Sequence record: PQ850612.1 | Source of the DNA: Escherichia phage KarinMuster_Bas82 | DNA length: 58,508 nt | Direction: 5' to 3' (one strand) | Part shown: one piece after another, positions 1 through 58,508 of the stretch | Position numbering within the stretch: the stretch's first letter is position 1 | Layout of the letters: every line of letters starts with the position of its first letter | Made by a program: the position numbers and the translations under genes | The notes under the pieces: model-generated | Told to the model about the DNA's origin: nothing | Databases searched by the model: none | What the model saw: the letters and a program-made list of their open reading frames with translations, nothing else

Positions 1-1764
1 ATGAATAAGTTTACTGGAAATATTCATAATTACCCGCGCTGGCGGGATGCTTACGCAAACGACGAACGTATCTGGCGAAAAGGTCAGCCACGACCAGATT
101 ACAAACAGTGTTACATTGACCGCATTAACCTGTTAAATCGTATGCGCACGGATCGGACAATTGTCCCGGTACTGAAAAAGTATTACGAAACAAACCCGGT
201 AGCATTCATTCTCGACTGGGCGTTTACTTATGACCCGCGTAACGTCGGTACTGAATACCCACCCAACATGCCTTTCTGCCTTTTCGAACGTCAAATCGAC
301 ATGGTTCAGTTTGTTTACGAAGCGCTTGAAGACAAAGAAAAAGGGCTTTGGGAAAAATCGCGAGACTATGGTGCGACCTGGGTAGCCTGTGGTTTGTCCG
401 TGTGGGCGTGGCTGTATCGTCCTGGTTCGTCAGTCGGCTGGGGTTCACGTAAAGAACAGCTTGTCGATAAACTGGGCGACCCGGATAGTATTTTTGAAAA
501 GATTCGCCAGATTATCCGCGCATTACCACCGGAATTACGTCCTGTTGGTCTGCGTGAAAAAGATCATCTGGTTTATATGAAATGTATCAACCCAGAAAAC
601 GGTGCAACAATTACTGGTGAAGCTGGCGATAACATCGGTCGTGGTGGTCGTAAATCTGTCTATTTCTTGGATGAAGCGGCACACGTAGATCGTCCTGAAC
701 TGATTGAAGCGTCGTTGTCAGCTAACACCAACGTCCGTATTGATATCAGTTCGGTTAATGGCGTCGGTAACGTTTTTTATCGCAATCGTAAAGCTGGTCT
801 GGAATGGGAACCGGGCAAGAAATTACCTCGTGGTAAATTGCGTGTTATGGTTCTGGACTGGCGCGATCACCCAGCTAAAGATGACGAATGGTATAAGCGA
901 GAAAAACAATCGTTCGCTGAAAAAGGTTTACAGCATATTTTCGCACAGGAAGTTGACCGCGATTATGCCGCTGCTGTTCAGGGTGTACTGATTAAAGCTG
1001 AATGGGTTCGCGCTGCTTTTGATGCTTTCCGTGACACAGAATGGCGCAAAGCTAATGGACTACTTACACCAACAGGTCAACGTATCGCCGGACAGGATGC
1101 CGCAGACGGTGGTGAAGATGCCAGTGCGCTGGTAATTGCTCACGGTGTATTCCTGACACATCTGCAACTTGACCACAGGGGCGCTGAACTGGCTGCACCA
1201 GGAATGTTGACGATGGCTAATATGCTGGGTGTTGATGAATACTGGTACGAAGTTAACGGTGTTGGTACAGGCGTTAAAGTAGCGGCAAACGACCGAAAAG
1301 ATATTTTACGCTTCCGTGTGCGCCCGTGGTTACCGAATGGAAAAGTTGTGGATCCGGGTGGTGATATTATCGGTGGTACGAAACCTGGCGATAAAGACCG
1401 TAAATCAAACAAAGATTATTTCTCAAATTATAAAGCACAGGCATCGTGGGCGTTACGCCTGCGTTGTCAGCGAATTTATAAATGGTATGTGGAAGGTCAA
1501 CCACAGGATCCGGACGAAATCATTCTGATTGATCCATCACTGGAAAATGCACAACGGTTAGAAGCTGAGTTAAGTCAGCCAACGTATACCAGTAACGGTG
1601 CCGGGAAGATTGTGATCGACAAGAAACCAAACGGAAGTAAGTCACCAAACTTTTTCGATGCTGCGGTTATTGCACTATCACCAAAACGCACTGAATTTGT
1701 CGAAGAACCATTTACTGGTGGTGTGAATCCTGTTGGTACTCCTGAATACGGTGACATTTTTTAA
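1..1764 (+). CDS. terL: terminase large subunit
   Basis: 587-aa ORF; deviant Walker A-like KSRDYGATW, Walker B-like VYFLDEAAH, acidic C-terminal nuclease-like half; ORF starts at window base 1 so true 5' end may lie upstream. Confidence 0.75.
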   Translation: MNKFTGNIHNYPRWRDAYANDERIWRKGQPRPDYKQCYIDRINLLNRMRTDRTIVPVLKKYYETNPVAFILDWAFTYDPRNVGTEYPPNMPFCLFERQIDMVQFVYEALEDKEKGLWEKSRDYGATWVACGLSVWAWLYRPGSSVGWGSRKEQLVDKLGDPDSIFEKIRQIIRALPPELRPVGLREKDHLVYMKCINPENGATITGEAGDNIGRGGRKSVYFLDEAAHVDRPELIEASLSANTNVRIDISSVNGVGNVFYRNRKAGLEWEPGKKLPRGKLRVMVLDWRDHPAKDDEWYKREKQSFAEKGLQHIFAQEVDRDYAAAVQGVLIKAEWVRAAFDAFRDTEWRKANGLLTPTGQRIAGQDAADGGEDASALVIAHGVFLTHLQLDHRGAELAAPGMLTMANMLGVDEYWYEVNGVGTGVKVAANDRKDILRFRVRPWLPNGKVVDPGGDIIGGTKPGDKDRKSNKDYFSNYKAQASWALRLRCQRIYKWYVEGQPQDPDEIILIDPSLENAQRLEAELSQPTYTSNGAGKIVIDKKPNGSKSPNFFDAAVIALSPKRTEFVEEPFTGGVNPVGTPEYGDIF

Positions 1765-1772
1765 AACAGTGT

Positions 1773-1803
1773 GGCGGGATTATTCCCGCCCGTTTTCTTT
1801 TTA
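1773..1803 (+). terminator. rho-independent terminator after terL
   Basis: GGCGGGA-tta-TCCCGCC hairpin followed by T-rich run. Confidence 0.6.
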
Positions 1804-1837
1804 ATTCTTGACAAATTACATTATAAATGTTTGTAAA
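1803..1837 (+). promoter_or_regulatory. promoter-like element, degenerate copy of conserved family
   Basis: AATTCTTGACAAATTAC with -35 TTGACA about 1808-1813; -10 not clear. Confidence 0.4.
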
Positions 1838-1926
1838 TTATATGTTAGATTAATGTAACGCGTTTATACTCCTGTAGGTAACCGATCGGTTACAGTTAAT
1901 TAACATTCTCTCACAGGAGTTTCAAC

Positions 1927-2625
1927 ATGTCTGACATGACTTTAGTTCCCACTGGCGGTTTCGGCGGTGAAGCTGGCGCGGCTGCACTTGGTGGTGGTAT
2001 CGGCGGTCTTATCGGTTCCTGGTTCGGTAACGGCTGGGGTGGTGCCGGTGGTTGGGGTGGTCGTGGTATTGGTGCTGCTGAAGGTGTTGTTGTTCAGAAC
2101 TCTCTGGATACTAACGCTATTCTTCAGGCTATTAATGCGGCGTCACTGGCTAACATTCAGGGTCAGAATGGTACTAACCTGACTGTTGAACGCTCAGCAG
2201 CTTCTACCTATAACGGTCTGACCCAACAAAACACACAAAACCTGCTGGCAAACGTTCAAGGTTTTGCAGGTCTGAACACTCAGATTCAGCAGGGTACGAA
2301 CACCGTGACCAATGCGATCTGTGCGTCTGAAACTGCGGCACTGACTCGTTCTTTCCAGGCACAGTTAGCGGCTGAGAAGTGTTGCTGCGAAACCAACCTG
2401 AACATTGAACGTCAGGCGGAAGCAACTCGTGCACTGATCCGTGATCAGTTCGCACAGTCTCAGGCTGTTCTGATTTGTGACCTGAAATCTCAGATTCAAA
2501 CCCGTGACTTCCAGTTGTCTCAATTGTCACAAACGTCTCAGTTGGCGTGCAAAATTAACCAGGTCGATCAGCTTATTAACTTCAAGCTGCCTACTCCGCA
2601 AACTCCACCGACTGGCTGCTGCTAA
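1927..2625 (+). CDS. glycine-rich / Q,N-rich protein ending in Cys-Cys
   Basis: 232-aa ORF with SD AGGAG upstream; N-terminal GGxGG tract, C-terminal CCCE and terminal GCC. Confidence 0.6.
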   Translation: MSDMTLVPTGGFGGEAGAAALGGGIGGLIGSWFGNGWGGAGGWGGRGIGAAEGVVVQNSLDTNAILQAINAASLANIQGQNGTNLTVERSAASTYNGLTQQNTQNLLANVQGFAGLNTQIQQGTNTVTNAICASETAALTRSFQAQLAAEKCCCETNLNIERQAEATRALIRDQFAQSQAVLICDLKSQIQTRDFQLSQLSQTSQLACKINQVDQLINFKLPTPQTPPTGCC

Positions 2626-2675
2626 TTGGTCAACTAAGCGCCTCTGTACGGGGCGCTTTAACAGGAGATAAGAGT

Positions 2676-3035
2676 ATGCATTACAAACCGTATTACGTTA
2701 TCAAAAAAGACGATGATGACGATGAAGAGGAAGATGTAGAAATTCATCACCATCATCATTATCACCACGGGCATCACCCGGACACGATGGGAGTATTTCA
2801 TCATGATAGCTATGCTGGCGAACATGATTCAGTTATGGCCCATGTTAAAGCACGTATGGATAACCCTCCTTCGACTTGGGCGTCGTACCACGATAAGCCC
2901 GGCGGGATGATGTCCATTGTTGAAATGGAATATCGCGAACTGATGGAAGAAAAAACCGAAGGTTCGACGTCTGGTATTAAAAAAGAGCTAACGGATCTGG
3001 CTGCAGCCTGTATCCAAGCACTTAAAAAGATGTAA
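2676..3035 (+). CDS. histidine-rich acidic protein
   Basis: 119-aa ORF, SD AGGAG; DDDDDEEED tract followed by HHHHHYHHGHH. Confidence 0.6.
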   Translation: MHYKPYYVIKKDDDDDEEEDVEIHHHHHYHHGHHPDTMGVFHHDSYAGEHDSVMAHVKARMDNPPSTWASYHDKPGGMMSIVEMEYRELMEEKTEGSTSGIKKELTDLAAACIQALKKM

Positions 3036-3051
3036 CTAACAGGAAACCGAC

Positions 3052-3555
3052 ATGCAGAATATTAACGCAGGTATGGGTGTCACCCAGTTTAACGGTATGA
3101 AACCGCGAAGCACTATTAACATTGGTGGTGTGGAGTGGTCATTACGTCGGGATGCCACTGACTCAACAACAATGTTTCCTCATCCGAAGGTAAGCTGGCT
3201 TAACGCTGGTTGTGAGCCGATGGGTGATGGTCGTTTTCATTACTGTTGGATTTTGGGTGTGATTCCCCCGACACCGGGGACAATCGAACGACCTGTTAAT
3301 GTGATGTATGTTGGTTTCCATCAATTTAAAATTAATATCGCACCTAATTCAATTAGTCAGGCTGATTTAGACAGGATGCATGTTTATGTCAGCGATACTT
3401 CTCACTTTGCTGGTGAATTTGTCAGTAAGTTTTTAGGTACAGAACCTGAACCTGTGGAAACTCGTGAAAATATCAGCCCGTGGCCCCCGATGAATGATCC
3501 TCGTGAGCAACCAAAAGTAGCAAAAAATAAGGTAAACGAAGATGACGAAGAATGA
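3052..3555 (+). CDS. hypothetical protein
   Basis: 167-aa ORF with SD AGGAAA, same operon. Confidence 0.5.
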   Translation: MQNINAGMGVTQFNGMKPRSTINIGGVEWSLRRDATDSTTMFPHPKVSWLNAGCEPMGDGRFHYCWILGVIPPTPGTIERPVNVMYVGFHQFKINIAPNSISQADLDRMHVYVSDTSHFAGEFVSKFLGTEPEPVETRENISPWPPMNDPREQPKVAKNKVNEDDEE

Positions 3556-3796
3556 AGGGGTAGACAAAGTAGTCGAAAGTCTGGGGTTACGCGCACACGT
3601 AATCGTAGACGAAGGTCACAGTCAAGAAGCGATCATGAAGTCGGCATTTAACGATTTTAAAGCATTGGGTTCAATGAGTGGGGTCATGGCAGTGATGACT
3701 ACCGGGAAATTGAGCCAGCAACAGTTAGACCTGGCGCAACGTATCGCTGTGAAAGTAATTGCCGTTTTAGGTCTTAAAGAGTCAGAAAAAGCGTAA
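3542..3796 (+). CDS. hypothetical protein
   Basis: 84-aa ORF overlapping upstream stop. Confidence 0.45.
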   Translation: MTKNEGVDKVVESLGLRAHVIVDEGHSQEAIMKSAFNDFKALGSMSGVMAVMTTGKLSQQQLDLAQRIAVKVIAVLGLKESEKA

Positions 3797-3982
3797 AAAG
3801 GGGGTTATTATGTGTTGTAGAACATCGTGTTGTCTGGGAAGTCCTGCTACGCAATTTGGTCTTCTTCAGTCACAGATTGCACATACTCAGGCCGTTTTCA
3901 GAGGGTTTACCAGTCCGTTCATAGTACCGTTACAGTTTTCCGCGTTCACAGTTAGGCCTTTTGTGTTTTACTGATCGACTTT

Positions 3983-4008
3983 GCCCCAGAACTGTCCGGG
4001 GCTTTTTT
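3983..4008 (+). terminator. rho-independent terminator
   Basis: GCCCC...GGGGC hairpin then TTTTTT at about 4003-4008. Confidence 0.6.
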
Positions 4009-4283
4009 CAACGTCTGAAAGATGAAAGAACAGCGAGGCTAACAGAACCTAAACCGAATATGACGGCGTATGTTAGCTGATATTGAAGTTTCACAAAACC
4101 GTAATAATCGCTTTGTAATTCCACGATGTCAAAAGCAATTGAAAAACTGGTTACCAGCAACATGATTGAAAGAACACGAATCAGAGCAACTGCTAACCCT
4201 ATCACCCCTTGTTCTTTTTTCTCAGTTGTAATAACGACAACAATCATTAACAGAAGCGAAAAAGCAATATACATGTATTCCAT
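4008..4283 (-). CDS. small membrane protein
   Basis: 91-aa ORF, two hydrophobic segments. Confidence 0.5.
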   Translation of the reverse strand: MEYMYIAFSLLLMIVVVITTEKKEQGVIGLAVALIRVLSIMLLVTSFSIAFDIVELQSDYYGFVKLQYQLTYAVIFGLGSVSLAVLSSFRR

Positions 4284-4443
4284 AATTATTAGTCCCGATA
4301 AACTTCAGCACACCCATAAATTTTACCAGGGTTGTAAACCTGTTCAGCTTGTAACGCACCCTGACACTGTTCGAACGTCATAATGCGTTCTGTCACAGGT
4401 TCAATAGCCACACTATGCAGAACGAGCACCAGTACGTAACCAA

Positions 4444-4773
4444 TTAACATTTTCTTAGAGTCTCCCGCCAGCTCAGCCCGTGTAGGTTTACTTTACATAT
4501 AAGAATAAACGGAATATCAGGATCATACCATGAGCTACCGCTAATGTATGGGTCGTGTTCCCACGCGTAAACTTCACCGTCAGCATTAGTAGTAATAACT
4601 GTATAGTTTTCTGGTATAGTTACTGACAATCCAAAATACATTACAGTTTTATAAAGATTCATTTCAACCAGTGTCATTTTACAATCTGGTGCTTCTTCGT
4701 GGATATCCCACGATTTACCACAGTGTGAACACTGATATTCATCGTTACAGCGAATAGCGTTTACATGATTCAT
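4444..4773 (-). CDS. hypothetical Cys-containing protein
   Basis: start re-assigned to MNHVNAIR with SD AGGAGAATAATC; CSHCGKSW motif. Confidence 0.5.
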   Translation of the reverse strand: MNHVNAIRCNDEYQCSHCGKSWDIHEEAPDCKMTLVEMNLYKTVMYFGLSVTIPENYTVITTNADGEVYAWEHDPYISGSSWYDPDIPFILICKVNLHGLSWRETLRKC

Positions 4774-4775
4774 GA

Positions 4776-4934
4776 TTATTCTCCGTTTATCATACCTTTC
4801 GGATAACATTTCGCCCACACGTGGCGTCCGGCTGTACGAATATCTTTGTTTACTTGTTCACATGCAGATTTACTATTAAATTCAGCGCTGCCGGCCATAT
4901 TACCACTAAGAATGAAAATCAGAACATATACCAT
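4776..4934 (-). CDS. small protein with signal-peptide-like N-terminus
   Basis: 52-codon ORF MVYVLIFILSGNMAGSA...; stop overlaps next start. Confidence 0.3.
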   Translation of the reverse strand: MVYVLIFILSGNMAGSAEFNSKSACEQVNKDIRTAGRHVWAKCYPKGMINGE

Positions 4935-4937
4935 AAA

Positions 4938-5084
4938 TTAAAACCCCTTACTTTTAGCAATTTGTTGTGCACGTTTTTTAGTGTGACCAGCCGAAATTAA
5001 ACGTTTAATTTCGGCTTTACGACGTACAAAGTGATCGGCGCGTGAATTTTCAAACCACGACTGACTAATATTTCTTGGATTCAT
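4938..5084 (-). CDS. small basic protein
   Basis: 48-aa ORF with SD GGAGACAG; ATGA overlap with upstream gene. Confidence 0.4.
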   Translation of the reverse strand: MNPRNISQSWFENSRADHFVRRKAEIKRLISAGHTKKRAQQIAKSKGF

Positions 5085-5392
5085 TTAACTGTCTCCGGTA
5101 CAAACCACATTGACGCAAGATATGCACACCCGGCAATTTTATGTTCGTGTTTAGGTTCGAAACTACCCAGAATCACGCTGATGTGTGCGTGGGCCTGTTT
5201 AAAATCCACACCTTTAACAGCAACCGCGTATTCTTTCAGACCATTGAAAAACCATTTGCTGACCCACTGATTCCACGGGTTAGAATTTTCGAAAAATTCT
5301 TTCGGAATACTACCCATCGCCGGGAGAAATTCAGCAATGTTTTTAGGTCCAAAAGCAATATCCAGTTGTGTAATATTTTCATTCGGTTTCAT
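5081..5392 (-). CDS. hypothetical protein
   Basis: 103-aa ORF, first gene downstream of conserved promoter. Confidence 0.55.
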   Translation of the reverse strand: MKPNENITQLDIAFGPKNIAEFLPAMGSIPKEFFENSNPWNQWVSKWFFNGLKEYAVAVKGVDFKQAHAHISVILGSFEPKHEHKIAGCAYLASMWFVPETVK

Positions 5393-5423
5393 AGTTATTA
5401 CCCTTCGTTCATTTGATGACTAA

Positions 5424-5466
5424 AGCATAATCGCACGTTTGCAATCCGTCAAGAATTATTTTAACA
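5424..5466 (-). promoter_or_regulatory. conserved phage promoter (leftward)
   Basis: minus strand reads TTAAAATAATTCTTGACGGATTGC; -35 TTGACG, 17-bp spacer, -10 TATGCT. Confidence 0.6.
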
Positions 5467-5534
5467 CCGTGCAAAAAAACCATCACTGATATAACATACG
5501 TTAAGAACCGTAAACCGTATGGAGCCTGTAGAAC

Positions 5535-6890
5535 ATGGCTGATCAACAATTCGAACAACTAGCCGTTGCCGGGTACAGTCGAACAGGCAACCAGGTAAAC
5601 GACGATTTCCTTCCTAAACTAAACGGTAAACAAGGCCGTCGTATTCTTCGTCAGATGGCTGAGAACGATGAAACGATCGGTGGTGTACTGTTTGCCATGA
5701 GCAGTGTTTATCGTTCTGTGCAATGGCTTTTCGACCCATCTGACAAAGATGATCCAGAAGCTATCCGTTATTCAGAATGGTTACAGGATGCTATTGAAAA
5801 TAAAATGGGTGATCCGCGTGGTGCACTCCCGGATGATACCTGGTCCGCGTTCGTTCAGACATGGACAGACGTTGATGTATTCGGCTGGGGTTGGTATGAC
5901 ATCTGGGTCAAAGACCTTGATGACGGCACCGTGGGTATTGCCCGTCTGGTTCCTGTAGCACCTGAAACACTTGCTGGATGGGATATAGAAGAACCGACAG
6001 GTTATGTTCGTGGTATTTATCAACGTTCACCTAACCAGGGTACAACGACGTTAATCACTCGTGACCGTTCGCTTCATTTGATTTCAAGTCCGAATAAAGG
6101 TAACCCGGAAGGTTTATCACTGCTGCGCACAGCTTATCGTCCGTGGTACTACAAAAAAGTGAATATGGAAATCGAATCCATACTTGCCGAACGTGGTACA
6201 GGGTTCCCGGTAATTACTGTTAACGCAGATATTAAGAAAGCGGCTAATGACCCCAACGTTCCTGAACAACAACGTCAGGCAGCACAGGCGATGATTGATA
6301 ACTATGAAAACATCGTCGCTAATATCAAACGCAATGAACAATCAGGACTGGTGATTTATTCTAAACCGTATATCACGGGTTACGATAACGAAACAGGTGT
6401 TACCACGTATGGTGGTGAACAACAGGTGAAACTGGAATTCGTTACACCTAACCAGACCAGTTCCGTGGATATTGATCGGACGATTAAACGTCTGGATACC
6501 AGTATTGCTCGCGCGTTACTGGCAGATTTTATGTTTTTCGGAACGGGTGGTAATACCGGGAATAATGCTAACCTGGGTAGTCGTACTGAATTATGGATCC
6601 GCGCAATGCAATCACGTATTGATAGCATTGTAGAATGTGTTAACCGTCAGTTGATACCACAGTTATGGTCGTTAAACGCATTTCCTGATGAATACCGCCC
6701 GTCGATTCGCGCCGGGTCGATCAGTAAAGACAGTATCGAAACGTTGACCACTGCACTTGCACGACTTGCACAAGCTGGCGCACCTGTATTCCCGGATCCA
6801 GACCTTCAGGAATACGTGTATAAAGAGGCGGGTCTACCTATTACGGGGATTGATAAAGCCGGGGACGGATTACCGTCTATTGACGACTGA
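5535..6890 (+). CDS. portal protein (putative)
   Basis: 451-aa ORF, size and position in morphogenesis module; no diagnostic motif. Confidence 0.5.
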   Translation: MADQQFEQLAVAGYSRTGNQVNDDFLPKLNGKQGRRILRQMAENDETIGGVLFAMSSVYRSVQWLFDPSDKDDPEAIRYSEWLQDAIENKMGDPRGALPDDTWSAFVQTWTDVDVFGWGWYDIWVKDLDDGTVGIARLVPVAPETLAGWDIEEPTGYVRGIYQRSPNQGTTTLITRDRSLHLISSPNKGNPEGLSLLRTAYRPWYYKKVNMEIESILAERGTGFPVITVNADIKKAANDPNVPEQQRQAAQAMIDNYENIVANIKRNEQSGLVIYSKPYITGYDNETGVTTYGGEQQVKLEFVTPNQTSSVDIDRTIKRLDTSIARALLADFMFFGTGGNTGNNANLGSRTELWIRAMQSRIDSIVECVNRQLIPQLWSLNAFPDEYRPSIRAGSISKDSIETLTTALARLAQAGAPVFPDPDLQEYVYKEAGLPITGIDKAGDGLPSIDD

Positions 6891-6898
6891 ATGAAAAA

Positions 6899-6925
6899 GG
6901 GACCAGAAACGGTCCCTTAATTTTT
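6899..6925. terminator. bidirectional terminator between convergent genes
   Basis: GGGACC-agaaac-GGTCCC hairpin with T-rich flank. Confidence 0.6.
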
Positions 6926-7256
6926 ACTTAGTTTCAGGCTGCACGATTGACAGTAATTTACTCGCTTCATCAACCGCAGTCTGAATACGAGTCTGTAACG
7001 GATAACTGTTGTTGATCGCACGTTCCAGCGTTTTATCAAGCAATTGTAGTTTAACCTCATCATCGCCAGTGAACGCGTACATATCAGCAACGACTTCCTT
7101 AAACTGTGATGCTTGCTCAACAATAGTCGTGGTTACAATGTATTTCCAGACTTTGTTAAGTAGTTTAAATTTCACTTCGTTGTCAGCAACTGCATCAACC
7201 AGAATTTCAGCAGCAGTCTTGTCATATTTAACAAGCTCAAGAATTTCAAAACGCAT
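6924..7256 (-). CDS. hypothetical protein
   Basis: 110-aa ORF. Confidence 0.45.
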   Translation of the reverse strand: MRFEILELVKYDKTAAEILVDAVADNEVKFKLLNKVWKYIVTTTIVEQASQFKEVVADMYAFTGDDEVKLQLLDKTLERAINNSYPLQTRIQTAVDEASKLLSIVQPETK

Positions 7257-7271
7257 TTAAGTTTTCTCCTG

Positions 7272-7616
7272 TCAATTAACGTACTTCGCGATCAGTTTAT
7301 CACAGTCTTCGCGACAGGTAGCATACTTAAACAGGTCACTGGCTGCTTCTGCCCGGTAGTCAGTATCAATGGTGTAATGTTCATTAACATAGTTATAGGC
7401 TGCAAGGTAGTTACTGAACATCCCCGTGGTTACCACTTTCGGTTGTTCCCTTACGACCTTACCGTTAAACAGATATGCGATTAGCAAAATCAGACCACCG
7501 ATCACAGGACTTGTGAGAAATGCGATAAAGAACCATACACCAGGGTTACGACCTGTTTGTTTGGCAACACCCGCGACAACCAGACAGAAAAGAATCCATA
7601 AAATAATGAATAACAT
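7272..7616 (-). CDS. membrane protein
   Basis: 114-aa ORF, two N-terminal hydrophobic helices; downstream of conserved promoter. Confidence 0.5.
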   Translation of the reverse strand: MLFIILWILFCLVVAGVAKQTGRNPGVWFFIAFLTSPVIGGLILLIAYLFNGKVVREQPKVVTTGMFSNYLAAYNYVNEHYTIDTDYRAEAASDLFKYATCREDCDKLIAKYVN

Positions 7617-7646
7617 GATTATGTCCTCCTTTGTTTTGATGTTTGT

Positions 7647-7690
7647 AGGTTACACGTCCTTGTGTAATCCATCAAGAATTATTTTAAATT
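7647..7690 (-). promoter_or_regulatory. conserved phage promoter (leftward)
   Basis: TTAAAATAATTCTTGATGGATTAC; -10 TAACCT. Confidence 0.55.
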
Positions 7691-7936
7691 ATCATAGACG
7701 GGCGGTAAACCCATTGCGGCCTGTACAGACCGTTTTTCGTATTCCTCCCGAAGTTTCTGAAGCTGTTCAATACCGATGTCACAACCACGCATTATATCAG
7801 CGCACAGATCGTTGTAGGTCGCTTCAGATTGCTTGCTGTGTGGGTAATCAACACAGGACGGATCTGCAATAATGACTTTCGGCAGATACGCGACAGTATC
7901 GCCCATTGCGTTTTTAAATATCGTCATAGTTAGCAC
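7679..7936 (-). CDS. hypothetical protein
   Basis: 85-aa ORF. Confidence 0.4.
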   Translation of the reverse strand: MLTMTIFKNAMGDTVAYLPKVIIADPSCVDYPHSKQSEATYNDLCADIMRGCDIGIEQLQKLREEYEKRSVQAAMGLPPVYDNLK

Positions 7937-8409
7937 CCATGATTAAGTTCCTGACCTGGTTGAACACGAGTACCACAACATTTACAAACATAGCGCCACT
8001 CAAAACCGGGTTGTTCGTTGTAATTACGCCACCCTGCGTTATATAAAGCTGACGCAAGTTTAATATAAGATTCAGAACCTTTAGAATCACCATAATGACT
8101 AATTAAAACATAAACTAGGTTATCAATATCCTTTTCACGTTCTTTCGGAATAGGTCTGAAGTTTTCCGCGTTACCTACAATAAACGATTGTGTACCGTCA
8201 TCAGGCTTTAACCATGTATCATCACCATGATGACCTAATACCGTCACCTTTACCCAATCGTGATCAACGCTTGCTAACCACTCGCATACTGTACCGACAG
8301 GTGGTAAACCTTCACCATCCCATTGTTGTTTTTCATTCACATAGTCAGGACAAATACCATGTTTTTGATCACTGTTATCACGCATGTGTTTTTCACAAAA
8401 ACTTTTCAT
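7930..8409 (-). CDS. hypothetical protein
   Basis: 159-aa ORF. Confidence 0.5.
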   Translation of the reverse strand: MKSFCEKHMRDNSDQKHGICPDYVNEKQQWDGEGLPPVGTVCEWLASVDHDWVKVTVLGHHGDDTWLKPDDGTQSFIVGNAENFRPIPKEREKDIDNLVYVLISHYGDSKGSESYIKLASALYNAGWRNYNEQPGFEWRYVCKCCGTRVQPGQELNHGC

Positions 8410-8735
8410 AAATACGACCCCACAATTGCTGCACAGTTGACGATCGCTAAACGCGTTGCTTTTTCACGGTCTTCTCCGTGGCTAACTGGTTGCTTATAAT
8501 TAACGCCGGTGTCAGGGTTATTAACCGTCACTTCGTTGTCACGAACATCCAGATCCATGTACATGTTAACCATCAGACTGAAAGCATCCTCATTACGTGT
8601 AAGAGGGTTCCACAGGCGACCATTACCTATATCAATACCTTCGTTTATGTAACGTTCGTCGTACGCGACGTAATATTTACCCTGGATTTCAGCAGCCTTT
8701 GCTGCGTTAACTAATAAATCACGATTGTTCATCAC
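8406..8735 (-). CDS. hypothetical protein
   Basis: 109-aa ORF, overlapping stop/start. Confidence 0.5.
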   Translation of the reverse strand: MMNNRDLLVNAAKAAEIQGKYYVAYDERYINEGIDIGNGRLWNPLTRNEDAFSLMVNMYMDLDVRDNEVTVNNPDTGVNYKQPVSHGEDREKATRLAIVNCAAIVGSYL

Positions 8736-9235
8736 ACCCGTCCTGTTGATCCAAACCCGCCATTACGCTGACTATCAACATCTGGTAATTCTTCCACTTC
8801 AACCAGATTAACAGGTTCGACACGTTCAACCATGAGCTGACAAACGCGTTCACCGTCTGCGATAGTCTGTAATTTCTGCCCGTGGTTAGTCAGCGTAACG
8901 TAGTATTCTTCTTTATAATCACGATCACCGATACCCACACAGTTGATCAGTGACAAACCGTGTTTAAGACTCATGCCGGAACGTGGATAAAATTTAATGC
9001 AATATCCGTTATCAACTGACATTTTCAGACCAGTGGGGATCATAGCGCGGTCGCCGGGCCATAATGCGATTGTTCCTGCAACAACCGGACGTTCTACTTT
9101 AGCGCCTGATTCTGTGAATATGGTTACCGATTCTTCCCATAGGCAAGCACGAACGTCTAATCCGGCGCTGTCTGGTGTTGCACGTGTCGGAAGTTCAGCG
9201 TGGGGTGTTAGTTTTTTGATATACAGGTTAGTCAT
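8732..9235 (-). CDS. dut: dUTP diphosphatase
   Basis: 167 aa; dUTPase motifs AGLDVRA, PRSGMSLKHGL, GIGDRDYKEE, RNGGFGSTG. Confidence 0.9.
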   Translation of the reverse strand: MTNLYIKKLTPHAELPTRATPDSAGLDVRACLWEESVTIFTESGAKVERPVVAGTIALWPGDRAMIPTGLKMSVDNGYCIKFYPRSGMSLKHGLSLINCVGIGDRDYKEEYYVTLTNHGQKLQTIADGERVCQLMVERVEPVNLVEVEELPDVDSQRNGGFGSTGRV

Positions 9236-9395
9236 TGTTTAATTCCTTTTGTTTTACTAGTAAAAAATCAATTTCAAGAGAACCTTGTCGATCTAAAATC
9301 TCGGTGTATTTACGGACACGAATTGGTAAAAGTTCACCACTATCAATCAGATCCGAGATTTCTCGCAATTGTTTAGCAACATCTTCATTAGTCAT
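9228..9395 (-). CDS. small hypothetical protein
   Basis: 55-aa ORF with SD GAGGAA; stop overlaps dut start. Confidence 0.4.
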   Translation of the reverse strand: MTNEDVAKQLREISDLIDSGELLPIRVRKYTEILDRQGSLEIDFLLVKQKELNND

Positions 9396-9430
9396 TGTTT
9401 GATTCCTCAGTGTGTTTCGTTCGTGACAAA

Positions 9431-9474
9431 TGTTAGTGTTACTGCTTGCAATGTGTCAAGAATTATTTTAAAAT
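9431..9474. promoter_or_regulatory. divergent promoter pair built on the conserved element
   Basis: leftward -35 TTGACA with -10 CTAACA; rightward -35 TTGCAA (9446-9451), 17-bp spacer, -10 TAAAAT. Confidence 0.55.
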
Positions 9475-9502
9475 TCTGTCAACGTTAACCAATGAGGAAC
9501 GA

Positions 9503-10243
9503 ATGATGTTTGAACATCCGTGGAATATACCTGCATATGATGCTGAAAGTGAAAAACAATCACTTGACTATCGAATGAAAACACAACAATTAGACTGGAG
9601 TGAAGCGCCAGACTGGGCTACATGTGTTGTTCTTAATAAGACAACAAACACTTTTGCATGGTCTGACGGTTCAATGTACGCACCAATTTTAAGAAATCCA
9701 CCACAAATTATGGAGAATGCTGATGACTTTGAAATCTTTGAAAAACGCTCTTGTGGTCCAGCAACACCTGTCAAAACAAAACTGTTAATGACACCGAAAG
9801 CCCGTGGTAACACTTATGAAGAATTCATCGCAACCGGGTGGAACGACGACCAGTTAGTCGAACATGGTTATGCTATTCGTACTAATGATAAACCACCATT
9901 TGAACAACAGTCATTAGCAGACTTACACTTGGCGCATCTATTCACACCTGTTCAACAACCATCAACAGCGTCTGACTTACTGAAACAGGCTGAACAGCTA
10001 CTGACAGAACGTGGTAAGCAGTATGACACGTCTGGTCAGGAACGTTCGTCAGCTAAAATCGTTGCTGCGTTTAACACAATTACCGGGCGTGACTTAACAC
10101 CAGGTGAAGGGTGGTTATTCCTGATGCTGTTAAAAGCGGTTCGTTTTTATTCCAATACTGAAACACCATATCGTGACAGTCTGGAAGACCTGATCAGCTA
10201 CGCTGCATTACACGCAGAGGAATATCTTAACAATGAACGGTGA
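9503..10243 (+). CDS. hypothetical protein carrying TYEEFIATGWNDDQL motif
   Basis: start re-assigned to MMFEHPW with SD GAGGAA; motif shared with the DUF2815-like protein. Confidence 0.55.
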   Translation: MMFEHPWNIPAYDAESEKQSLDYRMKTQQLDWSEAPDWATCVVLNKTTNTFAWSDGSMYAPILRNPPQIMENADDFEIFEKRSCGPATPVKTKLLMTPKARGNTYEEFIATGWNDDQLVEHGYAIRTNDKPPFEQQSLADLHLAHLFTPVQQPSTASDLLKQAEQLLTERGKQYDTSGQERSSAKIVAAFNTITGRDLTPGEGWLFLMLLKAVRFYSNTETPYRDSLEDLISYAALHAEEYLNNER

Positions 10244-10415
10244 ACAAGCATTCGACCTTCTGGTTAAATACGACATTATTGTTATTCACTGTGACCGTGA
10301 ACAAATCGTTTTCACAGATGATCTTTGTTATGAAGAACCTTATGACGGTGATAAACGGTCTGCCACGATTCGGTTAATCGAACGTGTGGCACGTGACAGA
10401 GGGGAACTATTATAA
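10233..10415 (+). CDS. hypothetical protein
   Basis: 60-aa ORF. Confidence 0.35.
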   Translation: MNGEQAFDLLVKYDIIVIHCDREQIVFTDDLCYEEPYDGDKRSATIRLIERVARDRGELL

Positions 10416-10609
10416 TGGTTCAAACTATTTCTGAATTACTACCCACCGTTTATGGCAACGTGACAGAACTTGCCAGGCGAATTGGGTGTAACAAAGCGAC
10501 AGTTTATAAATATATGGATGACACCAACGGTGAATTTCACGCGGTGGTGAATGGTAAGTTGATGGTTAGACCAGGTTTTAAAGGACGTTATACTCGTGAC
10601 AAAAGATGA
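10415..10609 (+). CDS. hypothetical protein
   Basis: 64-aa ORF. Confidence 0.35.
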   Translation: MVQTISELLPTVYGNVTELARRIGCNKATVYKYMDDTNGEFHAVVNGKLMVRPGFKGRYTRDKR

Positions 10610-10725
10610 AAAATTATTACGTGAACTTGAAATAGACTACGAACGAGCACAAAAAGCGTTACAGTTTCTGGAAGAACAGATCCGCGAAGTTAAGAATCGC
10701 ATTCAGGGAACTGAAAAACGTAATC

Positions 10726-10752
10726 TTCCACGCCCGTAACACGTGATATAAT
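10726..10752 (+). promoter_or_regulatory. possible extended -10 promoter
   Basis: TTCCAC ... TGATATAAT immediately upstream of hairpin. Confidence 0.3.
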
Positions 10753-10754
10753 CG

Positions 10755-10782
10755 GCCTCAGTGTGTTAACTGAGGCTTTTTT
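10755..10782 (+). terminator. hairpin plus T6 abutting the next start codon
   Basis: GCCTCAG-loop-CTGAGGC then TTTTTT; 3' arm contains the only SD-like GAGG for the 10783 gene. Confidence 0.5.
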
Positions 10783-11742
10783 ATGGCTACTAAAGACCCA
10801 TACCCGGATATTTCAGACAAGTATGACGCTCGCATTCGCGAAGCACTTGACGTTGTGTGGGAAAACGTGCGTCGTAGTGAGTCGTTAGCCAACCTGGAAT
10901 ATATCATTGAAACTCAGGGTATTGCCGGATTACTCCCCATTCTTGAAACACTACCTGATGAACTTAGTGCACAGTTGCGTCCGGTTATTGAAGACGCGAT
11001 CGCCGAATCAGGTCGTGTAGTCGTTCAGGTTTTACCGAAAGCGGCTGTGACAGGTCCGGTTGTGTTCAGTCTGGTCACCCCACAGGTCAGTACGTACATC
11101 AACAACTATGTCGGACAACTGATCCGTGAAGTCAGTGATGAAACAGTCAAAGCTGTTCAGATTGCTGTTAACCAGGGTGTGGTAACCGGACGAAATCCGC
11201 GTCAGATAGCCCGTGATTTTAGATCATCAATAGGGTTAACCACACGGCAAGAAATGACGGTTCAACGTCTGCGATCAGCACTGGAAAAAGGTGAAGCAGG
11301 TTATGTGAACAGTCTGACCACTGTTACAGACAGTGCGAAGAACGCTGTAAGTGCCGGGAAACTATCACAGGCGAAGATTGACCAGATAATCGAACAGACA
11401 CGCTTGCGTTACGTAAAACAGCGTACAGAGACAATAGCGCGTACTGAATCACTTCGTGCTGTATCAGTTGGTCAGGATCAGGCAATACGTCAGGGACAGA
11501 TTACCGGGGCTATTAGTAATGAATTGCTGAAGCGCTGGTTATATAGAAAGGATGGTCGGACACGTGATGCGCATATTTCCACGGGTGAAATGAACGGTTG
11601 GATACCAATGAACAGACCGTTTTCAACGCCGTTAGGACCACTTATGTTTCCTCGTGATCCTAACGGTAGTGCCGCGAATGTGATTAATTGTCGTTGCAGG
11701 GTACAGTACAGTTTGCCGGAAGATATAGGTTCATTGGGTTAA
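10783..11742 (+). CDS. head morphogenesis protein (Mu F / SPP1 gp7-like)
   Basis: 319 aa; C-terminal RTRDAHISTGE...NCRCRV motif. Confidence 0.7.
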   Translation: MATKDPYPDISDKYDARIREALDVVWENVRRSESLANLEYIIETQGIAGLLPILETLPDELSAQLRPVIEDAIAESGRVVVQVLPKAAVTGPVVFSLVTPQVSTYINNYVGQLIREVSDETVKAVQIAVNQGVVTGRNPRQIARDFRSSIGLTTRQEMTVQRLRSALEKGEAGYVNSLTTVTDSAKNAVSAGKLSQAKIDQIIEQTRLRYVKQRTETIARTESLRAVSVGQDQAIRQGQITGAISNELLKRWLYRKDGRTRDAHISTGEMNGWIPMNRPFSTPLGPLMFPRDPNGSAANVINCRCRVQYSLPEDIGSLG

Positions 11743-11969
11743 TCAGGTTCACGCCAGTCAAGAGGTCGCACATCACATAACAGACGAACATTATCTTCAA
11801 ATTTTATGTTTATCCTGTGATGTGCAGTATCATTTTCATAAACAGAAGGCCATATTTCATAACCCTGAACAGTTCGTGCCACCCACTTGTTAACGCTTGC
11901 CAGATGGATCAACACTTCACAACCAACGGGAGGAAGGTTTTTACCATCCCAAATCTGTTTCATTCCCAT
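11739..11969 (-). CDS. hypothetical protein
   Basis: 76-aa ORF. Confidence 0.4.
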   Translation of the reverse strand: MGMKQIWDGKNLPPVGCEVLIHLASVNKWVARTVQGYEIWPSVYENDTAHHRINIKFEDNVRLLCDVRPLDWREPD

Positions 11970-12136
11970 AGCGGTTACTCCTGTTCTGGTTTAAACACGC
12001 GACTGTTTTAAGTGCCATTGAGCAATGCAGAAGAACGTTGAACCGGGGGCACTAAAACCGTTAAACAAACCGCCATTTTTCAAAAGATTTTTAGCGGCTT
12101 TTCTATGTGCACGCCGTTTTTTACGCTTATCAATGG

Positions 12137-12412
12137 TCATTCCTGTTTCTCCCCGCAGAACGGACAATAAGACATTTTGATGTTGGTTTCCAGGCGTGTG
12201 AAGTTCTTCGCCAGTTCACCGTTTTTCTTTTTAGCACGGTATGCAAGACGATATTTCAACATAACGTGAATTTTACCAGACGTCAGACCGAAACACTGAT
12301 TATCCCAGCCCACTTTATCAAACAGGTTAGTGCTGACTTCCGAACCTATTGGTACTTTTTCCATCAGACGTTTTTGAAGTTCGTCACCAACTTTTTTCAT
12401 GCAATCACACAT
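12137..12412 (-). CDS. hypothetical protein with C-terminal CPFCG
   Basis: 91-aa ORF. Confidence 0.45.
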   Translation of the reverse strand: MCDCMKKVGDELQKRLMEKVPIGSEVSTNLFDKVGWDNQCFGLTSGKIHVMLKYRLAYRAKKKNGELAKNFTRLETNIKMSYCPFCGEKQE

Positions 12413-12573
12413 TATACATACCTCGATAGACGTCTTAATCTAACGATTAATCTTGTGACTTTACTCCAGTCAGATTCAGTAAAGTCGTCCACATCTTTAG
12501 CCCATAACTCATTAACATGTCGTGGGTTATATGGTTCTTTCTTGACAGGCTGTTTCCGTTTCTTTTTACCCAT
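12412..12573 (-). CDS. small basic protein
   Basis: 53-aa ORF MGKKKRKQPVKK... with SD GGGGAATAAC. Confidence 0.35.
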   Translation of the reverse strand: MGKKKRKQPVKKEPYNPRHVNELWAKDVDDFTESDWSKVTRLIVRLRRLSRYV

Positions 12574-12576
12574 AGG

Positions 12577-12957
12577 TTATTCCCCAGGGTGACGGATGTT
12601 TAAATCAGGGAGAATTTGCATCGGGTTAAACGTAACACGATAACGATACTGGTCTGTTGGTGAAGGGTCTGTTTGTTCAATGAAATAAGTTACCTCCGTG
12701 GTTAACCCCATAAAATGTTTCTTAACGTCGTTCGGACCAGTTTTACAGGTGATTTCGATCTCTTTGCTAGTGTTCTCACGGGCACAACGACCTTCGATAG
12801 ACAAAAGATACTCACCGTTACGAACGTTATAGAAAACGATACGACGATTTACTTCAAAGTTAGCTGCAGCGGTTGCAACGTTACGACTGGCAACATCAGC
12901 AGCGTTATCACAGGCTGTCAGGGTTGTTAACATTGCGTATAGAATCAGTTTCTTCAT
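12577..12957 (-). CDS. lipoprotein (candidate superinfection exclusion)
   Basis: 126 aa; signal peptide plus lipobox MKKLILYAMLTTLTAC. Confidence 0.6.
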   Translation of the reverse strand: MKKLILYAMLTTLTACDNAADVASRNVATAAANFEVNRRIVFYNVRNGEYLLSIEGRCARENTSKEIEITCKTGPNDVKKHFMGLTTEVTYFIEQTDPSPTDQYRYRVTFNPMQILPDLNIRHPGE

Positions 12958-12972
12958 TTTAGTGTCTCGGAG

Positions 12973-13356
12973 TTATTTAATGATTAATGTTGGTTGTAAG
13001 TCTTCTTCATACCAAGTCCAACCAATGCATGTACCATCTTCAGCATCAACATATGGTTTCAACCAGTCGATAAATTGTTCAATTTCGCTATCATAGTTTT
13101 TAATATCACTACGACTAAAAACATATTGAGTATCGGTGAAATCAAATTTAGGACAACTATTTATTACTTCCGGGTGATGATAAAAACTGCTACAACTACC
13201 AATAAAATTCCATCTGGGAAGACTGAAAAACTTATGTTGTGGTAGTTTCTCTGGTTCTTTTTCACCACAGAACATGTGTGCAATAATAGCTTTCACATCC
13301 ACAGGTGCATCTACTTTAATCTGACACTTCAACACTAATTCGGTATACATTCCCAT
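12973..13356 (-). CDS. hypothetical protein
   Basis: start re-assigned to MGMYTELV with SD GAGGGTG. Confidence 0.5.
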   Translation of the reverse strand: MGMYTELVLKCQIKVDAPVDVKAIIAHMFCGEKEPEKLPQHKFFSLPRWNFIGSCSSFYHHPEVINSCPKFDFTDTQYVFSRSDIKNYDSEIEQFIDWLKPYVDAEDGTCIGWTWYEEDLQPTLIIK

Positions 13357-13402
13357 TTTCACACCCTCGTTCATAAGCAACCCATCGCTGCTTCCCGTGA
13401 TA

Positions 13403-13446
13403 AAGATACCCTACCGTCTGTAATCCGTCAAGAATTATTTTAAAGA
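13403..13446 (-). promoter_or_regulatory. conserved phage promoter (leftward)
   Basis: TTTAAAATAATTCTTGACGGATTAC; -10 TATCTT. Confidence 0.6.
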
Positions 13447-13557
13447 TACAGCTAATACAGAACGTGTACTAACTGTACATGGTTTTACATAGGTTTCATG
13501 ATTTTGAGTTGCGGCTAATACTGAATCTGTATTAGTAGATCATAGATTCATAGATCG

Positions 13558-13660
13558 CGTCATGTTTATTTTTAACCGACCATTCTCTATCTTATTCTTT
13601 TTATTATCTTTTTATAGATAACATAGAAAACATAGATAAACAGAAGAGTAGTATAAGTAG
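13558..13660. repeat. AT-rich ~100-bp repeat, copy A
   Basis: about 90% identical to 53274-53375; shared core CTCTATCTTATTCTTTTTATTATCTTTTTATAGATAACATAGAAAACATAGATA. Confidence 0.8.
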
Positions 13661-13730
13661 TAAAAGTTGCTGCAAGTAGGAGAGGTTTAAAAGGTATAGG
13701 GAGTCGCATACTTCCCATGAATCTATACAT

Positions 13731-13769
13731 AAAATAATTCTTGACGGATTACACCGACACAACTACCCT
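13731..13769 (+). promoter_or_regulatory. conserved phage promoter (rightward)
   Basis: AAAATAATTCTTGACGGATTAC; -10 TACCCT. Confidence 0.55.
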
Positions 13770-13799
13770 GTGGTTAAGAAAACAAGAAGGGTTGAATGT

Positions 13800-14147
13800 A
13801 TGGATCCGAACATCAGAGTTGCTACAGACGAATTCATTCGTCGCGCCCGTAAAATTCATGGTGATCGTTACGACTACTCATTCAGCATTGTTGAAGATAG
13901 TTCCAGCACCGTGGTTATTATTGACCGTGAAACTAACACAGTGTTTTTCCAGGTTGTCGCTGAACATCTGGACGGTGTTGAACCAGTAACGACTGCTGTT
14001 GAACCAGTAACGACTGCTGTTGAACCGATCAATAATCTTTCTGAGACATTCTGTAACGTTGTAAACAGCGTGTATCACCAGTGCAATTATTCATCTGAAA
14101 TGTTAGAATTTAGTCATGTTGAAACAATACGAGGACAATCCCCGTGA
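13800..14147 (+). CDS. hypothetical protein with T5orf172-repeat-like motif
   Basis: start moved to ATG at 13800 (SD AAGGG); EFIRRARKIHGDRYDYS resembles repeats of the 22440-23354 protein. Confidence 0.45.
   Translation: MDPNIRVATDEFIRRARKIHGDRYDYSFSIVEDSSSTVVIIDRETNTVFFQVVAEHLDGVEPVTTAVEPVTTAVEPINNLSETFCNVVNSVYHQCNYSSEMLEFSHVETIRGQSP
13978..14031 (+). repeat. 21-bp in-frame tandem duplication
   Basis: GTTGAACCAGTAACGACTGCT x2 plus partial third copy. Confidence 0.7.
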
Positions 14148-14554
14148 TTAACGTAAAAGTTAATAAGGTTGACAACTCACTACGTATGGTATTCGGTTGG
14201 GGTAGTATCTGTAAAAAACGTAATCAGGAGACAGGCCAGTTAGAAATTTACACAGACACGGACAACGAGCAATTTCCCGAGGATGTCACTCTGAAAGCAT
14301 GGCTGGACTTTATGAATTCTGACCAGCGCATCATGGACAATATGCACAATGAACAACCTGTTGGGAAAGTTGTGTTTGCGTTCCCGATGACTGAAGACAT
14401 TGCGGCAAGTTTTGGGCTGGTTGATAAACTGGATCAGACAGGCGTCATTGTTGGTACGTTGATAACTGATGACGAAGTTTTGAAAAAGTTTCAGACTGGT
14501 GAATATACGGGATATAGTATCGGTGGAACTGCATATTATGAGGATGTGGAATAA
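14144..14554 (+). CDS. hypothetical head-module protein
   Basis: 136-aa ORF, overlapping stop/start. Confidence 0.5.
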   Translation: MINVKVNKVDNSLRMVFGWGSICKKRNQETGQLEIYTDTDNEQFPEDVTLKAWLDFMNSDQRIMDNMHNEQPVGKVVFAFPMTEDIAASFGLVDKLDQTGVIVGTLITDDEVLKKFQTGEYTGYSIGGTAYYEDVE

Positions 14555-15813
14555 TGCGTACAGATGGTACTAATCATTTACGCCGCGCTAAATCGATGAA
14601 GATCGGTTTTCTGTCCGGCGTGACAAAACCTGCTCACGAGGGAGCAAATGCTCTTGTTCTTAAATCACATTCAGAACCGCCTGCTGTTGTTCTTTTAAAG
14701 TCAACATTTAGTGCAGCACTGGCTGAAAAAGAACTTGAACAGAAAGTTCGTGATTTCCTCTCTAATTCGTGGATGTTGAACGATGCGCTTTATGAAGCAG
14801 CAGAGGATATTGCAAAAGATGATTCTATTACCGATAAACAAGCAGCATTGCGTGACGCGGTAAATGAATATATTATAACGTTGCAACAGGCCGCTGGTAT
14901 TTCGATGAATAAAGCGAAAGGTGGTAAAACTGAAGGCGGTGAAGTTTTCCCGGCATCTGATTATGCATATGTACCAGATCCAGAAAAACCTTCAACCTGG
15001 AAACTTCGTTTAACAGCTACCCCTGGCGGTGAACCTGATGCGCGTATTGTAGGCGCTGCACTTGCTGCATTAGGTCCGGGTTATCGCGGTAACAAAGTTG
15101 AAATCCCTGAAGCCGATTTAGCAGGTGTGAAAAACAAAGTCCGATCCGCGTGGAAAAAATTACACCCGGACCAGGAAGTACCTCAAGTTTTAAAAACGGC
15201 AGAGGAAATCGAAATGTCCGAACTGGAAAAATACAAAGCCCTGGCTGAGATGAACGACGTCCATAAGGCGTATCATAATTCTCTGCCTGAATCTGATCAG
15301 GAAGCATTCCGTAAAATGGATGCGACTGCTCGCGATGCCCTCGTGACGATGGCTAAACAGGCTGATGAATCGTTTACCACGATTGCGGGTCAGGTTGTTC
15401 AGAAGTCTGTAGCTGGTCCAATGTATGACGTTCTGAAATCTCAGGACGAACAACTTCGCAAAGCACAGACTGAAGCGGCACTGGCGAAAGCTGAAAAAAT
15501 CGTGAACACTGATTTCGCACACATTCCGGGTGAAATGGTACAGAAAACCCAGATGGTTATGACTCTTGAGCGTTTACCGGAAGCGGATCGTAATTTCCTG
15601 GTTGAAAAACTCAAACAGGCCGACGAACTCTGGAAAGCACGTAAAGAGCCAGCCGCGCCGAATGGTAGTGGTAAAGGTTCCAGTGCACTGGAAGACATGA
15701 TCAACGAATGGCTGAAAGCAAATCCGGGTAAAACACGCACCCAGGCTATGCAGGCCATTTCTGCAACTAAAAAAGGTCAGGAAGCAATCGAAGCGATGCG
15801 AGGTGACGAATAA
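14554..15813 (+). CDS. putative scaffolding protein
   Basis: 419 aa, charged and predicted helical, upstream of capsid gene. Confidence 0.45.
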   Translation: MRTDGTNHLRRAKSMKIGFLSGVTKPAHEGANALVLKSHSEPPAVVLLKSTFSAALAEKELEQKVRDFLSNSWMLNDALYEAAEDIAKDDSITDKQAALRDAVNEYIITLQQAAGISMNKAKGGKTEGGEVFPASDYAYVPDPEKPSTWKLRLTATPGGEPDARIVGAALAALGPGYRGNKVEIPEADLAGVKNKVRSAWKKLHPDQEVPQVLKTAEEIEMSELEKYKALAEMNDVHKAYHNSLPESDQEAFRKMDATARDALVTMAKQADESFTTIAGQVVQKSVAGPMYDVLKSQDEQLRKAQTEAALAKAEKIVNTDFAHIPGEMVQKTQMVMTLERLPEADRNFLVEKLKQADELWKARKEPAAPNGSGKGSSALEDMINEWLKANPGKTRTQAMQAISATKKGQEAIEAMRGDE

Positions 15814-16223
15814 TGGCTAAGAACAGCAAAATCTACTGGAACTATGAGCGCCCGACCCGTGCCGTTGCATCCGTGGCTATTTCGGCAGGTGTTGGTCTTG
15901 TTCTGGATACCAGTTTAGGTGACACTAACCAGTGTGTACCTAAATATAAACTCCCAACGGCTGGCGGTCGTATCGACGGTGTAGCTGTTGATGATGCCAC
16001 TGCTGGTGTATTCTTCGACCTGGTAAATGAAAAAGAAAAATTCGTACCAGTAAAAGCTGCTGCAACGTTCGCCACAGGTGTTGAGCTTGCTGTTGGTGCT
16101 GACGGACGATTCCAGACCGCTACTACTGATCAACTGGTTGTGGCTATTTCTCAAACTGGTGCCACTGCTGAAAACCAGGTAGTTACCGCATTACTTATTG
16201 CACCGTATTCTAAAGGAGCATAA
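15813..16223 (+). CDS. putative head decoration/structural protein
   Basis: 136 aa immediately upstream of capsid gene. Confidence 0.35.
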   Translation: MAKNSKIYWNYERPTRAVASVAISAGVGLVLDTSLGDTNQCVPKYKLPTAGGRIDGVAVDDATAGVFFDLVNEKEKFVPVKAAATFATGVELAVGADGRFQTATTDQLVVAISQTGATAENQVVTALLIAPYSKGA

Positions 16224-16226
16224 CCG

Positions 16227-17246
16227 ATGAGTTACAAACAGAATTTTCGCGACGTTGGCGCATCAGATACATTCCTGTCTAACTTTTCTGTAAGTTACTG
16301 GCAGGATACATCACTGTTTGTCGGCACTCGTTATTTCCCGGTAGTTCCTGTTAATCAGGCTGCTGGTAAGTTTCTGACTTACCCGAAAGGGTATTTCGGT
16401 CGTCCGGTTAACTCCAAACGTGCCGAAGATGGTGTTGCTAACACTATTGGTTATAAAACCAAAAACCAGGGTTACACTGTTGATGACGATGCGATCCGTA
16501 TCTTCATTTCTGACAAAAAACGTGCAAACGTTCAGAACGGTCAGCAACTGGATATGGAAGCATCAGCAGTAACCACAGATGCGCTACTGATCAACAAAGA
16601 AGTGGATTTTGCTGAAAAATTCCTGACTGCTGGTAAATGGGGTCTTGATTTCCAGGGCAAAGACGCGTCTCCGTCCACGGGCGAATTCCTGAAATGGTCT
16701 AATGCGAATGCCGATCCGATTGGTGATATCCTGTCACGTCGTGTTGCGTTCTCTCTGGCATCCGGTGGTCGTCGCTGGAACAAAGCGCTGATGACGCTGG
16801 ACGTGTATGACGCACTGACCCGTAGCCCGGCTGTTATTGACCGCATTAACGGTGGTTCTACCACTCAGAATCCGGGGATCGTGACTAAACAGGCACTGGC
16901 TGCACTGCTGGAAGTTGACGAACTGGAAATCATGCAGTCCGTGGTCAACATGGCTGCTGATGGCGTTGAAGACAGTAACGGCAATCCGCTGTCAGACTTC
17001 CAGTTTGCTAAAACTGGTGTGCTGATGCTCAACTATGTTGAACCGACTGTTGGCAATATGAAACCTGTTGCGGCTGCGGGCTTCGTGTGGAACGAGTTCA
17101 TCGGTCTGGGCGTTAACAACGGTCCGTCTATCCGCACCTATCCTGGTGTTGAAGGTCGTCGTGGTAATTTCGTTGAAGCGGAATTTGCCATTGATGTTCA
17201 GATGGTTGCACCTGACCTGGGCGTTCTGTTCTACGACGCGGTTTAA
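16227..17246 (+). CDS. major capsid protein (putative)
   Basis: 339-aa ORF in canonical position; weak hairpin plus T-run follows. Confidence 0.6.
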   Translation: MSYKQNFRDVGASDTFLSNFSVSYWQDTSLFVGTRYFPVVPVNQAAGKFLTYPKGYFGRPVNSKRAEDGVANTIGYKTKNQGYTVDDDAIRIFISDKKRANVQNGQQLDMEASAVTTDALLINKEVDFAEKFLTAGKWGLDFQGKDASPSTGEFLKWSNANADPIGDILSRRVAFSLASGGRRWNKALMTLDVYDALTRSPAVIDRINGGSTTQNPGIVTKQALAALLEVDELEIMQSVVNMAADGVEDSNGNPLSDFQFAKTGVLMLNYVEPTVGNMKPVAAAGFVWNEFIGLGVNNGPSIRTYPGVEGRRGNFVEAEFAIDVQMVAPDLGVLFYDAV

Positions 17247-17265
17247 TAACAACTGTGGTATTATT

Positions 17266-17293
17266 AAGGGGTGGCTTATGCTGCCCCTTTTTT
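17266..17293 (+). terminator. weak terminator after capsid gene
   Basis: GGGG...CCCC hairpin then TTTTTT. Confidence 0.4.
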
Positions 17294-17308
17294 CATGAGG
17301 TTAAAATC

Positions 17309-17662
17309 ATGCGTAATTCATATGATCCGTCACTGAAATATGTTTTCACCCGTCCGATGCTGTGGAACGGTAAACAGATGTCCGCTGGCGATAAAGTATC
17401 AACATCAAAAGCTACCCCGGCTGTTTTAAATGCCCTTGTGCGTATGCGCCACATTGAACCAGCTACTGCGACCGTTGAAGAACCAGTGACTGTAGCAACC
17501 GAAGAATCGACATCAACCACATCTGCTGAAATCCGACGTGACGCGCCAAAAACCTATAACGTTTATGTTATGGGTATGCCGATGAATTCAGAATCGTTTA
17601 GTAGTAAAAGTGCCGCTGCTGAATGGTGTGAATCACAAGGCTTGACATATAACTATTCTTGA
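17309..17662 (+). CDS. hypothetical structural protein
   Basis: start at MRNSYDP with SD GAGG. Confidence 0.45.
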   Translation: MRNSYDPSLKYVFTRPMLWNGKQMSAGDKVSTSKATPAVLNALVRMRHIEPATATVEEPVTVATEESTSTTSAEIRRDAPKTYNVYVMGMPMNSESFSSKSAAAEWCESQGLTYNYS

Positions 17663-18077
17663 CCTATTGTTAAGTCAGTGACAGAACTGCATAGCAGACA
17701 CTATCACTTAATCGGTCGAAAGACGCCGGATAAACGTAACCGGCACATAACAGATAAGAGCATTGAGTTGTTTAAAGTGGTGCTGCGACGATTATCATAC
17801 ATCTCAGTGCTCTTATCGTTGTGGTGAATTGCAGTTCTCAGAAACAACCAGAAGATAAGCGCCTGGCACTGCAACCCAAACACTCGCTGATAAGGAGGTG
17901 ATCCTTATCTTGCTGGCGGGAAAGCCGCAAATCGTGGGTAAAGCATGTTGTGAAACATCCTGAACTGCGTGTCGTTTTACATAACTGGTTATTCACGTGT
18001 CACGCATAGGGGTATGTTGGGACGTCAGGTGTGGATGACCAGTTATGTAAAACCCTCATTATCACCCAGAGCCATTT

Positions 18078-18103
18078 GCCGTCTGTTTAAGACGGCTTTT
18101 TTT
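18078..18103 (+). terminator. rho-independent terminator
   Basis: GCCGTCT-gtttaa-AGACGGC then TTTTTTT. Confidence 0.6.
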
Positions 18104-18142
18104 CGTGCTAATATAACGAAAACATTTCTCACAGGTGATCAC

Positions 18143-18553
18143 ATGGCTATTACAGTTGAAGGTATTCGTTATTTGATCAGTGTCCCTGATGTTACTGATG
18201 AACAAATTCAATGGTACATTGACAACGGTTATACAAATCCTCTCAGTATTTGCGTCGCTCTCTGTGATTATATGGCGTCTATTGCCAGCAACGATACTGA
18301 CATTAAAGTAGGTCCGATCTCACTCAGCAGTAGTCAGTCAGCAGACGCCTGGAATAAACTTAAAAAAGATTTTATTTTACGTATTAATACTGGCGCTGAT
18401 TCAGGTGGCGGTTTGTTAGGTGGTTTTATGGGTGTCGGTGGAGCTACATTAACTGGCGCTGGTATGCAACCTGCTATTCAGCGTGGTCAGTTCGACAACC
18501 CACCTGTAACACTTGAAAGCGGTGGTCGTGCATTTAACGAGGGTGAACGGTGA
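18143..18553 (+). CDS. hypothetical structural protein
   Basis: start re-assigned to MAITVEG (SD AGGTGA) downstream of terminator. Confidence 0.5.
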   Translation: MAITVEGIRYLISVPDVTDEQIQWYIDNGYTNPLSICVALCDYMASIASNDTDIKVGPISLSSSQSADAWNKLKKDFILRINTGADSGGGLLGGFMGVGGATLTGAGMQPAIQRGQFDNPPVTLESGGRAFNEGER

Positions 18554-18927
18554 TGACAGACAAACGTCAAAGTGTCCTGAATGGTGTTACTCGTGCACTT
18601 GCTGAAGTAGGTGAAGATTTGACGGTAAAACGTGTGACAACAGTTCCCAATCCGTCTAATCCTACATTACCGGGTACAACCGTTACTGAATCGCATACGT
18701 GCCGTGGTTATATTTACCCATTAGAAAAGTGGGATCCGACTACTATGACCAGAATAACCACAACAATGGTAATTATGGATAGTCAGAGTTTTGAACCACG
18801 ATTCGTTCCCGATCGGGGGGATGTTGTGGTTGATGAACGTGGTAAAGAATATCGCCTTCTTGATCGTCAAAACCCACGATTGTTAGGGGATGATATGGCA
18901 TTTATTCACCCTGTTGGAGCTGCCTGA
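18550..18927 (+). CDS. hypothetical head-tail protein
   Basis: 125-aa ORF. Confidence 0.45.
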   Translation: MMTDKRQSVLNGVTRALAEVGEDLTVKRVTTVPNPSNPTLPGTTVTESHTCRGYIYPLEKWDPTTMTRITTTMVIMDSQSFEPRFVPDRGDVVVDERGKEYRLLDRQNPRLLGDDMAFIHPVGAA

Positions 18928-18928
18928 T

Positions 18929-19360
18929 ATGGCTAAGGCTAACGTTAATGACATAAACCGTATAACAGGTGTCTTTAAAGACATTAAAGCTGACCTGCGA
19001 GATTTTACCGATCGTGAAGTCATCCGGTATGTCCTGACGTTACGTAATATTCTTGTCAGTGAACCACCTGACGGTACACCTGTGGATACAGGCTGGGCAA
19101 GCAACAACTGGTGGTTCGATCAGGGGCAACCCGCTAATAGTCCTGATACACCAACAGGTAATGTTGAAGCCAGTAAAGCACGTATCGAACAGGATACGGT
19201 CACTATCAGCAGTATTAAAGTTAATGGTCAGGAACTGCATATTACTAACAACGTTCCTTACATTGGGGTTCTCAATGGTGGTAGCAGTACACAGACACCT
19301 TCCGGGTTTGTCGAACGTGCTATATTAAAAGCCGGAATAATGGTGAGGTTTAATCAGTGA
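18929..19360 (+). CDS. hypothetical head-tail protein
   Basis: start at MAKANV with SD GGAG. Confidence 0.45.
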   Translation: MAKANVNDINRITGVFKDIKADLRDFTDREVIRYVLTLRNILVSEPPDGTPVDTGWASNNWWFDQGQPANSPDTPTGNVEASKARIEQDTVTISSIKVNGQELHITNNVPYIGVLNGGSSTQTPSGFVERAILKAGIMVRFNQ

Positions 19361-19782
19361 TGACACTCTCAGATGTTTCAGGAATTGTTTATAATCGCGT
19401 TCTGGCGAATCTTCCCGTGGAAATTACGCCTGACAGATTTACAATCGCTTCTGGTCAACTTCCTGACGACACTACAGAAAAACCAGGTCTGATTCTGACA
19501 CACAATCCCGGTCCGTGGACAATAACCACGCTGGGTGGGGAAGGTATTTGTCGTCGTCGTTTAAGAACAGGAAACGTTTTTTTACAGGTACGTACACCTG
19601 CTCAGTATGGCATGGACACTTTGAGTATTGATATTGCGGATCGGCTTGCAAAATTATTTGAAGGTGTCTGGCAGGATCGCCCGTTAATTTACACGAGTGT
19701 TGATATTCGTCATCAGGGTCGTGATAACGCGTGGTTTTTAACGAACGTCGTACTTAGTTACGAATACGAAGAAATATATTAA
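19357..19782 (+). CDS. hypothetical tail-module protein
   Basis: 141-aa ORF. Confidence 0.45.
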   Translation: MMTLSDVSGIVYNRVLANLPVEITPDRFTIASGQLPDDTTEKPGLILTHNPGPWTITTLGGEGICRRRLRTGNVFLQVRTPAQYGMDTLSIDIADRLAKLFEGVWQDRPLIYTSVDIRHQGRDNAWFLTNVVLSYEYEEIY

Positions 19783-19818
19783 ACTACGAATGATTGCAAT
19801 CAAACGAGGCTTAGAACA

Positions 19819-21276
19819 ATGGCTGAATCAATTTTTAAATGTTCGCAAACACCTGCGGCTGATGTAAACGCAACACGACTCAGTGTGGCAAAAGTCTGTG
19901 AACCTGTTTCTGGTACACCCTGGACTGTTCAACAACCGAATGAAATCAGTTCTTACAGTGCTGATATTACAAAGACTCAGCGTACACCGATCAGTACGGA
20001 CCGATCTGCACGTAAAGGCACGGTAACTAACGTAGAAGTTGCACCGGGTTTTCAGACAGACCTGACACTTGATACGTTCCGCTACTGGGGTGATGGGTTC
20101 CTTTACAGTAAATGGGTCGGTGCTGGTGCAATTGATATTGACGTTACCAGTGTTGGCGCTGACGCTTATAACGTTACTACTCTTGATGCGGCATTACCTG
20201 AAGGTGCTCTTGTTTATGCGACAGGTTTTACACTGGCTGCAAACAACGGTTTGAAAACTGTAGGCGCTGATAGTACCACTACTGCCATCAACGTGTCAGG
20301 GCTTACTGCCGAAGCGTCACCGCCTGCTGAAGCTCGTTTATATCTCGTGGGGTATGCTGCAGCGTCTGGTGACATCGCTGTTAACAGTAATGGTCAGTTG
20401 ACGTCTACCACCCTGGATTTTTCCACACTGGGTTTAGTACCGGGACAGTATGTTTATATTGATGGTCTAACACAGTCCGTAACCAGTAAAATGGCCCGTG
20501 TGACTATGGTTGGTGATCATATTCTGACTCTCGCTAACAGTGAATTCACCACTGAAGAAGGTACGGGTAAAACTGTACGTTTATTTGTTTCCAGTTTTGT
20601 TCGAAACGTTCCTGTTGACTCTGCAGAGTTCGTTAAAACTGAATACACAATGGAAGCACGTTACAACACGACACCTGTTATTTATGAATATGCGCGTGCT
20701 GTAGCTGCAAACCAGATGACGATCAACGCACCGTTGACTGAAAAAATGACAATGGATCTGACGTTTGTAGCACAGGATTTATCAGCACCGTCAGAAACCG
20801 CGCTACCGGGTTCCGGGTATGTTGAATTCGTGGCTAACGAAGCGTACAACACCGTAACGAACCTGAACCGTGTACGACTGACCGGGATTGATGATAGTGG
20901 ACTCAGTACGTTCCTGAAAGACGTTACTGTCACCGTGAATAACAACGTGTCAGGTGAAAACGTGCTGGGCGTGATGGGTGCTGCGTTTACCAACATCGGT
21001 AACCTGGAAATCACAATGGAAACTGAAACGGTGATGACGGACGGTGCTGTACTGGCTGCGATCCGTAACAACGCAACAGTCAACTTCGAACTTGCCGGGG
21101 TAAACGGTGATGGTGCAATTGTGGTTAACATCCCCGCTATGACACTGGGTGACGGTTCTAAGAACCTTGCAACGGGCGAAAAAGTGAAAGTCACTGTTAG
21201 CGGTAACGCCCACGAAGAAGAGTCGATCGGTTTTATGATTGGGTTCAGCTTGTTCCCGTACTTGCCTACAGCATGA
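19819..21276 (+). CDS. major tail protein (putative)
   Basis: 485-aa ORF upstream of chaperone and tape measure; strong terminator follows. Confidence 0.5.
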   Translation: MAESIFKCSQTPAADVNATRLSVAKVCEPVSGTPWTVQQPNEISSYSADITKTQRTPISTDRSARKGTVTNVEVAPGFQTDLTLDTFRYWGDGFLYSKWVGAGAIDIDVTSVGADAYNVTTLDAALPEGALVYATGFTLAANNGLKTVGADSTTTAINVSGLTAEASPPAEARLYLVGYAAASGDIAVNSNGQLTSTTLDFSTLGLVPGQYVYIDGLTQSVTSKMARVTMVGDHILTLANSEFTTEEGTGKTVRLFVSSFVRNVPVDSAEFVKTEYTMEARYNTTPVIYEYARAVAANQMTINAPLTEKMTMDLTFVAQDLSAPSETALPGSGYVEFVANEAYNTVTNLNRVRLTGIDDSGLSTFLKDVTVTVNNNVSGENVLGVMGAAFTNIGNLEITMETETVMTDGAVLAAIRNNATVNFELAGVNGDGAIVVNIPAMTLGDGSKNLATGEKVKVTVSGNAHEEESIGFMIGFSLFPYLPTA

Positions 21277-21296
21277 CATGGTAGATGGTAGTGGTT

Positions 21297-21320
21297 GCCC
21301 GGTTAACGCCGGGCTTTTTT
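21297..21320 (+). terminator. rho-independent terminator
   Basis: GCCCGG-ttaacg-CCGGGC then TTTTTT. Confidence 0.7.
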
Positions 21321-21322
21321 GT

Positions 21323-21586
21323 TTATATTTTACCCTCCTGCATCAATCCTTCAGCAACAGTCATTTGGTAACGTGGTGCTTTCCATGCTTGAAGTGCTTT
21401 TTCTGCACCTTTTTGTGTTTTATACGGTTTGATACTTGTTAAAATAGCAGTTGTAATACCTGCACCATAACCACGGTCTGTTTCCTGACAAACTCGAAAC
21501 AAACCATCAATTTGTTTAACTACTAAACGTTTGAACGCAATGTTGCCCGTTTCTTTGTTGATGTAGCGTTGAATTACCCGTTCCAT
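21323..21586 (-). CDS. hypothetical protein (leftward moron)
   Basis: 87-aa ORF with own conserved promoter. Confidence 0.45.
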   Translation of the reverse strand: MERVIQRYINKETGNIAFKRLVVKQIDGLFRVCQETDRGYGAGITTAILTSIKPYKTQKGAEKALQAWKAPRYQMTVAEGLMQEGKI

Positions 21587-21618
21587 TATTTTAACCCTCA
21601 GTTCGTTTCGTTGAGTTA

Positions 21619-21660
21619 AAGATACCTTAACAGGTGTAATTCGTCAAGAATTATTTTAAA
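21619..21660 (-). promoter_or_regulatory. conserved phage promoter (leftward)
   Basis: TTTAAAATAATTCTTGACGAATTAC; -10 TATCTT. Confidence 0.55.
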
Positions 21661-21724
21661 TATCTTGCGTAATTTGTACAGAACTATTACTATCTAATCG
21701 TCTACTACATAAAAGGTAAAAACC

Positions 21725-22147
21725 ATGTCAAAGTTTGACCATCTGAAAAAAGCACTTTCTCCACTGGTGCTGAAGTCTTCTGCTGAACTGATTTTAAATA
21801 AAAATTTCAGTATCACCGTGTTGAACCTGAACACCGCTAACCAGGTATATAACGTAACAGTCGCGGACTATGTAAAACAGAACGGTGTGTTGTCTGAAAA
21901 TTTCTTTGAAAAACTGTGGAATCAGGAATATACACCAGAAGGTGTTAAGTTCGTGGCTAACGTTCTTATGCTGGACTGGAAACTGATTGGTGAAGATGAC
22001 AAACCGGAACCATTCAGTGTTGAAGAAGCTATTGAACTGTTAAGTGATGAACGTTTTGGTCAGGTGATCTACAGTCGTGTTATTCAGTTTGCAATTAATT
22101 CCGCATTTTTCCAGGACGAATGGGAAAAACAGATTGAAAAAAACTGA
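21725..22147 (+). CDS. tail assembly chaperone (short form)
   Basis: 140 aa upstream of tape measure; slippery site at 3' end. Confidence 0.65.
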   Translation: MSKFDHLKKALSPLVLKSSAELILNKNFSITVLNLNTANQVYNVTVADYVKQNGVLSENFFEKLWNQEYTPEGVKFVANVLMLDWKLIGEDDKPEPFSVEEAIELLSDERFGQVIYSRVIQFAINSAFFQDEWEKQIEKN

Positions 22148-22443
22148 TTGACTTCCTCTTGTGGAACGAGCGGACAGACGGGGATGACCTGGACTGGGTT
22201 GCACAAGGGGCGGCTGCACGTGGTATATCTGTTCCGGTTGTTGTACGGAAACGTCCTGAATTGCGACCTGATGCTATCTTTTACTGGAATGCTTTTTTGG
22301 ATTTGATAGGTGCTGATTGGGTTGCTTGTGAGCGTTATGCACGGGTGTATAACGTTGATGTACAATTCCTATGGAAATTATTGGTAGCATTGCGGTCTGC
22401 ACGTGTTGTCGAGATGAAGAAAAATAAACATAAGCCCGGTTAG
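21725..22443 (+). CDS. tail assembly chaperone frameshift-extended form
   Basis: fusion ...EWEKQIEKN-LIDFLLWNERTDGDD... by -1 shift. Confidence 0.55.
22138..22144 (+). other. -1 programmed frameshift site A_AAA_AAC
   Basis: heptamer ends 1 nt before stop; -1 frame open for 94 further codons to 22443 and lacks its own ATG/SD. Confidence 0.6.
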
Positions 22444-22457
22444 TTCCGGGCTTTTTC
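22433..22457. terminator. hairpin terminator between convergent genes
   Basis: AGCCCGG-ttagtt-CCGGGCT then TTTTT. Confidence 0.55.
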
Positions 22458-23354
22458 ATTTATGTAGTCGAGGATTGCAGGAGAGTATTTAAACCACTCT
22501 GTAGCACCGTCAAAGCCTTTGAGACGCGCATTAAGTTCACGGAAGACCTTGTGTACCTCTTGTTCCAGTTTGTAAGCATCAGCGCCGTGTGGAAACGGGT
22601 ATGACACGAGTTTAACCACTGGGTGTGTTGTTTCGCGTTGTAGTTGTCGTAGTCGCCGTTTTAAGTCGTTTGTGATACCGACTTTAAGCAGAGTAGGGCA
22701 CTTTTTATCGTCAGCTAACACGTAGAGTGTACCGGGTTCTGACGGGTTAAAACCTGTTTGTGAACACTGAGGACAACCATGTTTTTTATGCAAATGCATG
22801 GCTGGACGTTGTTCAAACACTCCATGCTCTGGACAGATGATTTTTATTCGAGTGAAATTGTTAATATACGCCACCAACGAATAGTCGTAACGGTCCCCAT
22901 GAACTTCGCGAGCACGAGTAATGAAATCTTCGGCGCCTAAGCGTTTTTGTTCAGACGACTGTTTACGAGCACATTGTGGGCAACCTTTCCCGTGAACATG
23001 ATTGCCCGGTGTCTGTTCAAACACACCATGTATCGGACAGATAATCTTCACAGGTGTGCACCAATTCACATACTCCACCAGCGAATAGTCATACTTGTCC
23101 CCATGAACTTCACGAGCACGAGTGATAAACTCTCCTGTGGTTAAACGTTTTTGTTCAACAGTACATTGGGTACAACCTGCTTTCATTGAAGTGTGATTGT
23201 TCGGAGTCTGTTCAAATACCCCGTGTTCGGGGCAGATAATTTTTACTTTGGTGTTAGCACCTTCATACTCCACCAGCGAATAGTCATACTTGTCACCATG
23301 AACTTCACGGGCACGCGTGATAAACTCTTCTGTGGTTAAACGTTTCCTACTCAT
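22440..23354 (-). CDS. T5orf172/GIY-YIG-like domain protein with three N-terminal repeats
   Basis: 304 aa; three ~60-aa repeats (EFITRAREVHGDKYDYSLVEY...CPxHGVFEQ...C.QC); C-terminal GTLYVLADDKK...LLKVGITNDLKRRLRQL. Confidence 0.6.
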   Translation of the reverse strand: MSRKRLTTEEFITRAREVHGDKYDYSLVEYEGANTKVKIICPEHGVFEQTPNNHTSMKAGCTQCTVEQKRLTTGEFITRAREVHGDKYDYSLVEYVNWCTPVKIICPIHGVFEQTPGNHVHGKGCPQCARKQSSEQKRLGAEDFITRAREVHGDRYDYSLVAYINNFTRIKIICPEHGVFEQRPAMHLHKKHGCPQCSQTGFNPSEPGTLYVLADDKKCPTLLKVGITNDLKRRLRQLQRETTHPVVKLVSYPFPHGADAYKLEQEVHKVFRELNARLKGFDGATEWFKYSPAILDYINEKARN

Positions 23355-23355
23355 C

Positions 23356-23535
23356 TTATTTGTTGCTTTTTAACACAGCCCAGATTAACGCACCTAACCA
23401 ACCGACGAATGTCCAACCCGCAAAGATGTTAAGTAAAATAATTGCTGTTTGTTGTTTATGTTTAACGTTAATCGCGATGAGTGCTGGGATCAGATATACA
23501 GCAGCGATTAAGAAAAGAATGATGAAAGTAGCCAT
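23356..23535 (-). CDS. superinfection immunity (Imm)-like small membrane protein
   Basis: 59 aa MATFIILFLIAAVYLIPALIAINVKHKQQTAIILLNIFAGWTFVGWLGALIWAVLKSNK; not in ORF track (below size cutoff). Confidence 0.55.
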   Translation of the reverse strand: MATFIILFLIAAVYLIPALIAINVKHKQQTAIILLNIFAGWTFVGWLGALIWAVLKSNK

Positions 23536-23565
23536 TTTGTAACCCTCCGTTGTTTTGTTGATTGT

Positions 23566-23607
23566 AGGTTACACGTCCTTGTGTAATCCGTCAAGAATTA
23601 TTTTAAA
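23566..23607 (-). promoter_or_regulatory. conserved phage promoter (leftward)
   Basis: TTTAAAATAATTCTTGACGGATTAC; -10 TAACCT. Confidence 0.55.
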
Positions 23608-23669
23608 CGTTTGTTGCTTTTTAGACCCGTGTTAAACTGTGTATATGCTTCGTGAAAAGGTTAACCACA

Positions 23670-26237
23670 ATGGCACAGTATCCGATTGATATAAAAATAG
23701 ACACTGGTGACGCTGACAGAAATCTTAACAGTCTTAATAACCAGTTAGACCAAACAGCTAATTCTGCAAAATCTGCTGCACAAGCTGCAAACACTTTATC
23801 AAAAAGTGAACAGCAAGCTGCAAAATCTGCACAAGTAATGGCGTCAAATACTGGTAACGCTACATCATCTTTAAAGGCGATGGCATCTGGCGTAAATCTT
23901 GCAACAAACGCCGTTCGTGGTTTTATGGCAATAGGTGCGGTGTCTTCTGCTATTGAGTTAGGAAAAGCGTTTATTGTTGCGGGTGATGCAGCTAATCAAC
24001 TCGAAGCTCGTATTGCAAGATTGACCGGGAGTACATCATCAGCCGAACAAACATTTCAAACACTCGCGGATATTGCCTCTAAAACAGGTGGTGGTCTTGC
24101 TGATACTGAACGTTTATGGGAAACCTTATCATCGTCATTAAAGGATAGCGGCGCAACAAACGATCAGATATTACGATTAACTGAAACACTTCAAAAAATA
24201 GGTCGTGTTGGTGGTTCATCTGCTGAAGAAATGTCTAACGCATTACGTCAGTTTGGTCAGTCAATTTCATCTGGTGTAGTTCGTGCGGAAGAATTTAACA
24301 GCATTATTGAACAGATGCCAGAACTGGCAAGACAAATGGCTGCTGGTTTAGGTATTTCAATGGGTGAGTTACGCCAGAAAATGCTGGATGGTGAACTTAC
24401 AGCGGAACAAGCATTGAATGCTATCATTCGTCAAACGCAAAATGTTGATGAAGAATTTAGCAAATTGCCACGGTCTTTAGATCAAGCTACGAATTCGTTA
24501 TCTGTATCGTTAGCCACGTTTGTTGCAAGCATGAATGACGTGACTGGAGCATCAAATCTTGCTGTAAACGCTATTGATACACTTACAGGTTTCATCAATA
24601 AATTAGGCGATGATTCAACAACAACTGCTGATAAATTGTGGTCAATAGCTGGCGTAATATCTAAGTTACAACCAGGTGCTATTGGGGCATCCCTTGCTGA
24701 TCTGGTCTGGTCAAACGATGATGTAAATAATGCAAAAGCGTACAATGACCAGGTTGATAGATTTGTTAAAGCATCTGCGGCTGGATACGAACAAGCTAAA
24801 AAAAACCGTGATGCTACAAAACCTATTTCTATAAAAGGGACAAATGCATCAGACGCGGAAGCACAAAAACAGATTAAAAACCTGAAAGAACAGATTACCT
24901 ATACCCAGGCGCTTGCTGACGGTAATTATGAACTGGCAGCAAGTCAGAAACTGGGTAACAAAGCAACAAAGGAACAGATTGCAGACTACGCCGCGTTGTT
25001 GAAACAACAGGCAGAATATAAAGAAAATCAAAAAAACCAGAAGAAATTAGCCAGTGCTGAAGCATCTGCGGCTAAACGTGCACAGAAAGAACTGGAACGT
25101 AATCAGGCTGCTAACCAGAAATACCTGAAAACGCTTCAGGATAAAATCAATGCTGGTAATTATGATGTTCAGTTAGCACGCGAACAGGTTCAGATTGCTT
25201 TAACACAGGGGTCGTCTGTTGAACAACTTACAGCAACGTATCAGAAAGAATATCAGGTACGTCAACAGTTAACGCTGGCATCACAACAGGCAGAAGCACA
25301 ATCACGACTGAATAAAGACGCGACTGATGCTGAACGTGCCGCTGTTGATGCACATGTGGCTGCATTGCAACGACAACAGCAGATAGCACAGTTAAGCGCA
25401 GATGTAAAACAAGTTGACATTGATGTGAAAGCACAGTTGAACCCGTATCAATCACAAATTGATCAGGTTAATCAACAGGAAGCAACACGTCTTAGTATTA
25501 TTCAAACTGCCCGTGAACAAGATTTAATTAACGAGCAACAATACCAGGACATGAAAACGCAGATTCAACAGGCCGGGGAACAAGCCCGTACGAATCTTGC
25601 AAACGCTAACTACAGCTTGTTGCTACAATCCAGTGCTGATTTTTTGGGTCAAATGGCTGCCGGTCTGGCACAATCTAAAGGTGAGCAATCAAACGCGTAT
25701 AAAGCAATGTTTGCACTGTCTAAAGCCTTTAGTATCGCACAGGCGAGTATTAACCTGTGGACAGCCGTTAGTCAGGCTATGGCGTTGCCGTTCCCGGCGA
25801 ATATTCCGTTCATTGCACAGGCTTTATCATACGGAACAAGCGTGTTAGGTAACATTCAGTCTGTGGCTGCAACAGGTTTTGCAACGGGTGGTTATGTTAA
25901 AGGCCCGGGTACAGGTCAGAGTGACAGTATAAACGCACGTTTGAGTAATGGTGAATTTGTCAGTACCAAACAGGCTACCAGTCGTTATCGCAGCACTCTG
26001 GAAGCAATGAATCGTGGGACATATACCCCCGGATCTGAAGGTGGTTCGTCACCTAATATTCAGGTTCATAACTACGGTGGTGAACGTGTTCAGGTGAAAC
26101 AAGGATTAACACGGGATGATGTAGTGCTTATCATAGGTGAAGAATTCCCACGACAATCAGCGGCACAATGGAATGACCCGTACAGTCAGACAAATAAAGC
26201 GTTCAGGTCTAACTATGATGCGAACAGGAAAATATAA
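23670..26237 (+). CDS. tail tape measure protein
   Basis: about 855 aa from MAQYPID start (SD GAAAAGG); long Q/A-rich coiled-coil-like sequence. Confidence 0.85.
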   Translation: MAQYPIDIKIDTGDADRNLNSLNNQLDQTANSAKSAAQAANTLSKSEQQAAKSAQVMASNTGNATSSLKAMASGVNLATNAVRGFMAIGAVSSAIELGKAFIVAGDAANQLEARIARLTGSTSSAEQTFQTLADIASKTGGGLADTERLWETLSSSLKDSGATNDQILRLTETLQKIGRVGGSSAEEMSNALRQFGQSISSGVVRAEEFNSIIEQMPELARQMAAGLGISMGELRQKMLDGELTAEQALNAIIRQTQNVDEEFSKLPRSLDQATNSLSVSLATFVASMNDVTGASNLAVNAIDTLTGFINKLGDDSTTTADKLWSIAGVISKLQPGAIGASLADLVWSNDDVNNAKAYNDQVDRFVKASAAGYEQAKKNRDATKPISIKGTNASDAEAQKQIKNLKEQITYTQALADGNYELAASQKLGNKATKEQIADYAALLKQQAEYKENQKNQKKLASAEASAAKRAQKELERNQAANQKYLKTLQDKINAGNYDVQLAREQVQIALTQGSSVEQLTATYQKEYQVRQQLTLASQQAEAQSRLNKDATDAERAAVDAHVAALQRQQQIAQLSADVKQVDIDVKAQLNPYQSQIDQVNQQEATRLSIIQTAREQDLINEQQYQDMKTQIQQAGEQARTNLANANYSLLLQSSADFLGQMAAGLAQSKGEQSNAYKAMFALSKAFSIAQASINLWTAVSQAMALPFPANIPFIAQALSYGTSVLGNIQSVAATGFATGGYVKGPGTGQSDSINARLSNGEFVSTKQATSRYRSTLEAMNRGTYTPGSEGGSSPNIQVHNYGGERVQVKQGLTRDDVVLIIGEEFPRQSAAQWNDPYSQTNKAFRSNYDANRKI

Positions 26238-26740
26238 TGAGCAATACAGATGATTTACCACGACTTGAGTACGGCGCGAAAATGGTGTTACCTGAGCGTG
26301 ATAATTACAGTTATAACCCGCCGTGGGGTGTAACTAAATCTGATATTTCCGGGACGCTATCACGGTTAGGTCGTAGCGCCTTTGGTGGTCCTGCTCAGGT
26401 ATCGTGTACAATTCAGTTATATAGTCCTGCGATGCTTCAGTGGTGGGACGATTTTTATAATCTGGAAATCGCTGAAGGTAGTAAGCGGTTTGTGATGCAA
26501 CTGTTTGTGAACGGTTTGATTCAGGAACACGTTGTTCAGATTGTCAGTAACCCGTCATCCTCTGTTGTAGGATGGAAAGGATCTGTTGATCTACAGTTAC
26601 AGGCTGTTCCGGTAATCGACCGTTGTGCAATGGCGTCACGATTGTTAATCACTAAATGCCAGGGTGATTACGCTGCTTGTTACCTTAAAGAAATTATTGA
26701 TACTGGCCTACTCTTAAATAACGCGTGGACACCAGAATGA
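26237..26740 (+). CDS. minor/distal tail protein (putative)
   Basis: 167 aa directly after tape measure. Confidence 0.45.
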   Translation: MSNTDDLPRLEYGAKMVLPERDNYSYNPPWGVTKSDISGTLSRLGRSAFGGPAQVSCTIQLYSPAMLQWWDDFYNLEIAEGSKRFVMQLFVNGLIQEHVVQIVSNPSSSVVGWKGSVDLQLQAVPVIDRCAMASRLLITKCQGDYAACYLKEIIDTGLLLNNAWTPE

Positions 26741-27243
26741 AAGACGAACTGCGTGAATTATTAACGGTCGCAACAACTGGTAAAGGTGTTGTTGACGGTG
26801 TGAAACTGAACCATAGTTCATGGCCCAATCCGCTATACATCACCAGTGTTTATCCGGGATTTATCGCTGTGCATGAAGACGGTAAGGAATATGAGTATGA
26901 GTACGTTCCGATGTCCGTCAAGAAGGCGAATAAACAAAACGATTTATCACAGGATTATTCATTCACCATTCAGGATCTGAATGAAGTCGTCGGTGTATAT
27001 CTGGACTTAATTCCGCTTGACAGTAATGAAAAACCATCTGTTGAGTTACGAACGTTTGTTTATCGTGAAGATGGTTCCATGTCTGATATTCAGGATGGGC
27101 CATATCTTCTGGAATCTGGTGATATTACTACCGAACCACAGGGTTGTACGTTCACAGCATCACCACCTATTACAAACTTCGCCGGGACAGGTGAATTATA
27201 TACGTTCGAACGTTTTCCTACATTGCTGGCGTATGCAACATGA
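26737..27243 (+). CDS. minor tail protein (putative)
   Basis: ATGA-overlapping start. Confidence 0.45.
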   Translation: MKDELRELLTVATTGKGVVDGVKLNHSSWPNPLYITSVYPGFIAVHEDGKEYEYEYVPMSVKKANKQNDLSQDYSFTIQDLNEVVGVYLDLIPLDSNEKPSVELRTFVYREDGSMSDIQDGPYLLESGDITTEPQGCTFTASPPITNFAGTGELYTFERFPTLLAYAT

Positions 27244-27599
27244 TCGGTGATCGCTACGATATTGATAAATGGAATTGTACACACGAGGTCAGTCAGTGGT
27301 ATCAGGTGCACAATTACCCACACGTATTGAAAACTGTTTCAGGTGATGAATGGGATATTGCGTTTGTCAGATGGATGCGAAAACGTTTTTCACTAATCAC
27401 CGCACCGGAACAAGGCGCACTTGTACTGATGAAGAACAGATATTCAGGCGGTTTTCATGTTGGTGTGTGGGATTGTGGAATGGTTCATCATTGTTATCAG
27501 CCACCTGGTGATTCACCAGGACAGACAATCAGATCACCTTTGAGTATAATCAAGACAGCACATAAAGAAATCACATTCTGGAGAATGAAAAGTGTCTAA
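27240..27599 (+). CDS. tail assembly protein, NlpC/P60-like (putative)
   Basis: 119 aa; candidate Cys/His in WNCTHEVSQW and GGFHVGVW. Confidence 0.4.
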   Translation: MIGDRYDIDKWNCTHEVSQWYQVHNYPHVLKTVSGDEWDIAFVRWMRKRFSLITAPEQGALVLMKNRYSGGFHVGVWDCGMVHHCYQPPGDSPGQTIRSPLSIIKTAHKEITFWRMKSV

Positions 27600-30123
27600 A
27601 GTCATCTATCACACTAATCCTGTTGAACACGCGGATAACGTTGACTTTGGTGAATGGATGCTGAAACGCTGGCCTGTGGGTACAGTTCGTCCGCGTGGGT
27701 TACTGATTTATAAAAACGATGAGAACATCACCCAAAAGTGGGTTACTGACCCCAGCGTATTAACGGATCCTGATGCCGTTTATCATATTTATGAACTACC
27801 AAAAGGTGGGGTGGTTAGTGCAATAACGAAAGTTATCAGTACGATTTTAAACCCTATTTTAAAATTATTCATGCCGAACACCAGTGCGTCGGCTAATCTT
27901 AAGAACTCACGTTCAGCATCGTCTAACAACGCGCTTCAAGGGCGTACTAATGCTTCGCGACCGGGTGAGCGTATTTCTGATATACGCGGTCGTGTACTGG
28001 CATATCCTGACCTTTTAATGGACTACCGAATCTTCATTGACCGAACAGAATACGAAGTTCAGTTTCTGTGTCTGGGTGCTGGTGAATACGAAGTCGAAGA
28101 CGTTCGTGATGGTATTACACCTGCGGTAAATATCAGTGGTGAAAAATTAGACTTTTATAAAAAAGGTAATGCACCAGGGTATGGTTCTCCATATATGAAT
28201 ATCGGTGGTGCAATTGATATTAACACTTTTCCGATCATGGTTGCTAAGTCATCGAACGAAGCAGACGGATCTGAAGTCAAGCCACCAAACTATGCTGATA
28301 TCAGCAAAGCGAGTTTTAAAATTTACAGCACTGGTGAAATTGACACTACGATTTCCAGTGATGATAACATTACGATTGACTGGTCGGAACGTGCACCAAT
28401 CGGTAGTAAAATTCGTTTATCACAATTTTACAGTTTTACACCTAATACTTTACCGTTAAACACGTATGTACGTAATGACCTATCCGGTGAATATGATGTT
28501 ATTTATGCAGGTGAGAATACGTTAATCATTGATACTACTGGTCGTGAAGGTTGGGATGCTCTGTCTGAAAGTGGTCAGGCTGCATATACACAGGCTTATT
28601 TGCGAAACGATGGTTACTGGGAACTTGAAACCACTGAAGGAAGCGGGAGTATTTTATACAAGTTTTCACCGTCTCTTGACAGTACCACGCCGTATATTGT
28701 CGGGCCTTATCTGATTGACAGTGCGGATAAGTTGATGATTAACTTGTATGCGCAGAACGGTGTGTATAAAACTGATGGTGATATTTATCCGTTTACCTGT
28801 GATTTCCAGGTAGTGTTGTCAGATCCTAATGGTGTGAAAGCGAATGTGACACACTCTATGTCTGTTCGTGGTCGTTATACAGAAGCTGTAGGCAGTTCGT
28901 TAATTGTGGACAACCCTTTTGACGGTCCTGTTAACGTGTCTGTAAGACGACTGTCAAATACAGACAAAGATTTCGAAGGGTCTGTTGTTGATAACATTAA
29001 GTGGCGCGATTTATACGCTATCACGAACGTTTCCCCGCGTTCCTACGGTGATGTGACATTGATCCATACTGTGACAAAAGCAACAAACGCTGCACTGAAA
29101 CAAAAAGAACGTAAATTAAACATGATTGCAACCCGTGTGTATAACGGTGTTGCAAGTAGTAATTTTGCAGACGTTGTAATGTCAATGCACACAGATCCTT
29201 TATTTGGTCGTCGTACATTAGACACAATTGATTGTGACGCTTTATATGCTGTTCAGGAACAACTTCTTGAATATTTTGGTGATCAACGAACAATTGAAGT
29301 TGGTTATACATTTGATAACAACAGTACGACTTACGAAGAAGGATTGGACACTGTCTGTAACACCGTAAACGTTAAACCATATCAGATCGGTAGTGTATTG
29401 TATTTCTGGCCTGAATTACCACAGGAGCACTCTGCAATGCAGTTTGGTCACGCGTTTAAGATCCCTGACAGTGATAAGCGGACACGTTCTTTTGCACCAC
29501 CTAAAGAATATACTGGTGTTCAGGTTAAATATTTCGATCATGATGAAAAATCGTATTTGTATGTAACTAAAGGTGAAGAAACAAACCTTAATAAGATAGA
29601 CCTTGTTGCGTGTCAGTCGCGATATCTTGCAAATATCCGTGCTAATCGTGAGATGAATAAGTTACGTTATCAACGTATCACCCACGAGTGTACAGCGCTT
29701 AGTATCGGGTTACAGGCTACCCCAGGTATGCGTGTGGATATGATTGATAATACCCGTATGAAACAACACGAAGGTATCGTAGTCGATGTTGACGGTTTAA
29801 CGCTTATTCTTAGTGATCCTGTTACGTTCACCACGGGTAATACATACAGTATAACGTTAACCCACCGACTGGGAACACTTGAAAATATTCCTGTAACTGC
29901 CGGGGATGATGAATTTTCAGTGGTAATTGCTTATCAACCGTCTGAAGAAATTTACACGGGGTGGTTACGTGACCGTACCGCATATGTTATCCGTGCTGAT
30001 GACGAACGTAGCAAATTAGCGATGCTTGTTCAGAGTATGGAACCGTCAGGAAGAGACAATAACTATCAGGTAGGGTTAACGTGCATCAATTACGATGCAC
30101 GTTATTATCAGGATGATTTATAA
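27592..30123 (+). CDS. tail tip / central fibre protein (putative)
   Basis: 843 aa, GTG start with SD GGAG, last gene of tail operon. Confidence 0.5.
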   Translation: MSKVIYHTNPVEHADNVDFGEWMLKRWPVGTVRPRGLLIYKNDENITQKWVTDPSVLTDPDAVYHIYELPKGGVVSAITKVISTILNPILKLFMPNTSASANLKNSRSASSNNALQGRTNASRPGERISDIRGRVLAYPDLLMDYRIFIDRTEYEVQFLCLGAGEYEVEDVRDGITPAVNISGEKLDFYKKGNAPGYGSPYMNIGGAIDINTFPIMVAKSSNEADGSEVKPPNYADISKASFKIYSTGEIDTTISSDDNITIDWSERAPIGSKIRLSQFYSFTPNTLPLNTYVRNDLSGEYDVIYAGENTLIIDTTGREGWDALSESGQAAYTQAYLRNDGYWELETTEGSGSILYKFSPSLDSTTPYIVGPYLIDSADKLMINLYAQNGVYKTDGDIYPFTCDFQVVLSDPNGVKANVTHSMSVRGRYTEAVGSSLIVDNPFDGPVNVSVRRLSNTDKDFEGSVVDNIKWRDLYAITNVSPRSYGDVTLIHTVTKATNAALKQKERKLNMIATRVYNGVASSNFADVVMSMHTDPLFGRRTLDTIDCDALYAVQEQLLEYFGDQRTIEVGYTFDNNSTTYEEGLDTVCNTVNVKPYQIGSVLYFWPELPQEHSAMQFGHAFKIPDSDKRTRSFAPPKEYTGVQVKYFDHDEKSYLYVTKGEETNLNKIDLVACQSRYLANIRANREMNKLRYQRITHECTALSIGLQATPGMRVDMIDNTRMKQHEGIVVDVDGLTLILSDPVTFTTGNTYSITLTHRLGTLENIPVTAGDDEFSVVIAYQPSEEIYTGWLRDRTAYVIRADDERSKLAMLVQSMEPSGRDNNYQVGLTCINYDARYYQDDL

Positions 30124-30537
30124 CAAGTTATCTCAACCACTGGCTTGGTTTTTGTTGCAACATCTGAGCAGTGGAAAGACAAGCAGACAGGAGAAAAGAA
30201 AGAACAGACTGAATGGCATCGCGTAGTCATCTTCGGGAAACTTGCTGAAGTTGCAGGAGAATACCTTCGCAAAGGTTCTCAGGTTTATATCGAAGGCCAG
30301 CTACGTACTCATAAGTGGACTGACAGCAACGGCGTAGACCGATATACCACTGAGATTGTCATTTCACAAACGGGAGGCGTTATGCAGATGCTTGGTGGTA
30401 AACGTGATGATTCTGGTCAGCAACAACGCCAGCAATCAGGCCAGCAACCGCAACGACAACAGCAGCAACCAAAACAACAAAGCCAACAAGGAGGAAATGA
30501 GCCATCAATGGACTTCGACGACGACATTCCATTTTGA
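30124..30537 (+). pseudogene. ssb: N-terminally truncated SSB homolog
   Basis: frame open from tail-gene stop; about 85% identical by eye to E. coli SSB from ATSE(S/Q)W to the C-terminal MDFDDDIPF; first ~34 residues absent; no ATG or SD. Confidence 0.65.
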
Positions 30538-30558
30538 AGATATCAGAAGAGTAGAGAA

Positions 30559-30585
30559 AAGGCCCCTTTCGGGGCCTTAATTTTA
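30559..30585. terminator. bidirectional terminator
   Basis: AAGGCCCC-tttc-GGGGCCTT with T-rich flanks. Confidence 0.65.
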
Positions 30586-30674
30586 ATCGCAAAGTAATGC
30601 TTTGGTGAAGTTTGGCGCCCACGGCATCCTGTCAGAAATTACTAAATCTCGAATTAGAATCCCACAAACTGAGA

Positions 30675-32618
30675 TCACATCTGAATCCATGTGTTCCCAT
30701 CAAACATAAAGCCAACCTTATCACCGCCAGCTAACACCTTTGGAGTATTCCCTGTTGTAACGATATGACCGGCAGTAGAAGGCGTTATTGTTAGGTTTTG
30801 CCAGGAGGTGGCGTTTTGTATCCATAATGTATATCCTTCAGGTATTACCGAACCATTGACGGCTGTTGTGTTTATGGTAGCTATCTCAGCTGCCCCTGAC
30901 GGAAGCGTTAGCTTCATGAATGATGAGTTTGTCTGGCTGTATCTTACCGAAAGCACTCCAGAAACACCGCTTGCATCCTGTGTTGCATATCCGGGTCGCG
31001 GAGCGCCGCTTCCGTATATCGCAGCGCGAACATTACTGATGCTGTTCTTGTCAAAAGCGTTGTTAAAAGTCACTCCAGCCTGAGTGACCAGGTCATAGTT
31101 CAAAGTTGGTGTGATATTAACAAGATTTGAAACATTGACTAATGGTCCTATCTTTATAGAGTCATTAACGTGGGTTGATTCGCTAGTAATCCGCCCGTTC
31201 ACATTAGATATATTCAGCAAATTAGCCGCCTGTGCGTCAATAATTTGCCCAGTAACTTCGCCAGCTGAAATATTTGATATGTTTGCGGTGTATATTTTAT
31301 CGACTGCATTAGCCACCAGTGCCAATGACGCTATTGACGCTCCAGAGCTTGCCAGATTGTTAATGTTAATTTCATTGATGACGCCAGTATCAGACTGCAC
31401 CACCATGTCGTATTTGCATCCAGACGTTACAATATTCGATACATTAACCTTCTGTAGTTGAGCGTCTTGCGCAAAAACCCACAAGCCAATATTGCAGTTT
31501 TCATTTCCATCAATGGTAATATTGGTAATATTAGAGAAACTGGCATCACCAAATGCACTATCAGATTTAACAATAACACCTGTGTTTGAGTTTCTGGATA
31601 TTATATTATTCGTGATTGAATAACCACTTTTGTGCGCGAGGCTATATGTATTCTGTATGCCTATGCAATCTTCAATAATTGAATATTTATAACCTTCACA
31701 CAGAATAGAGTGAAATGCATCGGTTGGATTTCGTCCCAGCCCAATGCAGTTTCTTATAACGCAATACTGCCCTGATTTTTCAGGAGCTGAGACGGTGAGA
31801 GCATCACCAGCTGTCGATGGGAACCGGAACGAACCATGATCGACTCCAATATTGCTGATTTGTACGTTTTTGCCGCTAAATCTGAGCGTACCGACGATAA
31901 TGCTGCCATCAAGAAGACGTGTTAGCAATGAATCTGCATAGGGCCGCTTATCGCCAATGATGGTCACATTATCGTATGGTATAGCGTCGCCATTCCAAAC
32001 ATATGTTTTGCATGGAATTCTAAGTGGCAGTCCGTTGGCCGAGGCCCACGAAAGAGCATCTAATATGGCATTGGTGTCATCTGTACTTCCATCACCTTTT
32101 GCGCCAAAGTCATCAGGCGTCTTGTACCCCATTTTGAGGATATCAAACTCTGCCTGTACGGTCCTGCCGGATGTTGTACCAACTAGACCTGCGCCTGTGG
32201 TTAGGGCCAAGTCACTTCTCAATGAAGCATCACCAACACTAACCCACGCTCCTAATTTAACCTCCCCTGTGCTATCTGGAGTTGAGCCGGCTGGAACGAT
32301 TTTTGGAAACCCCCCGTCCCATCGGTAATATTCTCCTGTCGACTTATATCGCAACACCTGGTTAGGCAATGTTAATGTCGCGCCATCTTCGAAGCTATCC
32401 ATTGTGATATAGCCAACCTGAGATATAGCCTGATTGTACAGGTTTTCTAAACCATCAAGCGTCTTGTTGGTAACTGATTGATCACGGATCGTATCGGTAA
32501 CATCCAACGCATGATTACCGTTAGCATCACGACTTTTCGCAACGTGTTCAATATGTAAAATCGCTTGTTTGCCTGTTTTCAAATCATCAGCACTGATATA
32601 ATCGTTACAGTTAGCCAT
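30675..32618 (-). CDS. tail fibre / tailspike with pectate-lyase-3-like beta-helix
   Basis: start at MANCNDY (SD GGAG); FGAKGDGSTDDTNAI motif and repetitive beta-helix-like body. Confidence 0.7.
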   Translation of the reverse strand: MANCNDYISADDLKTGKQAILHIEHVAKSRDANGNHALDVTDTIRDQSVTNKTLDGLENLYNQAISQVGYITMDSFEDGATLTLPNQVLRYKSTGEYYRWDGGFPKIVPAGSTPDSTGEVKLGAWVSVGDASLRSDLALTTGAGLVGTTSGRTVQAEFDILKMGYKTPDDFGAKGDGSTDDTNAILDALSWASANGLPLRIPCKTYVWNGDAIPYDNVTIIGDKRPYADSLLTRLLDGSIIVGTLRFSGKNVQISNIGVDHGSFRFPSTAGDALTVSAPEKSGQYCVIRNCIGLGRNPTDAFHSILCEGYKYSIIEDCIGIQNTYSLAHKSGYSITNNIISRNSNTGVIVKSDSAFGDASFSNITNITIDGNENCNIGLWVFAQDAQLQKVNVSNIVTSGCKYDMVVQSDTGVINEININNLASSGASIASLALVANAVDKIYTANISNISAGEVTGQIIDAQAANLLNISNVNGRITSESTHVNDSIKIGPLVNVSNLVNITPTLNYDLVTQAGVTFNNAFDKNSISNVRAAIYGSGAPRPGYATQDASGVSGVLSVRYSQTNSSFMKLTLPSGAAEIATINTTAVNGSVIPEGYTLWIQNATSWQNLTITPSTAGHIVTTGNTPKVLAGGDKVGFMFDGNTWIQM

Positions 32619-32644
32619 CTTTAAGTCTCCAGGAGTGTAGAACA

Positions 32645-32968
32645 ATGTCTGATAACCCAGTGTTGAGGTATTGGCCTATAATAGCATTTGTTGCCACGGG
32701 GTTGGTAGGTTACGGGGTAACTCAAAACCAAATCAATTCTAATGAAAAAGATATTGCAGATGCAAAAACCTATGCGCACGAGGCGCTCAATCTGGCAAAA
32801 CGAGTGGAATCCCGTGTGGATGTCCATGATATCAAAATTGAATATCAGGCAACACAGAACGCTGAAATCCTCACCAGTGTTAAAGAGCTAACACAGTCAA
32901 CAAATGACCTGAAAGTTGTTATTGAAGGTTTGAAAGCGGAACAACGTAAAACCGGGAGTAAGCAATGA
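32645..32968 (+). CDS. membrane protein, TM plus coiled coil (holin/antiholin candidate)
   Basis: 107 aa, single N-terminal TM, first gene of lysis cassette. Confidence 0.4.
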   Translation: MSDNPVLRYWPIIAFVATGLVGYGVTQNQINSNEKDIADAKTYAHEALNLAKRVESRVDVHDIKIEYQATQNAEILTSVKELTQSTNDLKVVIEGLKAEQRKTGSKQ

Positions 32969-33354
32969 GTAACTTTAAATTCAGTCAGAGAAGTGAAAAT
33001 AATCTGAAAGGGGTTAATTCAGATCTTGTGAAAATCGTGCGTCGGGCACTTCAGTTATCACCCGTTGATTTCGGTATCACAGAAGGTTTACGAACTGTTG
33101 AACGACAACGACAACTGGTTGCTGCAGGTAAAAGTCAGACGATGAACAGTCGTCATATTTCGGGTCATGCTGTGGATGTATTCGCATATCCTACACCTGC
33201 CGGGTCGTGGGAATGGAAATACTACGAACAAATTGCCACTGCATTTAAACAGGCTGCAAAAGAACTGGATATTCCTGTTGAATGGGGCGGTGACTGGAAA
33301 ACACTGAAAGATGGTCCACACTTCCAGTTACCACATGCGAAATATCCCGCGTGA
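32965..33354 (+). CDS. endolysin, peptidase M15-like
   Basis: 129 aa; SRHISGHAVDV metal-binding motif. Confidence 0.75.
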   Translation: MSNFKFSQRSENNLKGVNSDLVKIVRRALQLSPVDFGITEGLRTVERQRQLVAAGKSQTMNSRHISGHAVDVFAYPTPAGSWEWKYYEQIATAFKQAAKELDIPVEWGGDWKTLKDGPHFQLPHAKYPA

Positions 33355-33364
33355 GATAACAATC

Positions 33365-33595
33365 ATGGACAAATTCAGCATATTACGTAACACAACCGGG
33401 GGGATCTCTTTAAGCCGCGCACAAGCGGCTTTAGGCTTCCTCGTGGTAACAGGGATTCTGATTTATCAGGCCGTGGACCGCACACTTGATGATACAGTGC
33501 TATTAACCTATTTCGGTTTCTGTATAGGTCAGTATGTTGGTGCTAAAAAAATCGCTGTAGATAAACAACGAGGTACACCAAATGACAACCCGTAG
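33365..33595 (+). CDS. holin-like two-TM protein
   Basis: start at MDKFSIL; two hydrophobic segments and charged C-terminus. Confidence 0.45.
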   Translation: MDKFSILRNTTGGISLSRAQAALGFLVVTGILIYQAVDRTLDDTVLLTYFGFCIGQYVGAKKIAVDKQRGTPNDNP

Positions 33596-33980
33596 TGTGT
33601 TAATCACCGTTGTTGCGACCGTTCTTGTGTTAAGCGTAGGTGCGTATACGTGTTACCACGCGGGATATAAAGTACGGGTAAATGAAGAACGTCAGGAACG
33701 TTTAGACGATGCACAACGGGAACAACAACGGTTAAAGGCACAACAGGAACTGGCAGATGATGTACTTCGTGGTTTAGCTGGCTGGTCACAGAATACTAAA
33801 ATCGTGGAAATACGACATGAAAAGACTAATACTGTTTTTCGTAATGAGTGTCTTACTTCTGAATATCAACGCCTGTACAACGAACGAGTTACCGAAGCAG
33901 AAGCCCGTTTATCAGGCCGCATTAGTTCAGAAGTGTCAGACCGAAAACCTTCCACGGCTGAACGGTCTGACAGGAAATGA
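33582..33980 (+). CDS. i-spanin (Rz-like)
   Basis: 132 aa; N-terminal TM then coiled-coil. Confidence 0.55.
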   Translation: MTTRSVLITVVATVLVLSVGAYTCYHAGYKVRVNEERQERLDDAQREQQRLKAQQELADDVLRGLAGWSQNTKIVEIRHEKTNTVFRNECLTSEYQRLYNERVTEAEARLSGRISSEVSDRKPSTAERSDRK

Positions 33981-34065
33981 TTCAACAGATGTTAATGACC
34001 AGTGGTTAGATATTTATTTCAAATGTGCAACTATTCACAATGCATTAGTAGACAGTCTTCAGTAA
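33817..34065 (+). CDS. o-spanin (Rz1-like lipoprotein), embedded
   Basis: 82 aa in alternate frame; lipobox LLLNINAC. Confidence 0.55.
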   Translation: MKRLILFFVMSVLLLNINACTTNELPKQKPVYQAALVQKCQTENLPRLNGLTGNDSTDVNDQWLDIYFKCATIHNALVDSLQ

Positions 34066-34278
34066 ATCTTCAACCGATACTTCAATCCACGATGCGGGAA
34101 CCGGATATTCAGTCCGGTACATGAACAAGGATGTTCCTATCAACCCGTGTGGATCTGTTTTAATCCCTCGCATGTTCAACAATGGAAAAAACTGTTCGCG
34201 TGTTTGTGGCAACCGTGCAAAGCGCCCTGTGGGACGTTTCGCCGGGTCCATAGGGTTAAATTCAACGATTGTGGACAT
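34045..34278 (-). CDS. hypothetical protein
   Basis: 77-aa ORF, last gene of leftward operon. Confidence 0.35.
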   Translation of the reverse strand: MSTIVEFNPMDPAKRPTGRFARLPQTREQFFPLLNMRGIKTDPHGLIGTSLFMYRTEYPVPASWIEVSVEDLLKTVY

Positions 34279-34783
34279 AACAATAACTCCTGTACGCTTG
34301 TCGTTTTATTTTCTGATAGTCAGAAACTTTTACAGATCTCGTTTTACATTCACCGATACGATATGGGTCGAAAACAAACATCACCTGTGAACGGTCATTC
34401 CCTCCTGCTGGTAACTTGGTATCAGGATCTACAAACGCTATACGACCTTTAAATACCCATAGTTCTGAACAATGTGTCAGTGCTTTGTGAAACCAGTCTG
34501 CAGACGTCATAGCGTTCACGAGTAATAACGAACCAGTTCCCTGATGAACAGTGGTTATTATTTTATTAACCCAGGGGGACGGATCGCTATACGGTGGGTT
34601 GCACCAGACGAACCCACCACCATTACTTTGAACAATTGAATGCCAGTCTTTATTCAGACTATCAGTGATAAATAACGAACATTTAGCGTTAGAACCATCG
34701 GTACACACATCAAGAACAAGTGGGAATTCACGAGAAACGTTATCAATAAAATCCCACGGTGTTTCCCAGTTGTCTTTAGCCAT
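34262..34783 (-). CDS. dam: DNA N6-adenine methyltransferase
   Basis: start at MAKDNWETPW; motif FVWCNPPYS. Confidence 0.7.
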   Translation of the reverse strand: MAKDNWETPWDFIDNVSREFPLVLDVCTDGSNAKCSLFITDSLNKDWHSIVQSNGGGFVWCNPPYSDPSPWVNKIITTVHQGTGSLLLVNAMTSADWFHKALTHCSELWVFKGRIAFVDPDTKLPAGGNDRSQVMFVFDPYRIGECKTRSVKVSDYQKIKRQAYRSYCYVHNR

Positions 34784-35129
34784 GTTCCGGTACGCTCTCC
34801 ACGCTGTAATAAACGGGGATACCCAGACGTTCAGCTTCTGCAATTTCTGCAATAGTCCCGGACGAACGACGATAATCAGGAAGCACCAGAACAGCATCAC
34901 AGCGGCGCATAATTTCTAACGTGCCTGATAGATAGTATTCAGGCTGTATGTTGCGTAAACCGCCGTCAAAGTCCCACAATTCGGTGTTCTTGTGAGGGAT
35001 AACCGGGAACCACCCCGGACGTTGTAAAGTAAGTCGTTTACCTGCCTGTTCAGCGCGTGACACGTTACGGGATGTTTTAAGCGCACAATCAGCACGATAA
35101 GGCCCGGCAATGTAACAGAGTTTAATCAT
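34776..35129 (-). CDS. nucleoside 2-deoxyribosyltransferase-like (DUF4406-like) protein
   Basis: start MIKLCYIAGPY with SD AGGAAA; family assignment from memory. Confidence 0.45.
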   Translation of the reverse strand: MIKLCYIAGPYRADCALKTSRNVSRAEQAGKRLTLQRPGWFPVIPHKNTELWDFDGGLRNIQPEYYLSGTLEIMRRCDAVLVLPDYRRSSGTIAEIAEAERLGIPVYYSVESVPEHG

Positions 35130-35445
35130 GGTTGTTTTCCTGCATCTGTAAGAACACAATCATTGCGGCACGGAGTGGGTTAGCGTCTTGAATCATATGA
35201 TATGGGGTACTATCACTGCCAACTTTTCTATGCGCTGCCTTCCATAATCCATTTTCTGGCGCTGGGATAATGCCAATTCTGTTCTCTACGATAATCGGCT
35301 CTGCGTCAGTCGGATTAGTGGTATATTTGAAACCACCCCGTGACCAACAACCTCGGATATCTTTATCGTCAGCATGAACACCGTAAATAACTTTCAAAAC
35401 AAGGCGATCAATATCTCTATCGTTCATCTTACTGTAATCAGTCAT
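35122..35445 (-). CDS. hypothetical protein
   Basis: 107 aa, SD GAGG. Confidence 0.5.
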   Translation of the reverse strand: MTDYSKMNDRDIDRLVLKVIYGVHADDKDIRGCWSRGGFKYTTNPTDAEPIIVENRIGIIPAPENGLWKAAHRKVGSDSTPYHMIQDANPLRAAMIVFLQMQENNHD

Positions 35446-35974
35446 GACGATTCATTCCCTCTAACATGTCCCAGATAAGCGCAACACGGCGCGGATCCGT
35501 GCTGATAGTGTGTAAAGTTTCACATCCGTAATGCCATCCCCAACGAACGGATAATTCAGACAGCAGATAACCACGGGAGTTAGCCAGTTCAGCCAGTTCA
35601 CCAGGTTTGAACGTCGTTGTATTAGGTTCTGTAAGAACACGAGTACCACAGATAGCGTCACTGATGCGCCATGGTTTCATCAGATCATCAACCTTGTACC
35701 AGTTACTGATACTGATTTCAGACGTTCCCCAGCGTGCAGCCAGTTTCAGACGTTCCTGACGGGCCGGGAACATTGGCATCTGTGGTAAACGTAGTTGGAT
35801 TTGTTCTGCAGGTTCGAACATGTCATCGTCTGTTAAACGAAATTCACCACGGTCATCAATATAAAAACCACGGGAACGACCGTCGCGGGTGAACCCGTCA
35901 ACACGGTTATAAATTTTACCGGGAGTAAAGACACCAATCGGTGAACCAGTTACGAATTTGTGTGAAGTATGCAT
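35438..35974 (-). CDS. hypothetical protein
   Basis: 178 aa, SD GAGG. Confidence 0.5.
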   Translation of the reverse strand: MHTSHKFVTGSPIGVFTPGKIYNRVDGFTRDGRSRGFYIDDRGEFRLTDDDMFEPAEQIQLRLPQMPMFPARQERLKLAARWGTSEISISNWYKVDDLMKPWRISDAICGTRVLTEPNTTTFKPGELAELANSRGYLLSELSVRWGWHYGCETLHTISTDPRRVALIWDMLEGMNRHD

Positions 35975-36013
35975 TGTTATCGCCTCAATAAGTTTTAAAT
36001 AATTCTATACGGT

Positions 36014-37870
36014 TTACCGAAGTGGTGCAACGAGTTTTTCAGCTTCTTTGATGTAAAAATCATAATTGAGCGTTGCCCGGTTAAAACGTTTCATGTCGTT
36101 GCACTCAGTGGTCAACCAACCTTTACACACTGACATGCGGCGTTCAGGCGCATCAGGGTTCAGTTTCAGTGATTTTGCCAGCGGTGGCATGACTTTTGTC
36201 AACGGTGCACCATCTGTACTGACGTAATAACGGGTAATGTTTTGAACCTGTTTATCACCCCATAGTAATTTGCTGTTACGCGGTACTTTCGTCACCAACA
36301 TAAAATCGTGAATGTCTTCGTGTGATGTTATAAAATCACGAATGTCTTTATTGTGTACCAGTGCTGCTTCAGCCGCTTTTGCGACAACCTGCATGCTGTG
36401 GTTTTGATGCCAACCCAGATCAACGCTGTGACAATAAGCGCCTTTACGTTTAACTTTCTTACCGCCTTCATAAACAGCGATGTAATTATTTACATCGCGG
36501 ATAAACATCACGTCATAAATCGCTTCTTCAAGCTGGAGTTTAGTTAATTTTTCCCACGCGTGACGAACCTGTTCTACTTGTCCGGTAAATACTCGTGGTA
36601 CGTAAACTGTAAGACCATCTGTGTTAGCCTGGATCATGGATAAACCAGGGATTTTCAGAAGTTCTTCAGCCAACATGCACAAAAGTAACTGTCCGTTAAT
36701 CGTAATAGCCATTGTATAAGCAGGATCGTAGAATGGGCTGTATACGTTATTACTGTCACCATACACACCGTTTAACGCCAGTTTTAACATTGCGTTTTCT
36801 GGTGTACCTTTCGGGTAACTGGAACGCATGTCATAAACATTTTTATAAATGGTGCAAAATTGTTTACCCAGATGTGCCGGATAAAGTTCATTACTGATCG
36901 CAAGGTTCGGGTAAAAACTGGCAACGTCCAGATCGATGATCACATAATTTTCAGTGGATCTTATAGTTTGAGATTCAATAGACCCGTGGATACCACCCGT
37001 ACCAAAATCAAACGAGAACCCGTTAATGTCTGCACTTAAATCTGTAAATACACCTTTTGTTTCAGTGATGACCTGCTGACGTAACCAGTTAAGAACACGA
37101 TTAAATTCAGGCTGTTCAAAACGGACATAAGGGAAAATCACGCTGTTTAATGCGATTGATAGTCTGTGCGTCTGTCGTGGTTTTCTACTACCCGGTTCGA
37201 AACATTGAATACCTGATTTTTCAAGTTCCATGATGAAATAGTCTTTACCGATTTTCGTGTCATTATGGTTCATGAAATTACGACCGTATTTAGCAGAAAG
37301 TTCACGACGAAAATCGATCAGCTTTTTACTGTGTTTATAAAACATCAAAGTCGCTTTTAAATCGTGTATCAGATATTGACGAAGCGTATCAATTTGAGAA
37401 TCGGTTAAGTAAGTCCCTGGCGTAAATGGGAGGTCTTCAATGTTTTCCATTCTCATATTGAATTCAAGTGTTTTCAGACTTGTTCGTTTTGCCTGATTGT
37501 CGAAATGATGAATTTTATACAAATCAAGCTGGGGGACTATCCAGTCTTTTTCCCACACCATATGAGCAAAACGATTTTCATCACCGGCGTTAATTATCGA
37601 ATCGCCTTTTTTGTAAATGTCTGCGTTGGTGATATACATGATGTTGTTCAAAATAGAATGCTGAACAGGATAGTCGTAACCCAGATTGTTATAACCAACT
37701 TCTTCAGCACGATGTTCACGCAAATATTCCGTGAAGAAGTAAAAAGCCTGACGATCATCGCGACGATGTGAAATCTCAAAAATATAAGGCGTTTCAGTTA
37801 ACGCGTGAATAGCACCGAACAGGAAAACATTAGGATAGTTTTCAATATCATGAACGTAAGCATCTAACAT
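36014..37870 (-). CDS. DNA polymerase, compact family-B-like
   Basis: 618 aa; Exo I-like VHDIEN, motif A-like DLDVASFYPNL, motif B-like KLALNGVYG, motif C-like ANTDG. Confidence 0.65.
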   Translation of the reverse strand: MLDAYVHDIENYPNVFLFGAIHALTETPYIFEISHRRDDRQAFYFFTEYLREHRAEEVGYNNLGYDYPVQHSILNNIMYITNADIYKKGDSIINAGDENRFAHMVWEKDWIVPQLDLYKIHHFDNQAKRTSLKTLEFNMRMENIEDLPFTPGTYLTDSQIDTLRQYLIHDLKATLMFYKHSKKLIDFRRELSAKYGRNFMNHNDTKIGKDYFIMELEKSGIQCFEPGSRKPRQTHRLSIALNSVIFPYVRFEQPEFNRVLNWLRQQVITETKGVFTDLSADINGFSFDFGTGGIHGSIESQTIRSTENYVIIDLDVASFYPNLAISNELYPAHLGKQFCTIYKNVYDMRSSYPKGTPENAMLKLALNGVYGDSNNVYSPFYDPAYTMAITINGQLLLCMLAEELLKIPGLSMIQANTDGLTVYVPRVFTGQVEQVRHAWEKLTKLQLEEAIYDVMFIRDVNNYIAVYEGGKKVKRKGAYCHSVDLGWHQNHSMQVVAKAAEAALVHNKDIRDFITSHEDIHDFMLVTKVPRNSKLLWGDKQVQNITRYYVSTDGAPLTKVMPPLAKSLKLNPDAPERRMSVCKGWLTTECNDMKRFNRATLNYDFYIKEAEKLVAPLR

Positions 37871-37950
37871 AATAAAATCCTGATAAGTAAATGGGGCACT
37901 ATGGCCCCATGTCTGTTTAAAGCGGTATGTTGTCCCAGTTCCAGTAACTA

Positions 37951-38997
37951 TCAGTAACCGTTACCGTTGAGAAAATTCGGGGCCGGAGTAGTCATTACCA
38001 TATAACCGTTAGCGATCAGTTGTTCATCGTTCCAACCTTGCGAGATAAACTGTTCATAAGTAGCACCACCTGCTTTTTCAGTCATTACCTTCACAGGTGC
38101 TGCCGCTGGTGTAGGCGCTGCTACAGGTGCTGCCGCTGGTGTAGGCGCTGCTACAGGTGCTGCCGCTGGTGTAGGCGCTGCTACAGGTGCTGCCGCTGGT
38201 GTAGGCGCTGCTACAGGTGCTGCCGCTGGTGTAGGCGCTGCTACAGGTGCTGCCGCTGGTGTAGGCGCTGCTACAGGTGCTGCCGCTGGTGTAGGCGCTG
38301 CTACAGGTGCTGCCGCTGGTGTAGGCGCTGCTACAGGTGCTGCCGCTGGTGTAGGCGCTGCTACAGGTGCTGCCGCTGGTGTTACGCCGATCGGACGTGC
38401 ACCTTCAGGCATTGCAGGAGCCGCACCGAACACAGAGGCAGGAGCCGGACCGGAAATGATTTCTTCACCTGCATAAAGCAATTGTGCCATTTCCATGTTG
38501 ATATATACGCCAGCCTGATTACCTGTACGACCGTTTGCAACAGATGATCCGCTGATACGGTAGTAATAACCTTTTTTCGCCAGATTTTTATCAATAACTG
38601 GCTGGTACGCTGCGTTATAAACCGGACACGCGTCAATAGCCACGTTGCGTGAGAAACCAATTACCCAGTGACCAGCATAACCAGTTTTACTCGCATGTTT
38701 CGGATCATCACCGTTAATAATTTTCCATGCGAAAGTAGGTTGTTGTGGTTCGCCGTTCACATAGTGTGAGTTCGCCGCTCGCATAATCGCCTGGAATACC
38801 GCACCCAGTTCACCTTGTTCTTCCCACCAGTTCGCCGCTGTTTTAGGAAACGCCAGACCAACCCACCAGTTGTGTTTTTCAGGTGCTAACGGTTTATTTT
38901 CGTGGTCATGAGTGTTGATATCGAAAAAAGAACCGCCAACCAGACGACCAACCGGAGTTACAAAAGATTCTTTCTGTGCCATGTTATTAACCTTCAT
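37951..38997 (-). CDS. DUF2815-like protein with (PAAAPVAAPT)n linker
   Basis: 348 aa; alternative start MAQKESF at 38982; nine perfect decapeptide repeats; C-terminal TYEQFISQGWNDEQL. Confidence 0.55.
   Translation of the reverse strand: MKVNNMAQKESFVTPVGRLVGGSFFDINTHDHENKPLAPEKHNWWVGLAFPKTAANWWEEQGELGAVFQAIMRAANSHYVNGEPQQPTFAWKIINGDDPKHASKTGYAGHWVIGFSRNVAIDACPVYNAAYQPVIDKNLAKKGYYYRISGSSVANGRTGNQAGVYINMEMAQLLYAGEEIISGPAPASVFGAAPAMPEGARPIGVTPAAAPVAAPTPAAAPVAAPTPAAAPVAAPTPAAAPVAAPTPAAAPVAAPTPAAAPVAAPTPAAAPVAAPTPAAAPVAAPTPAAAPVAAPTPAAAPVKVMTEKAGGATYEQFISQGWNDEQLIANGYMVMTTPAPNFLNGNGY
38089..38382 (-). repeat. 30-bp perfect tandem repeat, 9 full copies plus partial ends
   Basis: identical 30-mers TGCCGCTGGTGTAGGCGCTGCTACAGGTGC, in-frame. 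Confidence 0.9.
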
Positions 38998-40143
38998 TTA
39001 AAGTGGACGTGCGCCAGTCGGCATCGTCACGGGTTTATTAAAAACAGATTCTGCCAGTGTGCTGTGACCTTTACGCGGGTCACTGTCAGGTACTAAAACT
39101 GGCTGACCTTCTGGTTTTGTCGTACACATGTCAACAAGTGCCGGAGGCAGTGATTTTTCCAGTGTTGACAACGGTTTTAATTTACGTTCGTACAATGTTT
39201 CAGGGTTTACACCAAACATGGGTGCAGCACCGATCAGTTTTCCTTCGTCCGTAAGCTGACGTCGGGTTTGCTTTGTTGCAAGTTTAAAACCCGGTAAAGC
39301 CTTACCCATGCGAACAAAATGTAACCCCTGAGTATGTAACGCTGTTTTTGCTTCAGAAGAACGTGTATACAATTCTTCAAGAAGTGCCAGACGACGCGCT
39401 ACTTCTTCTGGCGTAAGTGATGGTGGTGCATCAAGAACAGTAGCCAATTCTAAAACCCTCTCATACATCGCCGGACACATACCACGCGCCGGACAGTAAT
39501 GACAATGACTACCAACATTTAACGGTGCGTCTGGTTTATGTGCTTCGTTAAACCCGTGTTTAAATCGTTCAGCCCATTCCATCAATGTTGCCCGGTTAAA
39601 CTCCCATCGTCTTACAGGTCCGAGTGGGTGATAAGCCCGTGGCTGAACAATTGTGAACACAACACGCTTAACGGTGTCGATGCAACGTTGGTCCAGTGCG
39701 TAATAGACCCCCTGTGAGTTATCAACTGCTTCAACTGCGACATGACCGTATTTATAATCCCATACGTAAAGCGTATCAGTATTAAAGTCATACCAGCAAT
39801 AATCACAGGTTCCATACTGACCGGGTAACAACCAGTCAATGTAAATGCGAACTTCTGAAAACAGCGGATCGAGTTTCGCACCAACTGAAAGAACATCTGT
39901 TATAAAGTCATCCGCGTAAACATGCATGTCTTCAGTAACCTGAACACCGTTAGGAGCAAGACACGGCATTAATGGCGGTTTGCCTTTAATCTTCTGTTCT
40001 AACACCCAGTGTCCGGCTGTACCTTCTTCAGCACTGGGTGATGATGGTTCTACATAATCAATCCGCTGTGACAGTTGAACGCTACCCGGACAAGCTAACC
40101 AACGTTTTGATCCACTGGCACTAAAGGTAGCGTGACTGGTCAT
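38998..40143 (-). CDS. PD-(D/E)XK exonuclease, Cas4/DUF2800-like
   Basis: 381 aa; N-terminal SGSKRWLACPGS and C-terminal Cys cluster CHYCPARGMCPA. Confidence 0.6.
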   Translation of the reverse strand: MTSHATFSASGSKRWLACPGSVQLSQRIDYVEPSSPSAEEGTAGHWVLEQKIKGKPPLMPCLAPNGVQVTEDMHVYADDFITDVLSVGAKLDPLFSEVRIYIDWLLPGQYGTCDYCWYDFNTDTLYVWDYKYGHVAVEAVDNSQGVYYALDQRCIDTVKRVVFTIVQPRAYHPLGPVRRWEFNRATLMEWAERFKHGFNEAHKPDAPLNVGSHCHYCPARGMCPAMYERVLELATVLDAPPSLTPEEVARRLALLEELYTRSSEAKTALHTQGLHFVRMGKALPGFKLATKQTRRQLTDEGKLIGAAPMFGVNPETLYERKLKPLSTLEKSLPPALVDMCTTKPEGQPVLVPDSDPRKGHSTLAESVFNKPVTMPTGARPL

Positions 40144-40913
40144 CAGAATGCCCCACCCATTTGTTTAACAGATTCAGCCTGACCAACAATGTTTTCAGCA
40201 TCAGCCGGGGCCGCGTTAATGCGTTCAATCAGTTCGATGATAGATTTCAGTTTTACTGGGTCGTCAATCTGCATCACGTTCTGAGTTTCATACAGTCCCA
40301 TGATTCGCTGACTTAATGGCGCAGCACGGTCACCCGTAATTTGTCCAAACATCTGCATCAGTGCTGACTGAAGAACCTGTGTGTTATAAACTTTAGCCGG
40401 ATCCGTGGTTACAGGTTGCTCGACAGGCGCGACTGGTGCAGCCGGTGCTGCTGGTACAACTGGAGCTACCGGAGCGGCAGGAACCGCTGGAGCAGGATCA
40501 ACAGGTGCTACATAACCCGGTGCAAGTTCTGCAGGTCCGGTATAACGCCCTGCTTCAACTGCTTCAGCAATAAGTTCACGTTTAACACCGTCAACAAACG
40601 CTTCATCCAGTTTTTTCTTTTGACGCCACAGACCATCACCTTTGTTCAGGGATTTACTGTCAGTGTGGATACGTGGATCGTGGCGCAAACCCCATTTGTC
40701 GAACTCTTCAGTGCTGGTTTCGTTATCGTCAACATCTTCAGTTGGTGCAGATACAACAGGCAGTGATTCAGCAACGACAGTCACGGTTTCTTTAGTGATA
40801 CCATCACCCTGAGCAGTCATGAGTGGTGCAGCACCAGTCGCAATCGCTGCTGCCAGATTGTTGATCGCAGTTTCCAGACCCGGAGCAGTTACAAGTAATT
40901 TAACTTCGAACAT
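40143..40913 (-). CDS. hypothetical protein with Pro/Ala/Val-rich linker
   Basis: 256 aa, SD GAGGAA, first gene after tandem promoters. Confidence 0.5.
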   Translation of the reverse strand: MFEVKLLVTAPGLETAINNLAAAIATGAAPLMTAQGDGITKETVTVVAESLPVVSAPTEDVDDNETSTEEFDKWGLRHDPRIHTDSKSLNKGDGLWRQKKKLDEAFVDGVKRELIAEAVEAGRYTGPAELAPGYVAPVDPAPAVPAAPVAPVVPAAPAAPVAPVEQPVTTDPAKVYNTQVLQSALMQMFGQITGDRAAPLSQRIMGLYETQNVMQIDDPVKLKSIIELIERINAAPADAENIVGQAESVKQMGGAF

Positions 40914-40944
40914 TACGTTTTCCTCTTGTTGTTTGGTTGTCGCT

Positions 40945-40987
40945 AACTTTAAAAGGTATTGTGTAATCTGTCAAGAATTATTTTACA
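40945..40987 (-). promoter_or_regulatory. conserved phage promoter (leftward)
   Basis: AAAATAATTCTTGACAGATTAC; -10 TAAAGT. Confidence 0.55.
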
Positions 40988-41007
40988 CTCGCCTTTCGTT
41001 GATGCAG

Positions 41008-41051
41008 ATGTTAGAGGAATAAGTTGCAATACGTCAAGAACTATTTTAAAC
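41008..41051. promoter_or_regulatory. divergent promoter pair built on a variant element
   Basis: leftward TTGACG with -10 CTAACA; rightward TTGCAA (41023-41028), 17-bp spacer, TAAACT. Confidence 0.5.
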
Positions 41052-41083
41052 TTTTTTCACGATTCGATATTACAGGGTAGAAA

Positions 41084-42745
41084 ATGAAAGCTCGTTATTA
41101 TCAGACTGAAGCTGTCAATAACGTATGTCAGGCGTGGTCAAGCGGTGCTGACGACGTGATTCTTGTGCTTCCCACGGGGGCAGGAAAAACGTTCTGTATG
41201 TCTGAACTGGTAAAAACAAGAGACGGTGTAAAAGTCATCCAGGCACACCGTAAAGAACTGGTTAGTCAAATCGCAATGGCTGTTGCTCGCCAGGGATTAC
41301 CACACAGATTTATAGCGCAAAAAGATACTGTTAAGTTTGCAACTAATCAGCAGATGAAAACGCTTGGTTACAGTACCTATTCCCCCGGTGCTGACATCGT
41401 TATTACCAGTTCACAAACGTTAAGAACAAAACAGTACGAACGATGGTACAACGACGTGTCTCTTGTATTCAGCGACGAAGCGCATCACCTGGTGCGTGGC
41501 ACACAGTGGGGAGACTGCCGGGAAAAATTCCCTAACGCTAAAGGTCTGGGTGTTACAGCTACACCGATCCGTGCTGACGGTAAAGGCTTAGGTCGTCATG
41601 CGTCAGGTTACGCAGATCAGATGATCATTGGTCCGTCAATGCGTGAGTTAATCAGTCAACAACATCTGGCTGATTATCGTCTGATTATGGCTGAAACAGA
41701 CCTGGAATTAACTGCAGAAATGATTTCCCATACCACGGGTGATTACAAACCTTCTGCGTTAAAAAAAGCGATGGAAGATTCAAACATTGTTGGTGATACC
41801 GTTAGCACGTGGAAAACGTATGCAGATGGTTTACTCACTGTTGTGTTTACGTGTGATGTGGATTCTGCTGAAGCACTGGCACAAGAATTTCGCGATGCGG
41901 GTATTCCAGCAGAGGCGATCAGCTCACGAAACAGCAATCAGGAACGAGCGGATATCCTGGAACGTTTTGAACGACGTAAAACACTCGTGCTGTGTAACAA
42001 CGATTTATTCGGTGAAGGATACGACTGTCCTGCAATGGAATGTGCTGTAATGGACCGTCCAACAGAATCTTACTCTTTGTTTGTACAACAGATGGGTCGT
42101 CCGTTGCGTTTCAAACCGGGTAAAAAAGCACTGATTATTGATAAAGTCGGTAATGTTCGTCGATTTCTGGCCCGTGGTTTTCCACTTCCCGATCAGCATT
42201 ACAACTGGTCTTTAGACGACCGTGACCGTCGTTCATCAAACAGCAGTGGGAACAGTAACACAACATGTACAAACAAGGGTGATCCTGATAACGGTATTCC
42301 ACCGTGTCTGAAGCCTTATCCGTCTGGTCTTCCGTGCTGTCCGTATTGTGGTCATGTTCCTGAAAAAGTCGAACGCTCAGGCCCGGATCGTGTAGAAGGT
42401 AATTTACGTGAATTGACACCTGAAGAACTGGAAGAATTACGCCGGGCAGTTGTGATAATCGACCGTGATCCTGTTGCGGTAAAAGAACAAATGTTGAACG
42501 CTGGTGCACCCCCTGTTGCCGCTTACAGTGCAATGAAAAACATTCAGGCAATGAACGATGCACAGCGTAAGTTACGCGGCATGATTACCACATGGGCCGG
42601 TATTCAGCGTGACAAAGGTATACCCGTTGATGACGCTTACAAGATGTTTTACAGGGTGTTTGGTGTTGATGTGCTCAGTGCTCAGGGATTACGCACTCAT
42701 GAAGCTAATGAACTCGCTGCAAGGGTTGCAAGTTCATTAATCTGA
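41084..42745 (+). CDS. SF2 DEAD/DEAH-type helicase
   Basis: 553 aa; Walker A LPTGAGKT, Walker B FSDEAHH. Confidence 0.8.
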   Translation: MKARYYQTEAVNNVCQAWSSGADDVILVLPTGAGKTFCMSELVKTRDGVKVIQAHRKELVSQIAMAVARQGLPHRFIAQKDTVKFATNQQMKTLGYSTYSPGADIVITSSQTLRTKQYERWYNDVSLVFSDEAHHLVRGTQWGDCREKFPNAKGLGVTATPIRADGKGLGRHASGYADQMIIGPSMRELISQQHLADYRLIMAETDLELTAEMISHTTGDYKPSALKKAMEDSNIVGDTVSTWKTYADGLLTVVFTCDVDSAEALAQEFRDAGIPAEAISSRNSNQERADILERFERRKTLVLCNNDLFGEGYDCPAMECAVMDRPTESYSLFVQQMGRPLRFKPGKKALIIDKVGNVRRFLARGFPLPDQHYNWSLDDRDRRSSNSSGNSNTTCTNKGDPDNGIPPCLKPYPSGLPCCPYCGHVPEKVERSGPDRVEGNLRELTPEELEELRRAVVIIDRDPVAVKEQMLNAGAPPVAAYSAMKNIQAMNDAQRKLRGMITTWAGIQRDKGIPVDDAYKMFYRVFGVDVLSAQGLRTHEANELAARVASSLI

Positions 42746-42786
42746 TGGTAATCTGCATAGAAATATTTTAAACGTAAGGAACTGTA

Positions 42787-43293
42787 ATGCGTGATTTGAT
42801 GGTTGACATTGAAACGTGTGGTACTAAACCGGGTTGTGCAGTGCTGTCAATTGGCGCTGTTTACTTTGACCGTCAGGGTAATATTGGTGAAACGTTTTAC
42901 GCATCAATGGGTTTTAATGCACTTGCTTATGGTCACACAGACCCTGACACTATGAAGTGGTGGTCGCAGCAGTCAGAACAAGCACAAAAAGATGCTTTTG
43001 GTGGTACTGCTGATCCTGTTCAGGTTGCTAAAGATTTTGCCAAATTCATCTGGCACGATGCTAAACCGTGGGGCAATGGTTCCACATTCGATATCACTAT
43101 TCTGGAAGCATGGTTTAATGCGATTGGTGTTCGTTGCCCGTGGAAGTTCTGGAACGTCCGTGATGTTCGTACCGCTGTTGATTTGCTGGGTATTAACCCG
43201 AAAGAATTTACCCGTGACGGTACTTACCACAATGCGTTAGACGACTGTTTACACCAGATTAAATATCTTACTAACGGGACTAAAACATTATGA
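42787..43293 (+). CDS. DnaQ-like 3'-5' exonuclease
   Basis: 168 aa; VDIETCG and YHNALDD motifs. Confidence 0.7.
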   Translation: MRDLMVDIETCGTKPGCAVLSIGAVYFDRQGNIGETFYASMGFNALAYGHTDPDTMKWWSQQSEQAQKDAFGGTADPVQVAKDFAKFIWHDAKPWGNGSTFDITILEAWFNAIGVRCPWKFWNVRDVRTAVDLLGINPKEFTRDGTYHNALDDCLHQIKYLTNGTKTL

Positions 43294-43781
43294 CAACGCT
43301 TGAACAATGGGCGATTCGTCACGGTGTTAGTCAGATGGCGTTGTACGAGTTATACGCGCTTTATCAGCCTGACGGAACACCACACGAAGACGGTGTAAGT
43401 GAAAGCGCCACCAGTAAAGAGTGTGAACTGATTGCGGCACGTGCAGGGCAACGTATCTGGCGTAATAACTCAGGTGCTCTGAAAAACGAAAAAGGAATGA
43501 TGGTTCGTTATGGTCTTGGCAATACCAGTGCGAAAATTAACGCTGTTATGAAGTCAAGCGACTACATCGGCATTAAAACCAAAATCGTTACACCGGATAT
43601 GATCGGTTCGAAAGTGGGTGTCTTTATTGCTGCCGAAATGAAACGCCCTGACTGGCACATGATCCCCAGTGATAAACGTGCACAAGCACAGGCCACTTTC
43701 GGTGCGATTGTTGAAAACGCAGGTGGTGAATTTCGTTTCATCACTCATCCTTCACAATTTGAAAAATGGATTAAACAATGA
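43290..43781 (+). CDS. VRR-NUC-like nuclease (putative)
   Basis: 163 aa; SDYIGI ... FIAAEMK resembles PD-(D/E)XK core. Confidence 0.45.
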   Translation: MTTLEQWAIRHGVSQMALYELYALYQPDGTPHEDGVSESATSKECELIAARAGQRIWRNNSGALKNEKGMMVRYGLGNTSAKINAVMKSSDYIGIKTKIVTPDMIGSKVGVFIAAEMKRPDWHMIPSDKRAQAQATFGAIVENAGGEFRFITHPSQFEKWIKQ

Positions 43782-43951
43782 ATACTGAACGCATTGAACG
43801 TCTACAAAAACTGATTGATAACCACGGTATTGAAGCTGTTGCTAAACGTCTGAACGTTACTGAAATTCATGTTAAACGTAATCTGCTTACCGGGCGATCT
43901 GCTATCAACCTGGTCAAACTGATGGCTGCTGAACGTCAGTTCGGAGCGTAA
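43778..43951 (+). CDS. small hypothetical protein
   Basis: 57-aa ORF with overlapping start; below ORF-track cutoff. Confidence 0.4.
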   Translation: MNTERIERLQKLIDNHGIEAVAKRLNVTEIHVKRNLLTGRSAINLVKLMAAERQFGA

Positions 43952-43954
43952 ATT

Positions 43955-46309
43955 ATGAAAGGGTTACTGAACCGTAAACAGTGGGTCATGTGGCGACTTG
44001 AGACAGTTGCCGATCGTCCAAAACCAACGAAAGTACCATACAGTCCAGTACACGGTTACAAAGCCAGTACCACTAACCCTAACGACTGGTCTGACTATCA
44101 CACCGCGTTAGGTATGGCGCAAATGTACGGTATGTCTGGTGTTGGTTTTGTATTCACAGAAAACGATCCGTACTTCTTTATTGATGTCGATAACTGTCTG
44201 GTAGATCAGGCAACAGCCACATGGTCACCACTGGCGCATGAATTCGTAAACCGTTTTCCAAATGCGTACACCGAAGTAAGCCAGTCAGGAACAGGTTTGC
44301 ACATCATCTGTGCTTATACCAGCATACCGGAAGGTTTTAACAGTCTGAACGACCAGAAAACCGGGCTGGAAATGTACTGGCGTGATCGTTTCGTCGCGAT
44401 GACGCTCACGGGTAATGGTGATGTTGATATTGATTATACCCAGGGCATTCATGATTCTATTGCCCGGTATGGTCGTATCCGTTCAGACCGTTCCGCACGC
44501 TGGACAACAGCACCCTGTGATGACTGGTCAGGACCGACAGACGACGATGAACTGATTAAAATGGCGTTAAATTCGTCCAGTGCTGCTTCAGTATTTGGCA
44601 ATAAAGCGTCATTTGCGGATCTGTGGAATGCAAACGTTGAACGCCTGTCTGTGTCATATCCTAGTGACCAGGGGAAAGACTACAACGCATCAGCAGCAGA
44701 TGCTGCCCTGTGTTCACACCTTGCGTTCTGGACCGGGAAAGATTGCGAACGTATTGAACGATTGTTTAACCGTTCCGGGCTGGTTCGTGGTAAATGGACA
44801 GATCGTCAGGACTACCGTGAAAACACAATTCTGGGCGCTGTGGAACGTTGTGATACGGTTTATCGTAGTCAACCGACGCTGACACCAGAACTGATGAAAG
44901 CAGTCACACCAGCGCCTACCGTCGTTCCTAATGGTGGAACACCTGCGTATATGAGTGTGAAACCCGGTGAAGGTGCATATGGTTCAAACCACACGGTTAA
45001 CGCATCCACGTTCGTTAATAACTATTATCCGAACAACACATTGATTTTCGTCCAGCAACAGCCGTACCGGTTCAACGGTCGCGTGTGGGAACGTGTGAGT
45101 GAAGATGAACTGAAACATCAGATATCTATGGCAATGCTCGCCAGCGAACCAAAAGCTGACGTAATTAACGGTACGTACAAGGTTTTGTCGTATTTATTCA
45201 CACGCGCTGATCGTGAGCTTGGAACATGGCCAGGTGTTGATGTGTCACACTACATTGTATGTCAGAACGGGATACTGGATGTACACACGGGTAAATGTGA
45301 TGCACATAACCCGGATTTCTTTACGACCAGTATTTTACCGTATAGCTACGATCCGTTTGCCCGTGCGCCAGCATTTGAACAGTTTTTAAATACAACTCTG
45401 GAAGGTGATCAGGAACGTATTGCACTGTTGCAGGAATGGCTGGGTTACATGCTTGTCAACTCATATGACTATCAGAAAGCGATGCTGTTGATTGGTGCAC
45501 CACGTTCCGGTAAAGGTACGATTGGTCGCATCATTCAGGCACTGGTAGGTGATGAAGCGTATGCAGGGGTCACACTGGAGGGTTTAGCTAGTGATGCGGT
45601 ACTTGAAACTGTGTTGGATAAATCTGTGCTGTTTATTGGTGATGCTCACAGTGTGTCCGGGCCTGATCGCAACCGAATTCTGGACCGTTTCAAATCTATT
45701 ACAGGTTGTGATGCGATTCCGGTTAATCGTAAATATAAAGGTGCATGGAACGGTCGTTTACCGGGACGTATGACACTGGCTGCTAACAACATTCCGGCAT
45801 TTGCTGATGATTCAGGTGCAATGGCTAACCGTTTGCTGATCCTGCCATTCAACATTTCGTTCCTGGGTCGTGAAGATACCACTCTGGAAGCACGACTGAT
45901 GAAAGAACTACCGGGGATCTGTAACTGGGCGATTGAAGGTTTACAACGGTTACGTGCTAACGGACGGTTTACTGAACCAAAAGCAAGTCTGGAAGAACGT
46001 CAGGAAATTATGGATCAACAATCACCACTTAGAAGTTTTATCAGAGATTGTTGCGAATTGGTATCTGATGGTGAGGTGCACACTGAAGAACTCTATGGTC
46101 GTTATCGTCTCTGGAAAACACAGGAAGGTGGTCCAGCAATGACTAAAACTGCATTTAGTCGGGCATTTAAATCCACCCTTCGTGGTAAAGTGAAAAAAGA
46201 CGTCGTTAATATAAATAACGTTCGACTAAACGGTTTCAGGGGTATTCGTCTTCTCCCTTTTCAGTCAACAGCTAATGTAGTGCCTTTCCCACCTGCGAGT
46301 AACGGTTAG
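43955..46309 (+). CDS. DNA primase (prim-pol N-domain plus P4-type ATPase domain)
   Basis: 784 aa; FFIDVDNC and Walker A GAPRSGKGT. Confidence 0.75.
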   Translation: MKGLLNRKQWVMWRLETVADRPKPTKVPYSPVHGYKASTTNPNDWSDYHTALGMAQMYGMSGVGFVFTENDPYFFIDVDNCLVDQATATWSPLAHEFVNRFPNAYTEVSQSGTGLHIICAYTSIPEGFNSLNDQKTGLEMYWRDRFVAMTLTGNGDVDIDYTQGIHDSIARYGRIRSDRSARWTTAPCDDWSGPTDDDELIKMALNSSSAASVFGNKASFADLWNANVERLSVSYPSDQGKDYNASAADAALCSHLAFWTGKDCERIERLFNRSGLVRGKWTDRQDYRENTILGAVERCDTVYRSQPTLTPELMKAVTPAPTVVPNGGTPAYMSVKPGEGAYGSNHTVNASTFVNNYYPNNTLIFVQQQPYRFNGRVWERVSEDELKHQISMAMLASEPKADVINGTYKVLSYLFTRADRELGTWPGVDVSHYIVCQNGILDVHTGKCDAHNPDFFTTSILPYSYDPFARAPAFEQFLNTTLEGDQERIALLQEWLGYMLVNSYDYQKAMLLIGAPRSGKGTIGRIIQALVGDEAYAGVTLEGLASDAVLETVLDKSVLFIGDAHSVSGPDRNRILDRFKSITGCDAIPVNRKYKGAWNGRLPGRMTLAANNIPAFADDSGAMANRLLILPFNISFLGREDTTLEARLMKELPGICNWAIEGLQRLRANGRFTEPKASLEERQEIMDQQSPLRSFIRDCCELVSDGEVHTEELYGRYRLWKTQEGGPAMTKTAFSRAFKSTLRGKVKKDVVNINNVRLNGFRGIRLLPFQSTANVVPFPPASNG

Positions 46310-46328
46310 TCATTGCACAAGGATGTGT

Positions 46329-46368
46329 AAAATAATTCTTGACGAATTACAGAGGTGTGCGCTATAGT
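46329..46368 (+). promoter_or_regulatory. conserved phage promoter (rightward)
   Basis: AAAATAATTCTTGACGAATTAC; 18-bp spacer; -10 TATAGT. Confidence 0.6.
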
Positions 46369-46399
46369 CTGTACATCAAGTGAACAAGGAGTGATTGTT

Positions 46400-46612
46400 A
46401 TGAAACCACACTACCGATTAATGAGACTTTCACAGTGTCCTAATGGAACACGGTTTTATTTTTATCGTCTGAAGCAACTATTACCTTTCACGTTAATTGC
46501 TAACAGCTTCAAGAAATACGAAAGTATTTATCACGAGGGTCACGATTTTAATATTACCGCGAGAAAATACAGAACGTCTATTCATAAACTTGTGTGGGCT
46601 AAGGTGAACTAA
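46400..46612 (+). CDS. hypothetical protein
   Basis: start at MKPHYRL with SD AAGGAG. Confidence 0.45.
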   Translation: MKPHYRLMRLSQCPNGTRFYFYRLKQLLPFTLIANSFKKYESIYHEGHDFNITARKYRTSIHKLVWAKVN

Positions 46613-46614
46613 TA

Positions 46615-46854
46615 ATGGGTGGTCGTGGATCATGTCGTCGAACTCGTTCATTACGCTGCAGTAAGTGTTATGAGCGAAACCTACGTGATTATTTATTAGG
46701 GTTTGGTACACGCAACTGGGAAAACGTTGAAGTTACTGGTGAAAATGGAAACACTTACACCTGCCGTTGTGAATCCTGTGGTCACACTTATCAAACAACA
46801 TCAGCGGCTGCACGTCGCGAATGGAAATGGAAGAAAAACCATGTTGACAACTAG
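46615..46854 (+). CDS. small Cys-pair protein
   Basis: 79 aa; CSKC ... CRCESC. Confidence 0.45.
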   Translation: MGGRGSCRRTRSLRCSKCYERNLRDYLLGFGTRNWENVEVTGENGNTYTCRCESCGHTYQTTSAAARREWKWKKNHVDN

Positions 46855-47098
46855 TATTTTCATACTTGTATTTTGGATAATCATCGTTATACGTATAATT
46901 ATTTGTGCTGTCATACAAAGAAAAATGATTGATTTTTATTATTCTGATAAAAGTGGTTGGGACACACATCAACAGAGTATGTTTGATGCTTACCCACAAT
47001 TAGATACTTTCAAAATGATTTTTAAATTCTGGGTATGGCCTATGTCAAAATTCTATCCTGAATACAGGAAAGGTAAAAACCATGAAAAACATATTTGA
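46841..47098 (+). CDS. membrane protein
   Basis: start at MLTTSIF; hydrophobic N-terminus. Confidence 0.4.
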   Translation: MLTTSIFILVFWIIIVIRIIICAVIQRKMIDFYYSDKSGWDTHQQSMFDAYPQLDTFKMIFKFWVWPMSKFYPEYRKGKNHEKHI

Positions 47099-47279
47099 CC
47101 GTTTAATTACTGTTATCGTATTTCTTGTATCCGTAACGCTCGCGTCTTGTATTGTCGGACTAATGACCCGTGGTAATCATGCGGAAACACCGTGGTGGTT
47201 TCTGGCAGGTATTGGATTATTAGCGGCTGCGGCATCAATTGGTGCTTGCATGTGGGGAGTGAAAAACGATCATGACTGA
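47082..47279 (+). CDS. small membrane protein
   Basis: 65 aa, two hydrophobic segments. Confidence 0.45.
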   Translation: MKNIFDRLITVIVFLVSVTLASCIVGLMTRGNHAETPWWFLAGIGLLAAAASIGACMWGVKNDHD

Positions 47280-47487
47280 ATTCGGTGCTGTAATCAAAAA
47301 AGAAGACCGTTATGCACATATTGATACCCGGATTACCTGGGTTGATATCAGTGAAGCTACTCTGTTCAGTTCAACTTACATGGCTGGTGTTGCACTTAAA
47401 TCACTTCGCGATCAGGGTTTCAATTGCAGAAAAGTAACAATTGCTCCTGTTAAAATCACGCGGATCGTAGAGGAAACAGAAGGATGA
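47272..47487 (+). CDS. hypothetical protein
   Basis: 71-aa ORF. Confidence 0.4.
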   Translation: MTEFGAVIKKEDRYAHIDTRITWVDISEATLFSSTYMAGVALKSLRDQGFNCRKVTIAPVKITRIVEETEG

Positions 47488-47511
47488 ATATTGCTGGTAG
47501 GAGTATTGATT

Positions 47512-47709
47512 ATGCAAGTAGGTAATTGTTATTTATATCCTAAAACAGATCTGTTTGAAAAATGTTGGGTGGTAATAACCTATTCAAATCCGTGTCAGGG
47601 AGTTATCATGTGGGATGATGGTAAATGTCAGACTTCAATGATAAATGATCAGGACATGCGAGGCTGTCAATTAGTTGGATGTAATATGAAGATGAGATCA
47701 ACACAATGA
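47512..47709 (+). CDS. hypothetical protein
   Basis: start at MQVGNCY with SD AGGAG. Confidence 0.4.
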   Translation: MQVGNCYLYPKTDLFEKCWVVITYSNPCQGVIMWDDGKCQTSMINDQDMRGCQLVGCNMKMRSTQ

Positions 47710-48101
47710 TAATCGTCGTCACAGGTGGTCGTGACTTCAACGACAGAGTAGCAGTATTTTCCGCGTTAGGACTACTTCACAAACAATTCCCCATTACCGA
47801 ACTAATTGAAGGTGGTGCGTCAGGTGTTGATAACCTGTGTAAGCAATGGGCGCAGTTACACAGTATTCCTGTGCGTAGTTGCCCGGCAGCGTGGGACGAT
47901 CTGACTGTACCTGGTGCGGTTGTAAAACAGGGCAAGCACGGGCCTTATAACGCTGTTGCAGGTCATCAACGTAATCAGGCGATGTTAGAGGGTGAGCCAC
48001 GCCCTACATATGGTGTTGTGTTCCCCGGTGGGCGTGGTACTGCTGATATGCATCGTCGCATGTTGAAAGCTGGTTTAACTGTGTGGGTTCCATATCCTTA
48101 A
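47706..48101 (+). CDS. SLOG-type Rossmann protein (DprA/Smf- or DUF2493-like)
   Basis: 131 aa; VVTGGRDF and EGGASGVD motifs. Confidence 0.45.
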   Translation: MIIVVTGGRDFNDRVAVFSALGLLHKQFPITELIEGGASGVDNLCKQWAQLHSIPVRSCPAAWDDLTVPGAVVKQGKHGPYNAVAGHQRNQAMLEGEPRPTYGVVFPGGRGTADMHRRMLKAGLTVWVPYP

Positions 48102-48137
48102 AATAATTCTTGACAGATTACCAACCATCCCCGATAA
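48101..48137 (+). promoter_or_regulatory. conserved phage promoter (rightward)
   Basis: AAAATAATTCTTGACAGATTAC; 17-bp spacer; -10 GATAAT. Confidence 0.65.
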
Positions 48138-48172
48138 TTAGCCTCAGTTAACACACATGAGGCTAAACACAA

Positions 48173-48403
48173 ATGGCTAATAAAATTCATAAAGTCGATG
48201 ACACTTTTGTCATTTCAGATGATGGCGGTTGGTTGCCTGGCTGTTATGACAGTTTTGAAACAGCAGAAAAAGCACATGCTGTTAAACATTTGGAAAACTG
48301 GAATTTCCTTCAACGTCTTCAGAATGAAGCAAACACCCGTAATGGTGGCGTAGAAGGTGTGATCACTCTTAATGATATTGAAAACAAATCTGCACGGAGC
48401 TAA
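48173..48403 (+). CDS. hypothetical protein
   Basis: 76-aa ORF behind promoter and 5' hairpin. Confidence 0.5.
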   Translation: MANKIHKVDDTFVISDDGGWLPGCYDSFETAEKAHAVKHLENWNFLQRLQNEANTRNGGVEGVITLNDIENKSARS

Positions 48404-48408
48404 CAACC

Positions 48409-49176
48409 ATGGCTAACATTAATTCCCTTCGCAAGCTGTCTGATACCGATAAAACCAATGTAAAACGTGGTAATGCGTATCGTATTGATCCGCATATCAT
48501 CAAGATTCGTCCAGGGCATAACCCACGCGGTGTGTTTACCGACAACTACTGGGAAACTGAAGCAGCACTGGCACACATTGAAAACTTTCGTCAGGCTTAT
48601 ACCAACGGTGATTTCGTTCCACCGATCGTGGTACAGGTTGTTGACGGTGTTCCGTATGTTCAGGATGGTGAGCATCGTTTACGTGGTGTATTGGCAGCTA
48701 TTGAAGCCGGGACGCCGATTCTGACAGTAGATGTTGTTGAATCGTCCGGTGACGAACTACAACAGACCCTGACACTGTTAAAAGGTAATGAAGGTAAACC
48801 GTGGTCCCCTGTTGAACGTGCTGTTATTTACGGTCGTTTCCGTTCATATGGCATGAGTGTTGAGCAGATTGCTACACAAGTCGGTAAAACCGTTCAGCAC
48901 GTTTACGAACAACTGAATATTCTTGATATGCCGCTGGAACTTAAACGTCGTATTCAGAACGGTGAAATCAGCGCATCAGCAGCCATACGCCAGTTCAAAG
49001 CAGGTGATAAAGAACCAGTAGTCACGCGTCGTCCGCCTGCTAAACTGGTACGATCTGCAGTGGAAGCAATTCGTGGTGAATGGTCTGTAACCCGTTCGGA
49101 AGGTGGTAAAGTCCTGGTTGAACTTACCGCTGAACAGTTCGAAGCGTTAAAAGCACTGAAGGAGCACCAGTTATGA
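48409..49176 (+). CDS. ParB-like nuclease-domain protein
   Basis: 255 aa; VVQVVDGVPYVQDGEHRLRGV. Confidence 0.55.
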   Translation: MANINSLRKLSDTDKTNVKRGNAYRIDPHIIKIRPGHNPRGVFTDNYWETEAALAHIENFRQAYTNGDFVPPIVVQVVDGVPYVQDGEHRLRGVLAAIEAGTPILTVDVVESSGDELQQTLTLLKGNEGKPWSPVERAVIYGRFRSYGMSVEQIATQVGKTVQHVYEQLNILDMPLELKRRIQNGEISASAAIRQFKAGDKEPVVTRRPPAKLVRSAVEAIRGEWSVTRSEGGKVLVELTAEQFEALKALKEHQL

Positions 49177-49343
49177 AAACTATATCAGACAACTTAACAT
49201 CAATTTACGGTACATTGACCTGTCGTTCTAAATTAAAACCGTTGACAAAAGAAGAAGAATATCAGTGTAAATTCAATAATAGTTTCCCCAGCGTTAATGA
49301 AAATCGTTGGATTGCCAAACTAACCGGGAGTAAAAAGAAATGA
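49173..49343 (+). CDS. small hypothetical protein
   Basis: 56-aa ORF with ATGA overlaps on both sides. Confidence 0.3.
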   Translation: MKTISDNLTSIYGTLTCRSKLKPLTKEEEYQCKFNNSFPSVNENRWIAKLTGSKKK

Positions 49344-49564
49344 CTATCCGACTGATGAATCCAACCGTTGCCCGTAATATTAAACCGGGCGACAAGATTG
49401 AAGTATTTAATGAATGGTACTGGGTACGCTATATCAATTACCACGGGGCAACACTTACCCTTCGCTTACAACCGGAAGATGAACCGCTATCACCATTTTG
49501 CGAAAACGACCGCGTTGTGGTGACAGTACCAGAAGATTTAACGATTGATGTCGAGGTGCGTTAA
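49340..49564 (+). CDS. hypothetical protein
   Basis: 74-aa ORF. Confidence 0.45.
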   Translation: MTIRLMNPTVARNIKPGDKIEVFNEWYWVRYINYHGATLTLRLQPEDEPLSPFCENDRVVVTVPEDLTIDVEVR

Positions 49565-49954
49565 ATGACTGTATATGAAATGGAAGGTTTTCTTCGTGGT
49601 AAATGTATTCCGGGCGACCTGAAAGTTAACGAAACAAACGCTGAATATCTGGTGCGTAAGTTCGGTGAACTTGAAAATAAATGTGCGGCGCTGGTTGCGG
49701 AGAATGCGGCATTTAAGGACATAAACGCATGGTGTAAAACAGATGCGTTCAAAAACATGTATCGTGAGTTCAAAACAGCAGAAGCAGTTGGCTGTTGCGA
49801 CATTGACTGCATGCATGACGCAATGATGGTCGCAATTATGCACGCGCCTAAAGCACCAGCAACCGACGCTTTCCTGGCTGAAGTACGGGCCAGCGAACTT
49901 GATAGTTTAGCTGGTGTGGCTGAAACAATGTTGGTCAAATTCTCCAATCAGTAG
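49565..49954 (+). CDS. hypothetical protein
   Basis: 129-aa ORF. Confidence 0.5.
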   Translation: MTVYEMEGFLRGKCIPGDLKVNETNAEYLVRKFGELENKCAALVAENAAFKDINAWCKTDAFKNMYREFKTAEAVGCCDIDCMHDAMMVAIMHAPKAPATDAFLAEVRASELDSLAGVAETMLVKFSNQ

Positions 49955-49970
49955 TGCTCATCTGATATGC

Positions 49971-50309
49971 ATGATGTTGTGGGATGGAAGATGGTTCTCC
50001 AGCAGGCCAATAATCGCGCCGTCAAACTTCGTAAAAGGTGTGTTCGTGTATGAGTATCCGACTAACAGGTTCCCTCGTAACGGTTTGAAGTGGTCCGCAC
50101 GAGATCTGGCGTTATTAAAAATTAATGCGGGGAAGATCAGTGCGGACGAAATAGCGTACTACCTTCGCCGGGACGTTGAAGCGGTGCACATTAAAGCGTC
50201 ACGTCTCGGTATATCACTGGTAACCAATAAATGTAAACGTGGTCATGCGCGAGTTTACCAAAAAGGTAGATGGCGCTGTCCTGAGTGTAGAAAATTAAAA
50301 GGGTATTAA
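49971..50309 (+). CDS. hypothetical protein (start uncertain)
   Basis: in-frame ATG at 49971 without SD; alternative GTG about 50046 preceded by AAGGTG. Confidence 0.35.
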   Translation: MMLWDGRWFSSRPIIAPSNFVKGVFVYEYPTNRFPRNGLKWSARDLALLKINAGKISADEIAYYLRRDVEAVHIKASRLGISLVTNKCKRGHARVYQKGRWRCPECRKLKGY

Positions 50310-50311
50310 AT

Positions 50312-50557
50312 ATGAGCACTAAACTTCAACTTGGTTTTTCACCACTATCAAAAACTATCATGCTGGCAAAAATGCGCGATATTGAAGGTGGGCGTATGCG
50401 CGTTGGTAATGATCCCGGTCGTGATGTAACCAATGAAGCAGCACAGTTAGTATGGCAACTGGTTATTGCTGAAGGTGGTGAGATCGCGTGGGAACTGGAT
50501 GATGGTTCTCGCATGGTGTTGAAGGCAGAAAAACAAACAGAGGTACAACCATCATGA
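50312..50557 (+). CDS. hypothetical protein
   Basis: 81-aa ORF. Confidence 0.45.
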   Translation: MSTKLQLGFSPLSKTIMLAKMRDIEGGRMRVGNDPGRDVTNEAAQLVWQLVIAEGGEIAWELDDGSRMVLKAEKQTEVQPS

Positions 50558-51123
50558 CACCTGAACAATTCGCAACAGCAGCACACGGTGATCAACTTCG
50601 TAAGTACACCAACGACCCATATGTTAACCACTGCCGGAACGTTGCTGAACTGGTTAAACGCTATGGTGGTACGCCGGATATGGTTACCGCTGCCTGGCTG
50701 CATGATGTCGTTGAAGATACGCCAGTGACAGTGGGTGATGTGTGTTCGCAGTTCGGTGAAACTGTGGCACGTTATGTTGATCAGCTTACTGATGTGAGTC
50801 GTCCACACCACGGCAACCGTGTTAAGCGTAAAGCACGGGACATCGACCATTTATCACGGGCTGAACCTGTGGTGAAAACTATAAAACTGTGTGATCTGCT
50901 GGATAACACATCTTCAATTGTCCGACACGATCCGAAGTTTGCTGTAACGTACCTGGCCGAAAAACAACTCATGCTTGCTCACCTGTCAGATGCAAGTAAT
51001 CAGGAGTTATATGCGCTTGTTGAGCGTGAATTGTTTAAAGCCAAATACAAACTAACGAACGTCCAGTTGACAGCGTTTGACAAACACTACGACGCACTGG
51101 TTAAAGCGATGGGGGATCTGTGA
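50554..51123 (+). CDS. HD-domain hydrolase, SpoT/RelA hydrolase-like (small alarmone hydrolase candidate)
   Basis: 189 aa; AAHGDQLRKYTNDPYVNHCRNVA and AAWLHDVVEDT. Confidence 0.7.
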   Translation: MTPEQFATAAHGDQLRKYTNDPYVNHCRNVAELVKRYGGTPDMVTAAWLHDVVEDTPVTVGDVCSQFGETVARYVDQLTDVSRPHHGNRVKRKARDIDHLSRAEPVVKTIKLCDLLDNTSSIVRHDPKFAVTYLAEKQLMLAHLSDASNQELYALVERELFKAKYKLTNVQLTAFDKHYDALVKAMGDL

Positions 51124-51125
51124 TT

Positions 51126-51296
51126 ATGAAAGAAATAGAACAACTGGTTAAACGTTTACGTGCTGCTGGTCATCAACTTACTGTTGAAAATAACTGGATA
51201 GTGGTTAATCCACCATGTTCTTTATCTGATACGCTTTTAATTCAGAAATTGAATAAAGGTGAAAAACTGGCTAAGTATATTAAGGAAAACCCGTAA
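51126..51296 (+). CDS. small hypothetical protein
   Basis: 56-aa ORF with overlapping start. Confidence 0.35.
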   Translation: MKEIEQLVKRLRAAGHQLTVENNWIVVNPPCSLSDTLLIQKLNKGEKLAKYIKENP

Positions 51297-51436
51297 TGAA
51301 ACTAAAACTTCCAGGATACTGGTTTTCCGTAAGCTGGAACAGTTACAGTAAGTGGGGTTATTTCAAACTGTGGTATGACGGGCCGTACCGCGCATTCTGG
51401 ATCGGTCGTCTTTGTTTCGAATGGTGGTGGCGATGA
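51296..51436 (+). CDS. small Trp-rich protein
   Basis: 46-aa ORF. Confidence 0.3.
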   Translation: MKLKLPGYWFSVSWNSYSKWGYFKLWYDGPYRAFWIGRLCFEWWWR

Positions 51437-51654
51437 TTGCAGATAACTTACTGTGTAAACTACGTGCGGACCTGATTAATAAAAAGTTTTGTCGTGATAT
51501 AAACAAACCACTTGTATTTGTAAAAGTGCTCAACGTCTATAGAGCAGGTCGTGGTTTTAAGGTTATGTTCAGATACGGTGATGACGGTCCTGTCGTATAT
51601 TGTGGTTACACCAATTTTTTGAAACGTTACCCGGAGGAACTAACACATGAATAA
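51433..51654 (+). CDS. hypothetical protein
   Basis: start at MIADNLL (track ORF begins 51412). Confidence 0.4.
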   Translation: MIADNLLCKLRADLINKKFCRDINKPLVFVKVLNVYRAGRGFKVMFRYGDDGPVVYCGYTNFLKRYPEELTHE

Positions 51655-51856
51655 AGCATCGCCTGTAGAAATACGTAAGTGTCTTGAAATGGCAAACAGT
51701 CTTGCACATGCCGGGATTAGATTTGTCCCTGTACCAGTAACCAGTGATGATGAATTTAATTCGCTGGTTACTCATTCGTACGGGATGCTAAACAAAATAG
51801 CAGACGATTGTGATACAACTAACCGCCAGTTCGAAAGTCTGGCTAAACATGAATAG
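51647..51856 (+). CDS. hypothetical protein
   Basis: 69-aa ORF. Confidence 0.4.
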   Translation: MNKASPVEIRKCLEMANSLAHAGIRFVPVPVTSDDEFNSLVTHSYGMLNKIADDCDTTNRQFESLAKHE

Positions 51857-51906
51857 TTAATCGTCAGTGCGCTCTATGTGGCGCACGTTTTCTATGAGGT
51901 GTACCG

Positions 51907-52245
51907 ATGAGTTTGTTTCAATGTGAAAACTGTGGATGTGTTGAAAATACCGCTCTGTCTTCTCAGGGGTTTAACGGTTTCTTTGAAAAGATGTACGACT
52001 GGTTATATGCACCGGGAAGGAAAGGTAAACGATTATGTTCAACGTGTGGACCTGTTAAATACAAAGATGGAAAAGATACCGAATACGGTAAATGGCATAA
52101 CGTTTTTCCACGGCGGTATTTACCATTGGGTAAGTTTAAAACGAATCGTCAGGGTAATCTGGAAAATGTTGAAACGGGTGAAACAGATTATCAACCTTAC
52201 ATACTTAAACAGGATGGCGACTGGAAAAACGAACCCTTCTGTTAA
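51907..52245 (+). CDS. zinc-ribbon-like protein
   Basis: 112 aa; CENCGC ... CSTCG. Confidence 0.5.
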   Translation: MSLFQCENCGCVENTALSSQGFNGFFEKMYDWLYAPGRKGKRLCSTCGPVKYKDGKDTEYGKWHNVFPRRYLPLGKFKTNRQGNLENVETGETDYQPYILKQDGDWKNEPFC

Positions 52246-52251
52246 CAAAAA

Positions 52252-52278
52252 GCGGGGTAATCATCCCCGCTATCTTTA
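52252..52278. terminator. bidirectional terminator
   Basis: GCGGGG-taatcat-CCCCGC with T-rich flanks. Confidence 0.6.
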
Positions 52279-53031
52279 TTGACCCATCATATCTTTATAC
52301 ATCATCAAAACAACATCATCCGGCATATTGTCTACATCACAATGTGGGTTGTGTGATAACGCATACAGTCTGATTTTCTCCTTCAAATCGCTGACATCGA
52401 CTACAGGTGCTTCCACTCGTGCTACAGGTGCTTCCACTCGTGCTACAGGTGGTTCCACTCGTGCTACAGGTGGTTCACAAACCATCACGTTAAACGGTGT
52501 ACCGGTGCCTTCGTATTTTTCAAGCAAATCGACCATTACGTTTACACATTCCGGGATCCATCCCCGGCGCAAACCATTCTGAATCCAACTGTCAGTAATT
52601 GTGTGTTCGTTTAAATTCCTGCGTAGCACATATCTTGCACATTCAAAATTACCGCACATCGCCTCAAACCGTGTCCACACGTCGTGACCGTGAACAGCTT
52701 CCAGGATCTGTGAATCAACGTATCTGACACGTTGCCAGTAGTTATTAGCAAAACGCCTGTGCGGTAATTTCTGACGGAGTTCGGTAACCGGTATTGTGTG
52801 TTTAAGAACAATGTTTTCGTCAGAATATTGTACTGGCAAGGGTGACAGTGTGAAGTCAGTAATCTCTTCAAGAATAATACTGATCGTTTCATATTTAGGA
52901 TGAAACCTACCGCTTAACCATTGGTTGTAACGACCAACAGTTACCTTAACACCTCGACGATTAAGGTATTCAACAGCATTTTGTACCCCGCCTTTTAAAT
53001 CTATCAATTCGTCTAAAAGGTTCTTTTTCAT
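52276..53031 (-). CDS. hypothetical protein with (E)PPVARV repeats
   Basis: start at MKKNLLDEL with SD AAGGGTG; four 21-bp in-frame repeats. Confidence 0.5.
   Translation of the reverse strand: MKKNLLDELIDLKGGVQNAVEYLNRRGVKVTVGRYNQWLSGRFHPKYETISIILEEITDFTLSPLPVQYSDENIVLKHTIPVTELRQKLPHRRFANNYWQRVRYVDSQILEAVHGHDVWTRFEAMCGNFECARYVLRRNLNEHTITDSWIQNGLRRGWIPECVNVMVDLLEKYEGTGTPFNVMVCEPPVARVEPPVARVEAPVARVEAPVVDVSDLKEKIRLYALSHNPHCDVDNMPDDVVLMMYKDMMGQ
52401..52500 (-). repeat. 21-bp tandem repeat x4 plus partial
   Basis: CTACAGGTGCTTCCACTCGTG x2 then CTACAGGTGGTTCCACTCGTG x2. Confidence 0.8.
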
Positions 53032-53069
53032 TATCACACCCTTCTTGTTTGACCACGGGTAAATCATAA

Positions 53070-53260
53070 CGCGCGTTAGCAGCTAGTGCAAGACGTGCTT
53101 TATATGTTAGTGTATTTACACCTAACGCACGTTGTGCTTTAGCAGCTAGTGCAAGATGCACGTTGTGTATTAGCTGTTAGTGCACGTTGTGTATCTATGT
53201 TGGTACAGCTAATGCACGTTGTGAATTATGTAGTGCATATAGTGCATTAAAGTTATACTT
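53070..53260. repeat. iteron-like array
   Basis: GCACGTTGTG x4 at 24-32 bp spacing, TTAGCAGCTAGTGCAAGA x2, TATTAGCTGT recurring. Confidence 0.75.
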
Positions 53261-53273
53261 AACATAGATTTCG

Positions 53274-53375
53274 TCATGTTTATTTTTTAACCAACCTCTC
53301 TCTATCTTATTCTTTTTATTATCTTTTTATAGATAACATAGAAAACATAGATACAAAGAAGAAGTAGTATAGAAA
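53274..53375. repeat. AT-rich ~100-bp repeat, copy B
   Basis: near-identical to 13558-13660. Confidence 0.8.
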
Positions 53376-53642
53376 GATAGAGATAGTGCATATAGTGTAT
53401 TAGCTGTAAATAGAGCTAAAATAAAAGTCTGGGAGATACCTATTGTAATCTATGTTTTTATGCAAGTCTTTGAATTGATTGTGATTATGGGCTACGTATT
53501 TATGTATGTAGTCGAAAATTAGTGCATGTTGTGCACTAACTGTAAAATTAATACTAACATTGTATTAGCTGTAAAACAGGGCGTGTGGACAACCCGTGGG
53601 TATCTGTGGGAAACTAATTTAAAATTTATGGGAGACAAATTT

Positions 53643-54278
53643 ATGAAAATTTCAGACCGGGCTAAAAGAGCTGCTCTGGAGTTGTCGCCGGAACAGCTTA
53701 AGTTCGCCAACCTGTGGTTAGATCGTGTCAATAATGGCTTCAGCAATACGCGATGCGTTTTAGAAGCTTATCCGGGTCACACGTCTGATGCAGCGGCTGC
53801 AACGACCGCACACCGCCTCCTGTCGAATACGAAGGTGTTGAACTATCTGGACGCGATGGGAAGTCATGCGCTTGAGTCTGTCGGGGAATCGTTAACGAGT
53901 CGTGTTGAGTGGTGGAAACGAGCGGCAAGCACGGCTGAAGAATTACTGGAACCGTATTGTCAGCGTGTCATCGTCCCTGGTGAAGACGATACAGAAGCGA
54001 AACACCTGTGGGTGAACAGTACCGACGATATCCCCAGTCATCTGCAACAGTACGTAGTTTGCTACAAACGTTACATGCTGGGTGGATACATTCTGGTGAC
54101 ACGTGAACTGTTCGACCCGAAAACTCGTGCAAAAGCGTCTGAACAACTGGATAAGATCACCGGGAACAGTATCGACCGTGTGGAATTGTCTGGCGTGGTT
54201 GGAAACGTGGTTCAGAGTGTTCCTGAAGGTGCAACCATCGACGACATCGCGCAACTTTATCAGAAGGCACTCAAATAG
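53643..54278 (+). CDS. terS: terminase small subunit
   Basis: start at MKISDRAK (SD GGAGA); LSPEQLKFANLWLDRVNNGFSNTRCVLEAY...AHRLLSNTKVLNYLDAM matches terminase small-subunit N-domain pattern. Confidence 0.65.
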   Translation: MKISDRAKRAALELSPEQLKFANLWLDRVNNGFSNTRCVLEAYPGHTSDAAAATTAHRLLSNTKVLNYLDAMGSHALESVGESLTSRVEWWKRAASTAEELLEPYCQRVIVPGEDDTEAKHLWVNSTDDIPSHLQQYVVCYKRYMLGGYILVTRELFDPKTRAKASEQLDKITGNSIDRVELSGVVGNVVQSVPEGATIDDIAQLYQKALK

Positions 54279-54369
54279 GCGGTTGTTCCGGCTTAAATAA
54301 CACCGGAAACCGTTTGCGTTTTCGATAAACAGGGTTGAGTGGTGCGATGGTACAGGGTAGGGTGTTAAA

Positions 54370-54390
54370 GCCCCTTACGGGGCGTTTTAG
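54370..54390 (+). terminator. possible terminator after terS
   Basis: GCCCC-ttac-GGGGC then GTTTT. Confidence 0.35.
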
Positions 54391-54683
54391 AGCTTATCAC
54401 GTAAAATCGCTATTTCGCTCATTGCTGAAAACATGTTTGATTTCATACGATCAGATTTTTCGATACGACATTTATCGTTGATTATAGAAATGGCGATATT
54501 GAAAGCCTCAATTTTCGCTTCTTTTATCGCTTGTTTACGGGGTTTTTGTTTTACCTTCGGTATTTCACGAAGGCATTTTGGAATATAATTCATTACTGGA
54601 CATATAAGAACCTTCAACCAAACATTTTTGCTTCGATTGGTTTTACACGATAAGCGAAAATCACACCGACCTGAAAAGCACAT
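54387..54683 (-). CDS. hypothetical protein
   Basis: 98-aa ORF; start may be internal Met. Confidence 0.35.
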   Translation of the reverse strand: MCFSGRCDFRLSCKTNRSKNVWLKVLICPVMNYIPKCLREIPKVKQKPRKQAIKEAKIEAFNIAISIINDKCRIEKSDRMKSNMFSAMSEIAILRDKL

Positions 54684-54777
54684 TCACCATATTCAGCTAC
54701 GATATATTTTTCACACTCTTCTTTAGTTTCGAAGTTTTTCATTTTTCGGTTCCTCACAATTCGTTGTCTATGTGAGT

Positions 54778-54824
54778 AATTTACACATCCTTGTGCAATC
54801 CGTCAAGAATTATTTTAAATAAAA
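54778..54824 (-). promoter_or_regulatory. conserved phage promoter (leftward)
   Basis: TTTAAAATAATTCTTGACGGATTGC; -10 TAAATT. Confidence 0.55.
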
Positions 54825-54843
54825 CCCCGGTTAGTTCCGGGGT
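54824..54843 (-). terminator. terminator hairpin
   Basis: CCCCGG-aactaa-CCGGGG then TTTTATTT on minus strand; same loop as the 22433 hairpin. Confidence 0.5.
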
Positions 54844-54851
54844 AATGTTCA

Positions 54852-55187
54852 TTATTCGCCCAACGCTTCTTTCAACAACCGATACGTTTCAGGACATTTA
54901 CCGGATCCGCGTTCACGTTCATAAGCTGCGCTAATAACATCCCAGTTTTCAATCACGCCTTTAAACGCCGGACACTTTTCAGCAATCAATGGAAAACTGT
55001 TTCTGATTTCCGGTACAGCTTCAATCAGGAACCAGCAACGGCGAAAATCAGCAACATCCCGTGGCGCACGAAATCCCCATTCACCATCCATTTCGTTACC
55101 TGTGTGAATGCAGACCATCGTTTTAGAACTCAGACCAGTTTCACCAGAGCATAACCACTGAATAATACGTTCCTGTTCTGTTTTCAT
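54852..55187 (-). CDS. hypothetical protein
   Basis: 111-aa ORF overlapping rdgC stop. Confidence 0.5.
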
Positions 55188-56101
55188 CGTTTAGCCTCCC
55201 CACCCAAAGCAGTGATAAGTTGTTTAATCAGCATTGAAAGTTCACCTGTCATCAGTACAAAATCAGCGTCGAATCGTGCCAGAACATCTTCACGATTCAT
55301 GTCGTCATTCTGTAACACCAGTTCGTCACAGAATTTCACACGGTTTAACGCCGTGCTGTCAGTTAGCGTAAACGTTACCCGCTGCTGCCAGTCCATCGCC
55401 AGCTTTGTAACGAATTTCCCGGCTTCAATATGTGTGGCTATTTCATCACTGGTTAAATCCTGTTTTTTAACGCGTGCAACACCGCCATCAGTCAGGTTCG
55501 CTTTCAGTTCCGCAGAATCACCCATCGCGAAATAATCGCCAGGGACTTTACCGAGTTTTACCCACTCCGTTGTTGTCAGTTCAACAGGGTTTTCCATCGT
55601 CAGCGGGACGACTGGCAAACTACCCAGGGATTTACGCAACAGTGCTAATGCATCTTCAGCCCGTTTAGCACTGGGCGCATCAACCACAATCAACCCGTTA
55701 GTGATGTCGATCCACAACTGTGTACGACTGTTTTTAACGAATGCGCGTGGTAACAGGCTGTGCAATACTTCATCTTTCAACGCGTCTTTCTCAGTCTTTT
55801 TCAGGCGACGACCCTGTTCCGTTTCCAGTTTAGTGATACGTGCGTTCAGATGCTGTTTAATGACCGGACCCGGAATAATCTTTTCCTGTTTCTGGATGGT
55901 CAGCAGATATTGCCCATTAGCCTGGTGAACCAGCGTATGATGTTGTTCAGTTGCCGGAATCCATCCAGTACGCGCCATATCCTGTGAACCACATGGATTG
56001 AATTGAAACGCATACAGGCTGTCTTCCAGTGTTGGTAACTGGGCCATTAATTGCATCGGGTTAGTCAGACGATAAATGATTGCGTTTTTAAAGAAGTTCA
56101 T
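55184..56101 (-). CDS. rdgC: recombination-associated protein RdgC homolog
   Basis: 305 aa; [36 protein letters not shown] and [16 protein letters not shown] closely resemble enterobacterial RdgC (from memory). Confidence 0.75.
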
Positions 56102-56331
56102 AATTCAATGTCCTGTTTTATTCGTGAATGAAGTAATCAACCGTTTTGGTTTACTTTTCATATAATTAACCAAAGCATTTCATTTCCTGTTCCTTCTTTT
56201 CTTCGCCTCGCGTCGGGCTTTTGCAATACCTGTTTTACGATGTGGTTGTTTACGATCAGTAATAATTCCTTGTGTTGGAACACCCCACAACGTGTTAGTG
56301 GAACTTAACAATTTAATCGCGTAATCAAGAA

Positions 56332-56598
56332 TCATACGTTCACCACTTTTAAATCAGGTGTCAGGCTACGATGGTCATGATGACCGTTCATGGTAAATGA
56401 GAAAGTGTAATCGCACTGCTCACCATCGAACGTGAAGGGGATTTGAAACCCTGTATCGTCAGTGATGCGAACTTTAACCGGGTATTCAGCTTGCGGATCG
56501 ACCGCTACAACAGTGCCGAATGGCTGAGATTTGCGACGTGCGAGAATTTCTAACAATCGTGGACTGGTGATTTCTACGTGTTGACCAGTTTTAAACAT
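56332..56598 (-). CDS. hypothetical protein
   Basis: start at MFKTGQHV with SD GGAG. Confidence 0.5.
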   Translation of the reverse strand: MFKTGQHVEITSPRLLEILARRKSQPFGTVVAVDPQAEYPVKVRITDDTGFQIPFTFDGEQCDYTFSFTMNGHHDHRSLTPDLKVVNV

Positions 56599-56630
56599 GG
56601 TGATAACTCCAGTTGTTTTACACAAACTGA

Positions 56631-56674
56631 AGTCTATCTGATAATGTGTAAGCCGTCAAGAATTATTTTAAACC
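56631..56674 (-). promoter_or_regulatory. conserved phage promoter (leftward)
   Basis: TTTAAAATAATTCTTGACGGCTTAC; -10 TAGACT. Confidence 0.55.
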
Positions 56675-56849
56675 GTCCATCACTGTCTGCAGCGTAACAA
56701 ATACCGTGACTGTAGATTGTCGCAGTTCGTGTAATGCGTTGATAGTCTGAGCATTGGTTACGAACACGCAGGTCATACCCGGATTGTACGATCAGCCAGG
56801 TTGCAATGATGGCGAGTAATTTTAAAACGTATCTGAACATGTTCCACAC
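56634..56849 (-). CDS. small membrane-anchored protein
   Basis: 71 aa; hydrophobic N-terminus; overlaps promoter element. Confidence 0.35.
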   Translation of the reverse strand: MWNMFRYVLKLLAIIATWLIVQSGYDLRVRNQCSDYQRITRTATIYSHGICYAADSDGRFKIILDGLHIIR

Positions 56850-56911
56850 TCCTGTTTGATAGTTTCAGGGTAGTGTGGAACTGGCGAAGATGGTATAGGA
56901 TTTACGATAAT

Positions 56912-57334
56912 TTAACAGGGGTTTCGACTGGCATAAAACTTTGTACCGACTGGCATACGTTCCATGTTGAGTTTTCCGCGCAGGTGTTTGTATGTTTCAC
57001 CGGGAGAACGTAGTTCTGCTTCACACGGTCTTTCAACAATTTCACCCACGGGATCACCTAACGCGCCTTTCCATCCTTCCCACATTGCGCACATGGTGAT
57101 AAACCAGACACTACCTAAACTGGCTTTCTTGTTCTCCCAGAACCAGTCGATGAACTCTATCGACATTCCATGTTGTTTTGCAATTTCGTAACGGTCATCC
57201 ACTTTTTTAACCCTCCACCCATATTTAGCACGATTCATAGCGGTCCGTTCATCATTCGTGGTGAACAGTACGCGCCCGGATTTATGACAAATGTTCCACA
57301 TTATAACTACCGCCTGAATAGTGATGTTTACCAC
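56912..57334 (-). CDS. hypothetical protein
   Basis: 140-aa ORF; start uncertain. Confidence 0.4.
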   Translation of the reverse strand: MVNITIQAVVIMWNICHKSGRVLFTTNDERTAMNRAKYGWRVKKVDDRYEIAKQHGMSIEFIDWFWENKKASLGSVWFITMCAMWEGWKGALGDPVGEIVERPCEAELRSPGETYKHLRGKLNMERMPVGTKFYASRNPC

Positions 57335-57342
57335 ACAACGAT

Positions 57343-58193
57343 CTACTTACACGTTTCACACTTGGCCCCTTCAGCCTTGTCTATTCCACACTGCAAATAT
57401 TCATTTTCTTTTTGTTCTAATGTTTTTCCACGACACAAACCAACAGTGGTACTTTCTGGTGTCATTTTATATTTCTGATAGTTTGCTTCCAGTTGTCGAA
57501 CACGGTGATAGTGTGCCGGATACATTGTGCGTAACATGTGGATTTCACCACCTGTCAAATGAGGGCAACATATACAACTTGATTTACCAGGATAATACAA
57601 ACCAACTTCTTCAACTGCGTCAGACTCTTTTTCACCAATATCCCAGTCAAATAATGGGAATACCTGACACCATTTATCTTCTGGTTGCCACTTGGCAGCC
57701 CGGTTTGGTTCATCAGCGTTAATACCAACAATACGTAAAATCGTACCCGTGTGACTGGACAATGGACGACCTTTACCGTTGACACCCCATGCTTTCCAGG
57801 CTTTGGGGTGGTTGTTGAAATATTTATCAGCAGTTTCTTTTTTAAAACGTAAGCTACATGATTTAGAACCGAAAGCAGCAGCCGGGAGATCGTTAGCTGC
57901 TTCTGCCGTACCAATTACGCTTAATGGAAAACCGTATTTATCTTTCTTATTGAGTATTACAACTTTCGACCAGTTGCGGTCAGCGCACCATTTTTTAAAT
58001 GTTCTATGAACTTATAGGTGTGAGGAAATTCTGAACCCGTATCACAGAAAACGATTTCGTCAGGTTCAAATCCGCGTTTATACAGTTCTGCAATTAACAT
58101 TGCTGTGTCATCACCCATACCGCCCATAACTACACGAAAACTGGTGCTTATCCACGCGAGTTCGATAGGTGGGCGATTGTTGAAAAGTATCAT
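57343..58193 (-). CDS. PAPS reductase-like protein split by a -1 frame change
   Basis: N-terminal frame 58193-57957: VVMGGMGDDTAM and FCDTGSEFPHTYKF; body in -1 frame, open from about 58008 with no start codon until TTG at 57762; frames overlap at A6 run 57996-57991. Confidence 0.55.
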
Positions 58194-58403
58194 TAGAAGT
58201 AGCTCCCAGTAGACTTTACATCATCAACATTCTGTAAACCGTTAGTGACTGTTGCAACTATACGATGAAGTTTATGGTTCATTTACCGACTGATTTTAGA
58301 TCCAACATATATACCTGCGAACATGGTTAAAGCACCCATGATAAAGCCTATTACAAACGTATATTCTTCCACGATTCACTACTCCTGTTCATTTGATAAC
58401 CAG

Positions 58404-58447
58404 ATTCTAGTTGTTCATCTGTAATCTGTCAAGAATTATTTTAAACC
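58404..58447 (-). promoter_or_regulatory. conserved phage promoter (leftward)
   Basis: TTTAAAATAATTCTTGACAGATTAC; -10 TAGAAT. Confidence 0.6.
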
Positions 58448-58508
58448 TCTGTTACCACACGTCACCCGTGGTAAACTGTACAGAACAGTTACAAACGGGT
58501 CGATAACC

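What the first reader, a model, noticed from the sequence alone, without database searches (positions are those of the whole stretch)
1803..5392. Accessory island between terL and portal with glycine-rich and natural poly-His proteins
Terminase and portal genes are normally adjacent; here about 3.7 kb is inserted, holding a terminator-promoter pair, a rightward operon (232-aa protein with GGxGG N-terminus, Q/N-rich middle and CC C-terminus; 119-aa protein with DDDDDEEED followed by HHHHHYHHGHH; two further ORFs), a terminator, and a convergent leftward operon of six small proteins (membrane, secreted-like, Cys-pair). The Gly-rich/Cys-terminal protein loosely recalls glycine-rich bacteriocin or translocation domains, and the His tract suggests metal binding; none has an obvious phage-housekeeping role.
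Basis: partly seen in the sequence, partly recalled or inferred. Interest (0 to 1): 0.6.

Follow-up and report, generated by a model that had tools for sequence, protein, structure and literature searches.

The report
Mobile accessory gene cassette in phage
The DNA between the terminase and portal genes of this 9NA-like phage carries a self-contained, dispensable five-gene cassette of unknown function that also occurs in at least seven unrelated groups of virulent enterobacterial phages, and its histidine-rich protein looks like a small MazG-type nucleotide pyrophosphatase.

Summary
terL (1-1764) and portal (5535-6890) are separated by about 3.8 kb. This holds a rightward operon, a terminator, and six convergent small genes.

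- **A fifth rightward gene.** It lies at 3810-3974 and encodes 54 aa.
- **A conserved unit.** The rightward genes g1-g5 recur in the same order in 9NA-like, Queuovirinae, Drexlerviridae, Segzyvirus, eiAU-like and Yersinia phages and in metagenomic phages. The cassette always ends at a convergent junction and often follows tail-fibre genes.
- **Repeated loss.** It is missing or broken in 9NA, PDP46, Seurat, SHIN8 and Henu8, and is a pseudogene in T5-like phages. Where intact, it is under strong purifying selection (dN/dS 0.03-0.14).
- **A variable His run.** The poly-His tract is an N-terminal extension of a conserved roughly 70-aa core carrying the MazG-type ExxE...ExxD motif. That core gives a weak profile match to PDB 2p06.

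The 232-aa protein has a conserved glycine zipper, then a Q/N-rich helical region with an invariant CCC. The 167-aa protein has no known fold. No bacteriocin, spanin, defence or Pfam family matches.

Function is inferred only. I favour an envelope-directed accessory role at about 0.4. Anti-defence and virion-fibre roles remain open.

The parts
1..1764 (+). Large terminase gene (context, left border of the island)
   Evidence: 587-aa ORF. It is 96% identical to the annotated TerL of 9NA and Sasha relatives, with a weak Pfam Terminase_6N match.
1773..1800 (+). Intrinsic terminator after terL (GGCGGGA-TTAT-TCCCGCC followed by a T-run)
   Evidence: Found by the scan, read directly in the sequence, and annotated at the same site in AVIO78A.
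1808..1871 (+). Promoter-like region: TTGACA at 1808-1813 and a conserved -10-like TATACT at 1866-1871, 6 nt before the hairpin
   Evidence: Sequence read. TAT(A/G/T)CT keeps the same position before the hairpin in 9NA-like, Seuratvirus, Nonagvirus, Hanrivervirus, Tlsvirus, eiAU and T5-like loci. The sigma-70 scan did not call it, so its function is inferred.
1878..1893 (+). Conserved 5'-UTR stem-loop GTAACC-GATC-GGTTAC, 33 nt upstream of the g1 start codon
   Evidence: Present in 10 loci from 6 lineages, with 96.7% of cells paired. All one-sided changes give G.U on the + strand, and one pair shows compensatory C-G to A-U changes. In L014 and L015 the same arms flank an inserted hairpin, and the 3' arm overlaps the ribosome-binding site.
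1927..2625 (+). g1, 232 aa: invariant N-terminus MSDMTL.P, a glycine zipper (G22-G26-G30-G34-G38), a Q/N/T/A-rich helical region (62-220) with invariant CCCETN (152-157), and a Pro-rich tail ending in GCC
   Evidence: ORF. It matches phrog_9288 (unknown function) at 3e-123, has 215 homologous protein clusters and homologues in 178 phage records. The AlphaFold2 model has residues 1-61 at low confidence and a helix over 62-220. dN/dS is 0.14.
2636..2658 (+). GC-rich stem-loop between g1 and g2, a possible attenuator
   Evidence: Read directly: AAGCGCCT...GGGCGCTT followed by only a short T-run. TransTermHP annotated a terminator at the equivalent site in AVIO78A. The scan did not report it.
2676..3035 (+). 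g2, 119 aa: acidic and poly-His N-terminal extension (residues 11-35) plus a conserved MazG/AF_0060-like core (about 48-119) with E85xxE88...E104xxD107
   Evidence: Alignments. An 85-sequence family profile matches PDB 2p06 at E=0.0015 without any His-tag contribution. Pfam MazG or PRA-PH match a few homologues at 3e-4 to 2e-3. There are 168 relatives at 50% clustering. The JLBYU09 homologue is annotated 'putative pyrophosphatase'. dN/dS is 0.14.
3052..3555 (+). g3, 167 aa: beta-sheet plus C-terminal helix domain with many invariant H, C, D and W residues and a disordered acidic tail; no known fold
3542..3796 (+). g4, 84 aa, overlapping g3 by 14 nt; invariant TGKL and RI.VK motifs
   Evidence: Conserved in every cassette lineage, including the reduced versions in L014 and L015. 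It is the only cassette gene left in Henu8. No PDB or Pfam match. dN/dS is 0.03.
   Evidence: Preceded by AAAGGGGG. It equals 9NA gp15 and Solent_024 at 91% and is homologous to a 67-aa CAjan ORF at 45%. dN/dS is 0.06.
3983..4008 (.). Terminator between the convergent blocks (GCCCC...GGGGC followed by TTTTTT)
   Evidence: Read directly. Terminators are annotated at the equivalent site in AVIO78A, Solent and Sasha.
4008..4283 (-). L1, 91 aa, three hydrophobic segments (integral membrane protein); inherited together with the cassette in three lineages
   Evidence: Kyte-Doolittle 19-residue maximum is 2.56. Solent annotates three transmembrane domains. It sits convergent right after the cassette in 9NA-like, Seuratvirus and eiAU phages. 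dN/dS is 0.05-0.10.
4289..4450 (-). L2, 53 aa, signal-peptide-like N-terminus and one Cys pair (C29, C47)
   Evidence: ORF, hydropathy. Solent annotates a 'putative periplasmic protein'. dN/dS is 0.13.
4444..4773 (-). L3, 109 aa from the ATG (124 aa if the GTG at 4818 is used), with an N-terminal Cys4 zinc-ribbon-like motif
   Evidence: Matches phrog_1972 at 1e-28. Weak Pfam Zn_ribbon_6 match. Homologues are 109-111 aa in PJ16 and AVIO78A.
4776..4934 (-). L4, 52 aa, hydrophobic N-terminus and one Cys pair (C25, C43); existence unverified
   Evidence: ORF. No homologue was found in the relatives examined. Other genes occupy this slot in AVIO78A, PJ16 and Solent.
4938..5084 (-). L5, 48 aa, very basic (pI 11.7)
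   Evidence: It is 85-94% identical in AVIO78A and PJ16.
5081..5392 (-). L6, 103 aa, first gene of the leftward block
   Evidence: Matches phrog_36680 at 2e-49. It is 96% identical in AVIO78A and 83% in 9NA gp20. dN/dS is 0.07.
5393..5534 (.). Divergent control region between L6 and portal, with a leftward promoter-like site (TTGACG-17-TATGCT at 5452-5424)
   Evidence: Scan. This is a consensus match only.
5535..6890 (+). Portal gene (context, right border)
   Evidence: Pfam Portal_Mu at 1.4e-23. Annotated as portal in all relatives.

Best explanation
**Shown.** The interval is a hot spot for accessory DNA in 9NA-like phages, and it holds two units.

Unit 1 (1927-3974) is a self-contained, horizontally mobile five-gene operon, g1-g5. 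It brings its own upstream elements: the preceding terminator, a conserved -10-like TATACT, and a conserved 5'-UTR stem-loop. A stem-loop follows g1, and a terminator closes the operon. The operon is dispensable for lytic growth, but selection maintains it in nature.

Unit 2 (4008-5392) is a variable leftward block of small genes, mostly membrane or secreted-type. Its last gene, L1, a three-segment membrane protein, travels with the cassette in three lineages.

**Inferred mechanism (about 0.4).** The island is directed at the envelope of the infected cell rather than at packaging or virion structure.
- g1 is probably the most strongly expressed product. It has a strong ribosome-binding site, a leader hairpin, and a possible attenuator after it.
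- g1 would use its conserved glycine zipper to self-associate in or on a membrane, and would project a long helical, cysteine-crosslinkable domain.
- g3, g4 and g5 would be its partners or handlers.
- g2, a small MazG-type nucleoside-triphosphate (or nucleotide-sugar) pyrophosphatase with a His/Asp/Glu-rich tail, would supply the one enzymatic step.

Together with L1 and the small secreted Cys-pair peptides, the outcome would be exclusion of superinfecting phage, masking of receptor or O-antigen, or tuning of lysis. Genes beside tail-fibre and receptor-binding genes (cor, llp) play these roles in T1- and T5-like phages.
For: **Mobility and unity.** The same genes, in the same order and with similar sizes, occur in CAjan, SHIN8 and SE1 (Queuovirinae), damhaus and FSL SP-126 (Drexlerviridae), Segz_1, eiAU, Yersinia vB_YenM_22, and metagenomic phage L014. 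L015 carries a reduced g1-g2-g4 form. In every locus examined the cassette ends at a convergent junction.

**Conserved leader elements.**

**Dispensability.**
- 9NA gp12 is the first 45 aa of g1 fused out of frame, and gp13 is g3 from residue 57.
- PDP46 lacks the whole cassette.
- Seurat, SHIN8 and Henu8 carry deletions.
- The T5-like copy has in-frame stops.
- TLS and vB_EcoS-95 have no cassette at the same junction.

**Selection.** dN/dS is 0.03-0.14.

**Envelope lean.**
- Gly at positions i, i+4 (22, 26, 30, 34, 38) is conserved at 0.83 or higher.
- g1 has 8 Cys and a Pro-rich tail.
- L1 has three hydrophobic segments and is co-inherited with the cassette.
- L2 and L4 are signal-like peptides with a Cys pair.
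- The cassette is usually placed directly after lateral tail-fibre genes.

**Not a lysis or structural core function.** Relatives carry a complete holin, endolysin, i-spanin and o-spanin cassette elsewhere.

**g2 as MazG-like.**
Against: - No gene in the cassette has a signal peptide.
- The g1 glycine-rich segment reaches only 1.14 on a 19-residue Kyte-Doolittle window, below the usual 1.6 transmembrane cut-off.
- g1 matches no Pfam glycine-zipper family.
- The g1 helical region shows no heptad periodicity, and its model has pTM 0.22.
- A MazG-type enzyme and g3 are most simply cytoplasmic.
- L1 is absent from the Drexlerviridae, Yersinia and Segzyvirus versions (53 records against 139 for g3).
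- The cysteines are not conserved in even numbers, and L015 lacks the CCC.
- No experiment or proteome bears on any of these proteins.
- The MazG assignment rests on weak scores. The window protein itself has no Pfam hit at E<0.1.
Confidence: 0.4

Rival explanations
1. Cytoplasmic host-takeover or anti-defence operon. g2 would hydrolyse a nucleotide such as an alarmone, a signalling nucleotide, or a dNTP or NTP pool. g1 and g3-g5 would bind or sequester host factors or metal ions through the CCC, CC..CC and His-rich motifs. The frequent placement next to tail-fibre genes would reflect only where DNA is easily inserted, at operon ends.
For: - The cassette is an accessory with its own promoter, varies in presence between close relatives, and is found only in virulent phages.
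- The only recognisable domain is a nucleotide pyrophosphatase type.
- There are no export signals.
- In Yersinia phages and in L014 the cassette sits among early or replication genes.
- Cys and His clusters suit metal binding in a reducing cytoplasm.
Against: - There is no match to any PADLOC model or known anti-defence family.
- The BASEL study reports that the Nonanavirus isolate KarinMuster is markedly sensitive to restriction-modification systems and to Old. It also reports that the extra genome content brings no visible robustness (PMC11990801).
- A 232-aa glycine-zipper helical protein is not typical of known inhibitors.
- The conserved membrane neighbour L1 and the secreted-type neighbours point to the envelope instead.
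Confidence: 0.25
2. Accessory virion appendage module. g1 would be a fibrous, disulfide-crosslinked oligomer, such as a head fibre, whisker or side fibre, added to particles. g2-g5 would help its assembly. It would be dispensable in the laboratory, as phi29 head fibres or T4 Hoc and fibritin are.
For: - The model gives a long helical region.
- The low-charge Q/N/T/A composition resembles that of fibrous or exported phage proteins.
- There is a weak PHROG hit to a 'virion structural protein' family at 4.6e-4.
- The cassette runs in the same direction as late genes and lies directly after tail-fibre or head genes in most lineages.
- The strong ribosome-binding site and the stem-loop after g1 suit an abundant product.
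- Deletions in Seurat and SHIN8 run from the lateral tail-fibre gene into the cassette.
Against: - There is no heptad periodicity.
- The model's global confidence is low.
- A MazG-like enzyme has no obvious role in fibre assembly.
- In 9NA-like, Yersinia and L014 phages the cassette is far from tail genes.
- Per the BASEL study, KarinMuster carries a single tailspike receptor-binding protein (PMC11990801).
- No proteome available to me detects any cassette protein. The one virion proteome I read comes from a phage without the cassette.
Confidence: 0.15
3. One reading: g1 is a glycine-rich bacteriocin-like or colicin-translocation-like toxin released at lysis. The convergent small membrane protein L1 would be its immunity protein, arranged as in pore-forming colicin operons.
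For: - The glycine-rich hydrophobic N-terminus resembles microcin V and class II microcins in composition, and colicin T-domains in being Gly-rich (the comparison is from my own knowledge).
- The convergent three-segment membrane gene mimics the placement of colicin immunity genes.
- The glycine-rich segment gives weak matches (E about 1) to the influenza HA2 fusion peptide.
Against: - No sequence or profile match exists to any bacteriocin or colicin family.
- There is no exporter, lysis or receptor-binding module.
- The family is absent from 72,556 plasmids and 5,426 E. coli genomes.
- The N-terminal 11 residues before GG are shorter than a double-glycine leader and lack its consensus.
- L1 is missing from most cassette lineages.
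- In 9NA, L1 and g3-g5 persist although g1 is destroyed.
Confidence: 0.05
4. There is no joint function. The genes are unrelated small genes of unknown function that travel together only because they were transferred as one DNA block.
For: - No component gives a confident functional assignment.
- g3 is missing from L015.
- L1 and g5 are missing from several lineages.
Against: - Order, spacing, the 14-nt g3/g4 overlap and the leader elements are kept in lineages whose proteins have diverged to 31-45% identity.
- Deletions tend to remove several genes at once rather than single genes.
- All the genes are under purifying selection.
Confidence: 0.1

Closest known systems
Phage morons and accessory-gene hot spots at operon ends (for example lambda lom and bor, T1/phi80 cor, T5 llp next to receptor-binding genes)
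   Same: - The cassette is a self-contained transcription unit bracketed by terminators.
- It is inserted at the end of a late operon.
- It is present or absent between close relatives.
- It occurs in unrelated genomes.
- It is dispensable in the laboratory.
   Different: - It has five co-conserved genes rather than one or two.
- It occurs in strictly virulent phages.
- It has no lipoprotein or outer-membrane-protein signature.
- It has no demonstrated exclusion phenotype.
MazG-like all-alpha NTP pyrophosphohydrolases, including the structural-genomics protein AF_0060 (PDB 2p06), for g2
   Same: - The size of the conserved core is similar.
- The predicted helical core carries ExxE, then 15 residues, then ExxD.
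- There are profile matches to 2p06 and weak Pfam MazG and PRA-PH hits in homologues.
- Small MazG-like genes are common in phages.
   Different: - The scores are weak, and the window protein itself is below every Pfam cut-off.
- The second motif's Asp is replaced by His in many distant relatives.
- g2 has a His/Asp/Glu-rich N-terminal extension.
- Substrate and activity are unknown.
Class II microcins (colicin V) and colicin N-terminal translocation domains, for g1
   Same: g1 has a glycine-rich N-terminal region followed by a long helical region. A small membrane protein is encoded convergently downstream.
   Different: - There is no homology.
- There is no leader consensus or exporter, and no cytotoxic or receptor domain.
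- The family is never found on plasmids or chromosomes.
- g1 is far larger than a microcin and far smaller than a colicin.
i-spanins (lambda Rz type)
   Same: Both have a hydrophobic N-terminal segment, a long helical region, cysteines that could form intermolecular disulfides, and a Pro-rich element.
   Different: - The N-terminal segment is not hydrophobic enough for a transmembrane domain.
- g1 is not in the lysis cassette.
- Relatives already encode an i-spanin and o-spanin pair.
- g1 is dispensable.
Histidine-rich metal-handling proteins (Hpn, HypB, UreE and SlyD tails)
   Same: g2 has a natural run of His next to acidic residues. GCC, CCC and CC..CC motifs occur in neighbouring proteins.
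   Different: - The resemblance is compositional only.
- The His run varies in length and is absent from many homologues.
- No metal-enzyme partner is encoded nearby.

Membership tests
MazG-like all-alpha NTP pyrophosphohydrolase superfamily (g2) | Match to Pfam MazG or PRA-PH at the curated threshold | tested here: not met
   The window protein has no Pfam hit at E<0.1. Only 2-3 of 21 and 2 of 85 homologues match, at 3e-4 to 2e-3 and below the gathering scores.
MazG-like all-alpha NTP pyrophosphohydrolase superfamily (g2) | Metal-binding motif E-x-x-E, then 12-28 residues, then E-x-x-D | tested here: met
   E85-Y-R-E88, 15 residues, then E104-L-T-D107. E85, E88 and E104 are invariant and D107 nearly so in the close family. 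In distant relatives the Asp is often His.
MazG-like all-alpha NTP pyrophosphohydrolase superfamily (g2) | Profile similarity to a solved member of the superfamily | tested here: inconclusive
   PDB 2p06 (AF_0060) scores E=0.0015 with the 85-sequence profile over the core only and E=0.097 with a 21-sequence trimmed profile. That 2p06 belongs to this superfamily is from my memory of SCOP and was not checked here.
MazG-like all-alpha NTP pyrophosphohydrolase superfamily (g2) | Four-helix-bundle fold and NTP hydrolysis | not tested
Glycine-rich bacteriocins (class II microcins, colicins) (g1) | Homology to a bacteriocin or colicin family | tested here: not met
   Pfam, NCBIfam, PADLOC and PDB profile searches found nothing.
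Glycine-rich bacteriocins (class II microcins, colicins) (g1) | Double-glycine leader with a dedicated exporter, or a colicin lysis gene; carriage on plasmids or chromosomes | tested here: not met
   No exporter or lysis gene lies in or near the island. There is no homologue in 72,556 plasmids. The cassette DNA is absent from 5,426 E. coli genomes.
Glycine-rich bacteriocins (class II microcins, colicins) (g1) | Cognate membrane immunity protein | tested here: inconclusive
   L1 is convergent and membrane-embedded, but it accompanies the cassette in only three lineages and persists in 9NA without g1.
Spanins (g1) | N-terminal transmembrane domain or lipobox, and location in the lysis cassette | tested here: not met
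   The Kyte-Doolittle maximum is 1.14. There is no lipobox. Relatives have a separate holin, endolysin, i-spanin and o-spanin cluster.
Pfam glycine-zipper membrane domains (Gly-zipper_Omp, YMGG, Rick_17kDa_Anti) (g1 N-terminus) | Profile match | tested here: not met
   Seven N-terminal segments gave no hit even at E<=10. The GxxxG periodicity itself is conserved.
Moron-like mobile accessory cassette | Presence or absence polymorphism among close relatives, and occurrence at other positions in unrelated genomes | tested here: met
Moron-like mobile accessory cassette | Own transcription signals (promoter upstream, terminators on both sides) | tested here: inconclusive
   The terminators are clear. 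Promoter-like hexamers are conserved, but no transcript data exist and the consensus scan called no + strand promoter.
Virion structural proteins | Detection in purified particles and conservation across the family | not testable with these tools
   No proteome of a cassette-positive phage was available. vB_EcoS-95, which has a proteome, lacks the cassette. Conservation across the family is not met.
Known anti-phage defence or candidate systems (PADLOC) | Profile match to any component | tested here: not met
   Only chance-level hits, at E of 0.007 or higher, to unrelated large proteins.

The most novel reading that the evidence does not exclude
The g1-g5 cassette, with L1 where present, is a previously unrecognised functional system that virulent enterobacterial phages exchange among themselves. 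Its parts are a glycine-zipper helical protein, a His-tailed MazG-type pyrophosphatase, an orphan-fold protein and two small partners. Together they would remodel or seal the envelope of the infected cell, or disarm a host response, by a mechanism with no characterised counterpart. A conserved leader RNA hairpin would control its expression.
Probability: 0.3. Interest if true: 0.65.

Novelty: new variant of a known kind. Interest (0 to 1): 0.45.

Why it matters
The cassette is carried by well over a hundred sequenced coliphages and by Salmonella, Shigella, Yersinia and Edwardsiella phages. These include BASEL collection members and phages proposed for therapy, yet every gene in it is annotated 'hypothetical'.

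Two facts together say it gives a real advantage outside the laboratory: selection keeps it intact across deep divergence, and it is lost repeatedly in laboratory-type lineages. Natural deletion variants such as 9NA, PDP46 and Henu8 provide ready-made controls.

Finding its role would assign function to four protein families with no annotation, one of them with an apparently new fold. It could also reveal a new way for lytic phages to manage the cell envelope, superinfection or host nucleotide pools. The natural poly-His tail on a small enzyme is a minor curiosity by comparison.

Tried and rejected
- **Spanin or lysis role for g1:** rejected. The hydropathy is too low, and relatives have a complete lysis cassette elsewhere.
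- **Continuous coiled coil for g1:** not supported. There is no 3.5-residue periodicity above shuffles (511 of 1000 shuffles as high), so the single 159-residue helix of the monomer model should not be taken literally.
- **Influenza HA2 fusion-peptide similarity:** E is about 1, a composition effect only.
- **First 2p06 hit for g2 (E=0.004):** partly an artefact of the His tag in the crystallised construct. I repeated the search with trimmed and broader profiles.
- **g4:** nothing in PDB or Pfam.
- **PADLOC and NCBIfam:** nothing.
- **Paralogues within the window:** none.
- **Literature:**
  - The key 9NA genomics paper (Zeng et al. 2019, PMC6819911) is not held.
  - The BASEL, 9g, P400, TLS and AVIO78A papers do not discuss these genes.
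  - The vB_EcoS-95 virion proteome turned out to come from a phage without the cassette.
- **PJ16 label 'lateral tail fiber chaperone' for g1, and BASEL label 'putative sugar-binding protein' for a g1 fragment**: I found no evidence for either.
- **Whether the window is BASEL phage KarinMuster** (58.5 kb Nonanavirus): plausible from its length but not verified.

Full report
**What the window is.** The first 7 kb match Nonanavirus and Sashavirus siphophages at about 96% identity (Sashavirus 536P12, E. coli phages AVIO78A and PJ16). They match Salmonella phages Sasha, Sergei, Solent, SP069 and 9NA at 86-91%. The window length fits the 58.5-kb BASEL Nonanavirus isolate KarinMuster (PMC11990801), but I could not verify that identity.

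**Checking the observation.**
- terL ends at 1764 and is followed by a clear intrinsic terminator at 1773-1790 plus a T-run.
- The portal gene (5535-6890) matches Pfam Portal_Mu at 1e-23.
- The rightward genes are g1 (1927-2625, 232 aa), g2 (2676-3035, 119 aa), g3 (3052-3555, 167 aa) and g4 (3542-3796, 84 aa, overlapping g3 by 14 nt).
It has its own ribosome-binding site and is conserved in 9NA (gp15), Solent and CAjan.
- A GC stem plus T6 at 3983-4008 separates these genes from six leftward ORFs, L1-L6 (4008-5392).
- The His run is written with mixed CAT/CAC codons.
- Pairwise dN/dS against Solent, 9NA and CAjan is 0.03-0.14 for g1-g5 and 0.05-0.23 for L1, L2, L3, L5 and L6. terL and portal give 0.03-0.04. 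These are therefore real genes under selection.
- L4 has no homologue in the relatives examined and remains unverified.

**The island is a family-wide hot spot, and it is variable.**
- Every relative has DNA between terL and portal, but the content differs.
- AVIO78A, PJ16 and Solent carry other genes in the leftward block.
- Klebsiella phage Carvaje has a different 234-aa gene directly after terL.
- PDP46, at 96% identity, goes from terL almost straight to L1, so it lacks the whole rightward cassette.
- 9NA has an internal deletion of about 1 kb. Its gp12 is the first 45 residues of g1 fused out of frame, and its gp13 is g3 from residue 57.
- In AVIO78A the other morphogenetic genes are also interrupted by leftward blocks, and a complete lysis cassette (holin, endolysin, i-spanin, o-spanin) lies elsewhere.
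- The terL-portal split is therefore real, but it is one instance of a general genome style.

**The main finding: the rightward genes form a mobile cassette.**
- tblastn with g1 finds 178 phage records, and g3 finds 139.
- g1 to g4, in the same order and with similar sizes, occur in several unrelated lineages:
  - Seuratvirus and Nonagvirus, directly after the lateral tail-fibre gene;
  - Hanrivervirus and Tlsvirus, between the lateral tail-fibre gene and ssb;
  - Segzyvirus, after head genes;
  - Edwardsiella phage eiAU, after tail genes;
  - Yersinia vB_YenM phages, among leftward early-type genes;
  - a 65-kb metagenomic phage with rIIB (L014).
- g5 was confirmed only in the 9NA-like phages and in Seuratvirus (CAjan, SHIN8).
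- A 43-kb contig (L015) has a reduced g1-g2-g4 version just upstream of its terminase genes, again with a poly-His g2.
- Pairwise protein identities fall to 31-45% while order is kept, and the g3/g4 overlap is kept in most lineages.
- In every case the cassette ends at a convergent junction.
- T1-like phages TLS and vB_EcoS-95 have the same tail-fibre/ssb junction without the cassette.
- Losses recur:
  - Seurat and SHIN8 have deletions running from the tail-fibre gene into the cassette.
  - Henu8 and a group of near-identical records keep only g4.
  - T5-like Epseptimavirus phages keep a g1 remnant with in-frame stops after their L-shaped tail-fibre gene.
- The family is absent from 72,556 plasmids (g1 protein search) and from 5,426 complete E. 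coli genomes (cassette DNA search).
- The three-segment membrane protein L1 sits convergent right after the cassette in 9NA-like, Seuratvirus and eiAU phages, but not elsewhere (53 records).

**Shared control elements.**
- Upstream of g1, lineages that share no other DNA similarity keep the same layout: terminator, a -10-like TAT(A/G/T)CT, 6-8 nt, the inverted repeat GTAAC(N4-6)GTTAC, about 31-39 nt, then ATGTCTGAYATGAC.
- Across ten loci, 96.7% of cells in the six-pair stem are paired.
- The three one-sided changes all give G.U on the + strand, and the loop-closing pair switches C-G to A-U or G.U.
- The only breaks are in 9NA, where g1 is dead, and at the loop-closing pair of eiAU (15 of 500 shuffles as high).
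- This favours an RNA hairpin at or near the 5' end of the g1 message over a DNA operator.
- In L014 and L015 the same arms enclose an extra hairpin, and the 3' arm covers the ribosome-binding site.
- A GC-rich stem-loop follows g1 (2636-2658). It is annotated as a terminator in AVIO78A but was not called by the scan here.

**The proteins.**

*g1*
- It has no Pfam, NCBIfam, PADLOC or PDB match. It belongs to phrog_9288, of unknown function.
- Its N-terminus MSDMTL.P is invariant even at 40% overall identity.
- Gly at positions 22, 26, 30, 34 and 38 is conserved at 0.83 or higher, which makes a GxxxG zipper.
- QGQN.TN, VQGFAGLNT and CCCETN are invariant or nearly so.
- The C-terminal CC is lineage-specific, and L015 lacks the CCC.
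- AlphaFold2 gives low confidence for residues 1-61 and one long helix for 62-220 (pLDDT 62-89, pTM 0.22).
- There is no heptad periodicity, so a helical bundle broken at the conserved glycines is as likely as a coiled coil.
- Hydropathy peaks at 1.14, below the transmembrane threshold.
- No Pfam glycine-zipper family matches.

*g2*
- It is conserved only over its last 70 residues or so (PxTW...IVEMEYRELM...KELTDLAAAC).
- E85xxE88, 15 residues, then E104xxD107 fit the MazG motif.
- An exhaustive profile search found 168 relatives, mostly 80-130 aa.
- A profile of 85 of them matches PDB 2p06 (AF_0060) at E=0.0015 over the core alone. The earlier, stronger-looking hit was inflated by the construct's His tag.
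- A few homologues touch Pfam MazG or PRA-PH at 3e-4 to 2e-3.
- Independent annotators called the JLBYU09 homologue a 'putative pyrophosphatase'.
- I rate g2 as MazG-like at about 0.65.
- The acidic plus poly-His extension recurs in distant versions (L014, L015 and several metagenomic clusters). In Seuratvirus and Hanrivervirus it is replaced by a different, still His/Asp/Glu-rich, N-terminus.

*g3*
- The model is confident: a beta-sheet plus a C-terminal helix, with core pLDDT above 85.
- It has many invariant His, Cys, Asp and Trp residues.

*g4 and g5* match nothing.

*Leftward genes*
- L1 is a membrane protein.
- L2 and L4 have hydrophobic N-termini and one Cys pair each, spaced 18 residues apart.
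- L3 has a Cys4 motif, and L5 is very basic.

**Interpretation.**
- Shown: a mobile, dispensable, selected five-gene operon with conserved leader elements, sitting in a variable hot spot.
- Inferred: its function. I favour an envelope-directed accessory role (about 0.4), such as exclusion, receptor or O-antigen masking, or lysis tuning. The reasons are:
  - the conserved glycine zipper;
  - the cysteine and proline features of g1;
  - the co-inherited membrane protein L1;
  - the secreted-type neighbours;
  - the habitual position beside tail-fibre genes, where cor and llp-type genes sit.
- Against this reading:
  - there are no export signals;
  - the zipper is only weakly hydrophobic;
  - the one recognisable domain is a cytoplasmic-type enzyme.
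- A cytoplasmic takeover or anti-defence role is the main rival (0.25). BASEL phenotyping found no special robustness of the Nonanavirus isolate.
- A dispensable virion appendage (0.15) cannot be excluded without a proteome.
- The bacteriocin idea (0.05) fails every membership test I could run.

**Novelty.**
- Accessory islands and morons are a known kind, and small MazG-like phage genes are known.
- In the searchable literature I found no recognition of this particular multi-gene unit, of its spread across seven or more lineages, of its conserved leader hairpin, or of the orphan g3 fold.
- It is a solid, testable lead rather than a surprise.

Noticed in passing
window 1878-1893 (also L004 4782, L005 4760, L009 3768, L007 3740, L017 1035, L018 2287): A conserved stem-loop, GTAACC-N4-GGTTAC, lies in the g1 leader, 6-8 nt after a conserved TATACT-like hexamer. 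Sequence changes in the stem are G.U-compatible or compensatory. In L014 and L015 the same arms enclose an extra hairpin, and the 3' arm overlaps the ribosome-binding site.
   Followed up: partly
It is conserved in 9NA gp15, Solent_024 and a 67-aa CAjan ORF, with dN/dS 0.06.
   Followed up: yes
L003 (phage 9NA) 2390-2955: The reference phage 9NA carries a deletion of about 1 kb inside the cassette. Its gp12 is a g1 N-terminal fragment fused out of frame, and its gp13 is a 5'-truncated g3. Its leader hairpin also has a mismatch.
   Followed up: yes
L007 (Salmonella phage rokbiter) 3791-4510: T5-like Epseptimavirus phages keep a decayed g1 copy, with in-frame stops, right after the L-shaped tail-fibre gene and without g2-g4. 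This suggests past exchange of tail-fibre ends with small siphoviruses.
   Followed up: partly
window 4289-4450 and 4776-4934: L2 and L4 share an architecture: a hydrophobic N-terminus followed by a short mature part with two Cys exactly 18 residues apart. They may be paralogous small periplasmic peptides. L4 has no homologue in the relatives checked.
   Followed up: no
window 6924-9235 and beyond; L013: The portal gene is followed by another leftward block that includes a dUTPase (8732-9235). Further leftward blocks interrupt the head genes. The morphogenetic module of this family is therefore split several times, not only between terL and portal.
   Followed up: partly
L014 4625-4819 and L015 4848-5057: In the two metagenomic versions, a small four-Cys zinc-ribbon protein (64 and 69 aa, MRxxRxCPxC...C..CGL) immediately precedes the cassette. 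It has no counterpart upstream of g1 in the window.
   Followed up: no
phage database records MG0656xx ('Campylobacter phage A16a, A118, A121...'): About 19 records labelled as Campylobacter jejuni phages are 94-97% identical to E. coli Hanrivervirus DNA over the cassette. They are probably mislabelled or contaminant T1-like coliphages.
   Followed up: no
L021 (BASEL phage JakobBernoulli) 301-1005: The g1 homologue is annotated as two ORFs (77 aa and 125 aa, the latter 'putative sugar-binding protein') although the DNA is 96% identical to damhaus. This is either a disrupting mutation or an annotation split. PJ16 labels g1 'lateral tail fiber chaperone'. I found no support for either label.
   Followed up: no
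window 4051-5400: The leftward block is markedly AT-richer (GC 0.36-0.42) than g1 (0.50-0.54) and than terL and portal (about 0.44-0.51). This is consistent with a separate origin for the two halves of the island.
   Followed up: no

Follow-up and report, generated by a model that had tools for sequence, protein, structure and literature searches.

A repeated near-invariant block as the probable upstream half of the standard sigma70 promoter of a 9NA-like phage

Fourteen near-identical copies of a 27-base block, TTTAAAATAATTCTTGAC-RR-ATTRCA, are present in the window, the 58,508-nucleotide stretch of Escherichia phage KarinMuster_Bas82 (PQ850612.1) analyzed here, and the standard promoter through which the lineage recruits host sigma70 RNA polymerase very probably has this block as its upstream half. 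The element is ordinary in kind, yet its conservation reaches well past the bases known to be read by polymerase. The window comes from a 9NA-like siphophage and shows 97% identity with Escherichia phage AVIO78A. A pattern search with AAAATAATTCTTGACRRATTAC, allowing up to 3 mismatches, returned 14 matches, 11 on the minus and 3 on the plus strand (Table 1), compared with 0.02 on average and never more than 1 in shuffled sequence, confirming the repeat described in the first-pass annotation, whose coordinates were off by no more than a few bases. A weight matrix spanning -48 to -22 (positions counted from the predicted start site) gave scores of 38-46 bits for the 14 copies, followed by 19.3 (35993+), 17.8 (42772-), 9.3 and 9.0 (1795+), with shuffled sequence scoring at most 11. 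Besides the 14 copies, the window contains a single diverged copy and a pair of inverted relics.

Table 1 Copies of the block, related elements and overlapping partner promoters in the window.
Feature	Match	Coordinates	Strand	-35	Spacer (bp)	-10	Predicted TSS	Gene start	Context
Copy 1	5441	5424..5465	-	TTGACG	17	TATGCT (5424-5429)	~5417	5392	Block 5439-5465; small-ORF string 5392 to 4008
Copy 2	7664	7647..7688	-	TTGATG	17	TAACCT	~7640	7616	Inside leftward gene string
Copy 3	9448	9430..9472	-	TTGACA	18	TAACAT	~9423	9395	55-aa ORF, dUTPase, others
Copy 4	13420	13403..13444	-	TTGACG	17	TATCTT	~13396	13374	
Copy 5	13731	13728..13769	+	TTGACG	17	TACCCT	~13776	13800	Small ORF, then protease, scaffold, major capsid operon
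Copy 6	21636	21619..21660	-	TTGACG	17	TATCTT	~21612	21586	
Copy 7	23583	23566..23607	-	TTGACG	17	TAACCT	~23559	23535	59-aa membrane ORF and T5orf172 gene; terminator 22432-22453
Copy 8	40963	40946..40987	-	TTGACA	17	TAAAGT	~40939	40913	Leftward replication operon: DUF2800 protein, Gp2.5-like SSB, DNA polymerase
Copy 9	41026	41008..41050	-	TTGACG	18	TAACAT			Tandem, 63 bp upstream of copy 8
Copy 10	46329	46326..46368	+	TTGACG	18	TATAGT	~46375	46400	Directly past primase gene
Copy 11	48100	48097..48138	+	TTGACA	17	GATAAT	~48145	48173	Small-gene string up to terminator 52251-52271
Copy 12	54795	54778..54819	-	TTGACG	17	TAAATT	~54771	54742	Adjoins hairpin 54824-54843
Copy 13	56648	56631..56672	-	TTGACG	17	TAGACT	~56624	56598	Inside gene string with RdgC
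Copy 14	58421	58404..58445	-	TTGACA	17	TAGAAT	~58397	58372 (GTG)	First ORF a 29-aa membrane peptide
Diverged 15th copy		1795..1821	+						TTCTTTTTAATTCTTGACAAATTACAT; directly past TerL terminator 1773-1790
Inverted relic		35993..36030 (relic 35993-36019)	+						TATAC in place of TTGAC
Inverted relic		42746..42772	-						TATGC in place of TTGAC (relatives: TAAAC)
Overlapping partner		9446..9474	+	TTGCAA	17	TAAAAT		9503	NinH/head morphogenesis protein operon
Overlapping partner		41024..41052	+	TTGCAA	17	TAAACT		41084	Helicase

The copies are almost invariant between -46 and -23, conservation reaches background by -49 on one side and -20 on the other, and the edges at -48 and -22 are sharp; TTGAC is present in 13 of the 14. 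This bears out the earlier description of a conserved stretch running past the -35 into an A/T tract and the start of the spacer, with variable -10 hexamers. No information was found across the copies at -49 to -60, where a distal UP subsite would lie. The block holds ~39 bits, whereas ~13 bits are enough to specify 14 genomic sites.

Downstream of the block, a -10 hexamer TAnnnT lies 17-18 bp 3' of the -35 in 13/14 copies (p = 5e-15). Alignment of 176 distinct copies from relatives revealed a T-12, A-11, T-7 and C-1/A+1 signal at positions that had no role in choosing the copies. A Shine-Dalgarno sequence and start codon follow 22-29 nt past the predicted start site in 13/14 copies; the start codon falls in this range for 12 of the 13 gene-proximal copies, and the thirteenth, 58421, has its GTG 25 nt from the predicted start site. 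The copies lead all non-structural gene strings and, in the window phage, also the head operon. The earlier proposal of an UP-element-dependent sigma70 class or a factor-binding site is partly upheld: the canonical -35, the TAnnnT spacing, the start signal and the distance to genes argue strongly for promoter identity, and TTTAAA at -48 to -43 in the register of the rrnB P1 UP element favors UP dependence, while the lack of a conserved distal subsite speaks against it. The statement that each copy heads a transcription unit stands for most copies, the exceptions being 41026, in tandem with 40963, and 7664 and 56648, internal to co-directional strings. The literature read here contained neither mapped transcript 5' ends nor in vitro results for the 9NA-like group.

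The same features make it scarcely credible that the block serves a phage-specified sigma factor or RNA polymerase, or that it is a non-promoter element such as a replication or packaging site. Its very high information content does resemble that of phage-polymerase promoters, and most early ORFs lack a known function; against this stand the canonical -35, the TAnnnT at 17-18 bp, the C/A start signal and the fixed distance at which 13/14 copies aim at gene starts, and none of the ~70 ORFs scanned with Pfam and PHROGs was recognized as a phage RNA polymerase or sigma factor.

The motif scan of related phages suggested in the first-pass annotation located the block, with its register kept, in the Salmonella, E. 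coli and Klebsiella relatives, and its core AAAATAnnnCTTGACAGATT persists in Proteus and Morganella relatives with a portal protein ~60% identical. Across 185,579 bacterial genomes there was no enrichment of the block, with 35 scattered single matches. Between counterpart promoters of the window, 9NA and Carvaje, the block retains 90% identity and the flanks ~70%. Alongside its anatomy, copy number and position before genes, the block shows purifying selection across phage genera. The GATT element (-28 to -25) is deeply conserved among relatives. Positions -39 to -37 are lineage-specific, with the same change (ATT, TAG or TCG) in all copies; this counts against a reading by polymerase only, because polymerase contacts alone do not predict such a change.

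The near-identity could instead be mainly historical, reflecting a promoter cassette duplicated with small 'moron-like' gene modules and kept alike by inter-copy recombination, with per-base selection minor. Consistent with this, copies 7664, 23583 and 54795 share their spacer and -10 (ACAAGGAyGTGTAA), the first two also their leader; the hairpin at 22432-22453 resembles that at 54824-54843; mosaic breakpoints relative to AVIO78A, 9NA and Carvaje often coincide with copies; and the lineage-wide differences at -39 to -37 and the PeSL cassettes of T4-like phages (PMC2839356, PMC4122927) point the same way. In addition, neither 13731 nor the extra tandem copy 40963 has a counterpart in 9NA and Carvaje, whose single copy at the latter locus corresponds to 41026. 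We nevertheless consider this account unlikely, as similarity between most copy pairs ends abruptly at -48 and -22, where conversion tracts would be expected to end less sharply, the block stayed constant while the flanks diverged, and an adjacent stem-loop occurs at only ~1-3 copies. Moreover, variable positions within the block track locus rather than genome across three genera, indicating that homogenization is infrequent.

On the best reading, these are sigma70 promoters with weak -10s whose activity depends on a proximal UP-like A-tract and an extended -35 as upstream contacts. In the proposed mechanism, the T/A-tract TTTAAAATA (-48 to -40) would be contacted by the C-terminal domain of the alpha subunit and the extended -35, TTC-TTGAC-R (-38 to -30), would be bound by sigma region 4, followed by the conserved R-ATT-R-CA (-29 to -23) that opens the spacer. 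The weak TAnnnT 17-18 bp past the -35 would direct initiation at a C/A ~7 nt further on, giving a 22-29-nt A/C-rich leader before the Shine-Dalgarno sequence and first gene. Dependence of polymerase recruitment on the upstream contacts would offset the weak -10s and may render the 14 promoters equally strong on entry and switchable together, serving early and DNA-metabolism units. Since copy 13731 drives the head operon, 'early' is not a clean label for the class. Near-identity beyond the known contacts would reflect either an extra protein reading the same block or undescribed sequence requirements of polymerase.

The weaker matches differ in character. The degenerate copy listed earlier at 1803 is real by context, adjoining the TerL terminator and having a 9NA counterpart (5833+) nearer the consensus, but is weak, its 9.0 bits comparing with a shuffled maximum of 11, and it has no convincing -10. 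The two inverted relics were missing from that list. The one at 35993-36019, kept in 9NA and Carvaje, lies in the gap separating the DNA polymerase gene from the next leftward gene, and on the minus strand provides the -10 of TTGCAC-17-TAGAAT (36030-36002). The other occupies the 41-nt gap from the helicase gene to the exonuclease gene and reads, on the coding strand, TAGAAA (TAGAAT in relatives) followed by TATTTTAAA.

As far as we know, the invariance at -41 to -36 and -29 to -23 goes beyond what sigma70 and alpha contacts account for, and we know of no RNA polymerase contact in the latter interval. Given also the excess of ~39 bits over the 13 needed, the block may have an additional reader, for instance a phage factor. 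Tentatively, and with less than even probability, a regulator encoded by the phage, whether it represses the promoter class or co-activates it, may also bind the block, covering the -35 and first spacer bases; this would be compatible with promoter function and add a layer to it. Such a factor would fit the sharp edges, the identity of orthologous copies amid drifting flanks, the conserved GATT, the concerted shifts at -39 to -37, and the imperfect dyad TAATTC-N5-GRATTA centered on -33, although the Proteus and Morganella versions (TATAGC...AGATTA) no longer have the dyad. The two conserved relics retain the flanks and have lost TTGAC, but are explicable as opposite-strand -10 elements. The Pfam and PHROGs scans of ~70 ORFs assigned no regulator to the block, and NinH and a ParB-HTH protein are missing from some motif-carrying relatives. 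A 57-aa basic ORF (43778-43951), found in all enteric relatives, encodes a predicted 4-helix protein whose top structural matches are without exception XRE/Cro-type HTH regulators. These matches are weak (E 0.5-3, TM ~0.6) and its fixed place before the primase suggests a role in replication, so this Cro-like protein is only a candidate.

Both back-to-back TTGCAA promoters described earlier are present (Table 1), but the description of the block as often forming a compact divergent pair is overstated, as such an overlapping partner occurs at only 2/14 copies. Two overlapping divergent promoters per block, with the GATTRCA complement serving as -35 and the A/T tract containing the -10, would account for the conserved bases to either side of the -35. 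The two partners sit 22-26 nt 5' of rightward start codons and have 9NA counterparts (TTGCAA-18-TATGAT for that at 41024), and a rightward gene adjoins 6/11 leftward copies. This explanation is nonetheless very unlikely, as 8/14 copies have no gene on the opposite side and are equally conserved, and the implied -10 lacks its final T at 5441 (TAACAC), 21636 (TAAATA), 23583 (TAAACG) and 58421 (TAAACC). The late genes back-to-back with these four copies have better TGn-type -10s ~25 bp beyond the A/T tract, kept in relatives, and apparently rely on -35-less promoters of their own.

The repressor sites ('stoperators') of mycobacteriophage L5 overlap a -35. Like these, the window sites are asymmetric, comprise TTGAC and adjacent bases, are numerous and are oriented with transcription. 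Unlike them, almost every one is a true promoter and not a site inside a transcribed region, the 9NA-like group is virulent (PMC4153490), and Pfam and PHROGs revealed no repressor among the ~70 ORFs scanned. The E. coli rrnB P1 UP element, its sequence confirmed in front of rrsB, has the same T-tract/A-tract junction in the same register and 12 nt in common with the complement of the block (AATTATTTTAAA); the block has no distal subsite, and the likeness is one of A/T-rich sequence.

In Thermus phage P23-45, -35-dependent promoters are shut off and extended -10 promoters remain active. The T4 AsiA system acts likewise (PMC2988021). The window similarly appears to contain two classes, a -35/UP-dependent one for non-structural genes and a -35-less TGn-type one for virion and lysis genes, although no AsiA-like or gp39-like factor was found. 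As in the PeSL cassettes of T4-like phages, repeated early promoters stand beside variable small genes among core genes, often at mosaic breakpoints, but most window copies have no adjacent stem-loop and the conserved unit is the upstream promoter half only. T4 early promoters have been described as 'uber' UP/-35/TGn/-10 promoters with 'additional regions of consensus' beyond sigma70 and UP elements (PMC2988021). The window promoters differ in lacking TGn, in their weak and variable -10s, and in conservation that is nearly invariant, limited to -48 to -22 and restricted to a proximal UP subsite. In both virulent phages, many copies of a strong sigma70 promoter stand ahead of early-type genes and combine an A/T tract resembling a UP element, a -35 of consensus sequence and further consensus positions outside the known polymerase contacts.

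A search with a 22-mer of the repeated element, allowing up to three mismatches, found 14 occurrences in the window against 0.02 expected from shuffles, 11 on the minus strand and 3 on the plus strand, bearing out the first-pass annotation of a genome-wide repeated element. Alignment of the 14 copies on the -35 hexamer revealed near-invariance from -46 to -23, so that conservation does extend beyond the hexamer in both directions, with information at background by -49 and -20. We refer to the 27 bases from -48 to -22 of the predicted start site as the block. Within it, T is preferred at -48 and -47, and purines at -30, -29 and -25. With a weight matrix the 14 copies scored 38–46 bits, clear of everything else, and the next matches were two diverged, reversed ones (inverted relics; 19 and 18 bits). 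A further degenerate copy had been proposed near 1803; this sequence (1795+) has a suitable context but scores only 9 bits, within the range of shuffles, and is credible only because it lies behind the TerL terminator and has a counterpart nearer the consensus in Salmonella phage 9NA.

The -35 hexamer begins with TTGAC in 13 of the 14 copies and with TTGAT in the other, its sixth base being G or A. A -10 of the form TAnnnT lies 17–18 bp past TTGAC in 13 copies (chance p = 5 × 10−15), while the remaining copy has GATAAT. The -10 hexamers vary, as had been noted, with only 3–5 of six positions matching TATAAT. Downstream of 13 copies are a Shine-Dalgarno sequence and a start codon, the latter 22–29 nt past the predicted start site. 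In a comparison set of 176 distinct copies from relatives (IMG/VR and GenBank), chosen on positions -45 to -24 alone, the -10 base frequencies were 62% for T-12, 75% for A-11 and 75% for T-7, accompanied by a C-1/A+1 preference, a leader rich in A and a Shine-Dalgarno position rich in G. As judged from sequence, these features all match a sigma70 promoter. The block copies are real, and the promoter class is of a known kind and well conserved. In these 13 copies the leader (about +1 to +25) is 22–29 nt long, A/C-rich and G/T-poor, often CATCAAnTGAACA followed by GGAG, and forms a second, weakly conserved block between start site and Shine-Dalgarno sequence that is also seen in relatives.

Other assignments were considered. 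Neither an ORF size survey nor Pfam and PHROGs searches of about 70 ORFs detected a phage RNA polymerase or sigma factor. The block copies have neither the TG at -15/-14 nor the near-consensus -10 of T4-type "uber" early promoters, and with respect to T4 middle promoters they retain a canonical TTGAC and contain no TGCTTtA-like MotA box. A host regulon element was rejected, as 185,579 bacterial genomes yielded 35 scattered single matches and no enterobacterial cluster. By-eye comparison with consensus sequences found no fit to sites for IHF, Fis, CRP, DnaA, sigma32, sigmaE, sigma28 or sigma54.

The AAAA at -45 to -42 is invariant and occupies the position of the proximal UP subsite (A-tract near -46 to -38), and TTTAAA at -48 to -43 is in register with the rrnB P1 sequence. 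Every one of 5,426 E. coli genomes contains the rrnB P1 sequence used; in one record examined it has murI on one side and a 16S rRNA gene on the other. The TTC ahead of TTGAC agrees with the old extended -35 consensus, tcTTGACat. The proposed UP-element promoter class thus fits in part, at the proximal subsite and in the rrnB P1 register, but not at the distal subsite (A/T tract at -57 to -47), where information is close to zero from -49 to -60. From the A-tract position, the TTTAAA register and the TTC-TTGAC sequence, the best-supported reading is that alpha and sigma region 4 would do most of the polymerase recruitment, the -10s being weak.

Block copies stand at the head of all non-structural gene strings. 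These include the leftward replication operon, which encodes a DUF2800 protein, a Gp2.5-like SSB and DNA polymerase, and two rightward strings downstream of the primase gene; the others encode dUTPase, RdgC, a T5orf172 protein and small proteins that are unknown or membrane-located. Copy 41026, the one outside the 13 with a start codon at the fixed distance, precedes copy 40963 by 63 bp as a tandem promoter. At 13731+ the copy stands before a small ORF, behind which comes the protease, scaffold and capsid operon; at this position 9NA and Klebsiella phage Carvaje have no copy and carry ATGATATTAT instead. The label "early" for the block promoters is inferred from gene content, and is not clean because copy 13731+ serves the head operon.

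Two gene-level features were also observed. The T5orf172/DUF723 gene, of homing-endonuclease type, has its own motif promoter and terminator and sits as an insertion between the genes for tail chaperone and tape measure; similar genes occur elsewhere in the genomes of relatives. Two adjacent ORFs match different parts of the PAPS-reductase-like phrog_424 (profile positions 163–212 and 269–390), which suggests a split or decayed gene.

Overlapping rightward promoters were found at two loci as described in the first-pass annotation, 22–26 nt before rightward operons, and have counterparts in 9NA. The compact divergent pair had been called frequent; it holds at these two loci, but at the other four back-to-back loci the final T is missing from the implied -10. 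An overlapping divergent promoter as the general reason for conservation was rejected, being true at only 2 of the 14 copies.

A second promoter-like class, consisting of TGn-type -10s with no -35, likely precedes the virion and lysis genes. 9NA and Carvaje share most of these candidate late -10s, but for the tape measure gene the relatives keep the TAAACT hexamer alone, without TG. In a distant Vibrio relative, GTGATATACT occurs seven times, mostly right ahead of rightward genes. At three back-to-back pairs, the A/T tract of the block ends about 25–26 bp upstream of the candidate late -10, the position that an UP element would take. The case for this second class is one of position and conservation throughout, because the short patterns AACTGTACAGAAC and CTGATATAAT showed no genome-wide enrichment. 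A phage can move from one such class to the other by AsiA-type inhibition, known to silence -35-dependent promoters while leaving TGn promoters active (PMC2988021); in this phage no AsiA-type factor was found.

Coordinates of promoter-associated and neighbouring features in the window
Feature	Coordinates	Gene or context	Sequence
Candidate late -10, TGn type, no -35	58468–58477	TerL	GTGGTAAACT
Candidate late -10, TGn type, no -35	5486–5495	portal	CTGATATAAC
Candidate late -10, TGn type, no -35	23629–23638	tape measure	GTGTTAAACT
Candidate late -10, TGn type, no -35	10743–10752	head morphogenesis	GTGATATAAT
Candidate late -10, TGn type, no -35	32593–32602	holin	CTGATATAAT
Candidate late -10, TGn type, no -35	14101–14109		TGTTAGAAT
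Overlapping rightward promoter	9446–9474	rightward operon	
Overlapping rightward promoter	41024–41052	rightward operon	
Inverted relic	35993–36030	ahead of next gene	TAGAAT, then TATTTTAAA (complement)
Inverted relic	42746–42772	ahead of next gene	TAGAAA, then TATTTTAAA (complement)
Hairpin, bidirectional terminator	54824–54843	abuts copy 54795	CCGGAACTAACCGG (core)
Hairpin, bidirectional terminator	22432–22453		CCGGAACTAACCGG (core)
Hairpin	1773–1790	joined to diverged copy 1795	
AT-rich non-coding gap	13445–13727	between two divergent motif copies	CATAGAT, ATAGATAA (direct repeats)
T5orf172/DUF723 gene	22440–23354 (-)	between tail chaperone and tape measure	
PAPS-reductase-like ORF	57957–58193 (-)	phrog_424	
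PAPS-reductase-like ORF	57343–57762 (-)	phrog_424	
57-aa basic ORF	43778–43951 (+)	just upstream of P4-type primase gene	

Three further sequence features were noted around these promoters. A TGTACA palindrome, often CTGTACAG, lies at 7722, 13474, 21675 and 58477, in each case 65–85 bp upstream of a motif copy, which accounts for 4 of its 15 occurrences in the genome (p = 2.5 × 10−4); at TerL and at the tail chaperone gene it stands directly behind the candidate late -10 and is kept in relatives. The inverted relics are kept in 9NA and Carvaje, their complement reading TAGAAT and then TATTTTAAA just ahead of the next gene, with TAGAAA at the second relic in the window; TTGCAC-17-TAGAAT at 36030–36002 is plausibly an internal promoter. 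The 290-bp gap before the head operon carries short direct repeats, and the same position is a long repeat-rich gap in 9NA, Proteus phage Isfahan, Morganella phage Henu15 and the Vibrio relative; an origin or a regulator array may lie here.

An 8-kb segment of the window shows 97% identity to Escherichia phage vB_EcoS_AVIO78A and other Nonanavirus/Sashavirus phages; for 9NA the figure is about 85%, and for a group of Klebsiella phages about 77%. The window starts with the large terminase gene. Phage 9NA is virulent and has many small novel genes scattered among its virion genes (PMC4153490). In the AVIO78A annotation, the small genes run leftward in strings placed among the terminase, portal, head and tail genes, which run rightward, and a few block copies are annotated as generic sigma70 matches. 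The Sasha GenBank record carries no promoter annotation, though it does mark terminators and ribosome-binding sites. The string ATAATTCTTGAC was absent from the relevant literature searched, which covered work other than the main comparative paper on 9NA-like phages. None of the public records examined labels these copies as a promoter class.

The motif scan of related phages supported the class, the block being the most repeated 12-mer family in both AVIO78A and Carvaje. At least 9 copies are present in 9NA, and related 58–61-kb viral contigs contain 7–11 exact copies each. Across seven orthologous loci in the window, 9NA and Carvaje, the block has 90% identity and the flanks 69–72%; differences among orthologues fall at positions that also vary within one genome, and track the locus, not the genome. 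The Isfahan version is TTTAAAATATAGCTTGACAGATTAC and the Henu15 version TTTCAAAATATCGCTTGACAGATTGG, which together define the deep core AAAATAnnnCTTGACAGATT. Positions -39 to -37 are lineage-specific, differing in all copies together, and the distant Vibrio relative has another version, TTGACA-nnn-GTAAC. The most repeated sequence of Isfahan was rejected as a promoter: in NC_041925 (UNVERIFIED_ORG), 21-bp tandem repeats, TGTAACAGGTGCTTGTGACTG, occur at 1–70, 13560–13640 and 39200–39265, one set beside Alu-like human sequence, and are probably an assembly artefact.

Three copies share spacer and -10, and another copy is a window-specific tandem duplicate. Several mosaic (BLAST) breakpoints between close relatives lie within 60 nt of copies, in intergenic regions, where such breakpoints are expected. 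Duplication and exchange contribute, but the sharp edges of the block and its variants, which are specific to the locus, argue against them as the main cause of block identity.

The block holds about 39 bits. To single out 14 sites, 13 bits are enough within 58.5 kb, and about 19 against the host genome. To our knowledge, no sequence-specific polymerase contact has been established within -29 to -23. Given the excess bits and these positions, a second reader of the block besides polymerase is a live possibility, and it is the conservation beyond what known contacts explain that gives the block modest interest. A palindromic operator, TAATTC-N5-GAATTA (TAATTC-N5-GRATTA), was downgraded, its symmetry being lost in the Proteus and Morganella versions. 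Pfam and PHROGs searches of about 70 ORFs for a regulator returned only NinH, a ParB-HTH protein and the T5orf172 protein, none of which is in all relatives, and PDB sequence searches with three conserved unknown proteins gave no matches. The sole candidate found is the 57-aa basic protein, present in all enteric relatives and predicted as four helices (mean pLDDT 83), whose top 50 PDB structural matches are nearly all of XRE/Cro-type HTH with weak scores; nothing ties it to the block.

An unlikely extension of this idea is a composite site, at which host polymerase and some further phage protein would switch the 14 promoters together and the A/T tract would act as a toggle with the late promoters. 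At the loci arranged back to back (TerL, portal, tape measure, possibly also the tail chaperone), the tract would then serve as upstream element of the opposite-strand late promoter that lacks a -35; the start sites predicted for the early and late promoters lie about 85–87 bp apart at such loci. If so, each tract would be contested by two polymerases, and a compact early/late toggle would recur round the genome.

The virion genes of 9NA-like phages are unusually interspersed with small opposite-strand genes, and a defined class for the small genes together with a likely late class provides a first map of the transcription programme. The promoter class yields 13 precise start-site predictions. 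As Bas82 can be grown on an E. coli K-12 derivative whose O-antigen has been restored, both the predictions and the question of what reads -29 to -23 can be put to direct test. The block might, in addition, serve as a strong promoter part of compact size.

The PeSL composite cassette has a joined terminator stem-loop, whereas in the window only copy 54795 and the diverged copy 1795 have an adjoining hairpin. T4 early promoters likewise carry extra consensus of unknown meaning (PMC2988021).

What the first reader, a model, noticed from the sequence alone, without database searches (positions are those of the whole stretch)
9503..10243. Shared ~20-residue peptide in two otherwise unrelated proteins
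The 9503-10243 protein contains ARGNTYEEFIATGWNDDQLVEHGY and the DUF2815-like protein ends with AGGATYEQFISQGWNDEQLIANGY (encoded near 37951-38040). Such a conserved short module in two proteins of a replication/recombination context looks like a docking peptide for a common partner, analogous to SSB-tip or clamp-binding motifs.
Basis: seen in the sequence. Interest (0 to 1): 0.5.

Follow-up and report, generated by a model that had tools for sequence, protein, structure and literature searches.

The report
Tethered mini-domain shared by phage SSB
Two unrelated proteins of this 9NA/Sasha-like phage, its single-stranded-DNA-binding protein and a nucleotide-modification-associated protein, share a real 35-residue mini-domain that sits on flexible tethers at the tails of hundreds of phage SSBs, has no entry in Pfam or the PDB, and is most likely a docking module whose partner is still unknown.

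Summary
The window has exactly two copies of the peptide: core 9812-9871 (+) and 38002-38061 (-). BLASTP gives 21/39 identities (E 9e-12) and nothing else shared. It is not a 20-residue linear motif. It is a ~35-residue unit that AlphaFold2 predicts as strand-helix-helix-strand in both contexts (pLDDT 85-94 alone, 71-84 inside protein 1).

A profile of the two copies finds 628 protein clusters (50% identity). About half of the top 146 have 2-4 tandem copies separated by Pro/Ala-rich linkers. Carriers are mainly Enc34/T7-gp2.5-type SSBs, where the module usually is the C-terminus. Others are DUF669 SSBs, SSB-like proteins ending in DDLPF, DUF6378 proteins and several unknown families.

Best reading (confidence ~0.5): a tethered protein-protein docking domain that puts accessory proteins at the same place as the SSB. 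The partner is not identified. Self-association or binding to the SSB OB fold remain open. I file it as a new variant of a known kind.

The parts
9503..10243 (+). Protein 1 (246 aa): N-domain + shared module + DUF6378/NMAD1 domain
   Evidence: ORF. 246-247-aa homologues at 94-99% identity confirm the ATG at 9503. Pfam DUF6378 aa 159-239, 29 bits against a cut-off of 27.1. PHROG 32742 aa 20-91 and PHROG 474 aa 142-244.
9779..9883 (+). Shared mini-domain, copy 1 (aa 93-127, LLMTPKARGNTYEEFIATGWNDDQLVEHGYAIRT)
   Evidence: BLASTP segment aa 95-133. AF2 elements E94-96, H105-110, H115-120, E124-126 with pLDDT 71-84, flanked by residues with pLDDT <50 at 85-91 and 129-160. HMM score 60.6 bits.
9926..10243 (+). 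DUF6378 / 'nucleotide modification associated domain 1' region (aa 142-246)
   Evidence: Pfam PF19905. PHROG 474 and 9871. Nearly invariant across 82 homologues. No PDB relative by sequence.
37951..38997 (-). Protein 2 (348 aa): Enc34/T7-gp2.5-type SSB + Pro/Ala repeat linker + shared module + short tail
   Evidence: ORF. PHROG 7011 'Gp2.5-like ssDNA binding protein', E 1.1e-100. Pfam PF10991 on aa 66-191, 27.3 bits against a cut-off of 26.
38413..38997 (-). OB-fold ssDNA-binding domain (aa 1-195)
   Evidence: Pfam Enc34_ssDNA-bd. 202 homologues.
38093..38382 (-). Perfect 30-bp tandem repeat x9.7 encoding the (PAAAPVAAPT)n flexible linker
   Evidence: TRF: period 30, 9.7 copies, 100% matches. 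Close homologues differ in length, 261-348 aa.
37990..38094 (-). Shared mini-domain, copy 2 (aa 302-336, VKVMTEKAGGATYEQFISQGWNDEQLIANGYMVMT)
   Evidence: BLASTP segment aa 304-342. AF2 of aa 300-348 with a 54-sequence alignment gives strand 302-305, helix 314-319, helix 324-330, strand 333-336, with pLDDT 85-94. HMM score 72.3 bits.
37954..37989 (-). C-terminal tail TPAPNFLNGNGY (aa 337-348): a second short motif, PAPxF(L/A)xG(G/N)GY
   Evidence: AF2 pLDDT about 53 or lower, no secondary structure. Conserved in the Klebsiella, Salmonella and Proteus phage SSBs. The same motif lies upstream of the module in other SSBs.

Best explanation
The shared sequence is a small, independently folding domain of about 35 residues with predicted strand-helix-helix-strand topology. 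Its consensus is (V/Q)MTxKAxGATYEQFIAxGWTDxQLIxxGYM. It hangs on flexible Pro/Ala-rich tethers and serves as a protein-protein docking bead.

In the SSB it takes the position of the acidic interaction tail of Enc34 ORF6 and T7 gp2.5, at the end of a ~100-residue linker. From there it can reach and hold a partner at the replication or recombination fork.

The DUF6378 protein picked up the same bead between its two domains. This gives it the same address, so it is brought to the same partner or place as the SSB.

Shown here: the module is discrete, conserved, widespread, tethered, often tandem, mildly acidic, and shuffled between protein families. Inferred: that it binds a protein, and that both carriers bind the same one. 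The partner, phage or host, is not identified.
For: - Discrete module: BLASTP shows only a 39-aa shared segment. Domain scans show unrelated flanks.
- Predicted fold: two independent AF2 runs give the same strand-helix-helix-strand pattern, with pLDDT 85-94 alone and 71-84 inside protein 1, and low-confidence linkers on both sides.
- Distribution: a profile search of 1.84 billion cluster representatives gives 628 hits at E<=1e-3 and 66 at E<=1e-10.
- Copy number: 75 of the top 146 representatives carry 2-4 copies.
- Position: the last copy ends within 6 residues of the C-terminus in 81/146 representatives and in 80 of the 95 module-bearing SSB homologues (120 listed).
- Tethers: the 30 residues upstream are 50-62% Pro+Ala.
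- Carriers from several families: PF10991 SSBs, DUF669 (predicted SSBs per PMC4889955), SSB-like proteins ending in DD[IL]PF, DUF6378, DUF7173 and several unknown families.
- Optional and movable in the DUF6378 family: 74 of 120 homologue clusters match the module HMM, about a dozen of them only as a C-terminal half remnant; 46 lack it. It sits at the extreme N-terminus in P0352.
- Independent recurrence of 'SSB plus one other protein of the same genome': Shewanella phage 1/44 and Vibrio phage 1.049.O.
- Canonical relatives have an acidic unstructured tail used for partner contacts (PMC5686142).
Against: - No partner is identified. No complex could be modelled with the tools at hand.
- Gene neighbourhoods of carriers (DUF2800 nuclease, SF2 helicase, prim-pol/helicase, polymerase) are the usual ones for this SSB family. 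They do not single out a candidate.
- The module co-exists with other C-terminal tips (DD[IL]PF, PPWAK, GNGY, IKDW). It could therefore have a role other than partner recruitment, for example in linker mechanics or self-association.
- The fold is a prediction only, and coordinates could not be inspected for exposed conserved residues.
Confidence: 0.5

Rival explanations
1. Self-association 'sticker'. The module binds copies of itself. Tandem copies on flexible linkers make the SSB multivalent, giving cooperative ssDNA coating or a replication condensate. Any protein with the same module, such as the DUF6378 protein, is drawn in as a client.
For: Half of the carriers have 2-4 tandem copies separated by Pro/Ala linkers. 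About nine large hydrophobic or aromatic positions are conserved in about 33 residues, which may be more than such a small unit can bury; this was not checked on coordinates. The same module appears in the SSB and in a second protein of one genome in three lineages. The within-genome pairs hint at parallel change: GWNDEQL/GWNDDQL in the window against GWTDQAM/GWDDDQL in 9NA, Carvaje and KP13-27.
Against: Most SSB homologues of the window type carry one copy only (90 of 95). AF2 models it confidently as a monomer. The parallel-change hint rests on two related lineages. Nothing tested here addresses oligomerisation.
Confidence: 0.2
2. Binder of the SSB OB fold. Like the acidic tail of T7 gp2.5, the module would dock in the ssDNA-binding cleft of the SSB, in cis or in trans. 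This would regulate DNA binding, and the copy in the DUF6378 protein would let that protein ride on the SSB itself.
For: The module sits where the T7 gp2.5 and Enc34 tails sit. Those tails contact the OB domain of neighbouring molecules (PMC5686142). The module is mildly acidic, mean net charge -1.6.
Against: Module sequence is far more conserved than the OB domains it is attached to, which are ~30-35% identical within PF10991 and belong to a different family in DUF669. It also occurs in proteins with no detectable SSB domain. It is much less acidic than true tails: 4 acidic residues in the last 49 here, against 16 of the last 29 in Enc34.
Confidence: 0.12
3. Passive structural bead. The module would be a stable mini-fold that only tunes the length, stiffness or protease resistance of the disordered linker. 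It would spread by recombination without a specific ligand.
For: It is embedded in highly variable repeat linkers. The real interaction tips could be the terminal motifs DD[IL]PF, PPWAK or GNGY. The DUF6378 gene is mosaic with half-module remnants, so recombination does move it.
Against: 12 positions have >=3 bits of information, including W at 97% and three G at 79%, 95% and 98%, across hundreds of clusters. In most SSBs the module itself is the C-terminal end, with no tip after it. It is retained in non-SSB proteins in three lineages.
Confidence: 0.1
4. Nucleic-acid-binding helix-turn-helix or helix-hairpin-helix-like element that adds DNA contacts.
For: The helix-G-aromatic-(T/S)-helix pattern superficially resembles HTH/HhH turns. 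One carrier gave a weak SAM_SMF Pfam hit (5e-4).
Against: Net charge is negative in 292 of 349 unique modules and the second helix is acidic. No HTH or HhH family matched any of 55 modules at E<=10. No structural match was found.
Confidence: 0.04

Closest known systems
Acidic C-terminal tails of phage and bacterial SSBs (T7 gp2.5 tail, Enc34 ORF6 tail, E. coli SSB-Ct 'DDDIPF' tip)
   Same: Same position, at the C-terminus of an OB-fold SSB behind a flexible linker. Same expected job, contacts with other replication and recombination proteins. Window protein 2 belongs to the same OB family as Enc34 ORF6 (PMC5686142).
   Different: Those tails are unstructured, strongly acidic and end in a hydrophobic residue. 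This element is ~35 residues, predicted folded and only mildly acidic. It is often repeated and also occurs inside non-SSB proteins. In some carriers it lies upstream of a genuine DD[IL]PF tip, so the two are separate elements.
Peripheral-subunit-binding domain (PSBD) of 2-oxo-acid dehydrogenase E2 chains (comparison from general knowledge, not tested by alignment)
   Same: A very small (~35-residue) autonomously folding docking domain flanked by Ala/Pro-rich swinging linkers.
   Different: No sequence similarity: no E3_binding Pfam hit at E<=10. PSBD is all-helical, while this module is predicted with two short terminal strands. No fold match in PDB searches. Unrelated biological context.
Decapeptide repeats of Legionella IcmE/DotG (Pfam PF25296 'Decapeptide repeat region')
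   Same: The module reads as two 10-residue units G-(aromatic)-T-x-E-x-(L/F)-(I/L)-x-x (GATYEQFISQ | GWNDEQLIAN | GY), like DotG's AGFTAKELKD repeats. DotG is the only PDB sequence hit (summed E 2.7e-6). PF25296 hits 5 of 71 carriers and 2 of 55 isolated modules.
   Different: Per-repeat E-values are about 50, so the score comes from summing many repeats. DotG has long arrays with no flanking strands. The context is a secretion system, not phage SSBs. Homology is not established.
LysM domain (beta-alpha-alpha-beta)
   Same: Same order of secondary-structure elements and a similar G-x-T-h-x-x-h...G-h-(S/T/N)-x-x-x-L pattern by eye.

Membership tests
Enc34 / T7 gp2.5-type phage SSB (Pfam PF10991, PHROG 7011) - protein 2 | OB-fold ssDNA-binding domain of this family | tested here: met
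   PF10991 on aa 66-191, 27.3 bits against a cut-off of 26, E 3.4e-6. PHROG 7011 E 1.1e-100.
Enc34 / T7 gp2.5-type phage SSB - protein 2 | Long acidic, unstructured C-terminal tail | tested here: not met
   The last 49 residues have 4 D/E and 2 K. The region is a Pro/Ala repeat linker plus a predicted folded module plus a GNGY tail. Enc34 has 16 acidic residues in its last 29 (PMC5686142).
Enc34 / T7 gp2.5-type phage SSB - protein 2 | Preferential binding of single-stranded DNA | not testable with these tools
   Needs EMSA or a similar assay.
Enc34 / T7 gp2.5-type phage SSB - protein 2 | Gene lies in the conserved replication block with DUF2800 nuclease and DNA polymerase | tested here: met
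   DUF2800/PD-(D/E)XK at 38998-40143 and the polymerase gene at 36014-37870 flank it. The same order is seen in BcepB1A, Vibrio 1.021.A and Shewanella 1/44.
Bacterial SSB-Ct tip motif (D-D-D-I-P-F) | Acidic run ending in (I/L)-P-F at the extreme C-terminus | tested here: not met
   The window SSB ends ...NFLNGNGY and protein 1 has the module internally. Nine other carriers do end in DD[IL]PF, downstream of the module.
Beta-clamp-binding motif (QL[SD]LF-type) | Q-x-x-(L/M)-x-F pentapeptide or hexapeptide in a disordered region | tested here: not met
   No such pattern in the module consensus or in the tail TPAPNFLNGNGY. Judged by reading the sequence.
DUF6378 / NMAD1 (Pfam PF19905) - protein 1 | Match to the family model above the gathering score | tested here: met
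   29 bits against a cut-off of 27.1, aa 159-239. All 120 listed homologues carry PF19905.
DUF6378 / NMAD1 - protein 1 | Biochemical activity on nucleotides or DNA | not testable with these tools
   The family has no characterised member in the sources searched. The labels 'phosphofructokinase' and 'nucleotide kinase' on homologues are annotation only.
LysM | Match to the LysM profile or LysM-like fold | tested here: not met
Decapeptide repeat region (PF25296, DotG-like) | Significant match to the repeat model | tested here: inconclusive
   2 of 55 isolated modules, best E 0.069. 5 of 71 full carriers, best 1.5e-4. DotG summed E 2.7e-6 but per-repeat E about 50.
Any curated domain family or solved structure covering the module | Hit in Pfam-A, PDB sequences or PDB folds | tested here: not met
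   In PHROGs the module is only the C-terminal end of the SSB family profile 7011. Foldseek against viral models returns only other carriers.

The most novel reading that the evidence does not exclude
The module is a general 'address tag' of phages that infect Proteobacteria. It would be a folded sticker that SSBs of at least three OB families display on flexible tethers, singly or in tandem. Unrelated accessory proteins would have captured it repeatedly: DUF6378, the ~500-aa proteins of Shewanella 1/44 and Vibrio 1.049.O, and a family ending in LIKDW. Through module-module or module-hub binding it would assemble a phage replication or DNA-modification compartment around SSB-coated DNA. That would be a targeting system parallel to, and independent of, the classical acidic SSB tip.
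Probability: 0.25. Interest if true: 0.75.

Novelty: new variant of a known kind. Interest (0 to 1): 0.58.

Why it matters
C-terminal tails are how SSBs organise replication, recombination and repair proteins. So far the paradigm is a disordered acidic peptide.

This study points to a different solution that is widespread in phages: a conserved, predicted-folded 35-residue bead on Pro/Ala tethers. It is found in at least 628 sequence clusters, is absent from Pfam and the PDB, and is reused by non-SSB proteins of the same genomes.

- If it is a docking domain, finding its partner would show how these phages couple accessory enzymes, here a protein of a family associated with nucleotide modification, to the fork.
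- It would also give a compact, portable recruitment tag.
- The question is directly testable with a short synthetic or recombinant peptide.
- The finding gives a practical annotation handle for many 'hypothetical' phage proteins.

Tried and rejected
- Word-indexed protein search with a 4-sequence alignment of the ~50-residue module segments found nothing usable. The exhaustive HMMER search replaced it.
- Larger shared domain: rejected. BLASTP and domain scans show unrelated flanks.
- Recent duplication or assembly artefact: rejected. The copies share 59% DNA identity and both are conserved in other phages.
- LysM-like fold: rejected. No profile or fold match.
- HTH/HhH DNA binding: considered unlikely because the module is acidic and has no profile match.
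- PSBD: kept only as a conceptual analogue, with no sequence or fold support.
- DotG decapeptide repeats: the resemblance is noted, but homology is not established.
- Partner search by gene neighbourhood led nowhere. Across BcepB1A, Vibrio 1.021.A, 1.049.O, MZH0603, Shewanella 1/44, Stenotrophomonas B2 and 18 IMG/VR loci, carriers show only the usual DUF2800 / helicase / prim-pol / polymerase block.
The second used one restrictive pattern and confirmed no locus. This is a weak negative.
- The AlphaFold database fold library was not available.
- The AF2 model of whole protein 1 is poor for the DUF6378 part (pLDDT 35-54), so no fold inference was made for that domain. Its profile has no PDB relative.
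- The second carriers in Vibrio 1.049.O and Shewanella 1/44 have no Pfam or PHROG match, and the Vibrio protein has no PDB match.
- Literature searches for DUF2815, DUF6378, DUF669, NMAD and phage 9NA found no description of this module.

Full report
**1. What the window is**

The region around 9400-10450 matches Sashavirus and 9NA-like siphophages of Escherichia, Salmonella and Klebsiella. The best matches are Sashavirus BDX09P1 at 94.5% and Escherichia phage AVIO78A at 92%. Gene order follows Salmonella phage Sasha.

The replication block in the window holds these genes:

| Coordinates | Strand | Gene |
|---|---|---|
| 36014-37870 | - | DNA polymerase |
| 37951-38997 | - | SSB-like protein |
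| 38998-40143 | - | DUF2800/PD-(D/E)XK nuclease |
| 41084-42745 | + | SF2 helicase |
| 42787-43293 | + | 3'-5' exonuclease |
| 43955-46309 | + | NrS-1-type prim-pol fused to a D5_N helicase |

**2.

Both quoted peptides are in the sequence.
- Protein 1 (9503-10243, +) carries ARGNTYEEFIATGWNDDQLVEHGY at aa 100-123 (nt 9800-9871).
- Protein 2 (37951-38997, -) carries AGGATYEQFISQGWNDEQLIANGY at aa 309-332 (nt 38002-38073), followed by 16 more residues.

BLASTP gives one 39-residue segment with 21 identities and 28 positives, E 9e-12, and no other similarity. Six-frame pattern scans and an HMM scan of all open frames find only these two copies.

The copies share 59% DNA identity. They are therefore old, and the similarity is kept at the protein level.

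**3. The two host proteins are unrelated**

Protein 2 is an Enc34/T7-gp2.5-type SSB.
- Pfam PF10991 matches aa 66-191, and PHROG 7011 matches at E 1e-100.
- After the OB domain comes a perfect 30-bp tandem repeat, 9.7 copies at 38093-38382, encoding (PAAAPVAAPT)n.
- Then come the shared module and the tail TPAPNFLNGNGY.

Protein 1 is a three-part mosaic.
- An N-terminal domain, PHROG 32742, at aa 20-91.
- The module.
- A DUF6378 domain at aa ~142-244, named 'nucleotide modification associated domain 1' in some records.

**4. The shared element is a predicted mini-domain, not a linear peptide**

AlphaFold2 on aa 300-348 of the SSB with a 54-sequence alignment gives mean pLDDT 82.8. Residues 1-37 of that construct score 85-94.
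- Strand at VKVM.
- Helix at YEQFIS.
- Helix at DEQLIAN.
- Strand at MVMT.
- The last 12 residues are low-confidence.

AlphaFold2 on whole protein 1 gives the same four elements at aa 94-126 with pLDDT 71-84. Low-confidence linkers lie on both sides, at 85-91 and 129-160.

The strongest conserved positions over 349 unique copies are M4, T5, A8, G10, T12, Y13, E14, G20, W21, D23, L26 and G30. Mean net charge is -1.6.

The sequence reads as two 10-residue units: GATYEQFISQ | GWNDEQLIAN | GY.

**5. Distribution**

A profile of the two window copies was searched against 1.84 billion cluster representatives. It finds 628 proteins at E<=1e-3 and 66 at E<=1e-10.

Among the 146 top hits shorter than 1200 residues:
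- 75 carry 2-4 copies.
- The last copy ends within 6 residues of the C-terminus in 81.
- The 30 residues upstream are on average 50% Pro+Ala.

After masking the module, the carriers fall into these groups:
- PF10991 SSBs: one cluster of 52 plus a more distant cluster of 19.
- DUF669 proteins: 9 representatives. Kazlauskas et al. predicted this family to be SSBs related to the N4 SSB, typically with acidic tails (PMC4889955).
- An SSB-like group of 8 whose long Pro/Gln linkers mostly end in the canonical bacterial SSB tip DD[IL]PF (7 of the 8).
- DUF6378 proteins.
- One DUF7173 protein.
- Several families with no annotation. One has 2-3 modules near the N-terminus, a conserved W(V/I)DSAG...KGxFKKRRG block and a ...LIKDW end.

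Of the 120 listed homologues of the window SSB, 95 carry the module, and in 80 it is the C-terminal end. Some others have a divergent two-decapeptide variant, G(V)AYTEAALxAxGHTDxMIATYP.

Phage records with the module all come from phages of Proteobacteria: Salmonella, Klebsiella, Escherichia, Proteus, Vibrio, Burkholderia, Shewanella, Yersinia, Pseudoalteromonas, Stenotrophomonas, Aeromonas and Morganella.

**6. The module is optional and mobile in the DUF6378 family**

The 120 homologue clusters split as follows:
- 74 match the module HMM. About a dozen of these match only a C-terminal half remnant (VTRVNDDQLVEHGY), which leaves about 62 with a full module.
- 46 have none.
- One (P0352) has it at the extreme N-terminus.

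Close relatives differ. AVIO78A, BDX09P1, 9NA, Carvaje and KP13-27 have it. PDP46 has only the half remnant.

In Sasha the N-domain is a separate gene, followed by a different 70-residue protein.

**7. Independent recurrence**

Shewanella phage 1/44 and Vibrio phage 1.049.O each carry divergent modules in their DUF2815 SSB (S144_54, NVP1049O_35). Each also carries one in a second protein of about 500 residues (S144_73, NVP1049O_49).

That second protein has no Pfam or PHROG match; the Vibrio one, which alone was searched against the PDB, has no match there either. No DUF6378 or other family was detected in it.

The pattern 'SSB plus one other protein of the same phage' has therefore arisen more than once.

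**8. No known family or structure covers it**

- Pfam gives nothing at E<=10 for either window copy. For 55 diverse copies it gives only two weak 'Decapeptide' hits, best E 0.069.
- A profile search of PDB sequences returns only the decapeptide-repeat region of Legionella IcmE/DotG. The summed E is 2.7e-6, but each repeat scores E of about 50.
- Foldseek against the PDB gives a best E of 2.1.
- Foldseek against viral models returns only other carriers.
- Literature searches found no description of the module.

**9. Interpretation**

In Enc34 ORF6 and T7 gp2.5 the C-terminus is an unstructured acidic tail. It contacts the polymerase and primase-helicase, and also the OB domain of neighbouring molecules (PMC5686142).

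Here that position holds a long flexible tether ending in a conserved, predicted-folded and only mildly acidic bead. The same bead is inserted between flexible segments of an unrelated accessory protein.

The simplest reading is a tethered protein-protein docking domain that gives both proteins the same address. I put this at about 0.5. Its architecture is shown here; its binding function and the shared partner are inferred.

The rivals are these:
- Module-module self-association, which would make multivalent SSB assemblies that recruit clients (0.2).
- Docking onto the SSB OB fold (0.12).
- A passive structural bead (0.1).
- Nucleic-acid binding (0.04).

The last three are weakened by several observations.
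- Conservation is strong across different OB families.
- The module is present in proteins with no detectable SSB domain.
- It is the terminal element in most SSBs.
- It carries a negative charge.

Gene neighbourhoods did not single out a partner.

A hint of parallel change between the two copies within genomes rests on too few lineages to count. The window has NDEQL/NDDQL. 9NA, Carvaje and KP13-27 have TDQAM/DDDQL.

**10. Verdict**

The 'docking peptide' idea is partly supported in spirit.

The element is a new, uncharacterised mini-domain family rather than an SSB-tip-like or clamp-binding-like linear motif, and it can co-exist with true SSB tips.

I classify it as a new variant of a known kind: an SSB C-terminal interaction element. 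Interest is moderate to good, because the hypothesis is cheap to test and the module is widespread.

Noticed in passing
window 38093-38382 (-): A 30-bp tandem repeat, 9.7 copies and 100% identical, encodes the (PAAAPVAAPT)n linker of the SSB. Near-identical SSBs in other phages and contigs are 261-348 aa long, so copy number varies and the tether length is polymorphic. Several IMG/VR contigs hold only the 3' end of the SSB gene at a contig end, as if assemblies break at or near this repeat.
   Followed up: partly
window 37954-37989 (-): The SSB tail TPAPNFLNGNGY is a second conserved short motif, PAPxF(L/A)xG(G/N)GY. In the Klebsiella, Salmonella and Proteus phage SSBs it follows the module. 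In other SSBs (P0012-P0022) it lies upstream of a divergent module. It appears to be an independent element on the same tether.
   Followed up: partly
window 9503-10243 and relatives (L001-L004): The DUF6378 gene is a recombination mosaic: N-domain with or without the module, with or without DUF6378. Some relatives keep only the second half of the module (VTRVNDDQLVEHGY). 9NA has both a full module and a VTVTRVNDDRL segment. In phage Sasha the N-domain is its own gene, followed by a different 70-aa 'nucleotide kinase'.
   Followed up: partly
L011 (Shewanella phage 1/44) 36371-37699 and 46664-48130; L012 (Vibrio phage 1.049.O) 29891-31237 and 38570-40153: In these unrelated phages the DUF2815 SSB has two divergent modules. 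A second, unannotated ~500-aa protein has one module in its middle.
   Followed up: yes
proteins P0142, P0147, P0159, P0176, P0182, P0189, P0203, P0219, P0223, P0237, P0245: An unannotated phage protein family has a short N-terminal domain, acidic linkers and 2-3 modules. It then has a conserved block W(V/I)DSAGxVWDxxxH...KG(V/I)FKKRRG and a conserved C-terminal ...(D/E)LxxLIKDW(G/S).
   Followed up: no
proteins P0125, P0130, P0170, P0209, P0247, P0252, P0256; P0167-P0254: Module carriers bear other C-terminal tips. DD[IL]PF, the canonical bacterial SSB tip, occurs on an SSB-like group (PHROG 862). PPWA(K/R) occurs on DUF669 proteins.
   Followed up: partly
window 38020-38547 (+): The 175-aa ORF on the opposite strand (CRWCRRCYR repeats) is the mirror image of the SSB linker repeat. 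It is almost certainly not a gene.
   Followed up: no
PDB 7muc chain AG (IcmE/DotG) residues ~220-730: The module's two 10-residue units resemble the AGFTAKELKD decapeptide repeats of Legionella DotG. The similarity is weak per repeat and homology is unproven.
   Followed up: partly
window 36014-37870 (-): The 618-aa protein annotated as DNA polymerase in related phages gave no Pfam-A match at E<=0.001.
   Followed up: no
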